Assembly: GCA_048213135.1 (NCBI GenBank)
Contig: PS015401.1
Location: 1-64,000, forward strand
Direction: 5' to 3'
Length of the DNA stretch: 64,000 nucleotides
Source of the DNA: Reclinomonas americana ATCC 50394
Lineage: Eukaryota
Made by a program: the position numbers and the translations under genes. Positions 1-64,000 of this stretch are shown here, in pieces; position 1 is the first letter of the stretch, and the number at the start of each line of letters is the position of its first letter. The notes under the pieces were generated by a model, which was given only the letters and a program-made list of their open reading frames with translations, did no database searches and was not told the DNA's origin.

Positions 1-111
1 GAAGCATGCCACAAGCAGTGCACAACACACAATCCGCCAGCCTTGCGGCTTCATTGGCAACCAAAAAAATATCAAACGAATTGGGACACACATACATGCA
101 GGGGACCTAGC

Positions 112-3100
112 TTATGCTGAAGTCGACGGCAACACCGGCGCCGGCTCGGCCTTGTGCGGCTCCAACGTGACCAGCAGATCGCCGGCCGACATTTGATCGC
201 CGGCCTTGGTCACCACGCGCTTGACAATGCCGGAGAACGGTGCACTGACCACGGTCTCCATCTTCATGGCCGACATGACCACCAGCGGCTGGCCCTTGTT
301 GACCTTGCTGCCGACCTCCACGCGGACGGAGAGCACGGAGCCGGGCATTGGGGCGCCGATGCTGCCCAGGTCGTCCTCCACTGCACGCTCGCGGGCCTCG
401 GTCTTGAGTTGCGCCGACTTGTCGGCGACAAACGTCGATCGCGGCTGCCCGTTGACCTCGATGAAGACCTCGCGCTTGCCCTGCGAGTTGAGCTCCGACA
501 CTGCAGTGAGCTTCACATGCAGCGTCTTGCCCTTCTCGATCGGCACGTAGATCTCCTCGCCAATGCTCGGGCCGTTGAGGAAGATGCGAGTCGGCAGCGA
601 CGAAATGTCGCCGTATGTGTTGCGGAACTTGTTGTACTCGTCAAACACCTGCGGNNNNNNNNNNNNNNNNNNNNNNNNNNNNNNNNNNNNNNNNNNNNNN
701 NNNNNNNNNNNNNNNNNNNNNNNNNNNNNNNNNNNNNNNNNNNNNNNNNNNNNNNNNNNNNNNNNNNNNNNNNNNNNNNNNNNNNNNNNNNNNNNNNNNN
801 NNNNNNNNNNNNNNNNNNNNNNNNNNNNNNNNNNNNNNNNNNNNNNNNNNNNNNNNNNNNNNNNNNNNNNNNNNNNNNNNNNNNNNNNNNNNNNNNNNNN
901 NNNNNNNNNNNNNNNNNNNNNNNNNNNNNNNNNNNNNNNNNNNNNNNNNNNNNNNNNNNNNNNNNNNNNNNNNNNNNNNNNNNNNNNNNNNNNNNNNNNN
1001 NNNNNNNNNNNNNNNNNNNNNNNNNNNNNNNNNNNNNNNNNNNNNNNNNNNNNNNNNNNNNNNNNNNNNNNNNNNNNNNNNNNNNNNNNNNNNNNNNNNN
1101 NNNNNNNNNNNNNNNNNNNNNNNNNNNNNNNNNNNNNNNNNNNNNNNNNNNNNNNNNNNNNNNNNNNNNNNNNNNNNNNNNNNNNNNNNNNNNNNNNNNN
1201 NNNNNNNNNNNNNNNNNNNNNNNNNNNNNNNNNNNNNNNNNNNNNNNNNNNNNNNNNNNNNNNNNNNNNNNNNNNNNNNNNNNNNNNNNNNNNNNNNNNN
1301 NNNNNNNNNNNNNNNNNNNNNNNNNNNNNNNNNNNNNNNNNNNNNNNNNNNNNNNNNNNNNNNNNNNNNNNNNNNNNNNNNNNNNNNNNNNNNNNNNNNN
1401 NNNNNNNNNNNNNNNNNNNNNNNNNNNNNNNNNNNNNNNNNNNNNNNNNNNNNNNNNNNNNNNNNNNNNNNNNNNNNNNNNNNNNNNNNNNNNNNNNNNN
1501 NNNNNNNNNNNNNNNNNNNNNNNNNNNNNNNNNNNNNNNNNNNNNNNNNNNNNNNNNNNNNNNNNNNNNNNNNNNNNNNNNNNNNNNNNNNNNNNNNNNN
1601 NNGAGGCCGTTGCGTAGACACCCATGTGTTTTTTGCCGGCGTTTTTTTCACGTACTCACTTGCTGTATGCATGCAGATCCCGAACATTCCGTTCCAGATG
1701 TTGCTGCGTGGCGCCAACGCTGTCGGCTACACGTCGTATCCCGACAATGTAGTCTACAAGTTCTGCGACCTCGCAGTGAAGCACGGCATGGACGTGTTCC
1801 GCGTGTTCGACTCGCTCAACTACATGCCCAACCTGCAACTCGGCATGGACGCTGTGCGCGCTGTTGCGTCACATTGTGCTTGCTTGCCAGCGCGTGTCGT
1901 TTGTAGTAATGAGTTCATTCTCATCGCAACCATGAGTCCAGGCCGGCGGTGTGGTGGAGGCTGCCATCTCGTACAGCGGCGACGTGTCGGATCCCAAGCG
2001 CACCAAGTACAACCTCGACTACTACTTGCGGCTGGCGGAGGACTTGACCAAGCACGGCACTCATGTGCTGTGCATCAAGGACATGGCTGGACTGCTCAAG
2101 CCTTCTGCGGCCACCGTGCTGATTGGCGGTGAGAATGCTTTGCGTGTTTTTGCCCTCACTCGCGTCACTGTCTGCGTCTCACCGCGACGACGCCTGCAGC
2201 ACTCCGCCGTGAGCACCCCGACATTCCGATCCACGTGCACACGCACGACACTGCCGGTGCTGGTGTGGCCGCGATGCTGGCCGCCGCTGCTGCCGGTGCC
2301 GATGTGGTGGATGTGGCTGTTGACTCGATGAGCGGCCTGACGTCGCAGCCGTCCATGGGCGCTGTGGTGGCTTCGCTGCAGAACACGCCGCTGGACACCA
2401 AGGTCGACCTCGACCAGGCCATGGAGCTCTCGAATTACTGGGAGGGTGCGCGCGNNNNNNNNNNNNNNNNNNNNNNNNNNNNNNNNNNNNNNNNNNNNNN
2501 NNNNNNNNNNNNNNNNNNNNNNNNNNNNNNNNNNNNNNNNNNNNNNNNNNNNNNNNNNNNNNNNNNNNNNNNNNNNNNNNNNNNNNNNNNNNNNNNNNNN
2601 NNNNNNNNNNNNNNNNNNNNNNNNNNNNNNNNNNNNNNNNNNNNNNNNNNNNNNNNNNNNNNNNNNNNNNNNNNNNNNNNNNNNNNNNNNNNNNNNNNNN
2701 NNNNNNNNNNNNNNNNNNNNNNNNNNNNNNNNNNNNNNNNNNNNNNNNNNNNNNNNNNNNNNNNNNNNNNNNNNNNNNNNNNNNNNNNNNNNNNNNNNNN
2801 NNNNNNNNNNNNNNNNNNNNNNNNNNNNNNNNNNNNNNNNNNNNNNNNNNNNNNNNNNNNNNNNNNNNNNNNNNNNNNNNNNNNNNNNNNNNNNNNNNNN
2901 NNNNNNNNNNNNNNNNNNNNNNNNNNNNNNNNNNNNNNNNNNNNNNNNNNNNNNNNNNNNNNNNNNNNNNNNNNNNNNNNNNNNNNNNNNNNNNNNNNNN
3001 NNNNNNNNNNNNNNNNNNNNNNNNNNNNNNNNNNNNNNNNNNNNNNNNNNNNNNNNNNNNNNNNNNNNNNNNNNNNNNNNNNNNNNNNNNNNNNNNNNNN

Positions 3101-5871
3101 NNNNNNNNNNNNNNNNNNNNNNNNNNNNNNNNNNNNNNNNNNNNNNNNNNNNNNNNNNNNNNNNNNNNNNNNNNNNNNNNNCCGCAACAGCGCCAGTCGC
3201 TCCCACGGGCACTCACTGAGGAAGCGCAGGGCGACATCAAAAGTAGCACCGCCCCACATCTCCAAGCTGTAGCAGTTGTGCAGCGCTGGTGACACAAGGG
3301 CGATGAGTTGCGGGATGAACTCCCAATCAACAAAGTTCACAACTCACCATGTGCTGTCCACGGTGCCACGGTCAGCAGGTCACGAGTGCGCACACGAGTG
3401 GCCAGCAGCGACTGGAGAGCACGGCTGGTGAGCAGTGCAAGAAGAGAACAATTTGCGTGTGAGTGCGAGACCGCACCTGATGAGCATCGCGGAAGGTGGT
3501 GTCGGTGAGCAGCAGATGCGACGTCTTGCGCACGGCACGAGCGAATCCCTCCGGGCCCTCACGCTCCAGCACCTGCTTGAGGCCGGTCGGCGGCTTATTG
3601 GCAAACGGATCGACAAAGGACGGCAGCACAGGATCGCTCTTGGAGGGCTTCAGATCGGTGCCGAGTGGAGTGGTGACACCATTGACCACCACGTTGGCCA
3701 GGTAGGTCACCAGCTTGTGAGCGCGGTTCTGCGACGTCTTGACGTGCAGCAGCTCCGGCGTCTCGGCAATGAAGCTCGTGTCCACGTGACCCTTGATGAA
3801 CTGCGCGCATGAAAAACTTGTCAGATGCCAAGCAGATGGGCAAAGAAGGGGGAAGGACACGAAGGCGCACAGTGGGGTGGCTGAGCACATTGAGCAGGAA
3901 CGGAATGTTGGTCTTGACGCCACGGATGCGATACTGCACAACAGATGGGATCAGCTCACGCCACCACAAAAAAACAATGTGTCATGTCTTGTGATCACCT
4001 CGACGAGTGCACGATGCAGCTTGGCGGCGGCCATCTCCAGTGTCGACGCATGACTAATGACCTTGCACAGCAGCGAATCGTAGTACGGTGAGATGATCGC
4101 ACCGGCGTAGCCGTTGGAGTCGATGCGGATGCCCATGCCCTCTGCCAGCGCATTGTTAATTGCAACAAGACAAGTATGCGTGAAAAACAGAGAGTGGGGG
4201 ATGCGTACCAGCCGGACGGAACACCTCCAGGCGACCCGTGTCGGGACGGAAATTGGCCTCGGGATCCTCGGTGGTGACGCGCACTTGGATGGCGTGCCCA
4301 TGGAGCGCGACCTTGTCCTGCGTCACCCCAAGCTCGGCCAGTGTGTAGCCCTCGGCGATGCGGATCTGCGTCTGCACAATGTCGATGCCAGTGACTTCCT
4401 CGGTGACCTACACACACACACACACATGCTCCTCAGTGAGTACAGAGACTTGCGAGCGCAAGAGAGCACAATCACAGTCAGCATACCGTGTGCTCGACTT
4501 GGAGTCGGGGGTTCACCTGTGGTGCACAGATCAATACAAACNNNNNNNNNNNNNNNNNNNNGATCAGCATCGATCGCCACCACATGCATGTCAAACAGAC
4601 TGGCAGTGCCAGTGCACGCAACTCACAGCGCCGGTGCGATCCGCGAGGATTTGCACCTCAATGTGGCGCGGGCGCTCAATGAACTTCTCCACAAACATGG
4701 AGCCGTCGCCGAACGCCTGCTTGGCCTCCGAGGATGCACGATTGAATTGCTCCGGCAGCTCCTCCTTGTCGCGCACGACACGCATGCCGCGGCCGCCGCC
4801 ACCCGCAAGCGCCTTGAGCATCACCGGGAAACCAATCTTCTCGGCCAGCGACACAGCCTCGTCTACCGAGGCCACTGCCTTGTTGCTGCCGGGCGACACT
4901 GGAATGCCAGCGGCCTTGGCGGTCTCCTTGGCCACGGTCTTGAAGCCCATCTTCTCGAGAATATCCGGCGGCGGGCCGACAAACGTGACGCCACGACGGC
5001 GGCACTCCTCCGCCATGCGCGGGTTCTCCGACAGGAAGCCGTAGCCGGGATGGATCTGTGCGAAAGTAAAGAGTCAGCTCACAGCGTGGCGCTCACGCAC
5101 AGCTGTGTGACAAAGACGCACCGCCTGGCAGCCAGTGCGCACAGCCACATCGACGATCTGCGACAAGGGATCAGACACTGCGGCTGCTGCACTCTCAAGT
5201 GCAATGCCAGTGACACGCACCTCAGGAATGTTGAGGTAGGCACCGATCGGCGTCTGACCCTTGCCAATCAGATACGACTCATCGGCCTGTGACGAGGGTG
5301 TGTCGATCAGCACCAGCTTTTCGGGACATCTCATGACGGAATGATGAAGAAAGACAAGTGGAGACAGAGAGACAGAGACGCACACTCATACAGAGACACG
5401 CGGTGAGAGCAACGCGCACATAGCGCACGAGCAGAGAACACAGAAAGCGACGCAACACAAAGATTCCCTCTCACTTTTCGAACAGCGCATGATAGTGTGC
5501 CTTTCTCTCTGTGCGTGCGTGTGTCTTGACTGACCTTGGTGCGGTGCATGGTGGTGCTGTCCTCCTGCGAGTACACGCCCACAGTGCGGATGCCGAGCTC
5601 TGCACACGCGCGGAAGATGCGAGTGGCAATCTCACCACTGTTCGTCACAATCGCATCTTAGTAACAGAAAGAGAGCGAGAGAGGCAGCAAGTGTGTGCGT
5701 GTGAGCGAGAGAGTGAGCGCGTGTGTGTGTGACTCACCGATTGGCCACGAGCAGCTTGGTGATTGGGCGGATGACGGCGGGATCGGCGGCCTTGGGCGCG
5801 GTGATGGATCGGCGCTGCTCGCCACCGCGGAGGAGCACATTGGTGCCCGCGCGACGTGCAAGGAGCAGCAT
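112..5871 (-). CDS. PC: Pyruvate carboxylase, mitochondrial (multi-exon, gapped; carboxyltransferase segment 1603-2454 lies inverted on + strand)
   Basis: Biotin carboxylase motifs [37 protein letters not shown] motifs [25 protein letters not shown]-terminal biotinyl domain SAMKMET; Arg/Leu-rich N-terminus MLLLARRAG. Confidence 0.97.
1603..2454 (+). CDS. PC: Internal exons of pyruvate carboxylase on a mis-oriented contig
   Basis: [43 protein letters not shown]; starts GAG GCC, continuing LALLR where the minus-strand contig ends at 3182. Confidence 0.93.
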
Positions 5872-6333
5872 GGAAGGCGGTTCTCCTTATATGTGTGTCT
5901 GTGTGCGCGCGCGCGAAACACAAACGACGGACGGAGTTGAGAGAAGGTGATGATCACCGACCCAACCAACGCCGATCGATGATTGATTGAGTTGTCGGGG
6001 AAATTACGACGCGCATGCCTTTGTTGTTCCGGTTTTCTTCTGTAAAGTGGCCATGATCGTCGCGTGTCTAGCGTGGACATGACATGAGCGATTGAATGCG
6101 CGCTGCTTCTTGGACTGAGTGTCGCTGCAGATTTCCGAGGCGAGAAGCGCGCGAAACGTGACCGTTGCCACGTTACATTGCATTGGTCGCGCACCGAAAA
6201 GAAAGTTGTCGCTGTCCGCGTGAGAGGAGAGAGAGACCTGACAAGGTGTGTGTGTGTGTGTTGCTCGACTTGCCCCCTCTCTCTTCCGTGAGCGCGCTCA
6301 CTGTGTGTGGATGATGGGCAGGCGAGTGGACTG

Positions 6334-7638
6334 ATGAAGCGTGCGCTGATTGTTGTTTTCTTGTTGGTGTGTGTGGCGGTGCTGGTGGCTGCCGCGTCGC
6401 CGGGCCTGCGCGGCAACTTGGCGGCTAGTGATGAGGCAATCGACAGCATGCTAAGCGCGATGCAGGAGGAGTGCGCAGGTGATTTCTCTCTCTCTCTCTC
6501 CCCGCACACATTGAATTTCCGACGCTATTGCGCGCGAAAATGGTTGCGGAGGGCGCGAAAGTGTAAAACAGTAGACTTACGCTGTTTGTTGTTGTCGTCG
6601 TGCTCGTATGCAGACTGCGAGACAGGACCTGAGCCGAGCGACGAGGATTTTGAGAACGGCATCGTTGTGAGCGACGATCCACTGGATGAGGTGCTTGGCG
6701 AAGTGACACCACTGATCACCGCGCCTGGGCCTGTCATCTCTGGCCCCGGCACTCTGTCGGCTGGCACCGCCTCGGCCTCTGGCACCTGCAGCCCGGCGTG
6801 CGACTCGAACCAGTACTGCCTCAAGGGACAATGCATCGACAACACCGTCGTCGAGCAGCTCCTGGCCACCATCGGCAACTTCAGCCCGATTGGCATCTCT
6901 GGCCCCGGCACGCTGTCGGCTGGCACCGCCTCGGCCTCTGGCACCTGCAGCCCGGCGTGCGACTCGAACCAGTACTGCCTGAAGGGTCAGTGCATCGACA
7001 ACACCGTCGTCGAGCAGCTCCTGGCCACCATCNNNNNNNNNNNNNNNNNNNNNNNNNNNNNNNNNNNNNNNNNNNNNNNNNNNNNNNNNNNNNNNNNNNN
7101 NNNNNNNNNNNNNNNNNTGAAGGGTCAATGCATCGACAACACCATGACCAGCACGTTTGCCACGGCCTTTGTGCAGGCGGCGGATCAGAGTTGCGAAACG
7201 ATGATTGGCTGCATTATTCGTGTCTGCACTCTTGTTGGACCTCACTTTCCATGCTGCCTGCAACAGATCAATGCCGCAGCTGCTATTCCAAGTGCGCGGC
7301 CGACGGATATGCTACGATGCAGCAAACGTGCGGCGGCCAGGTCTGTCTGGAGGCTGCTCGCCAGGTTGGCAATTGCATGTTTGGCTGCCGCGACAGCCCT
7401 GCCTGCGGTGGTGCCAATGGTTCCGGCCAGTGCCGCGAATGCCAGCAACAGTGCGCGATTCCGGTACGTGTGTTCAGCTTCGTGCCCTTAACCTGCTTGC
7501 TGCCTGGCCTCACTGTTTCGATTCCAAAAACAGACTGTGTGGTGCTCCACCGTCAAGTGCACCGGCCAGATGTGCGACACCTGCCTGTTCCTGACCAGCA
7601 AGTGCTTCCAGCGCTGTGGAGATGCATGCGTGGCCTAA
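6334..7638 (+). CDS. Secreted cysteine-rich protein with tandem 53-aa repeats
   Basis: Signal peptide MKRALIVVFLLVCVAVLVAAA; three inferred introns; repeat containing CSPACDSNQYCLKGQCIDN; C-terminal CxxCxxxC clusters; TAA at 7636. Confidence 0.75.
6736..7143 (+). repeat. 159-nt coding tandem repeat, at least 3 copies, interrupted by a gap
   Basis: Near-identical units start at 6736 and 6895; part of a further unit at 7118-7143. Confidence 0.9.
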
Positions 7639-8193
7639 ATAATCGTGTTATCAAAGGGCCACGGCGAGGCACTGCCAGTGAACGCATCTGATACATAAAA
7701 GCGTGCGACTCGCATTCATGCATGCAAGTGCAAATTTGAGGTGTTGTGAAGCTCCTTTGCAGCACGGCTGGCTAGTGGCACACAATCGCGTGACAAGCAA
7801 CACCAGCTGGGCAACACCNNNNNNNNNNNNNNNNNNNNNNNNNNNNNNNNNNNNNNNNNNNNNNNNNNNNNNNNNNNNNNNNNNNNNNNNNNNNNNNNNN
7901 NNNNNNNNNNNNNNNNNNNNNNNNNNNNNNNNNNNNNNNNNNNNNNNNNNNNNNNNNNNNNNNNNNNNNNNNNNNNNNNNNNNNNNNNNNNNNNNNNNNN
8001 NNNNNNNNNNNNNNNNNNNNNNNNNNNNNNNNNNNNNNNNNNNNNNNNNNNNNNNNNNNNNNNNNNNNNNNNNNNNNNNNNNNNNNNNNNNNNNNNNNNN
8101 NNNNNNNNNNNNNNNNNNNNNNNNNNNNNNNNNNNNNNNNNNNNNNNNNNNNNNNNNNNNNNNNNNNNNNNNNNNNNNNNNNNCCCGCCTCAC

Positions 8194-8691
8194 CTCATAG
8201 TCAGTGGAGGTGAATCGCGTGGCCAGGGAGACAAGTGGAAGCACAGTGGAAGGCGACGCGCGCAGCACACGCAATGCCGCATCAAACGTCAGAACACCTG
8301 ACATTACCAAATCAGCGATTCGCTTCCTCCCCTCTCCCGCTCTCACTGTCACACAGCACGTACCTCCTGGCAACCACTTTCGCTCTTCCACCTCCTCCTC
8401 CTCTGTGCCATCAATGAGCACACCGGGGGCGGCGGCTGAGGCCACAACGGCGGACAGCGAAGAGGAGGGAAATCCGCTCATCATGCGTCGCGGTGTCATG
8501 ACGTCCACTGGCATTGGCGATGAGCGTGGTGTGGGCACCAGTGAGGACGACGAGTCGCAGCGACCGAGCAGTGGCGGGGTGGGCGGCGGGGTGGGGATGA
8601 GCAGGAAGGAAGACGTGGAACTGTCCATGGAGTCCATGCTGACAGAGTGCGGTATGGTGGCCGCTGGAGGGGGTGGCGGCGGGGGCGGCAT
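8194..8691 (-). CDS. Pro/Ser-rich 5' exon, probably of the SprT-like gene (inverted contig)
   Basis: ORF MPPPPPPP...STDYE ends at a GTGAGG donor at the contig edge; phase 0 matches the acceptor at 9529. Confidence 0.55.
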
Positions 8692-9529
8692 CAGCAAAGT
8701 AAGGCGGTGGGTTGGCGCGCGCGCGCGTGGCGGTCTGTGTTTGTGTTCAGAGTTGATTGACTGAACTACGGTGCTATTTATGGCTCACGCGCTTTGGTGT
8801 TCGATCGCGGCGCGCGCGGGCCGTTTTCGAGGGATGAACGGTTTCNNNNNNNNNNNNNNNNNNNNNNNNNNNNNNNNNNNNNNNNNNNNNNNNNNNNNNN
8901 NNNNNNNNNNNNNNNNNNNNNNNNNNNNNNNNNNNNNNNNNNNNNNNNNNNNNNNNNNNNNNNNNNNNNNNNNNNNNNNNNNNNNNNNNNNNNNNNNNNN
9001 NNNNNNNNNNNNNNNNNNNNNNNNNNNNNNNNNNNNNNNNNNNNNNNNNNNNNNNNNNNNNNNNNNNNNNNNNNNNNNNNNNNNNNNNNNNNNNNNNNNN
9101 NNNNNNNNNNNNNNNNNNNNNNNNNNNNNNNNNNNNNNNNNNNNNNNNNNNNNNNNNNNNNNNNNNNNNNNNNNNNNNNNNNNNNNNNNNNNNNNNNNNN
9201 NNNNNNNNNNNNNNNNNNNNNNNNNNNNNNNNNNNNNNNNNNNNNNNNNNNNNNNNNNNNNNNNNNNNNNNNNNNNNNNNNNNNNNNNNNNNNNNNNNNN
9301 NNNNNNNNNNNNNNNNNNNNNNNNNNNNNNNNNNNNNNNNNNNNNNNNNNNNNNNNNNNNNNNNNNNNNNNNNNNNNNNNNNNNNNNNNNNNNNNNNNNN
9401 NNNNNNNNNNNNNNNNNNNNNNNNNNNNNNNNNNNNNNNNNNNNNNNNNNNNNNNNNNNNNNNNNNNNNNNNNNATGGTGTGCTGTTATCCGCAGCAGGA
9501 ACGGATGACGCTCATCGTTGGGTGTACAG

Positions 9530-10525
9530 GTCGATATGCGACGACAGGCCGTGTACTTTGAGGCGCTCTTCAGGTGTCATGAGTGGCAAGGCAACGGGAA
9601 CATTCCGCTACTCAATGCCCATCACATTGCACTCATCATCCGCCTGTACGATCGTTGCGTGCTACTGCTGCTGCACCGCGAAGAGCGACTGTGTACTGAA
9701 GTCATGCACCACCACACAGGCGAGTTCTTCCACGGCGCCATTGGCGAGCTCTTTGAGAAGCACCAGTGCCAGCTGTTTGTGCACTGTGTGGAGGCCATGC
9801 CGACGCAGGCTGGTCATTACTGCCGCAACGGCCTGGCACATCACATTGCCGTGTGTGCGCCAGTCGTGCTGTCGAGCTTTGACGGCTCGAGCACTGCCAA
9901 TGCGTTCACCACTGCCACCACCACCACTGCTGCCGCCGGTGCTACAGCGTCGCCACTGGTCACTGCTGCTGCGCCTGCGTCGGCGTCACCCGCGGCGTCT
10001 GTGATGAAGCAGCGCATGTGGACGGGCGAGTGTGGCTGCGACGACGATGCAGGCTCCGTCACCATGATGGACGACACCGGCGGCATGTGGGACGACGAGA
10101 CGCCTCGCACGGAGCCGCTGTACGTGTGTGGCCACGCATGCACTAACAGGCTCGAGGCTCTCTTGCTGGTGGTGGAGCACGAACTGGCGCACTTGTTGTG
10201 CCTGTGCAATCACCAGCACGCCGTCGACAATCTGCACGGCCCGGAGTTTGAGGCGGTGGCCTACGCCTTCTTCCGACACTCCAGCTGCACACACCAGCTC
10301 AAGACTGGCTGGGACCTGGCCAGCGCCATGACCTCCTTCCCTCGGCAGTCGCGCCCCGAAACCGTGGTCAGCGTCGTCGCCTACGACTACCAAAGGTGCG
10401 GTGTCCATTCGCTCCGCCACTGTGGTCTGTCCCATCCTCACTGTCTTGTGCAACAGGTACCGCCAACTGGCACCATGAACGTGGCCACCGCTGCCGCACC
10501 GATTTTGTTGTCCATCCCCCTATAG
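9530..10525 (+). CDS. SprT-like HExxH zinc metalloprotease domain protein
   Basis: CTNRLEALLLVVEHELAH followed by HGPEF and FFRHSSCTH; upstream LYDREFFHG after removing in-frame intron 9654-9719; 3' end approximate. Confidence 0.75.
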   Translation, partial: VDMRRQAVYFEALFRCHEWQGNGNIPLLNAHHIALIIRLYDRCVLLLLHREERLCTEVMHHHTGEFFHGAIGELFEKHQCQLFVHCVEAMPTQAGHYCRNGLAHHIAVCAPVVLSSFDGSSTANAFTTATTTTAAAGATASPLVTAAAPASASPAASVMKQRMWTGECGCDDDAGSVTMMDDTGGMWDDETPRTEPLYVCGHACTNRLEALLLVVEHELAHLLCLCNHQHAVDNLHGPEFEAVAYAFFRHSSCTHQLKTGWDLASAMTSFPRQSRPETVVSVVAYDYQRCGVHSLRHCGLSHPHCLVQQVPPTGTMNVATAAAPILLSIPL

Positions 10526-10620
10526 CTACATGTACAGACAGATGTTTTGCTTATGTTTTGTCTCGCTCTGCTGCCTGTCACATGAATACAATGAACAGGC
10601 ATGCGTTGTTTGCACTAATC

Positions 10621-11308
10621 TCATGAGGGCGCTGGCGCGTCGATGTCGAGTCGCTTGCCGTTCAGCATGACAACAACCTCATCGTCCACACGCTGCTCCA
10701 CTTCATCCCGATGGCCCAGCGACAGTGTCCTCCGTTTTCTCCGCGTCGCCGGCGACACTCCCGGCACCAGCTGCTTCGCCACATTGTTCAACTGCACCAC
10801 CGTGTGACACACACACCCAAACATACGTGGCAGGCATACACTGCACGATCACACACCTCAAACGCCGTCATCCGCCCACTCTCCGGCTCCATGGTGACCA
10901 ACACCAGCGGCAGAGTCGATCGCTGCGCGTGCGATCTCGCATCGGCAGTGTACCCGGCCGCACTGACAAACACTCCCAACACCGCCTGCTGCTGCGTGGC
11001 CAGCACGCCCTCCATCTCGCGCAAGTGTTTGGCACCCAACTGTGCGCCTGTGTGACGACACTGCACAAGCACTGGCACGTGATCGTTTGCACACAGATGC
11101 CAGTGGCCGCGCAGATCCACACCACCGTCGTAGGCACCTCCGCAACGTTCGACCTGGAAGCGAAGGCGATGAAGGACCTGTGCGCGCGTGAGAAAGTAAT
11201 GTAGAGAGTGAGGATGATTGCATTCCGCCTTCGTGCCTTTTCTGTGGTTTCCTCGAAGCGGGTGCCGCGGTGCACAAAGGAAAACAGGCGTCGATAGAGC
11301 AGTTGCAT
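10621..11308 (-). CDS. DUF2034/RRG7-like Mrr-type PD-(D/E)xK nuclease-fold protein, possibly mitochondrial
   Basis: RGTRFE, CGGAYDGGVDLRGHW, VLVQCR, LREMEG, GVFVSAAGYT; requires GC-AG intron 11178-11236. Confidence 0.75.
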
Positions 11309-11417
11309 CCTCTTGTCTCTCTCAACACACTCGTCGGAAAAATGATCGACCGCCAATACCTGAGAGACAACTAAACTTAACTCGCTGTGTTCATTTGGAG
11401 TCACCCATCGAGGGAGG

Positions 11418-11831
11418 ATGCCAGGTTGGCATTCCACAGCGGACGCGATCGAATCGACGGTTCTCTGGATCTGCGTGTCTCGTCGCCATCGTCGTCAGTT
11501 TCCTTCTCTCGCGGAGAAGCGGCAGCTCGTGCTGTTTGTTTTTCGGTCAACAGGTTAGCTGTCTCTGCATCCACCATCCACATGCACAGGTAAGCAGAAA
11601 GCACAGTACCTGCGGACGCGGGCGGGGCCGGGGGTGCGGACGGCTCAGCATCTGCAATTCACTGTTGGCGGTAGTGTCTTCACGTTCACACTGCACCAGA
11701 ACTCAAAACCGCACCTTGATCAAAATCCGCTTGCCACGGAGCCGGAGGTGCAGATGGAGGGGGCTGCCCCACCTCTCGCGAGCGAGATTCGTGCGCTTGA
11801 TACTCAATTGAAGGTCGAAGATCGCCTGTGA
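11418..11831 (+). CDS. Possible small hypothetical protein
   Basis: Two-exon model fits between neighbouring genes; no recognisable motif. Confidence 0.25.
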
Positions 11832-11856
11832 CTGTGTGCGTGTAAGAGTGCAAACG

Positions 11857-14800
11857 CTATTGCCAGACAAGCGGTGTGTCCACCCACTCACCATCGGCAT
11901 CCTCCTCATCGCCGTGAATAAGCAGCATGCGATTCTCCTCCACCGCTTCGGCATTGATGTTACCGACAATCACGTTCTGAGGACGACGCAGAGCCACGCG
12001 ACGGCGCCATCGCACCAGCAGCCACACGACTATTGCAACCACTGCGACGCCGACTGCACATGACACGCCAATCACAATCCACTTCCACACCGGAGGCGAC
12101 GGTATTGGTGGATCAGGTCCAGGTCCTCCACCGGTCGTCAACACACGCACGTTGGCCGACGGGATCGACTGGCCGTACGAGTTGATGGCGCGCACGTTCA
12201 CCACATACGGTGTGCCAGGCTGCAGGTTCGCCTGAGTGAACGTGTAGTTGGCACGCGATGACGACGACGACGTCGACTCGGTGGCGTTCTTGTAGCTGAC
12301 AATCACGTTGCCACCGCTCTCTGGAAATACCTGGATCTGGTAGCTGGTGATCAGACCGAGACCAGTGTACACCGGGGTCGAGAAGTTGATGGTGATTGTC
12401 GTGTCAGACACAGCACCCTGAGTCGGCGCGGCCGGAGCGGCAGCCTGGCCCGTCTGGGTCAGAGCGCCCTGAGTCGGCGTGCCAATGTTGTTGTTGGCGG
12501 TGCCCTGCGAGCCCTGGCCGAGGCCGACCGTGTTGCCACCGATCAGCACCATGCGGTAGCGCGACGACGGCTTGATGGTCTGGAACAGCTGCACGCAAGT
12601 GCCGGCAATGGCCGGGTTGGTGCCGCTGCCGAGCACAGCAGTGTTCATGCCCAGGCCGTCAGCGGCGGCCGGGTTGCCAGTCGACGCCAGGAAGCGGGTC
12701 GTCCACTGCCAGAACACCAGGTAGTAGGTGGCGGCCGCAGTCGTGCCCGAGCCCACCGAAGTCCACGACACGCGGTACTCGTTGGCGGCGTAAAAGTCCA
12801 GCGACGGGGTGCCAGCAGCCGGCACAATGCCAGTCGTGGTCACCGGTGACGCCTGGATGTAGATCGACAGCGAGTTGTTGCCCGTGCCAACCCAGTTGGT
12901 GGCGTTGAGGAAGAAGCGGTAGAAGTTGCCGTTCACCACCGTCACAGATGCCCTGGTGTCGATGGGACCCAACGCCACCGTCGGGCTCGACGCAGTCGTG
13001 CCCGACGTGCCAGTCAGAGCCTGGTTAGAGATGGCAGTCGACGCGCCAGTGGCGGTCGTCCACGAGAACGTAATCGCCGTGCCACTGTTGCTGATCACCG
13101 CAAAGTTGGTTTGGTCGTTCGGCACCTGGCCCGTCAGCACGTTGTTGTTGAGGCCGTTGCCGATGATGCCGTCACCGAAGGTGGCCTGAGTGGTCGAAGT
13201 GCCAATGCCGTTGATGCCGCGCACATCGATGAAGTAGTTAGTGGCGTCAGTGAGGCCGCGGATCACAGCCTGCTGCACCGAGGTGGTGTTCTGGGTCAGC
13301 GTGCTGGCCGTAGCCGCGCGCCACGACACCTGCCACTGGTTCACGAAGCCCTGGCCGCCAGTCTCCTGCGGCTGTCCCCAGCTGAGCCAGATCGAGGTCG
13401 AGCGCTTGAGAAGAAGGTTCGACGACAGCGATGTGATGCCGCTAGGACGCACAGGCGACGTGGCCGTGGTGATGGTGATGGCCGACGCAGACCAGGCAGT
13501 CTGGTAGCCGTTGAACGACGCCACGCCAATGCGGTACTTGGTGTTGGAGGTCAGGCCGTTCACCAGCAGCGTCGTGGTGGTCCAGCCGAGCGAACCAATG
13601 ATCTGGTTCACAAACGAGTCCGGCACGAAGGCGGTCGAGGTGACGTTGGTCAGGTTCTGCACCAGCACCTGCACGCCGACGTAGTTCGAGAAGCCGTCCG
13701 AGGTGGCCAGCAAGTACTGCGTGCCGATCGCCGTCGACGGGGTCGACAGCGTGAAGGTGGCGTAGCCGGAGCCAGTCGTGCCAGCCGAGCCGCCAGTGGT
13801 CAGAGCCGGCAGCGGGTACGGGCGCACAATCGAGTTGGCAATCTGCGACAGAGTGCCCGACTGAGCACCGTTCTGCGTCGAGGTCACGCCAGAGTCCGAG
13901 CGGGTGTTGGTGGCCTGCACGGCGTAGGTGTACGACTTGCCCGGAATGGTCGGGAAGTTGAAGTTGGTGGTCAGCGTCGTCCACGTGTAGGTGCGGTTGC
14001 AGTTGCTGGTTTTCTGCGTCACAACGTAGCCGTTGATCGAGGTGCCACCAATGCCAATCGGCGACGCCCACGAGATGCTGGTGATGGTGTCCTGGTAGCA
14101 GTTGCCAGAGAAGCCCACACCGAGGGTACCAGCCACGAAAGCGCATCCGGCGCTCGAGTTGGTGCCCTGCGAGTTCGCAATACCAGCAGCCAGCGTCGGG
14201 GCGGCCGGGGCGATCGGTGCGTCATCTGTGTGGTGGAAAAGGGAACAGGTGGATGAGATACTGATATTCAAAAGAAGCAGATGGTTCCGCGTCTATCTCC
14301 CCCTATCCCCTCTCCTGTCCTCTTTCCTTTCCCCCCTTTCACGCAACTGGTGTTGTGAGTGGTCTGAGTGATCGGACCAGCAGCCGTGGCCGAGTTGGTC
14401 GACGTGGCAGCGGCGTACACCTGGTACGTGTACGACGTGTTGGCCGTCAGCGTCGTGTCGGCAGTGTAAGCGGCGGTCAGCGCCCAGCCAGCCGGCAGGG
14501 TCACCGTGCCCACAGACACCGGGGTCGCGCTGCCCTGGCCGCGGAAGATGGTGAACACCGTCACGGCATCGGAGCCAAAGTTCTGCGGAATCGTCCACTG
14601 CAGGAAGATGTTGGTCAGGCCGTACTGCGTCACGACCAGGTTGGTCGGCGGGTTCGGCACGACACCGGTGGCAGCCGGAGTGGTGAAGTTGATGGCAGTG
14701 CTGAACACGCACGTCACCGGGTTGGCGGCAGTGCCAGCCGGGTTGAAGGGCGACGTCGGGAAGGCAATCGAGAACTGGTTGCTGGCGCACACCTGCAGGT

Positions 14801-17800
14801 TGACCGAGGTGCCAGCCGGCAGGCCAGTCACGTCAATGTAGTAGGTCGACAGGTTGGCGTTCCACGATCCAGTGCCAGTGCCGTTGGTGGTCGGGATGGA
14901 GCTGGTGTCAATGTTGACGGCAAGGCCTGCAGTGGCCGCAGTCACCGACGAGGCGCTGGTAGTGTAGTACACCACACGGTAGGCGCTCACGTTCGGAGTC
15001 GGGGTCGTCACGTTGCCCTGAGTGGCACTCGAGGTGGCAGTGTTGGAGCCGCCGACGCTGATCGGGGTCGAGAAGTTGAGGCGCACGCCAGTCGAGAACA
15101 GGCGCGAGTACGCCACGCCAGTGGGCGCAGCCGGCACAGAGCCGTTGTTGTCGGTGGTGGCCTGGAGGGAGCCGGCCGCCGAGGCAGTGGTGTTGTTGTT
15201 CACAGTGACGCGGATCTTGGTCGTGTACTGCGTGGCAGCCACTAAGTTGTTGGCGGTGCCGCTCACAGTGAAGCCGGTGATCTGCTGGTAGAAGCCAGAG
15301 TTGTACGAGAACAGGCCGAAGAACGAGGTGGCAATGTTGCCGTTGGAAGTCACGCCAGTGGTGATGGCAGGCTGGTCAGTGCTGGCGCTGGTCACCTTGT
15401 AGGCGGCCGTCGGCGTAGCGCCAGTGTCGCCAGTGCCAAAGGTGGCCGGGTAGTTGAAGGCGACGACAAACGACGTCGAAGTGACCTGGTCCACAGAGCC
15501 AGTGTACGGAGCCACCGTGTAGCCAGTCGGCGTGGCCGGCGCACCGGACGCCAGGGTCACAGTCACGGCGGTCGAGAAGGTCAGGTTGGCACCGTTGGCA
15601 CCCGGAGTGCCGCTGCCGTTGTTGTAAGCAGTCGAGATGGCGCAGCTGGTGCCAGTCAAGCCAGTGACCTTGACGAGCACGCGATTGCGCGACAGACCAG
15701 AGCTGCCGGCCGGGATGCTGAAATCGGTAAGGTCGCCAACGGTGGTGACCACAGTCACCGCACCGGTGCCGCAGTCCGACTTGACGTACCACGAGGCAGC
15801 GCCAATCACACCCACGTTGGCCGCCACACCCTCCCACTCCACCCACGCCGAGGTCGACGTGACGTAGCGCAGGTTGGACGACAGCGTCGGCGCCGCAGTC
15901 GACACCTTGGTGGCATCCGAGCCGCTGGTGGTCAGAGTGCCGCTCCAGGCCGCAGCCGAGCGGTTCACCTGCGACTCAGTCCACACGTTGATGGTGTAGC
16001 CCTGGCCAGTGGAGGCACTGGCGGCCGCAAGAGTGGCCAGAGTCACACCGCGCCACGCACTGGACGAGATGTTGGTCTTGGTGACAGTGGTGGGACCAGC
16101 GTCGCCGACCAAGAACGCGCGGTAGGCAGTGGTGCCGGTGGCGAGGTTGGTGGTCTGCAGTACGGTGATGGTGGTGTCAATGTCCTGGAAGGTGCTGGCA
16201 GTGGCACCGACGGCAGAGTTGGAGGAGAGACCGCCCTGGCCGACGAGATCAGTCGGCAGCTGCAGCCAGATGGTGGCCTGGGTGCTGCCAATATAGTAGA
16301 TGGCGTTGGAGCTGGCGGTGGTGACCGGAGCGCGGTCTATATTGAGGGAAGGAAGTAGGAAGTGTGAGCTCACCAATGGTGAGAAAATTAATGAGAGAAA
16401 AGAGAAAGTGGGCGGTGCGCAACTGGTGGCAGTCCAGAAGTTGGTGCCAGTCGGTGAGGCGGGGTAAGACGAGTTCGTGCTGGTCGCATTCCTGACGGAG
16501 AATCTAACTTGTGGGAAGTACTGACGGCCGGGAAGGAGGCCGGAGAGGGTGACCTGCCAGCCGTCGAGGTGGCCAGTGGCCGGCTGGTCGTTGTTGGCCG
16601 TGGTGGTGAGGCCCGACAAGACAAAGACACCACGCAAGTTGGCAGAGCCAGTGGCAGTAAACGCGTAGACGCTGGCGGCAGACGAGGCGTTGACGTTGGC
16701 CTGGTTAGCAACGTACTGCGCCTGGGCGGCGGTCAAGGTGATGACGAACGTCAGCGCGGTGTCGGTGATGTCGATGACGGTGATAGAGTTGGCAGTAGCG
16801 AGTTCGCCAGCGTTGCTGCCAGCACCGGAGGGAGTAACTGCCGTGGTGACGGCGGTGACGGTGGCAGAGTACGCGGTGCCACCGGCAATGAGATCAGGAG
16901 GCAGGGAGAGGTGAAGAACATCGCCAATCTGATAGTCCTGCCCGGGTGCACCGTTGAGCGCTGACGCTGCACCACTGTGGTCAACAGTAATCAGCAGCGT
17001 TGCACCCGCACCACTACCACTGGTCGTCGTGGACACATTGTTGTACAAGCTTGATGTACCGTACCCAGTACCACCGGTGGTGTTACTCAGCATTGCAATT
17101 GCACCACCGGTAACCGAGGCAACCTTCACCGTAATCTGATCGCCAACGGCCGGAGTCGGCAAGTAGGCGCTCCCACTTTTACAGCCTCCTCCGCCGCCCA
17201 GAATTCTGAATGTGTCATTCATCGCGTAGCCAGAGCCACCGCTGTTGATGGTGACGGCGGTGATGGTGCCGGTCGGAGAAACAACGACATCGACCGTCGC
17301 ATTAACACCAGTGCCAGTAACGGCAGTGGTGGCACAACCGACGTATTTCTTGCTGAAGCTGTCGCTTCCGGCAGTTACAATCAATGATGCAACACCGTCT
17401 AAAGTGGCATTCGATTGCGTGGCACTTGCGGAACAACAGTAGAGGCGCGCAGAGGCCCCACCACTCACCAATGTCCAACTCACACCAAATGTAGTGGTCG
17501 TTGTCGGCGTGGTTCCACGGATCGCCACCAAGAATTTGGAAGCACTCAGTGCAGTCGTCGCAGTGTTTCCATCAAGATAAGCAAAATCCGCGGCCACCAC
17601 TCCATTGTTGCCAGCAGATGTACCGGCGACGAAGCCAATGGCGTTGACACCACCAATAGCAGTGCCAGTGGCGGCAGTCGCCACCACACCACGCTGCTGC
17701 GGGGAGCCGGCGTACAGCACGACGAAATTGACACCAACAGTGACGAATGCATTGATGGAAGTTACGGCATTTCCAGCACGGTCATACCAGACAGCGCTTC

Positions 17801-19911
17801 GGGGCGCCGCCACACCGAGGGAGGATATTGCCGTCACAGAAGCTCTTCCGACGGCGGCACCAGAAATGGACGTCGCCACAAGATTAACAGTTCCGACACC
17901 GCCATCGCCAGGGAGAGAATGCGAAAAGGTCATCGTGCCAGTGAGGTCACTGGGGCCCATCGACACAGTGCCCACAGCACCAGCGACGCCATTGGCAGAA
18001 AACGTGTACGGAGTCGCACCAAAGCCACCACCACCAATGGTTGTGGCAGCATTCAGGCTACCCAGGCAATTGGTGATCGTGCTGCCAGTCACCGACCAGC
18101 AGGCCACAAGGGTCTGAGCCGGCAACACCGGGCTGGCATCGGCGGCAGTCAGAGTGATTTCGAGCTGCGAGGCAACGTCGAGAGCAGCAGTGCCGTCACC
18201 ATTGGCGTTCTGCGCAGTCACGCGGATGCGGTACTTGGTGATGTTGGTCGAAGACAGCTTTGAGATTAGAATGTGACCACCAGACAAACGTCCGAAGGCG
18301 CTGTCGTAAGCCGGCGTGCCAGTGAATGAGGTGGAAGAAAAGGCGTTGAACAGAACAGTGCCGCCGTTGGCGGAGGCCGCAGCCTCCACCTTGAAGCTGG
18401 TGATGGCACCGCCAGTCAGCTGCGGGCTCGTCCACGAGATCAGACCGCCGTCAGAAGCAGCCGCCACCAGGGTCGGGATTGTGACCTTGTCCGGAGACTG
18501 CTTGCCGTCCTGGGTGGTCACCGTGGCGGTCTGCGAGGAAGGAGAAGGAGAAGAGGGAGGGTGAACAGCGTGCAAAAACGCAAGACGAAAAGAGAGACGC
18601 AACAATGCTCCACGGGCCAAAACCCCACTGGCCCACAGCACGCACGCGCACAATGTAGCGAGTGCTTGGTCGCAGAATTCCATAGGAGGCGATTGCGCCA
18701 GTGCCCGACACCACGCACGACTGCTGCGAGAACGGGCCAGAGGTGAACGGGTTAATGGCCGCGTTGGCGTTGTTGCCGTTGATGGTCTCGGAGAAGAAGG
18801 TCACCGGAGTCCAGGCGATCAGCGAGTTGTTGGAATGACTGTAGATCTGCACCTGGAAGAAAGGGCTTTGCAGCTGGTTGAAGTACGGGTTTCCAGAGCC
18901 AGTGGCGCCAGTCTGGCCGAGCTTGATCGGCGGGTAGAACGACAGCACGAACGAGGTGGCCGACCTGTAATTGATGGACAGGTTGGTCGGCTGGCGCGGG
19001 GTGCCGCTGAGTGGCACAGTCACGACCTGCGATGAGGTGCGGACGCCCTCACCGTACGCGTTGACCGAGTAGGCCTGTGGGTGGGGGAAAGTGACGCGAC
19101 GAGGGGGGAAGAGGAGGGAAGGAGGGAGGGGACGCAACAGCGATGCTGTACTGCACACCCTCCTGGATGTTCTGGTCAAAGTAGCGCAGAATCATGCCGT
19201 AGCAGCCGTAACCACTATACCATGGACCTCCGTTGGCTGCAATGGCGTTGACCGACATGCACTGTTGAGGGAGGAGACGGGAGGAGAGACGGTGGTGATC
19301 AGAGGAGAGGGGAGAGAGAGGAATACGGAGGGGAAGAAAACGCAACAGTGTACTTGGTGGTGCCACCAGTGCTGGCAACGTCGACACCGAACTCCAAGGG
19401 CAACGCGTTGCCCTGGTTGACGGGGTTGGTCCAGTTGACCCAGATGGCCGACTGTGAGCCGGTAGGGAAGGAGGTGTCGAGGTCTGTGGGAGAGAGAGAA
19501 GGGAGGGAGAGAGGGAGAGGGAGAAAGTGAGAGAGGGAGGAGGTGTGCACACAACAAAGCAAATGCGACAGCGACAAAGATGAAGAGATATAGCGAGATA
19601 GAGAAGACTGGAGAGAGTTGGAAGCAAGAAGACAGCTGAGAAGAAAGAAGATACACAAAAGAGAGAGAGAGAGACAACAATGCACCATCCTCGCCCACAG
19701 CCTTGATGATCTGGAACTGCTCTGGTGCCGCTGAGCTTCCAGGAGCATAGAGCTCGCTGGCGAGTGCGAGTGGAACTGAGGCAAGAGATGCGTGCGTGAG
19801 AGAGTGGCATGTTGTTCAAAAATGAATGATGGATGACTCACGAAGCAGGAGCAGCAGTGCCACAATGATGACTACAAGTGACACGAAGTTCTGAGTGGGT
19901 AGCGACGGCAT
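11857..19911 (-). CDS. Giant (~2,400 aa) type I membrane protein with multiple fibronectin type III-like domains, Ser/Thr/Gly-rich
   Basis: Spliced signal peptide [31 protein letters not shown]3 motifs (NLQPGTPYVVNVRAINSYG, GLTDATNYFIDVRGING, LRPSTRYIVRVRAVG); TM helix WIVIGVSCAVGVAVVAIVVWLLV then RWRRR; short acidic tail; 7 inferred introns. Confidence 0.88.
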
Positions 19912-20158
19912 TGCACAATGCTACACTCGTTCCCGGCACCTACGCATGTACGTGGAGAGAGAACGAATCCAAGACGTCCTGCGAACACTCAAAACACGGC
20001 CATTGTTCCGAACAATCCTTGACGCTGCCTCTGCCGATCGGCCTGTCTTCTTCTTCTTCTTCTCTGTCTACCTCTCTCTCTCTCTCAACAACTGCATTTT
20101 GACTTTGGAAACAGTTTCCAATCTTACACTCCCAAATTCTTCTGACTACGACTCTGTC

Positions 20159-23100
20159 TCACTGAATGGCCAGCACAGCAGTCGCCAACAGTTCGTCCAC
20201 ATTGGCACCGGCGCCACGCAGGAATCGCTGCCCCTTGTTGAAACTGCAACCGAAACCCAGACAGTGAGATGTACAGCAGCAGGTGGTGGTGAAACACACA
20301 AGTGCACAAGAGACGAACATCAGCTGCCACTCGCCACGACGCGCAGCGCCCACGGTCTGCAAGCCATCAATTAATTAGTCCATCGAAGGTTGCACCTTCT
20401 TCCACACAATCAACACTTGTGCACAAACCTGCAGCACAGCCATTGCAATCGCAGTCCACCACACCTTGTCGTCGGCCACCGACGCCGGACGCAGTGCATT
20501 CAGCTGCTCCACAGTCTTCTTCGTGTAGCCCGCAATCAGTCCGCTCTCCGATGGCGACCAGAACCCAGCAAACTGCACAGACAGAAGTAAGGAACACACA
20601 CAACGACAGAGAGAGATTGTTGGTTGCGCAACGTTTTGCTTCAGCATCAGTGAATCCTGTGTGGAATCGAGTGAGCAGCAAAGATTGATGACAACAGCAC
20701 CTGCTGCAGACGCAACGAGATTCAAGACTGGCGCTGCCACAACGGAGCTCTTGCCGACTGGCTTTTCTTGCTGCCTGCACAGTTGTTTCATCAGAGTCAG
20801 CTTCCCTCACACGCATCAATGAGTAGCGGGTTCGACGCACTTTTCCTCTGCCTCGTACGACGCCAAAGAGGCAGCGAGTACTGCAGCCAGATCAGGGTCG
20901 TCTTCATCGTCTCCAGCAGCCATTACCGCACCTTCAGCTGCCAGGCTCCTCTCCACGGCCAGACCACCGATGTCCAACGCGCGCAGGTCTACATCAGCCG
21001 CTGGAGCTGGACTGTACGCGAACAGGCTGTCCAGCGCACTGCTTTCACGAGCGGCGAGGCCCACGGCGGCGGCTTGCATGTATCCAGCTGCGCCTGCAGG
21101 AGGTGGTGGTGGTAATGGCATTCCTCCGTACGCGTGCATCGGGAATGCCGCCTGCGGGGCTGGTGCTCCATACATCTGAGGCGGAGCATATGCTGCGGGT
21201 GCTGCCACTGGTCCGCCTCGCAAAACAGGCATCGGTCGATGCTGTTGCTGCTGCTGTGGCTGCTGAGGACGGCCGAAAACTGCACCCGAGGCTACTGCCA
21301 GGTCACTGAACGGGTCTGCTGCTGGCGACGCATCTGGGCATTGAAATAACAAGCGAATTGCACAGGCATTAAGCAAAAGTACACCAGATCGACGAGATTC
21401 AGCCGCTGCTCATACCTTCTTCTGCTTCGCCGAAATCGTCCGCATACGCGAGGTGGTTTGCGTGACTGCAGCACGGCGAATAGTGAATCACATGCAACAT
21501 CCAGTGACATCACATCAACAAGCTGTTACTCACTGCGGCATGTGACCGTCAAATGCCCTCGGCATCGCACCATGGCCACCAAGTTCCCTCGCCATTTCGG
21601 CAGGCGCGAAAAACGCGGCCATCGCTGGGCGCATCTGTGGACCACCACCACCACCGCCAAAGGCCGCAAAATTTGGCGCTAGCACACTCGACGTGGCAGT
21701 GGCTGCAATAGGTGCACTGCAATACCAATTCTCAGTGGTGAGGATAGATCTGACATGGAAGCCAGAGTGACAAGCAATACTCAACGATTTGTAGCCGCTC
21801 TCGAGAGCAATGTTGATCTCACGCAACACCGGAGCCACTGCACACGCAACATCACAACCGTCAGACAACTCACTGAACACTTTGGATTGCGCTTGCATGC
21901 GCATACACCCACCATCACTGGCGGCCGACGGAGTGTCGTCCACCACAATGAAATTCGTGTGCTTCGACGCCAGCTTGAAGCGTGTCGCCAACTCAACAAT
22001 GTCGCCAGTCGATCTGCACGGGTCACTCAGAACAACAACAACGAAGGCGCATGTGCAGTCTCCCGTTCTTCACATGCACGCACCCGTTGTGAGTCTCCAA
22101 GTGCGCGATCTTACTCTTGGCTGCACACACAAACAACACGTCAGCACAGAAATCGCTAGTGATTCAACACACCACAGTTCATGATCGGCACAATACCAGC
22201 AAGAGTGTGCACTTGCGTGCCGCGCACAGCCGCACCAGAACGAACAGTTGCCGACTCCTCCACTTCCTCTGCCAAAGATGCACAAACCAGTGAGTATCGA
22301 CTTGTGTGGCACTGAAGAGATTTCGCACTCACCGGCACCCTGCTGCCACGTCAGCTTGACCTCAAACGAGCCGACATCACGCGGTGCAAACATGTACACG
22401 CAGTGCAACTCGCCCTGGAACGTCGGCGGAATCACATCGTCGGCCACATGCACACGCGGGTTGTCGACCGTGATCTTGCAGTTTGTCAGCGCCGGTTGCA
22501 TGGCGCCTGTGAGGACACCAAACACAGACGGACGCATCCCACCGCCGTCAGCTTCCATTTGCTTCGTGCGAGGAGCACAATGCCACGCAACGAGTGAGTT
22601 GGGTGATGACCAGCGAGGCCATTTGCTGCTCCCCAATCTTGCTGAACGCAGCACTGCCGTTTCCCTTGCGCGCCAGTTCCAACACCAGCTCGGCATCCAC
22701 CTGCAGCCAAGATGCACAGTGAGCATTTCCCACACCTGCGCAGACAGCCGCCAGGAGACTCACATCGTTGCCGATGCCGATGGACCACACTCGAGTCGTT
22801 CCCGCATGCTGCACCACTGTGGATCTCGTTGTCGTCAGCCAACGACGAACAGATGAAGATGACTGCCTGCTGTCACACTGACCTTCGTTGACACAATCCT
22901 GGGTGTTCTCCACCTCACCGTCAGTCAGCACAAACAACTGGCGGCTGTAGCCGGCCACCACTGGCTGACGGAAGATTGCACCCAGCGGTGCCAGCAGATT
23001 CGTGCCACCGAGGTCACCATCAGCGCGCTCGACATACGCACGCGCCTCGGTCAGCGTGTCCTCGTCGACCTTGCGCGACTGCGGCCACAGGCTGTGGAAT

Positions 23101-24636
23101 ACACCACCAAATCTGCGACCAAAGAAGAGCAGACGCTGTGCAATGAGATACACAAAACACGAAAAACGGTCACCCCCGATACATGCAGACCGATAGATGT
23201 TGAACATGACGCCAGGTGCGAGACTCTGCAAGAACAGTTGCATGGCGCGCTTGGCTTCGCGGATTGGTCCACCACTCATCGACCCACCTGCAGCACAAAA
23301 TGAGCGATGACGATTGCACATGCCACTCCTTCACAGCATGCCAACGCAACTGCAGTCCAACAGGAACACAATCTCCGTGTTGATCTCCACATCCAGGTTG
23401 GCATCCAACGCCGGGGCAATCGTCACACACACCGCCAGTTCCTTGTCGGTGCCCGCCAACGCCGGGTCCACCTCCACAGAGACAGCAGGCACTGATGCAT
23501 TGTTCAATGTTGGCCAACAAGAGAAAGAAAGAAAGAGTGACAGACAGCAGCGCACCTGGCAGCTCCTCCAGTGTGAATGATACACACAGGTCGCTGGCAA
23601 ACGACTGTCGCACGTCTTCCAGACGCAGTGTGGCCTCGTTGTCACGCACATCGGTGCTGTGCATTGCGTGATTCTCCGATGTCACATTGGTGATGACCGA
23701 CGGCATTGTGGCCTTCACATCCACCGACGCGCAGAACCGACGCAGCACACCAAAGGCGGTCTCTATCTCCACTGCCTCCGGTGCAGACGAGCCGGCCTCA
23801 CTGTCGACACCGAGTGAGGGAGAGGTGCATCAACAAGGGAAAGAGAGAGGGAGGGAGAGAAATGCAACTCGCGCTCACGCAGTGGTGGCAGCAGCGACTT
23901 GGAGACGACAAAGACGAGGTTCTTGGCCAGTGCATCGGCCTTCAGCTCCGTCACGTATGTGATGCACACGGTGGCCTCGTGTGTCGGATCCAGCCGACCA
24001 ATGTTGACCTGTGTGTGAACGACGAAATGCACGATGGTGGGCGATCGAGTCAGCAGACAACACTGTCTCCTGGCAGCGACGACGCAACAGTGTAGGTGAA
24101 TTCGTCACGCTTCTCGACCATGAAGGGTCGATGTCCGGCCGCAATGGCATCGTCGTAGCGCTCCTGCGCCCGCTGCTTGGCCTCCACAGCGCCCTGCAGC
24201 GATCAGAATCACAGATTAGCTAAAAATATCATGGCGTGTGTGATCAACTGGCGACACGTAGCGCACTCAACTCGCAACACCCGCCCATCAACCTGCACGG
24301 CAAAGTCGCACACGGCAGTCTTGCGGTCACACGGGAACATGTATGTGATCTCCAGCGGCGTGTCAGTGCGATTGGCGTACACCTGGATGCACGTCACTCG
24401 CGCCGTCGCGCCCACAATCTCCGCTTGCACATGCACACCTGTGCCACAGCGAGGACGGAGAGAGAGAGAGAGACGGAGGAAGAAGTACACGAGTGAGACA
24501 AGTGCTTTGAGTGTGAAAGGCGGAAAAATGACAGCCGTGTCGCACCTTCCACAGGCAGCACGCTCTTCCCCGCTGGCACTGTGGGGTCCTCGTAGAAGAG
24601 GCCCGCAATGGGCTGCACAAGTGTTGGTTCCTCCAT
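20159..24636 (-). CDS. VIT + von Willebrand factor A domain protein (VWA5A-like)
   Basis: VIT: YMFPCDRKTAVCDFAVQVDGRVLRGAVEAKQRAQERYDDAIAAG, YTVNIGRL; vWA MIDAS EIVFLLDCSGSMSG, DLGGTNL, LFVLTDGEV, WSIGIG; C-terminal EWQLIFNKG. Confidence 0.9.
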
Positions 24637-24908
24637 GTTCTCTCTCGTTGATTGATGATGTTTGTTGTGTCCACCCCTCCGCTCCACTCGACCAAGCCAT
24701 ACCATTGCAAAAAACACGATGCGTCGCAGCAGTGGTGTCTTTTGTTGCGTATGTGTGTGTCGCCGCTGCATCTTGTCTGCATGCGCTCTCTCCTTCCATC
24801 TCTCCCTCTCTCTGCACGCGCGCGTGTGCGTGTCTGGGGGGTGGTGATGTGCATTTCCTCTCTTGTCGCCCCGGCACTCTCTGACACTGCTCTCCGCGCT
24901 TGCTGCAG

Positions 24909-27900
24909 TGGGCGGTGGTTGCTGCAGCTCCAAGCCGGCGGATGTGCGCGACCCAGCGGCGCCAGGACGAATGACTCTCGGTCTTGTGTGATTGAGCACG
25001 CGTACGCATACTGCTGCATGCTCACTCTCGTGCAGGTGGGCTGGAGCCTCACGTCGACCCAGTGGTGCCGCCCGCGAATGTGGTGGCTCGTGCTGTTAAC
25101 GTACCACCGGTGATCGTCAACGTGCCCGAGGTTCCGCATGTGCCCGAGGTGCCTCGTGTGCCTGAGGTGCCTCGCGTGGCCGAAGTTGTGCAACACGTGG
25201 TGGCGCAGCCGGTGGCGCTGGCGGCTGCGGCTGTGGAGACACAAGTGGTGTCGGTGCCGACTGAGGTCGTGGCCAGAGTCGAGGATGTCGTTCCTGGTGT
25301 GTTCGGTTTCGATTTCCTATCGTCTTTGCAACTGGTTTCGTTGTTGATCGTGGTGGCAGAGATCCCGCCGCTGGAGGAGGTTATGCCGTCGCCAAGCATG
25401 TCACTGGCGGAGATTGAGTCAGCTGACATTGTGGTGGGTGTTTCTTGTGCTGTTTGCTGCTGTTGTCTGTGCTGTCCGCTGATGTCTGATGCGGATCGTG
25501 GCGTGTAGGAGGTGGCAACTCCTCCCGCAAACGAGGCACCGGCTAGAAACCTGGTCAACTACTATGCGGCGGAGGAGGAGGGCGAGGCTGCAGATGCTGG
25601 AAGCGTGTCCACTGATCATGCGTTGCCAAAGGTCGACTTGCCGCAGAGCGATCCGCGATACTTTGCGGCGCTGGCCGGCGAGGTGCGTTCTGTGATCGTC
25701 TGACACTGAATGGAGTGTGGTGCTGCCGCTGACACTTGCATGTCTTTTTTTGTGTGCGGTAGTCGCGAACACAGCGCTTGTCGTGCACGGGTACGTTTGT
25801 TGATGTGTCCACTAGGGGCTGTGGTGTAAATGCATTTCTGACAGACTTGGTGGGTGTGCATCGTGCAGCCGCCAGTGTCCGCCTCTTCCTTTTCGACTTT
25901 GTGGCGGAGGTTCAGCTGGAGCAAAAGTTTGTGCATGTGGGAGATGCGCCGGAGGTGATGGAGTATTGCTTCCCCAAGTCGGACACCATGGCTCTCATGG
26001 AATGGAGTGCCACGGTGAACGGCAGCACATTCAAGGTCTCGAGTCGCCGTGCACCACCTTGTGCCACTGTGTTCCCCCACTTTCTGTTGACTTGTGGTGT
26101 TTTGTTTTCAGTTGAATGCGCAGCGCAGCGCGGCCGCACAGAGTGAGATCCCGTCGTGGAAGGAGAGTGCATCTGGTGAGCGTGGTCAGACGATTATGCT
26201 AATGCCGTTGGGTCTTGTGTCGCCCGGCGATGAGGTTGGTCATTGTCGTCATGGACGCGATGCATGATGAATCCAGTGGTTGATTGCGGTGGTGTTCTGT
26301 CTTGTAGGTGTCGGTGTCACTCAAGTATGCGGTGCGTGCCGAGTACGATCGTTTCTCGCGCAGCATTGTTGTGGTGCTCCCGTTGTACATGGCACCCGAG
26401 GCGAGCAGGTGAGTTATCGGATGGAAGAATGATCACTTTGTTCTACGTCAGTTCGTTCACCGCGGACCTGCAATAGTGCATCCAAGGATCCTCTGGTGTC
26501 CGTCTTGTGCCGCATGTCGGACCCCATTGATGACATCCGATCACCATCGCACTCGATTCGTCGACTGCTGCAGGGCACACAGGTCACGTGCGCAAGTCAA
26601 TATCTTGATTCGGTACGCGAAATGGCCCGCTGACAGTTGTACCCACAGGCCCGTGTGCAAGTGATGCCGACGTTTGGTGTCGAGTTCCTCGTGCTGGCTG
26701 TGTATCCCAAGCGCTACTCGTTCCCGATGTGCACTGTGGGTCGCTCACAATCATTTGCCGAGAAGACCGATGCCAACCACGAGTACTGTGTCAATCTCAC
26801 TCTGCGTTGCGTACAACGCGTCGCGGCCAGGGCGCCCCCGTACTGTTCGATGCTGATTTGTCGCGTTCCTGGTTGTAGTGCCACCTCGCGAAATTTTGCC
26901 GGCCGTGCTGCCGAGGGATCGCATGGGCGAACTGAATTGTGACTTTGTGTTCATTCTGGATTGCTCACGCAGTATGAAGGGTGCTCGGTGCGTCAAGCCG
27001 GTGACATGCCCCGCTGTCTGTGGTGGATGTTCGATCGCTAATATATCTGAATCGCACAGCATGACGGAGAGCAAGCGCGCCTTGCTCCTCTTCTTGCAGT
27101 CGCTTACCGTGGGTGCTCACTTCAACGTTGTCAAGTTTGGTGACGAGCATCATCGCATGTGGCCTGTGTGCCGCTCGCTCAACGACGACACCATGGCGGA
27201 GGCTCGGTCCGTTTGCTCTTTTGCAGGCTGTCGTTTTTCTCTGCGAACAACTGACCGTCCTGCGTGCGCGACAGTGCATTCATCAACTCTGCTGACGCCG
27301 ACATGTTTGGCACTCGCCTGTTCCCGGTGCTGGAGGAAATCTACAGTGAGGTCTGTAAGTATTGCACCATGTTTGTCATCACAGCTGCTACGGACACTGA
27401 TTGATTTCTTTGGTGCAGCCGGAGACTGGACGCACTCGCCAGCTGGTGAGCTGCGAGTGGTTGCAGACTTGCGCCTGCCCCGCTCTATGTTGACCTTATT
27501 CGTTTGTGCAGTTCTTGCTGACCGACGGCAAGGTGGCCGTTGACAAGCTGCGTCTGTTGGGTCAAGGTGAGGGCTATAGTTGATAACTGTTTTCTTCACC
27601 CACGCATCCGTTGCTCACTCGGTCCGATCATGCGGTAGTTCGGAACGGTGCGAAGAGCACTCGTGTGTTCACCATTGGCATCGGAGATGAAGTGGATCCG
27701 GACATGGTTGTCGATATTGTGCGTCGTCTCACACGTGCAGATGTTGTGCCAGGAGCTCGTGTGCTAACCACCGAGCACTGTAGGCGCGCTTTGGTAACGG
27801 AGCGTACAACTTTGTGGAGATTGGCCAGCAGAACTTGTCGGATGTGGTCATTTCGCAGCTGGAGACCGCGCTGGTGCCGTCTCTCACGCGCATCACTGTC

Positions 27901-29320
27901 GAGTTCTCGTCTCCAAATGTCCGCCGCTTGTTCGAGCTGATCCCGCCGCTCTTTGCTGCCTCCACCACGCACGTCAGCTTCCTGCTGCCGCGCAACGAAT
28001 CTCTGCGCGTCAAACTCTCGTTCACTGGCCTCGGTGAGTTTGCATATTTCGTCACCAACTGTTGCGCCATTGTGTTGTCCATCTCACCACGGAGTGTGTA
28101 TCCTCTCAGACGGTGTGGAGCAGTCGGCCGAGACTGTAGTGTCGACAGACAAGGCGCACTCGACGTCTGCTGTGCACGCACTCTCTGGTCAATCGTGGTT
28201 GCGCACACTCGAGCTGTGGCACCCCGAGTTGCGTTTCGGGTGCTCTCATTTGTGTTTGTGTGTTGAAGATTGCTAACAGTACTCACTCGTGCACCTGCAG
28301 TCGTGTGGAGGAGATTGCGAGCTGGGCTGTGCCGTTTGCATTCCCAAGCACGCAGTCGCTGGTTGTCGTCGATGAGACGCATGCTGATCCCGAGAATGGT
28401 GAACGATGCTGGTGTTTGTACCGATTTTATGTATGTGGGCCTCATTCGCCAACAGGTCACCATTCCCCCGTGCGTCAGCACCCGGTGCTTGTCAAGGTGC
28501 CCGGATCGAGCTCGACGCAGTTGCGTTTTTTACGAGTGAGCCCAATCAATCTGCGTCCATTGTGTACTGACACACTCTGCGACAGAGCGCTGCAGCGCAC
28601 TCGATCGGCGGCGAGGGTGAGTTTGTGCGCTCGTGTGTGCTCTCTGAATTTTCTGTTGTGACTGATGAACTGTGCGTGCAGAACTCGGCAAGCATGGTCA
28701 AGGCACCGTCGCTGGACCCTGCGCGTGGCCAGCTCGATGCTCTCATGTTTGCGCAGACGGTAATTGATTGTGATGTTTGTGTTGTTTTGTGTAGTATTCG
28801 CACTCCTCACATTCATGTGTCTGTGACACGTAGGCCGGTGGTGCGTGGATTGGCACGGAAGCGTTGTGCCAGATGCTCAGCGTGACGGAGGAGGAGGTGC
28901 GCTTCTGGTGCTGTTGCTCTCTGGTGCGCTGCCTCGTATCGCTCACTATGCAGTACGCAGATTCACGCTGTTCCCGCCGCTCGAGCGTTGCGGAGCATGG
29001 AGCTGTGGTACTCTGCTGTCGCTCTCGCCTCATTGGAGGTGTGTCGCGGTGTTACTTCCCGGTGTGAAGGAGCAACGCTAACAAGGGTGTGTGTGTAGAC
29101 GTTCTTCCCGGCCGAGTTGAATGAGTGGCGTTTGGTGGCCAGCAAGGGTGCCCGATTCCTGGCAACAGAGTTGGGTGTGCGTCCCATGGCCAAGATTCTG
29201 GAGGAGGCTCGTGGCTTTGTGGATGCCTCGTCGTCGCCACTGAAGGGCAGAGCGGTGAGTGCTGCCGCCGTGTCTGCTGCCGCTACGGCGTCAGCTGCAT
29301 CCGGTTCTGGCTCGCGATCG
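24909..29320 (+). CDS. Second VIT-vWA protein region (start codon uncertain), apparently N-terminal part of a fusion gene running to 33698
   Basis: VIT: EVQLEQKF...EYCFPKSDTMALMEWSATVNG; vWA: DFVFILDCSRSMKG, LLLFLQSL...FNVVKFG, VFTIGIGDEVD; C-terminal EWRLVASKGARFL. Confidence 0.82.
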
Positions 29321-29382
29321 GTTGCGTACCTCTCACGGCTCCTCTTCTTTGTCATTGTGCGATGAACTCATTGTGGAGACAG

Positions 29383-32300
29383 ATACAATCCGCCGTACCG
29401 GCTGTGGTTAGCGCCAACCCGGCTGCTGTTGGCCGCGCTGCCCTGCGACCTGTCGGATCGTCGACATCGCCGAGGAGTCTGGCCGCCAGTGCCACGTCAT
29501 CTGCGGCACACACCCTGTCGTCAACGCAGGCATCTGCCGCCGCGACATTGACGCATGCCACGGGAGCGGTGGCTTCCTCTGTGGCTCCAGCTGCGGCGGC
29601 TGCGTCGTCGGCACCGGCGGCAGCCAGTGCCGCTGTGTCTCATGCTGCTGCGGCGCCCGCTCAGGCCGTGCATGCAGCGGCGGCATCAGCGCCGGCAGCG
29701 GCAGCCAATGCCGCTGTCTCTCACGCTGTTGCGGCACCCGCTCAGGCCGTACATGCTGCGGCGGCATCAGCGCCGGCAGCGGCAGCCAATGCCGCTGTGT
29801 CTCATGCTGCTGCGGCGCCCGCTCAGGCCGTACATGCTGCGGCGGCATCAGCGCCGGCAGCGGCAGCCAGTGCCGCTGTCTCTCACGCTGTTGCGGCACC
29901 CGCTCAGGCCGTTCACGCTGCGGCGGCATCAGCGCCAGCAGCGGCAGCTAATACCGCTGTCTCCCACGCTGTGGCTGCCCCCGCTCAGGCCGTTCACGCT
30001 GCTGCGTCGTCGGCACCAGTCGCAGCAGCCAGCGCAGCAGTTGAGCACGCTGTTGCGGCACCCGCTCAGGCCGTGCATGCTGCTGCGTCGTCGGCACCAG
30101 TCGCAGCAGCCAGCGCAGCAGTTGAGCACGCTGTTGCGGCACCGGCTCAGGCCGCGCATGCTGCTGCTTCATCGGCACCTGCTCACGCCGTACAGGCTGC
30201 GGTGGTGGCTCCGGTGGCCGCCGCTGTCAGTGATGTGCACGTAGCGGCCTCCGATGCCGTGGCGGCTGCACCCGCTGCGGCTGATGCGGCTGCGTCACAT
30301 GTTGCTTCGGCTGCGGCTGCCGCGCCTGCTGCTGCAGCGGCGGCAGTGGATGTGGCTGCAACGCATGCGACTTCGGCCGTCGAATCTGCCGCTGGCATTC
30401 GACCGGGTTGCCGCGGTCGCCCAGATTTCTGCACGCTCTCCAGCCATGAGTTCGCGCAGAAGCACCTGGACTTGGAGATTCGCGCTCACTTTGACAGCAA
30501 GCAGCTTGATTGCACGTGCGTTCTTGTGTTTTGGTCTACGTCGCCTGTTGGTGTCATGCTTGCTAACTCTGCACCAACAGTGCCACGTGGACGCTGGAAG
30601 TTGGCCACCGCTCTCTGCCTCTGATCGCATTCGACGCGACGTCGTCTCTCGTCGTGAAATCTGTCGTGTTGTTGGGCGCTGACGGCTCCGCACAACCGCT
30701 GGTGTTCTCGCGCGGTCAGCAGCACGAGATCACTGCGCTCGGGTGCCCGCTGTTGGTAGAGCTATCTTTCGAGGTGACTGGCGAGCAGCGCATTCGCATA
30801 GAGTACGAGGTGTCGTCTGGCGCCTCGGCGCTGCAGTGGCTGGATGTGGCGTTGCGTCTGCTTGCTTGATTGTCGAGACCTTTCATGGCTCGCATCGTTG
30901 TTGTTATATTCATTACTGTTGTTCGTGCAGACAAACTGCCGACAAGAAGGCGCCGTTCGTGTTCAGTCAGTGCCAGGTTTGTCGCCGCGTGCTTGGTTGC
31001 CGCTTCTGTGTGCCTGCTTACCTGTTCTGCACACAGGCCATCCATGCTCGCTCCATTCTGCCGTGCCAGGACACGCCATCACAAAAGTTCACCTATCACG
31101 CCATTGTCGAGTTGCGCATATCGTCCTGGTCATTGTGTATGCTTGAGACTGACACGTGACTGGCTCGCAGATTCCCCGACGGAATGACGGCGCTGATGAG
31201 TGCGAATCGCGTCGATGTGCCCGCTTCCCGATCGGCGCCAGCAAACCGCAAGCTGGCCGCGTTCCACCAACCCGTCGCCATTCCTGTTTCGTTGGTCTTT
31301 GTCGGTTGTCCTTGACTGTTGTTGTTGTACTCACTTTGTTGGCAGTCGTATTTGCTGGCCATTGCCATCGGCGACTTGGCTTCACGGTTGGTGTCTGCTT
31401 TAATGTGCTCCTGCGTTGTCGGACGGTGTGTTGATGGTGTGTCCTTCACGCAGAGTAATCGGTCCGCGCTCGTCTGTGTGGGCCGAGCCGTCCATTGTGC
31501 GTCTGCTGCCTGGCGAATGCATATTGTGATGGTGTCCTCACCAACCCCCTGTGTAGGTGGAGTCGGCCGCGCACGAATTCGCAGAGACCGAGGACTTTAT
31601 CCGCTACGGTGAATGCCAGTGCTTGTTGCTGTTTCTTGCATCTTGCAGTTGCTGATGCATAGGTATGTGTATTGTATGATCTCCGAACAGCCGAGGAAGT
31701 GACTGGTGCGTCCTGAATGCTCGCGATTCTTCGTTTTCCGTGCTTGTCTCACCAGTCGGCATGCCTGCGCAGGTGTACCGTACTTGTGGGGTTCATACGA
31801 CATTCTGGTTCTGCCGCCTTCGTTCCCGTTCGGTGCGTGTGGGGTGCATTGCAGACGCCACTTCCTTGCCGCCGAATTCACTCATTCCTGCTGTTCTCTG
31901 CTCAGGTGGCATGGAGAACCCGGTGCGCTTTTTGTTCTTCGTTTGACATGCTTCACGCATGTGGTGCTCATGTCTCTCGCCTTGTTGCAGCAAATCACGT
32001 TTGCCACTCCGACACTGTTGGCTGGCGACCGCTCGTTGGCGTCGGTCATTGCACACGAAATTGCACACAGCTGGTCCGGCAACCTGGTCACCAATGTGGT
32101 GCGTTTTGCGGCGAAGCCTGCGTGATGGTAAGAGTTGAGCGCTCATGCCTTCCTTTGCTGGCAGACACACGAGTCGTTCTGGCTGAACGAGGGCTTTACC
32201 GTGTTCCTGGAGCGCAAGATTCTTGGTGCGTTGCTGCTTGTGAACAAATCGTGAACAACTGCGCGCCTCACGTGCCGAACTGCGCGATGTAGGACGTGCT

Positions 32301-33698
32301 TGTGGCGAACAGATGCGTCAGTTTGACAGCATCCTCGGCCACATTCATCTGCAGGCTGAGGTGGACCACATTGGCCCGGATCACGACTTTACTTGCCTGT
32401 GCCCTCGGTACGTGTGAGAATTCTCGTAAGTGTGTGTGTGGAGAGAGGTAAAATGCTCACGGATATTGCTGCTTGCAGACTGGAGAACATTGACCCCGAT
32501 GACGTGCGTGCCGCTGATGGTTCTCATCGCCACCGCTTTGCATTATTCTAACCGCATTACCTTTTGCAATGCAGTCATTCAGCTCCATTCCGTACGAGAA
32601 AGGTATTGCGATAAAATGGGCATGGCATTGCACATGATTGGCGTCGCTAACCACTCTGAAACGATGTAGGCTTCTACTTGCTGTATTACCTGGAGGAACT
32701 GGTCGGTGGACCGCAGGCCTTTGAGCCGTTCCTCACTCACTACTTTAACAAGGTTCGCATATCCGCCATGTGGTCAGCCGACTATGTTTGTGTGGCACTG
32801 ACAGCGACTCCACCATAGTACAAGTACCGAACGCTGAGTGCGGAGGAGATGAAGGAGACGTTTATTGAGTTCTTCACTGGCAAGGTCAGTGCTGCAACAC
32901 TGGAGTCGATCGACTGGGAGACGTGGTTCTACACTCCCGGTATGCCGAAGGTCACCAATGTGTACGACCGCACATTGGCCCAGGCGTCTCTGGATCTGGC
33001 ACAAAAGTGCGTGCGTGTGTGCGCGCGTGTGTGTTTCTGTGGTCTGCTGTCGTGACTGACCCACGTGGCCGCTGGTCAGGTGGCACGATGCCAAGGGCGA
33101 GGGCTGTTCGGCGGCTGACATTGCTGGCTGGCACTCACGTCAGACGGGTATGTTCATCACACGTACACTGTTGTTGCTCATTTCGGTCATTTTATCATTC
33201 ACTCTGTTGTCTCCTCCGCAGTGTACTTCCTGCAGCAGCTGATCTTGTCGTCGTGCCCGATGGATCACGATGTCATTCGGCATTTGGACTCGTGCTACTC
33301 ATTCTCGAGGACCAAGAACAGTGGTGCGTCCATGTGTGCTCTCGGGTGCATCGCTGTTGTCTCCCTCTGATCAGTCCGTTCTGCAGAAATCCGCCATCAG
33401 TGGCAGACACTGTGCTTGCACTCCAAGTTTGAGGAGGTCTTCCCTCAAGGTGCGTCGCTCAGCGTGCAGGTGTGTGTTATACGTTCGTGTCTGTCAACTC
33501 ACGCGAGCTGCAAACACAGTTGAGGCGTTTGTTCGCGAGCAGGGTCGCATGAAATTCATCCGACCACTCTATCGTGAACTGGCCAAGTGCAGCGACGCGG
33601 GCCGAGAGCTGGCCCGACGAGTGTTCCTCGAAATGCGAGGCTTTTATCATGGCATTGCTTCAAAGATGGTGGCCAAGGATCTCGGCATTGACTCGTAA
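29383..33698 (+). CDS. LTA4H: Leukotriene A4 hydrolase-like M1 zinc aminopeptidase preceded by Ala-rich linker
   Basis: Spliced: [98 protein letters not shown] ends at 33698. Confidence 0.95.
29608..30180 (+). repeat. 81-nt (27-aa) Ala/His-rich coding tandem repeat, 7 copies
   Basis: GCTCAGGCC recurs at 29659, 29740, 29821, 29902, 29983, 30064, 30145; unit approximately [27 protein letters not shown]. Confidence 0.95.
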
Positions 33699-33750
33699 TA
33701 CGCCGCGGCTCCCCTTGTCACTTCTGCGACGCTGGAGTTACTCTTTCTCT

Positions 33751-36700
33751 TTACGGATCGAGCGCAATGTAAACGGTCTTGGTCTGCATGAGGAGTGAGA
33801 AGGCAGCGAGTGGATTTCGACGTATTGTGTGGCTCGTGGCCAAACCTCGAGATACTGCGTGCAAAATTGTAGGTGAGCACACAGAATCTGTGTAGAGTGC
33901 AGACGCACACAACACAGCAAACCTCGCGAAGACCCTCCTCGCCGTACACGCGCCCAGTGCCCGACCTGCAAGACACTCAGCCCCCACATCAACTGATTGA
34001 CAACCACCACAATGACGCGCAACTGCTTGAATCCTCCAAAGGGTGCGCCAGGCTCCACCACTGTGCACAAACAGTGAGTCACAGAAGGGCACAGAAACAC
34101 ACGCAGCCATTAGCCACGAATTGGACGCACGGCCGTAGCTGTGGTGGCATGCAAAAGGGAGGATGCTGCATGAGAAAAACGAGAAAAGTAACCATCGATG
34201 TGCAAGGATGAACTCACCAGTTGACCCACTGCACACGGGAGGCAGCGACACAGTGCATTATTAGATGAGCGAAGTGTGCGAGACAAGCATAGAGAATCGA
34301 GTGTCAACGAACCACGGTGCCAGCGCGCCTGCACATGGGATGCGACAGCATCAGATATGAGAAATCAACCACACAAGGGGAACAGTGGGTGAACACGCAA
34401 CACGGAGCGCATGATCGCCATGGCCTTCGAGACGTCCTTGACCAACACCGCAGCCGCCAGACCGTACGAGGTGTTGTTCGCCTGGCGTCGTGTGAGGGAA
34501 GAGAAAAAACGAGGGACACGCAAGCAGCAATAACTCAACTTGCGTGATAGCCTCGTCCAGCGAGGTGAACGGCGACACCACCAGGACGGGCCCAAAGATC
34601 TCTGCGGCACTCCACGAGGTGAGGAGCCAAGAGAACAACTACTGCGCATCGCACTGCTGGTGACTCACCCTCCTTGACGATGCGCATGTCGGGAGTGCAA
34701 TCGGCTGCTCCAAAAAGGGATTCAGTCGCACACGAAATAAGTGCACAATACATCGACAACACGCCACCCACCAAAGATTGTCTGCGAAGGACCACAAGTG
34801 GTGTGAGCCATGCAGTCAGAGTGCGAGTAAGATTCACAGACAGCAAAGACGCACCGGCTCGACAAAGTAGCCACGACTGGAGGCGCGCTTGCCTCCGCAC
34901 ATCACGCGGGCACCCTCGCGCTTGCCAATGTCAATGTACGACAGCACGCGACGCATTTGGTCTGCCAGAAAAAAATGAGTCATCGCCGCAGCAAGCAAGC
35001 TGATTCACGATTGCTCAAACAGTCACAAACCCTCGTTAACAAGCGGGCCCTGCTCCGTGTTCTTGTCGAGCGGGTTACCGACGACGCGCTTCTTGGCGCG
35101 AGCAGCCGCCTTTTCCAGGAACTGCAACAGACGGCAAGTGGGCACCGAGTACTCTCAGCATCTCGACGATCAGAAATACAGCAGAACCTTCTCGTACACG
35201 CTGTCTTGCACGTACACGCGCGAACCGGCGCAGCTACACAAGTGGAGGAGGAGGAGGAGGAGGAGGAGGAGGAGGAGTGAATGATGTGGAAAGACAGAGC
35301 GCTACATGCATGGCCAGACTGATACTCACCAGACTTGACCACTGCACCGAAGCGACACGAGGATGAGGACGCGAGGTGAGTGCAGTCGCAAGCAACACAA
35401 CATCAACGCACGTGTTGTAGAAGATGGCATTGTAGCTCTGTTCGACAGCCCAGTCGAGATCGACATCGTCAAAGATGATGAGCGGCGACTGGGATGGAGA
35501 AGTGCAAAAAAGTAAGTGAAATGTGGGGAGATCACAGAGATGATATCGCCAACAGGCCGACCTTGCCACCGAGCTATACGGGAACATCGTGAGCACGCAG
35601 GACTACAATGGGACGTGTGCGCCAATTCAAACGTCACCTCGGTGGTCACGCGCTTCAGGTTGGACTCGGCGGCAGCTGTCGAAAACAGTCAGCGACAGAT
35701 TCGGCGGAAGTGAACTCGAGTCACTCACCCTTGTGAACCAGACGGCCCACTGTCGTGTATGCAGATTGAGATGAGTGGTCAAAACGGGAAGACAGCAATT
35801 TGCACACGACAAACCTTCCGTCGACTGCGGAAGACACAGGCGAGAAGACAAACAACGAATGAGTCGCGAGGTAGTCAGCGGAGAGGAGAAAGGGGAAGAG
35901 AGGGGGAAGACGGAAGGGGAAAGACGAAGGGGGAATGGGGGGAGTGAAGGAGGGAGAAGGAGGGGGAAGAGAGGGATGGGGGAAGAGAAGGGGGAAGTGA
36001 GGGGGAAGACGTATGAGAGGAAGAGAAAGGCGATGAGCTCAGAGACAAAAGAGAGATATAGTCGAGATGAGTGAGGGAGAAAAGGAGAGCGAGTGAGACA
36101 ACAGCTGCACAAGCATGGAGGGCGACGCAACTCCAGTGAATGAAACCTTGTCGACGTCCATGTGGCGCTGCATTGGGGTGAGATATCAGAGACTGTCGAT
36201 GATTGATTGAAGAAGAGAAACGCACAGTCAACGCTTCGCCAGTCTCCGCCGCACCCGGCACAATGTTAACGACACCTGCGGCGATGTGAGCGACAGCAAC
36301 GTCAAGGGGGCGGCACAAGTGCACAAACCAGGCGGGATGCCGGCTTCCAGCACCAACGTGCCAATGTAGAGAGCCGACAGTGGGGTCTGCTCGGCGGGCT
36401 TGAGCACGACGGTGCAGCTGAAAAGAAGTCACAGTGAGTGCCACCACGTTGATGTATCAGCCCTACAAGTGACGCCCGACATACCCAGCAGCCAGGGGAG
36501 GCGCGATGCGAGATATGGCCATGAGGAAGGGGAACTGCGTGGCGACAAAGTGATTGAGCAGCTGAATCGACTGCATGAATCATGCACACGCGTGTAAGCG
36601 CAACGTTGAATGGCCTGTGGGGAGTTGTGTACGTGGTGAGAATAAGATGAGCGCACGAGCAGAGCAAGGTCACAGTGACTCACACAATGAGGCCGCAGAC

Positions 36701-47762: not shown

Positions 47763-50700
47763 TCGCGCACTGGCCAGCTACCTGCTCCAGTCAGTGGACA
47801 GCGTGACCGCGGGATCATCCTCAGCAGCAGTCGCACCGCCACACTCCCGATCGCAACGCTCGCCCTCGCCGCCTGCGCTGCTGGTCACCACCAACTCACA
47901 GACGAACCTCGCCCGAGCCTACAAGGCGTTTGGGCAGACCACGTCCAATGTCATGCCGCAAAAGTTTCGTAACACCCTTGCGATCGTCGTGATATCGGAC
48001 AGTCGCTGCGGGTTCGGAGACAGAGAGACCGAGAAGAAAGCATCCTCTGATCTGTGTGTTCCGACCTCTTTTGGGTCTTGCACTGACCGTGTATTCGTGT
48101 CACGCAGACGACAGCGTCCAGTGTCCGCAGTGACTGCTGCGGCACCTGCAGCTGGCACGGCGAATGGCCTCACCGACAGTCGAGTTCGTGGGGCTGGCGG
48201 TGCTGCGGCCTCGCGGTACCATCGTCCCGGCAGTGCGGTCACGTCGGCATCGTCGGCCAGTGGCAAACGATCGCCTGGTTGCGTCTTTCCCCTTTCCCCC
48301 CTCGTTCTCCTCACCGACGCCGTGTCTCACTTTTCACACCATTCGCAGCTCCGTCGATGCTCTTTCACGGATCGTCGCTCTCGGCGACCTCGTCGTCGTC
48401 ATCGTCGATGCCCGTCAGTCGTGCACGTGCGAAGCGAGCACGAGAAAAGGCCGAGCAACGCATCGCTAGTTATAGTGCGCGGGGTGCCGAGACTGCAACA
48501 GCAGCGGCAGCAGCAGCGGGTGCGGAGCAGGAGAACACGCAGCCAGAGGTAAGCCATGCCTCTTTGTCGTCCATGATCATGCTCGTTTTTCTTTGTGTTG
48601 GCTGACGCCGCACGCATGCAGTCGACCGCCGTCACCAAGGCAGCGAGTCCAGCGGCTGCTGTCGCTGCGGCCGCGCTGGACGAGGCATTGAAGATTGGAG
48701 GGACGAGCTCCGAATCCGAGTCGTCGTCCGACGATGAGTCCGACAGCGACAAGGGCAGTGAGAAGCGACGGACGTCGGTCACGCCGCCAGCGCGTGCGCC
48801 AAGTTTCACCGCCATGCGGCCGGCCGACATTGTTGTGGACACACCGACACCCGTGGCTGCACCGCCAGCAGCAGTGGCGGAGAAGGAACAACAGCAGCAG
48901 CAGCAGCAGGCCGCTGCAAGTGATAAGCGCCGCCGACCGGTACGCACACACTACTGCCTCTTTCATTATGCCCACCTGTGCATCTGATTGACTCTCTTTC
49001 TCTTTCCCGTGGCCAGCAGTCGCGACAGGAGCGTCATCGGTCGCTGAGTGTCGACTCGCTTGGCGTGCACTTTGCGGAGCCGACCGCCAACGGCAAGGCC
49101 AACAACGGCGCACAGTCGCCGAGTGAGACCACCACGGCCAGTGGATCGCAAAAGGGCACACAAAAGACAAACGAGCGCACCTTTGAGGATGTGACACTGG
49201 CCACTCGGCAACGCAGCGCCAGCGCCTCGTCCGTGCTTTCATCACCGACCGTAGGGCAAAAGGTCATTCCTGTGGTGAGTACGCGTGCACGTGCGCGCGC
49301 CCCGGCCGTGTCTGCGTTGCTCATTCTCGTACACAGCCGCAACATCGACCGAGCTCGCGAGGGAGCAGCACTGGAGGGGATCATTCGCGCCGTGCGAGCG
49401 TGCAACGAGACGACATTGAGCGCGAGTTTACCTTGCGCCTCGGTGCCGGCGGTGGCACCGGTGGTAACATTCCGTGGCTTGAGTCCTCACCCAGTGGCAC
49501 TGGCGAGGCGGGCGGTGTGCCCCGCCTGCATCGCATGACGCCATCTCCTGAACGTCGTGGTGCGTCGAGTTATTCTCGCCACTTGCACTCATCGCCGCCG
49601 CTCATTTCTTTCGCTTCTGCGAGAACAGGCCGGAGCCGCACGCGTGATGTGATTGAGCAGTCGAGTCATCCACGCACCGCCTCGCGGTCACACAGTCCGC
49701 TCGACTCACCCGGACAGCACTACTCCAGCCGCTTGGGTCGTCTGGTCAACAGTTTGTCGGTGTTCGATCCCGAGTTCATGGAGACGCCACTGGAGAAGAT
49801 TGTCAAGCGCCGCAAGCGTGTGGTGCAGCAACAGGCTCCTTCGCAGCAACAGCAGTTTTACACGGCCTCACACACACCGAAAGCCGCCAGCCGCACTGAT
49901 TTCGACACCGACAACAAGTCGTCTGTATCGTCGCAACCAGGCGATGGTGCGTGATTCTTGCCTGGTTGACAGCGCATGCATGAGGTACTCATTGCACCGT
50001 GTTGCAGAAACAACGCCCGATCTGCTCTCCACCTCACCCGCCCCTCGATCGCGCAACAAGTCGTACGGTGACTCGGGATTCACATACGCGTCGTCCATTT
50101 TGTCGCCGCCCTCCAGCGTTGCGTTCTCCGCAGTCAGTCTCTCTCTCTCCTCCTGTCTGTTGACAGTTTCCTGTGATATCGATTGCAGCAAACAACGCAG
50201 CGAGGGCCAGCCGCGGGACGTCCCCAAGTGGTTTATGAGGAGACCACGGACTGGACGCAGACCAAGAAGGCCGACGTGCTGGGCGTCTTTGAGGCTTTCT
50301 GCAATCAGCCGCTCGAATTCATGGCCGAGTGTGGCATCTACATTCCCCACACGTGCCTGTTTTCTCAGGGACAGGTCGGTTTCTTTCTTTGTTTCGAAGC
50401 TCATTCCGTCGTCAGTGTCTCATCCGGCTGGTAGATTGTTGTGTGGTACCACATGGAGGGCAAGATGATCAACCGTGTGCTCGGATCCACCGTCAATCGG
50501 CGCGACATTTACCAGGCGTTTGTGCCGAAAGATCTGGCCTCGGACGACGAGATTGTTGCTGTGCTCTTGCACCAAAAGGAGACCGACGGCGCCGAAGGAC
50601 AGGCACACTCGACGTACCTCACCGCCGCCCAACTCGGTGCGTCTTTCCGTGTGTCACGTGATTGCTGTATGTTTGTGTCTGTGCGATATTGACCGTGTAC

Positions 50701-51757
50701 GCACAGAGTCGCTGCTGAAGACCGGCTGGAGCATCACTGGTCTCTTGCAAAAGTTTATCCGCGGCAAATCCGGCCGAGCTGGTGCGTGCTGCAGCGATGC
50801 TGATGCTGTTCCCCCGTGCTTCACTCCTCACCTTTGATACCGATGCACCGCAGCCGTCATTCGATGTGTGGCCGTCAACGGAGAGATGCGCAGCGTCAGT
50901 CGTCGCATCAACTTGCACTCGTTGTACGACACGCGCATCGATCCGACAGAGCGAGCGGTGCGTCTCCATGAGCCAGGACCCACTTCGTCTTCTTCTTCTC
51001 CATCTCTCTGTCCGCTCATTTGTGTTGCACCAGTGCACTTTTGATGGTCCCGACCGCCTGTCCGTGGAGAGCGACGTGAATCAGCCGATTGTGCTGCGCA
51101 TCCTCGAGCGTGCCTGCCGCAATCTCTCCACTCGCCTGGCCTACGATGGTGCGCGTGTGGTTCGCCTGGTGGCCTATTTCAAGACAACGCAGAGCCGAGT
51201 GTGGTTCATGTGGCCGGAAACGATCAGCATGACGTACTCGCTAGGAGTGAGTGGATCTGCCTCTCTGCCGCTCTGCCCTCTTTTGTTTTGCTGATCATAG
51301 TGCCTTCTGATAGGTCTCGCTGAAGCGTCCGGTGCTTGCGCCCTCCATCATGATGCAAAAGGTGCTCACACACAAGGACCCGTTCCTTGATGGCGATGGT
51401 CGAGAGCGTCGGTTTGTGTTTCGAATTCGGTGAACTCTCTTGCATGCTGGACTGCTGACGACTGTGGCATACGCAGCGGTTTCGTGGCATCACCGCCGAA
51501 GATGGAGACGTCACCGACAAGGGCCAGCCGCAAGGAACTGCGACTCGATCGCAGTTTCAAATGCGCTGTGTGCGACTGCGTCGCTGGTTTGTGCACGCCA
51601 CTCGCACATCCTTCCCCGAGATTACTAATTTGGACGTGCGTGCATAACAGACATTCGGAACAGTTACGAGGTCAGCTACAAGACCATCATTGTGTACGAT
51701 TACCTGAAGCGACACCGGACGCTGCCGCGACTCCGACACAACATGCCACCGAAGGAT
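47763..51757 (+). CDS. Large uncharacterised protein, 5' and central part (Ser/Ala-rich N-terminus plus globular domain); start uncertain
   Basis: Many in-phase exons; globular part IYIPHT, GLLQKFIRGK, NLHSLYDTRI, CTFDGP, LVAYFK...VWFMW, YEVSYKTII. Confidence 0.65.
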
Positions 51758-51959
51758 GTTGCGTTCTGTTCTCTCGCCTGCCGACCTTCTGCTGATNNNN
51801 NNNNNNNNNNNNNNNNNNNNNNNNNNNNNNNNNNNNNNNNNNNNNNNNNNNNNNNNNNNNNNNTGCTCGGGATCTTTACAGAGAAGGAAGAGGTGTATGT
51901 GTGTGAGTGCATGCACGTTCAATGGCACCACGTGCAGTGCCAACAACAACAACACAAAC

Positions 51960-53048
51960 CTCGAGTTAGGAGTCGCACTGGAGGCGCGAGGTTTCGGCTC
52001 CTCCACCGCCACTGGAACCGCTGGTGGTTGTCTCTTCTTGAACAGACTGGAGGGGCTGTCGGCGCCCTTGATGAAGTCGATAAAGACGTCGGATGCCACG
52101 TACTTGAGGTTGCTGTGTTGCGAGATGGTGAGCGCTTCGAACACCAACAACACATGCATACATATGCTCGACTCACCTGTCGTTGTACTCAAGACAACAC
52201 GAGATGCACACGGGCACCGTCTTGCGCAAAAAGTCGTTCTGTCCACGCAGACGGTAGTATTCTTGTGGGAACTCGGCCAGATCCTTTTCTGCCTTCAGAA
52301 TGAGAGCAGGTGGTGGTGTGCGGTCGCGTGGATCCGTCGACCGGACGCGTCGTACTGGAGTTCGACTGCTGGCGGCTCGTGACGACGTGCGAGACGAGTG
52401 CTGAGCAGACTGTGTCGACGACGCATGATGCTGGTCCGGTAGGTGTGGTACGTGCATCTTCAAGTTGCCCGAGTGACTCGATCGTGCCGAGGATGCCCCA
52501 GATGCCTCGGAGGACTAATGTGTGTGTGAGAGAGAGAGAGAGAAGGGAGGGTGAGTACGATTCTACGCAGTCGAATGCAGTACAGAGGTCGCAACATCGG
52601 CGGTGTTGCGCTTGCCCGGTGTGAGGAAACCAGAAGCATCAGCGCCACTGGGAACTGCCAGCTCTCGCTCCTCCTGCTGCAGCGCGGCGGTCTCGTCGGC
52701 CACGCGGCGTCGACGCTCTTCCAGCATGGCGGCCGTGCGTTGTGCGCGTGGGGAGAACGGCTTGGACGTCAGGCTGAGGTGCATGAGGGTGAGGTCCTTG
52801 CCGGCCACGGGATCGGCAGAGGCCTCTGATCGCGCGCTGCTTGAAATGTGCGGCAGCGTGTCGGCGACGGCGGTGCTGCTCTTGGCATTGGCTGTCGACG
52901 GTCTCCGTATGGAAGCTGCACTCTGCCGCCGAGAGCCATTCACCGAGCGATTGGCGTCGCCCTCGACTGAACTGCTGGACAGGTTCGGATCGGCGGCAGC
53001 GTCGGTGGCCGCCTTCCATTCCGACAACCGGTGATCATGCGCTCGACT
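51960..53048 (-). CDS. Continuation of the 47.7-kb gene on an inverted contig
   Basis: Acceptor before SRAHDHR matches the phase-0 donor at 51758; contains EYYRLRGQNDFLRKTVPVCISCCLEY. Confidence 0.6.
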
Positions 53049-53553
53049 CTGTGCGACCATCAACACAACGTGAGTGAGCGGCNNNNNNNNNNNNNNNNNN
53101 NNNNNNNNNNNNNNNNNNNNNNNNNNNNNNNNNNNNNNNNNNNNNNNNNNNNNNNNNNNNNNNNNNNNNNNNNNNNNNNNNNNNNNNNNNNNNNNNNNNN
53201 NNNNNNNNNNNNNNNNNNNNNNNNNNNNNNNNNNNNNNNNNNNNNNNNNNNNNNNNNNNNNNNNNNNNNNNNNNNNNNNNNNNNNNNNNNNNNNNNNNNN
53301 NNNNNNNNNNNNNNNNNNNNNNNNNNNNNNNNNNNNNNNNNNNNNNNNNNNNNNNNNNNNNNNNNNNNNNNNNNNNNNNNNNNNNNNNNNNNNNNNNNNN
53401 NNNNNNNNNNNNNNNNNNNNNNNNNNNNNNNNNNNNNNNNNNNNNNNNNNNNNNNNNNNNNNNNNNNNNNNNNNNNNNNNNNNNNNNNNNNNNNNNNNNN
53501 NNNNNNNNNNNNNNNNNNNNNNNNNNNNNNNNNNNNNNNNNNNNNNNNNNNNN

Positions 53554-54212
53554 TGCTCGGGATCTTTGCGGAGAAGGAAGAGGTGTATGTGTGTGAGTGC
53601 ATGCACGTTCAACGGCACCACGTGCAGTGCCACACAACAACAACACAAACCTCGAGTTAGGAGTCGCACTGGAGGCGCGAGGTTTCGGCTCCTCCACCGC
53701 CACTGGAACCGCTGGTGGCTGTCTCTTCTTGAACAGACTGGAGGGGCTGTCGGCGCCCTTGATGAAGTCGATAAAGACGTCGGATGCCACGTACTTGAGG
53801 TTGCTGTGTTGCGAGATGGTGAGCGCTTCGAACACCAACAACACAAGCGTACATATGCTCGACTCACCTGTCGTTGTACTCAAGACAACACGAGATGCAC
53901 ACGGGCACCGTCTTGCGCAAAAAGTCGTTCTGCCCACGCAAACGGTAGTATTCTTGTGGGAACTCGGCCAGATCCTTTTCTGCCTTTAGAATGAGAGCAG
54001 GTGGTGGTGTGCGGTCGCGTGGATCCGTCGACCGGCCGCGTCGTACTGGAGTTCGACTGCTGGCGGCTCGTGACGACGTGCGAGACGAGTGCTGAGCAGA
54101 CTGCGTCGACGACGCATGATGCTGGTCCGGTAGGTGTGGTACGTGCATCTTCAAGTTGCCCGAGTGACTCGATCGTGCCGAGGATGCCCCAGATGCCTCG
54201 GAGGACTAATGT
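53554..54212. repeat. Near-identical second copy of 51864-52522
   Basis: Same start at a gap edge; only scattered substitutions and a small indel. Confidence 0.9.
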
Positions 54213-55289
54213 NNNNNNNNNNNNNNNNNNNNNNNNNNNNNNNNNNNNNNNNNNNNNNNNNNNNNNNNNNNNNNNNNNNNNNNNNNNNNNNNNNNNNNNN
54301 NNNNNNNNNNNNNNNNNNNNNNNNNNNNNNNNNNNNNNNNNNNNNNNNNNNNNNNNNNNNNNNNNNNNNNNNNNNNNNNNNNNNNNNNNNNNNNNNNNNN
54401 NNNNNNNNNNNNNNNNNNNNNNNNNNNNNNNNNNNNNNNNNNNNNNNNNNNNNNNNNNNNNNNNNNNNNNNNNNNNNNNNNNNNNNNNNNNNNNNNNNNN
54501 NNNNNNNNNNNNNNNNNNNNNNNNNNNNNNNNNNNNNNNNNNNNNNNNNNNNNNNNNNNNNNNNNNNNNNNNNNNNNNNNNNNNNNNNNNNNNNNNNNNN
54601 NNNNNNNNNNNNNNNNNNNNNNNNNNNNNNNNNNNNNNNNNNNNNNNNNNNNNNNNNNNNNNNNNNNNNNNNNNNNNNNNNNNNNNNNNNNNNNNNNNNN
54701 NNNNNNNNNNNNNNNNNNNNNNNNNNNNNNNNNNNNNNNNNNNNNNNNNNNNCCACCAGCACGTGCTCAGTCGGCGAAACCCGCACGACGCGTGCAGTTG
54801 GATACCACAGCCTCCAGCTCGTTCTTCTTGACACAGATGAACACGTGAACAGTGGGGAAACGGGGGAGAACGGAGAGTGAATATGTGTTTTGCAGTGTTT
54901 CACTTTTTCTGCTTCTTCAGCGGCGGTCCAGTGTCCGCAGCTCCAGCACTGTTTTCACATGCACGAGCACCACACGTCAACGGTTGATGGAAACACAACA
55001 GAGATCACGACACGCAAGGCACGCAACGCTGGTCTCTTGCCACCGCCACCGAGCGCAAACGAAATCTTGGCCTTGCTACTGGAAACCGCACCTCCGGCAG
55101 CAGAGGCAGTAACAGCAGCAGCAGGAGGCTTGGGTGCGCCACCACTGTCGGCCACTCTCCGCTCATCGGGACCGGTGGCACCACTGATGGCGGCCGCTGC
55201 GGCCGCAGCAGCAGTAGCAGCCGCGGTGGATGCACCAAGTGACGACACCGCCGACGACGGCATGTACNNNNNNNNNNNNNNNNNNNNGA

Positions 55290-57812
55290 TGAACCCGAGC
55301 CACCCAACACATCATGCTCCCAGTGTACGACAGCGGCGTCCACCGACGCCGTCATGGGATTGATGAGCGGGAGCATGAGACCGCCTTGGCCGGCGGGGAC
55401 ACTTGCACGCAGCAGACGGAGTTTCTCCGTCATTTCCTTCTTCAGCGCCTCGTACAGCTTGCTGGCCTGCACACGCATGATCGTGAGACACGTAAGGGGA
55501 AGTAGCGAGAGGCACTTATTTTTTGGCCTGCACCTTTTCCGTACGTCCACTGGTGACAGCCATCCAGTAATGCCGCAACAACTCGGAGCACATGCGAAAC
55601 ACCTTGTGCACAGTCTTCATGAACTTACGATCGGCCTCGTCGGTGGACTCTGCCGCAGCGGCTGCACGCTTGCCGAGACCAGCCAGTGCCTGCTCCTCTT
55701 GCGACTGTCGGTACAGCGCCGACAGCGACGACGCGCAACTTGCGGTGTGCAGCAGATTCGTGCGCAGCATCTGCGTGCGCTCGGCAGTGGAGCGCAGATG
55801 CACGCCCAGTCGCGTGCATGCCGCCAGGCAAGCCTGTCATCCGAATACACTAGTTGAGCAACACGCATGCACTCTGTCAAGAAATAAAGCGCGTACCTGT
55901 CGCGTCTGGAACCGCTTGGCTCGACTCTGTGCCAGCATGGGCGCAATGGTCGCCGAGTTGGAGACCACGGCCGAAGCAGACTTTTTTGGTGTCTGTGACG
56001 ACGATCCAGAGGCAGTGGTCGTTGTGGTCGTTGTCGACGATGATGCAGAGTCGTACGCACTGGAGCCACTGCCTTCGAAATACATGGAGGGGTTCTCGAT
56101 GTTGAGCACTTGGAAGCGTGCCGAGTCGTCGTGACGCACCAGGTCGTCGATCACCGGCGCCAGTTTGCTTCTGTGACCCAAGCGAAGAATTGAATGAGCA
56201 CCACACATCCTTCCTACTCGCGCGCACACACACACGACGACTCAACTGTTCCGGGTGCTTCTCCTCCTGATGGGCACTGTTGATGACCAGCGATGACGAA
56301 TGATTGTAGAGCGCAAACAACTCGGTAGTGAACTCGTCGGACGCTGCGGCCGAGCTGGCCGATGTGGCTTGCGAGCCGATTCCCATCATCTGCTCCTTGT
56401 TGAACTCGCCGCGAAGACCATATCCCTGCGAGAAGCAGAAAAGTGAGCTTGTATGTGTGGGTGTGCATCTTGAGTTGAAAGCAATCGCACCGGTCCAAGT
56501 GACTCCTCGCGCAGAATGTCAACACCCGGGCGCACCTCGCCCGGTTTGGCCTCCAGATGACGATCTGATGATCCACACACACACACATGTGAGTGTGCAG
56601 TCGTCGACGACAGACAGCAGACGCAAAACGCGTGGATGCCCAACGCAACGGTGCTTATCGGCTGTCGATTGCACGTGCGTGCCGCCGGCTTCGGAACGAG
56701 CACGCTTCGACAGTCGATCGAAATCCTCCACACTCAAGTTGTCGGGCAGGAACCAGAAAAAGTCGACCTTGAGGGCCGACTGCCAGAACTGTTGCTCGCT
56801 CATCTGCGCATGCATTCACACACGGTGGGGTGGGTGGGTGGCAGGACGATGAATATCAGGCGACCGACAATGACACACACCACCAGCGGTACTTTCTGCT
56901 CATAGTCCTTCTTCAACTGCGGCTTGCGGGCGAAAATGTGCTGAATGACCGCCGGGCTGATGGACAGGCGCTTCTGGATGATGGTGTTGGGCGTGCCCAC
57001 ACGAGCCGAGGTCACCACACCGTCGGGTCCCACAGTGACCGAGGACCCGGCGGTCGTTCTGGTGGTCGTGGTCGTTGTCGCTGCAGCCGACGACTGCCCC
57101 GATGACGACGACTGTGGCGCGACACCGCGCGCCTGATCGTGACTCTCCTGCGCCTCCACCATGCGCCAAAACTCGTCCTCAGTCATGGCCTGCGACGACA
57201 CCAGTTGCTCATGCATCTCCCGCAGCGACCGATCCGAAGCCAGACGATACGCTCGCACTCCCACAATGTCTTTCTTCTCCTTCTCCTTGTCAGCACTCGC
57301 AGCAGCAGACGACGACGGCGCTGTCGCTGCAGCCAAGGCCGGTGTCGGAGGATGCCGCTTCCGTCCGAGTCGAATGCTCTCCTTTAGTCGCTCCCGGTCG
57401 GCCAGCGTCAGAAACGCAATCACAAACGAAGGTCCGGCATTCAGCGTCATCTTCATGCGAAGATCCGAGTCCTTTTTCGCCACCGAGTGCGCTGCGCACA
57501 TGTCAAAAACAGAGAACAGAGTGAGACAAGTCAAACCTGCAATGGAATTCTCCAATGAGCGCGCACGCAACTGTTCAAATCCGCAAACAACACACGCGTG
57601 GAGTGCCCCGCCGGCGACAGCTTGTTCCCCATGGTGGCTGCAATGCGTGCAGCGGCGGCGCCCATGGCGCCCATGTCGTTCACCTCCACCTGCTCTCCAT
57701 TCGCGTGCACCAAGGCCGACTGCCGCACAAACGTCACATCGGCGTCTCGCACGACCAGCGCACCCTCGACCCCGTCACGCGTGCACGGCGCCGTGTCGAG
57801 AGCCTCGCTCAT
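55290..57812 (-). CDS. GTF2H1: General transcription factor IIH subunit 1 (p62/Tfb1); stop probably in or near gap 55268-55287
   Basis: N-terminal PH-like region; BSD domains LASDRSLREMHEQLVSSQAMTEDEFW and IFARKPQLKKDYEQKVP..MSEQQFW; C-terminal ELLRHYW. Confidence 0.85.
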
Positions 57813-57884
57813 CAAAGTGTGATTGATTGGATTCAATGTGCCAATCAGTCCGTCGACGCGGCGCTTCACACACAGCTCATCAGC
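57813..57884. promoter_or_regulatory. Putative 72-nt bidirectional promoter with inverted CCAAT boxes
   Basis: TGATTGG (57824-57830) and CCAATCA (57841-57847) between divergent ATGs. Confidence 0.5.
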
Positions 57885-60800
57885 ATGTCTGCGCCGGCGC
57901 CAGCGGGCTCCGTGGTGGCATCGGCGACTGCGGATGCGGGCGAGCGAGAGGGCGCGTCACCGGTGGCAGAGATGGCCGAGTTGAGCGTGACCGACACCTC
58001 GGTGGAGTCGGAGGAGGCAGGCGATGTGCTGAGTGGAGGCGGCGCAGCGTCGGCATCCGCTGCGTCGGTGCTGAGTCCGCTGGCGGCTGTGGTGGCTCCG
58101 CAGGTGCGTTTCCCGAACATGGCAAACAGGCAGAGCGTGAAAGACGAGCAGCGTGCTCCTTTTGTGTGCGAGTGAGTGGCGTGTCTCTGTGTGTCACATT
58201 CGTGGCGTGAGATCAAGTGCATGCATGCATGTGTGTGTATCTCACGTTGCTGGGGTCGTTGTGTTTTTTTGTTTGTGTGTCATGGGCATGTCCGTGTTGC
58301 GCTCTGTCTCCTGTGTGCTCTCTCTCTCTCTGTCGTCCTCGCTCCCTCTCTTGCTGTGTTCATGAGCATGCGGTTGCGATGTGGCCGTCTGTCGATAGAG
58401 GGGGCTATTTTCCGACGACGTATCCACGAATCTTCCTGATTGCCACAGCTGCCCGACGGTACTCGGATCTATCTGACGTCGTTTGCACATCCGGTGGTGA
58501 AGCGATCGCGTGGTGGTCCCGGCAGGGCGTCGGCCGCTGCTTCTGCTGCTGCTGCCGCAACTGCTGCTGCCCCTGCATCGTCATCATCACATGGAGCAGC
58601 AGACGAGGGATCATCTGCACCAGCATCGTCGTCGGGGGAGGGGGAGTTGCCGGTGAATGCACCATGCGACTGCACATTCAACATCATCAAGAAGAACATG
58701 ATGTCGGATGGGAGCGCGGTGGTGTACGTGCCGTCGCCGAACCGCGTGTCGACGTTTGGGTGGAGTCTGTCGCGCGACTCGTCGTTGCGATCTCGGCACA
58801 TTATTCAGTGGCTGTTTGAGAACCAGCATGTGGCGCGCCTGAAGGATCGGTGTCTGCGTGACCTGCTGGCACACATCAGCGCACGAGTCGGGAGCAAGAC
58901 GGTCTTCAACTTTGGCTTCTGCTGCAGCAACGGAGGGCAGCGCTCGGTGGCGTTCGCCGAGCGCATCAGGGCGGATCTGGAGGCACTCTTTGTGGGTCAG
59001 AATGTGCGTCTGCCTGTCGAACGTGCGTGTATGTGTGCAAGTCGTAGTGACAGTGCCGGCGCAACCAAACAGGTGCATGTGGTGTCGCGTCATCGTGATG
59101 TGTTCGAATACGAAAGACGGCAGAATGAGTCGTCGGGGAGCACACGCCCACGCGGCAAGTACATTTGGCAGTACGCGGAGCCAGTGGAGTACGAGGTGGG
59201 TATGGAGACAGCGGCGGCCGCGGCGGCGTCGACACAGTCATACACGCCGACCAACAGGGGCTCCAGCTCCACACCAACTTCAGCAGCAGCTGCATCAGCC
59301 GTGACCTCTCCCACGTCAGCATTGTCTCCCACCTCGACATCTAGTAGCCACTACAATCCACACTTGCCGGATCCATCATGGAGCCACCCGGCGTCTCCGC
59401 ACTGCCCGATATGGCACGACATGTCGGCCGCGGACTCGGCTGCGTTGGAGCGCGCCTTTGAGCAGAATCCGATTAACAGGAGTGCCACAGTCCAGCTGTC
59501 GNNNNNNNNNNNNNNNNNNNNNNNNNNNNNNNNNNNNNNNNNNNNNNNNNNNNNNNNNNNNNNNNNNNNNNNNNNNNNNNNNNNNNNNNNNNNNNNNNNN
59601 NNNNNNNNNNNNNNNNNNNNNNNNNNNNNNNNNNNNNNNNNNNNNNNNNNNNNNNNNNNNNNNNNNNNNNNNNNNNNNNNNNNNNNNNNNNNNNNNNNNN
59701 NNNNNNNNNNNNNNNNNNNNNNNNNNNNNNNNNNNNNNNNNNNNNNNNNNNNNNNNNNNGAGACGCACCTTGTAGGCACTGAAACTGCTCCAGCAGTGCG
59801 CCGTGTGCATCAGCTGTCCCAGCAACACGCGACATATTGTGCCATGTCGCGAGTCGTCAAACGCGTACAGCATCACGCCCGCGCTCTCAAACGAGTGTGC
59901 GATATCCGACGACGCAAAGACACCGCGCTCCACGTGCAGCACCGCTCGCCGTGTCGGATCAAATCGGAACAGTGGACGCACCACCAGCACCGCTTCGCCA
60001 CCCGTCTCCAATGTGACGTAACCCGTCGTGAAATCCACTCTACACATCTGTGTTGCCGTGTGCACAGGTGAGAATGCATCGCCACCAACACACATGCGCA
60101 CACACATTGCACTGCAGCCACGCGGACCTTTTCTTCGCCACTTGCTTGNNNNNNNNNNNNNNNNNNNNNNNNNNNNNNNNNNNNNNNNNNNNNNNNNNNN
60201 NNNNNNNNNNNNNNNNNNNNNNNNNNNNNNNNNNNNNNNNNNNNNNNNNNNNNNNNNNNNNNNNNNNNNNNNNNNNNNNNNNNNNNNNNNNNNNNNNNNN
60301 NNNNNNNNNNNNNNNNNNNNNNNNNNNNNNNNNNNNNNNNNNNNNNNNNNNNNNNNNNNNNNNNNNNNNNNNNNNNNNNNNNNNNNNNNNNNNNNNNNNN
60401 NNNNNNNNNNNNNNNNNNNNNNNNGTTGTGGTGAGACTTTTCTCTGCAGGCATGCTGCTCACCTCGTGGAGCAGCACGCGTCGGAGTCGCCACCGGCCAC
60501 GGCACTGAGAGCATACTACGAACAGTCGCTGGGAGTGCTGATGTACGACATGCCACGCATGCTCAAGGCCTACGACGCAAATGGCGTGTACCGGGTCTAC
60601 GACATTACGAACAGCTCTGTGTTGTACTTTGTACGAGTACCTTATGTGCCGGAGGTGGTGGATGCTTACCAATCGAGCGTCACTTACTATCGGTACGCGT
60701 GTCTCTCTCGCCAACCTGCGCGGTAATCCACATGGTCGCTGATATCCTCGCGTCGCAGACAACACGGTTACCGAACGGACATTGCCAAGCTCACGTGGTA

Positions 60801-61156
60801 CAAGTTGTCGCAGATCCGACGCAGCTTGCGTGAGGTACACCCCGATGTTTTATGCGTGCGTGTGTGGTTGGGGATGACGGTGCGCTGACTCTTGTGTGCT
60901 GCAGGCCATGGCGGTCGGCGAATTGCACGGCGTGTGTGTGGGCTGTGAACGCTCGCATCGCGAGCATGCGTTGCTCGGTCGGCCACTGGCGGAGGTGCTG
61001 GCCGTGGCAGAGGTTTGTCGGGGAGACTTCGTTCCCTTGCTTATATCGGCAACTCACTGATTGTTGGTGATGACGTAGGAGGGTGGCATTCTGCAAGCAC
61101 TCGAGGTTTCAATTGGGTCTCACGGGCAGCTGCAGGGCAGTGTGGAGTACACATAG
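57885..61156 (+). CDS. Protein with RapZ C-terminal-like domain and WWE-like domain (segment 59760-60148 inverted)
   Basis: IYLTSFAH...CDCTFNI...VPSP...FGFCCSNGGQRSVAFAERI...RHRDV; YIWQY...WHDMSAADSAALERAF...VQLS then CRVDF on flipped contig. Confidence 0.65.
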
Positions 61157-61357
61157 CGCGCGTGTGTGGAGGCTAGTGCTTACTTTTTTGGGGGGTATAG
61201 ATTTATGTGTATCGAGTGGAATTTGTTGTTGGTGTGTGTGTGTGTGTGTGTGTGAGGAGGTTGAAGCGAAGAAGAATAAGTGTGGAGTGATGGCGGTTGT
61301 CACTCTTTCGTCTTCCGTCCTTTTTTTAAAAAATTGAAAGCGTTGTTTGTTGGGCAA

Positions 61358-63327
61358 CTATGCGGGATACAGGGCGGCCCAGTTGCGCGAACGCACCACG
61401 GCCAGCAGTTCGTCTATCGTGATTCGCTTCTGGGTCATGGAGTCTCGCTCGCGCACAGTGACGCTATTGTCGGCGAGGCTCTCAAAATCGACGGTGACAC
61501 AGAACGGGGTGCCGATCTCATCTTGCCGCCGGTATCGCTTGCCAATCGATTGTGTCACGTCAAAGTCGGTGCGCACCACGTCGACCATGGACTGGAAGAG
61601 TGAATTCGACAGCTGCACCAGCGGCTGAGCCAGAGGAGCAGGCGACAGCAAGTGAGTGAGGCAGACGGTAACGAATCTCCACATCATTCACCCTGCTTTG
61701 CCAAACCTCTTTCTTGGAGAGCGGCAGCACGGCAAACTGGAACGGAGCGACCTCGGGGCGGAGGCAGAGTCGGATGCGACTGGTGCCGTCTTTGGAGGCC
61801 TCGACTTGGTCGACTCGGTACGCGTCCAGCAGAGTGGCGTACAGCAGCCTGCACGCATGTTTTGTCCTCGCTCAGTTCAACTACAGACGCAACTCGTGAC
61901 CGCTGCGACTCACCGATCGAGTCCAACCGCAGGTTCGATGCAGTGCGGATAGAACGGCTCACTAGTGGCACCGGAGCGGAAGCGCAGATCCTGACCCGAG
62001 TGCGTCGCGTGTGCCTTCAGATCGTAATCGGTGCGATTCGCAATGCCCCACAGTTCGCCCCATCCCCACGGGAACAAGAACTCAATGTCCGTGGTGCCCG
62101 CCGAGTAGTGCGCCACCTCCTGCACACAATCACATGCACGCGCACGTACGTGAGTGCGGTGACGCCTTGCCACCTTCTCTCGTGCAACGCAACTCCAGGG
62201 CCGAATTCTCGCATCCGGAAGCTCTCCGGCCGCAGGCCCACCACGTTCTTCAACCAATCCACACAGAACGTGATCCAATACCGATACCATGTGGGCGACG
62301 ACTCGGGCGCACAAAAGTACTCCATCTCCATCTGCTCAAACTCACGCGTGCGGAAGAGCAGGTGTCCCGGCGAGATCTCGTTGCGGAACGAGCGACCGGT
62401 CTGCGCCATGCCAAACGGCAGCTGCGGTCGCTCCGTCTGCACCAAGTCCGCAAAGTGTGTAAACATGCCTTGCGCCGTCTCCGGGCGCAGCGGCAGCACA
62501 TCACTCGAGTCCTCGGTGCAGCCGAAACGCGTCTCAAACAGCAAGTTGAACAGGCGTGGCGGAGACAACTGGCACTTGTTGGCCTTCGCATCGCCACACC
62601 CGCCGTGCAAGCCACGCGAGCGTGCAGCATCCACAAAGAACTCACGGAACTCGTCCAGCGAGAGACCGGCAATCTTCTTGCCGGCCTCGTCGCCCAGTTG
62701 CTCCTCCACCAGCTTGTCCGCACGCGATCGGCGACCGCATGTCTTGCACTCGACCAGTGGATCGGTAAAGTGCTCAATGTGGCCGGTTGCCTCCCACACT
62801 GCATGGGGCGGAAGTGAGACACGCAGCAGCAGCAGTGTCACATGCTTAAAGGAAAAGCACCCTTGCGCGACATCAAAATGCACGTCTCCACGCCAAACAC
62901 ATCGGGTCTGCGCTCCACAAAGTGTCGCCACCACAAGTCACGCAAGTTCTTCTTCATCTGCGTACCTGCGCGGTGTCTCGAGAGAGTCAGACGGGGCAGG
63001 GAGAGAGTGTGTGTGATGCGATGTATGCATGCTTGTGTGTACCCAGTGGGCCATAATCAATCAGGCTCTCCACGCCACCGTAGATGCTGCTGTTGGCCAT
63101 CACAAAGCCGCGGCGACGCAAGAGTCGTTCCACGGCTCCTGGTCCCTCGGCAGCCATCTTATCGTCGCCCTGCGCGCACACAAAGCACATCACTGATTAC
63201 AGGCATGCATAACTCACTCGCGCTGTGTTCTCTCTACCACTGAAGCTGCGGGTAATGAGGTCGACCATCGCGCAGTGACAGGTGGCGAGAACAGTAAGCG
63301 CCCGCCACGGCGTGCAAGCAGCAGCAT
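61358..63327 (-). CDS. Glycine--tRNA ligase, homodimeric (alpha2) bacterial-like type, putative mitochondrial presequence
   Basis: [34 protein letters not shown]...[58 protein letters not shown]-terminus [10 protein letters not shown]. Confidence 0.93.
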
Positions 63328-63595
63328 TAATTCGTCGAGACCAAGAGGACAGGACTGATTTCAGCGTTTTTGTGTTTACTACTCTCTCACTCTCACTCTC
63401 ACTCTCACTCTCTCGCTCGTTTTCCTCATTCTTGTTGGTTATTCGACAATCACCGGCAAAAACAGTCATCCACTCCACACATACACACATGCAGACTCGC
63501 CTCACCCACATAGAACCAGATATACAAAATCACACACGATGCAGCTGGATAGACGCCTGCTAAGTGCCGACAAGTGCGCAACGTGGTGCCAACTA

Positions 63596-64000
63596 TTATG
63601 CGACGTAATGGTAGAGACTCGAATCTGTGACGAGCGGGCACGCAGTCAGCAAAAAAAGAGGAGAACCCGCACACAAGCGCACACACACGCACCAGAGTCA
63701 TCACGCCGCAGGAACTCGCGCAGAATGAGATCCTCGATACGAGTCTTGACTTGGCGCGGCTGTGGCCTGAACAGGTTGAGCTGTTGCAGGGTCTCCGCCA
63801 CCAGCGCCTGATGAGAGAGCGTTCGTCGGGCCTTCATCACACGCACAATGCAGGCGTCAATCATGTAGCGCCGCTCCTGCTCACGCTCCTCCGGCTGACC
63901 GCCAGGCCCAGCCTTCTTCACCGTGATCTTCGGCAGCGGGATGCTGATCTTCAGTCGCTTGGTCTCGAACGCCTCGTTGAATACAACAGTCTCCTCCGCG
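63596..64000 (-). CDS. Cullin C-terminal neddylation domain (partial, Cul1-like)
   Basis: RRYMIDACIVRVMKARRTLSH, VKTRIEDLILREFLRRD, last exon DSSLYHYVA-stop. Confidence 0.93.

Follow-up and report, generated by a model that had tools for sequence, protein, structure and literature searches.

GTTGCG and GTTGAG as an abundant class of 5' splice sites in Reclinomonas americana

In this study we have analysed the introns of one 64-kb window, the whole stretch of Reclinomonas americana DNA under consideration here. Our results show that many ordinary GT-AG introns have a genuine 5' splice site of the form GTTGCG(T) or, less often, GTTGAG(T); since the basis of this assignment is protein homology and reading frame only, we infer that cleavage takes place at these GTs. 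The initial annotation had proposed an abundant class of GTTG[CA]G donors without G as the last exon base (-1), and such a class is confirmed in the predicted genes. Whether these genuine donors are the G/GTGCGT consensus (the slash marks the cut) read by an snRNA in a register shifted by one base (+1) is, in our opinion, an evenly balanced matter.

Placement of the donors

Genomic DNA was aligned to homologues of four conserved genes, coding for an aldehyde dehydrogenase (ALDH, n=8 homologues), a leukotriene-A4 hydrolase (LTA4H, n=12), a VIT-vWA protein (n=5) and a pyruvate carboxylase (PC, n=3), by motif-blind spliced alignment in which any GT-AG was allowed at a flat penalty. Thirteen of 20 sense-strand GTTG[CA]G sites were picked, among 64 donors chosen from 846 GT sites (p=4e-11). 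The 35 donors listed in the initial annotation all carry the hexamer at their first intron base (32 GTTGCG and 3 GTTGAG), and for 15 of them the alignments reproduced the claimed position exactly. These 15 introns begin with GT, end with AG and on removal restore the frame of a conserved protein, as U2-type introns do. Disallowing any single aligned class donor lowered the alignment score by 7-32 units (delta).

In ALDH, all seven sense-strand GTTG[CA]G sites were picked as donors, and all seven are present in the best-scoring alignment. Six of these minus-strand introns, whose donors start at the higher coordinate, have GTTGCG: 37298..37376 (6/8 homologue alignments; delta 26), 36781..36846 (donor in 6/8 and acceptor in 4 alignments; delta 10), 36535..36604 (6/8; delta 15; absent from the ab initio model), 35825..36131 (6/8; delta 11), 34329..34401 (2/8 including the best alignment; delta 19) and 33966..34023 (6/8; delta 18). 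The seventh, 34482..34539, has GTTGAG (5/8; delta 32). The LTA4H gene, on the plus strand, contributes GTTGCG introns at 30851..30930 (delta 19) and 31111..31170 (delta 7), each found with 12/12 homologues. On the minus strand, the VIT-vWA gene holds a GTTGAG intron at 24194..24271 (2/5 including the best homologue; delta 9) and GTTGCG introns at 24009..24088 (2/5 homologues and the ab initio model; delta 14), 23288..23350 (5/5; delta 10) and 22507..22591 (5/5; delta 21); the ab initio model takes 24292 in place of 24271. A putative GTTGCG donor in a second VIT-vWA paralogue (28228..28233, plus strand) was found with 1/5 homologues only and is absent from the ab initio model. In the PC gene, the plus-strand GTTGCG intron 1609..1676 lies in an inverted contig piece and is fixed by two codons, since codons 1603-1608 and the exon from 1677 form a gapless match to bacterial PCs, at residues 605-606 and from residue 607 on, respectively; the second GTTGCG intron, 1863..1941 (plus), was placed by 3/3 PC homologues.

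An EM-trained ab initio gene finder, begun with a flat donor model and able to reinforce a frequent hexamer, recovered 24 of the 35 claimed donors. GTTGCG was its top donor hexamer already in the flat-model first pass (8/123), and the commonest at convergence (29/139). Eleven of the 24 come from the gene finder alone. At eight of these the frame is kept only if the predicted intron is removed: on the plus strand 29321..29382, the sole one that follows a G, and 50118..50188, in an uncharacterised 15-exon gene; on the minus strand 56565..56649 and 56171..56246, in a gene with weak BSD-domain matches that is possibly TFIIH p62-like, and 19262..19346, 19075..19138, 18531..18603 and 14226..14347, in a giant fn3 gene (all GTTGCG except 56171..56246, which has GTTGAG). 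The other three are in-frame and stop-free, hence candidates, all with GTTGCG: 16337..16423 (minus), of 87 nt, which could be retained coding sequence, and the weakly predicted 7190..7396 (plus) and 41219..41290 (minus).

Eight of the 35 sites are without verification and are putative donors by their hexamer: 9654..9659, which has neither alignment nor ab initio support, 26806..26811, 28520..28525 and 51758..51763 on the plus strand, the last with an N gap (51797-51863) inside the supposed intron, and, on the minus strand, 38098..38103, upstream of ALDH, whose supposed intron spans an N gap and microsatellites, 42145..42150, 52590..52595 and 57566..57571. Near 57571, the ab initio model has its donor 24 nt farther upstream, a GTGTGT at 57595 in the same frame. 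Two further GTTGCG introns were predicted ab initio beyond the 35, at 62120..62193 (minus), in a bacterial-type glycyl-tRNA synthetase (GlyRS) gene, and at 48278..48348 (plus). Thus the class without -1G and 15 of its members by motif-blind alignment stand, but the exact list as a whole is not confirmed.

Abundance and composition of the class

The statistics refer to one 64-kb window and, for the homology-anchored set, to the four conserved genes. This set comprises 66 introns (13 class and 47 normal +5G), and a larger set compares 30 class with 88 normal introns. The estimate that the class amounts to about a fifth of introns holds in the homology-anchored introns (13/66, 20%) and in the ab initio models (32/139). 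GTTGCG is the second commonest donor hexamer among the former, where 12 copies were observed and 0.32 would be expected if positions were independent. The class was described as the commonest normal donors with one T added, and GTGCGT (16/66) and GTGAGT (7/66) are indeed those donors in the homology-anchored set. Its relation to them is narrower than "normal donor plus T", since GTTGAG is nine times rarer than GTTGCG and GTTGTG is absent: GTTGCG:GTTGAG:GTTGTG is 27:3:0, as against 30:14:16 for GTG[C/A/T]G, a ratio that comes in part from the EM-trained model and that in the homology set alone (10:1 against 15:8 for GTTGCG:GTTGAG and GTGCG:GTGAG) is not significant.

The predicted dependence on the last exon base is strong. 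In the homology-anchored introns, G occupies -1 in 0/13 class donors and in 36/47 normal +5G donors (p=4.8e-7), and in the larger set in 2/30 and 60/88 respectively (p=1.6e-9); among the 35 claimed donors it is not G in 34, with 29321 as the exception. The class -1 composition (A10 C11 G2 T7) resembles that of the normal -2 position (A29 C22 G16 T21) and is unlike normal -1. On the intron side, the conserved G/T pair was said to have moved to +6/+7. The +6G holds by class definition, and T is found at +7 in 9/13 class donors, comparable to +6T in 35/47 normal donors, whose own +7T is seen in only 10/47 (homology-anchored); the corresponding values in the larger set are 21/30 and 64/88, and 27 of the 35 claimed donors have +7T. 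At +4, the 88 normal donors have C in 38, T in 29, A in 17 and G in 4.

The two strands of the window hold 83 copies of GTTGCG, as against 36 expected from base composition and 60 under a dinucleotide or 4th-order Markov model; of these copies, 38 coincide with a modelled or claimed donor. T at +7 was found in none of the 12 copies that lie antisense to modelled genes.

In their other properties, class introns are alike to normal ones. Median length is 73.5 nt in the class and 70 nt in normal introns (p=0.64), and neither composition nor the frequency of C at acceptor -3 (29/30 in the class) differs between the 30 class and 88 normal introns. A branch-like YTNAY motif lies 8-60 nt upstream of the YAG acceptor in 27/30 class and 77/88 normal introns, at a median distance of 24 nt in the class, and CTCAC/CTGAC-like branch elements are common to both at the same distance. 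A distinct branch k-mer was sought in class introns and none was enriched.

Pairing register and alternative explanations

The initial annotation left two registers side by side, shifted or bulged. The resemblance of class -1 to normal -2 favours the shifted one, and the lost -1G preference disfavours the bulged one; the intron-side consensus lies one base downstream and the exon-side -1 behaves as -2, both marks of a shifted register. We propose that the snRNA, which would normally lie on -1G, +1G, +2U, +3G, +4C, +5G and +6U, moves by one base so that it would cover +1G, +2U (a mismatch), +3U, +4G, +5C, +6G and +7U, while cleavage would stay before the sole GU. The last exon base would then assume the normal -2 role, so that a preference for G would no longer be expected there; +6G and +7U would stand in for +5G and +6U, and the later U6 contact would have to accept a conserved G that lies one base farther from the cut.

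With the canonical U1 5' end, the mean predicted duplex is -1.16 kcal/mol for class donors and -5.34 for normal donors; the class duplexes are weak in every register, and +1G is predicted to pair with U1 C9 in only 7/30. Furthermore, GTTGAG would pair with canonical U1 better than GTTGCG, yet it is outnumbered 27:3. A plain shift of canonical U1 is therefore an incomplete account. An alternative that we regard as unlikely is that the organism's own U1 5' end is altered (for example, with G at position 5 and C at position 6), or that a dedicated U1/U6 paralogue serves GUUGCGU. With a G5C6 U1, GUGCGU would match throughout and GUUGCGU, in the shifted register, with a single mismatch; when 16 hypothetical variants of positions 5-6 were compared, this U1 ranked first in both classes (-8.96 and -6.59), with the shifted register predicted in 19/30 class donors. 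Such a U1 would also account for the strong C preference at +5 of the class, and the +4 bases of normal donors are mostly unable to pair with canonical position 5. However, this comparison is circular, since the variant that comes out best is just the one complementary to the consensus; to our knowledge the 5' end of U1 hardly varies across eukaryotes, and donors of the GTGCGT type occur in GC-rich algae whose U1 is canonical. No snRNA gene was found within the 64-kb window.

In a bulged register, U1 would sit on +1G/+2U as usual, one U (+2/+3) would bulge out and +4 to +7 would pair like normal +3 to +6. This yields the same displacement of G and U to +6 and +7. We nevertheless find it rather improbable: it keeps -1 opposite U1 C9, so that -1G should remain favoured, and this preference is missing in both sets; moreover, a bulge is predicted in only 3/30 class donors, with canonical and with the best hypothetical U1 alike. 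The +2/+3 bulge has a precedent at human 5' splice sites (Tan et al. 2016, PMC4856993).

The class could alternatively be a historical relic of one intron-generating element or mechanism with a 5' end of GTTGCGT, inserted after non-G bases, whose motif persists as adequate, a scenario that we judge decidedly improbable. In its favour, intron density is extreme (about 30 introns in ALDH and 21 in LTA4H), the two VIT-vWA paralogues appear, on an informal reading, to have introns at different positions, and ATTG shows a weak excess, noticed post hoc, between +7 and +25 (9/30 class and 6/88 normal introns). Against it, all-against-all blastn of 149 introns gave only low-complexity matches involving class members and no introner-like family, so that by sequence the class does not consist of copies of a single element; no k-mer enrichment in class introns was left after multiple testing, length and composition match those of other introns, and a mechanism of recognition would be required whatever the origin.

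U12-type introns carry an RTATCCTT-like 5' motif and a TCCTTRAY branch motif near the 3' end. The class resembles these minor introns in forming a discrete minority (about a fifth of introns) whose 5' motif is rigid and which has no -1G preference, but the mismatching 5' motif and the lack of an enriched branch k-mer speak against U12-type identity, and a separate minor-spliceosome-like class with its own 5' signal is very improbable, given branch elements, branch distance and acceptor as in normal introns. Least credible of all is a modelling artefact, by hand or automatic, in which the hexamers would not be donors: eight of the 35 sites lack verification, three more are in-frame and stop-free and the EM procedure may favour a frequent hexamer, but the donors were chosen by motif-blind alignment in four unrelated conserved genes and GTTGCG ranked first already in the flat-model pass.

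Known registers and a possible non-canonical splice-site code

A shifted (+1) pairing register at atypical human 5' splice sites was reportedly described by Roca and Krainer in 2009, and a bulge +2/+3 register is said to have been described by Roca et al. in 2012. The class resembles the shifted human sites in its extra U-type base after GU, with the conserved G/U one position downstream, and in that U1 is thought to lie one base out of step as the cut stays at GU. In contrast, those sites are a rare oddity in humans and the class makes up about 20% of introns here, GUUGCGU pairs poorly with canonical U1 in any register, and the class is known from sequence alone. With the human bulge it shares one additional nucleotide between GU and the downstream pairing block, but not the -1G preference which that register predicts (0/13). 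Both registers are reported as validated in human cells (PMC4856993, PMC9311317), and Table 3 of Tan et al. 2016 (PMC4856993) gives 68 predicted and 54 curated human 5' splice sites for the +2/+3 bulge. The human counterpart is rare, whereas here the class provides the second commonest donor hexamer of the homology set. Compared with the G/GTGCGT and G/GTGAGT donors of GC-rich genomes, the downstream block (GCGT/GAGT) is identical and the other measured intron traits are the same, but the class has an extra T after GT and is without G before the cut.

It is possible, though we think it doubtful, that in this lineage the cut site is routinely chosen independently of the register in which the snRNA pairs. 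A co-evolved U1 5' end, perhaps together with the U6 ACAGAGA region, would read GCGU strongly and tolerate the mismatch at +2U; alternatively, a dedicated U1/U6 paralogue may serve GUUGCGU. If this is true, the pairing block that defines a fifth of introns would lie one base farther from the cut and, by either route, the 5' splice-site code of this spliceosome would be an evolved, non-canonical one. The class, in a very intron-dense genome, lends itself naturally to testing how the cut site is located by the splicing machinery.

Protein homology and the placement of GTTGCG and GTTGAG donors

In this work, we have used the DNA, its reading frames and protein homology to analyse a class of introns whose donors read GTTGCG or GTTGAG (GTTG[CA]G). 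The initial annotation had listed 35 such donors by eye, and these hexamers do occur at all 35 coordinates (GTTGCG at 32, GTTGAG at 3); taking the first intron base as +1 and the last exon base as -1, 34 of the 35 lack G at -1 and 27 carry T at +7. Pfam/NCBIfam profiles run on single ORFs identified exons, with edges too loose for fixing junctions, and a protein search with a 45-aa aldehyde dehydrogenase (ALDH) exon found no match at E<=0.001. Homologues were retrieved by searching with single ORFs from the window, and junctions were placed with a motif-blind protein-to-genome spliced aligner (BLOSUM62), which charges the same flat penalty for any GT...AG intron between 35 and 800 nt and cannot detect non-GT donors.

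For the ALDH gene (33.7-37.5 kb, minus strand) the sample was 8 of 150 proteins listed, those of at least 400 aa, three long multi-stretch ones being left out. Its best alignment has 30 introns and includes all seven donors of the list, with 37376, 36846, 36604, 36131 and 34023 each supported by 6/8 homologues, 34539 by 5/8 and 34401 by 2/8. In the leukotriene-A4 hydrolase (LTA4H) gene (30.4-33.7 kb, plus strand; 21 introns), donors 30851 and 31111 were each placed by all 12 homologues taken from 120 listed (six fish, six other), and fish homologues align to this gene better than bacterial ones do; together with fn3 and VIT-vWA matches in the window, this marks the source as a eukaryote. All 5 matches were used for the VIT-vWA protein gene at 21.4-24.6 kb (minus strand), where 23350 and 22591 were supported by 5/5, and 24088 and 24271 by 2/5 including the best homologue; its paralogue at 26.4-29.4 kb (plus strand) is too diverged and yielded 28228 only, once. 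The pyruvate carboxylase (PC) sample comprised three plasmid-borne bacterial genes of 113 matching records, together with E. coli AccC. Donor 1863 was placed by 3/3 homologues, and for donor 1609 the codons at 1603-1608 and the exon from 1677 match homologue residues 605-606 and 607 onward without a gap.

Within the aligned spans the sense strand has 20 GTTG[CA]G sites; the motif-blind procedure took 13 of them while choosing 64 donors among 846 GT sites (hypergeometric p=4e-11), and in ALDH it took 7/7. Forbidding any single donor of the class cost the alignment 7 to 32 score units.

An intron entered the homology-anchored set when it was placed by at least half of the homologues, or by at least one homologue in agreement with the ab initio models; one of the equally supported alternatives 33450/33470 was dropped, and 34401 and 24271, which did not satisfy the rule, were left uncounted. 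The resulting 66 introns (ALDH 25, LTA4H 21, PC 14, VIT-vWA 6) represent four conserved genes of a single window. The class makes up 13 of them (20%), in agreement with the fifth estimated initially, and 47 have normal donors with G at +5. GTGCGT ranks first among the hexamers with 16 introns and GTTGCG second with 12, as against 0.32 expected from the product of per-position frequencies. The proposed dependence on the last exon base was borne out, since G occupies -1 in 0/13 class introns vs 36/47 normal ones (Fisher p=4.8e-7). T directly follows the conserved G in 9/13 class introns (at +7) and in 35/47 normal ones (at +6), and only 10/47 normal introns have T at +7. The side remark that normal-register GTT[T/C]G donors mostly follow G also held (8/10).

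Gene models, hexamer counts and gene landscape

A frame-aware dynamic-programming gene finder was written for this analysis, with an initial donor score equal for every GT. In this flat-donor pass GTTGCG was already the commonest hexamer, with 8 of 123 introns, followed by GTGCGT with 5. The gene finder's own output then served to re-estimate the tables for donors, acceptors, composition and codons, the donor table being limited to +3 to +6 so that the exon side stayed unbiased. On convergence there were 29 GTTGCG and 3 GTTGAG donors among 139 introns, and G stood at -1 in 2/30 of the class vs 44/70 donors with +5G. Since re-estimation of this kind may favour a hexamer that is already frequent, the main weight lies on the homology test.

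By homology, 15 of the 35 listed donors are fixed, and the gene finder recovered 24 of the 35. Those at 9654, 26806, 28520, 51758, 38103, 42150, 52595 and 57571 are putative, and each of the introns listed at 7190, 16423 and 41290 keeps the frame, has no stop codon and could be coding sequence instead. Eight donors beyond the list, three of them opening in-frame, stop-free segments, come from the ab initio models only: GTTGCG at 48278-48348 (plus) and 62120-62193 (minus, first base 62193), and GTTGCG or GTTGAG at 24744-24908, 28061-28109 and 58784-58927 (plus) and at 54949-55027, 21717-21785 and 20573-20632 (minus, first bases 55027, 21785 and 20632).

GTTGCG occurs 83 times on both strands, where base composition predicts 36 copies and a dinucleotide or 4th-order Markov model 60. 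Modelled or claimed donors account for 38 of the 83 copies; 12 lie antisense to modelled genes, with T at +7 in 0/12.

The window is a gapped draft with 18 N runs and about 58% G+C over determined bases, strong codon bias (A at 5% of third codon positions) and very numerous, very short introns. Intron density is extreme at 33760-37470 (minus): about 3.7 kb accommodates the 30 introns that the best ALDH alignment needs, and exons in the ab initio model go down to 8-12 nt; LTA4H has its 21 within 3.3 kb. The stretch 37820-38631, which separates the ALDH exon claimed as first (donor 38103) from the first one with homology support, contains an N gap and long (AAG)n, (AG)n and (GAGT)n microsatellites. 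The PC gene runs from 5772 to 3182 (minus; homologue residues 1-604), through 1603-2453 (plus; 605-813), to 654-160 (minus; 983-1149), and the scaffold carries the piece 1603-2454, flanked by N gaps at 655-1602 and 2455-3181, in inverted orientation. The VIT-vWA paralogues are arranged head to head (21410-24636, minus; 26400-29400, plus), and their intron positions seem different: the intron within the vWA metal-site motif of the first does not recur at the corresponding place in the second. At 29617-30164 (plus) an 81-nt tandem repeat of 6.8 copies, inside a long alanine-rich exon, contains four sense-strand GTTGCG with G at +7, apparently unused as donors. A long ORF at 43259-44392 (minus) has a weak RVT_1 (reverse-transcriptase) match and is probably a retroelement remnant. 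A glycyl-tRNA synthetase gene of bacterial type (glyQS-like), interrupted by introns and presumably organellar, lies at 61358-63268 (minus), its exon corresponding to bacterial-type GlyRS in the ESM Atlas, and a cullin C-terminal neddylation domain reaches the window edge at 63691-63999 (minus). An Rfam search of the 64-kb window returned one tRNA only (46104-46186).

Pairing register and spliceosome of the class

Adding one T to the normal consensus gives the class donor. Two ways of accommodating an extra base are described in PMC9311317 and PMC4856993, a one-base shift of the U1 register and bulging of a U at +2/+3. With the register shifted, +1G would occupy the place opposite U1 C9, making -1 the counterpart of the normal -2. 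Our data fit this mechanism, which we infer from sequence, because G is absent from -1, the -1 base of the class (A10 C11 G2 T7) is similar to the normal -2 (A29 C22 G16 T21), and -2 is A-poor, as is the normal -3.

Pairing strength and hexamer usage are reasons for caution about so simple an account. For the canonical U1 5' end (sequence taken from PMC4856993), the predicted duplex averages -1.16 kcal/mol for the class vs -5.34 for normal donors, and no register dominates. GTTGAG is predicted to pair better, yet is far rarer than GTTGCG: GTTGCG, GTTGAG and GTTGTG stand at 27:3:0 vs 30:14:16 for their normal counterparts, a difference that is partly model-dependent and does not reach significance when only the homology set is counted. 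A hypothetical U1 carrying G at position 5 and C at position 6 is predicted to bind both classes well, the shifted register then being preferred in 19/30, but this calculation is circular and serves to state a testable alternative. The bulged register would leave -1 facing U1 C9, so that G should stay favoured there; G occupies this position in 0/13 homology-anchored class introns.

Apart from the donor, no class-specific feature was measurable in a combined set of 149 introns, of which 53 are homology-anchored and 96 ab initio. Median length is 73.5 vs 70 nt (p=0.64), base composition is like that of normal introns, the YTNAY element is present in 27/30 vs 77/88 and C at acceptor -3 in 29/30 vs 78/88; all-against-all blastn of the 149 introns found no shared body, only low-complexity matches involving class members, and no k-mer enrichment survived correction. 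This lack of a class-specific feature speaks for the same spliceosome acting on class and normal introns. A U12-like class was rejected, as no k-mer is enriched and CTCAC/CTGAC-type elements are the same as in other introns, and so was a young repeated intron family (introner), given the dissimilar bodies. Separately, ATTG or (C)ATTG(TG) follows the donor at +7 to +25 in 9/30 class vs 6/88 normal introns (22591, 1863, 34023 and 28061 are examples; p=0.0025, uncorrected and post hoc), the excess lying near +9 to +20.

Comparison with known registers and significance

Non-canonical U1 registers have been described at a few hundred human sites and in minigene experiments, and are regarded as exceptions. 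Among known cases, the human shifted register comes closest, together with the +2/+3 bulge register. Both are rare in human, and for the latter Table 3 of PMC4856993 gives 68 predicted and 54 curated sites. In contrast to both, the class described here comprises about a fifth of introns and is narrower in sequence. A search for GTTGCG or GUUGCG as a donor in one full-text library, at the level of search results, gave nothing relevant, primer-type matches at most; a genome paper on the source organism could mention such donors.

About a fifth of the introns here would be mis-spliced by gene finders trained on one position-weight matrix; donor models need an extra class. If about 20% of introns do use a signal displaced by one base, the distance from the cut to the conserved G would be evolutionarily adjustable on a large scale. 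Thousands of natural substrates would then be available for studying how U1, U6 and Prp8 fix the cleavage site, and for asking whether the 5' ends of snRNAs evolve together with donor motifs and whether introns switch register in evolution.
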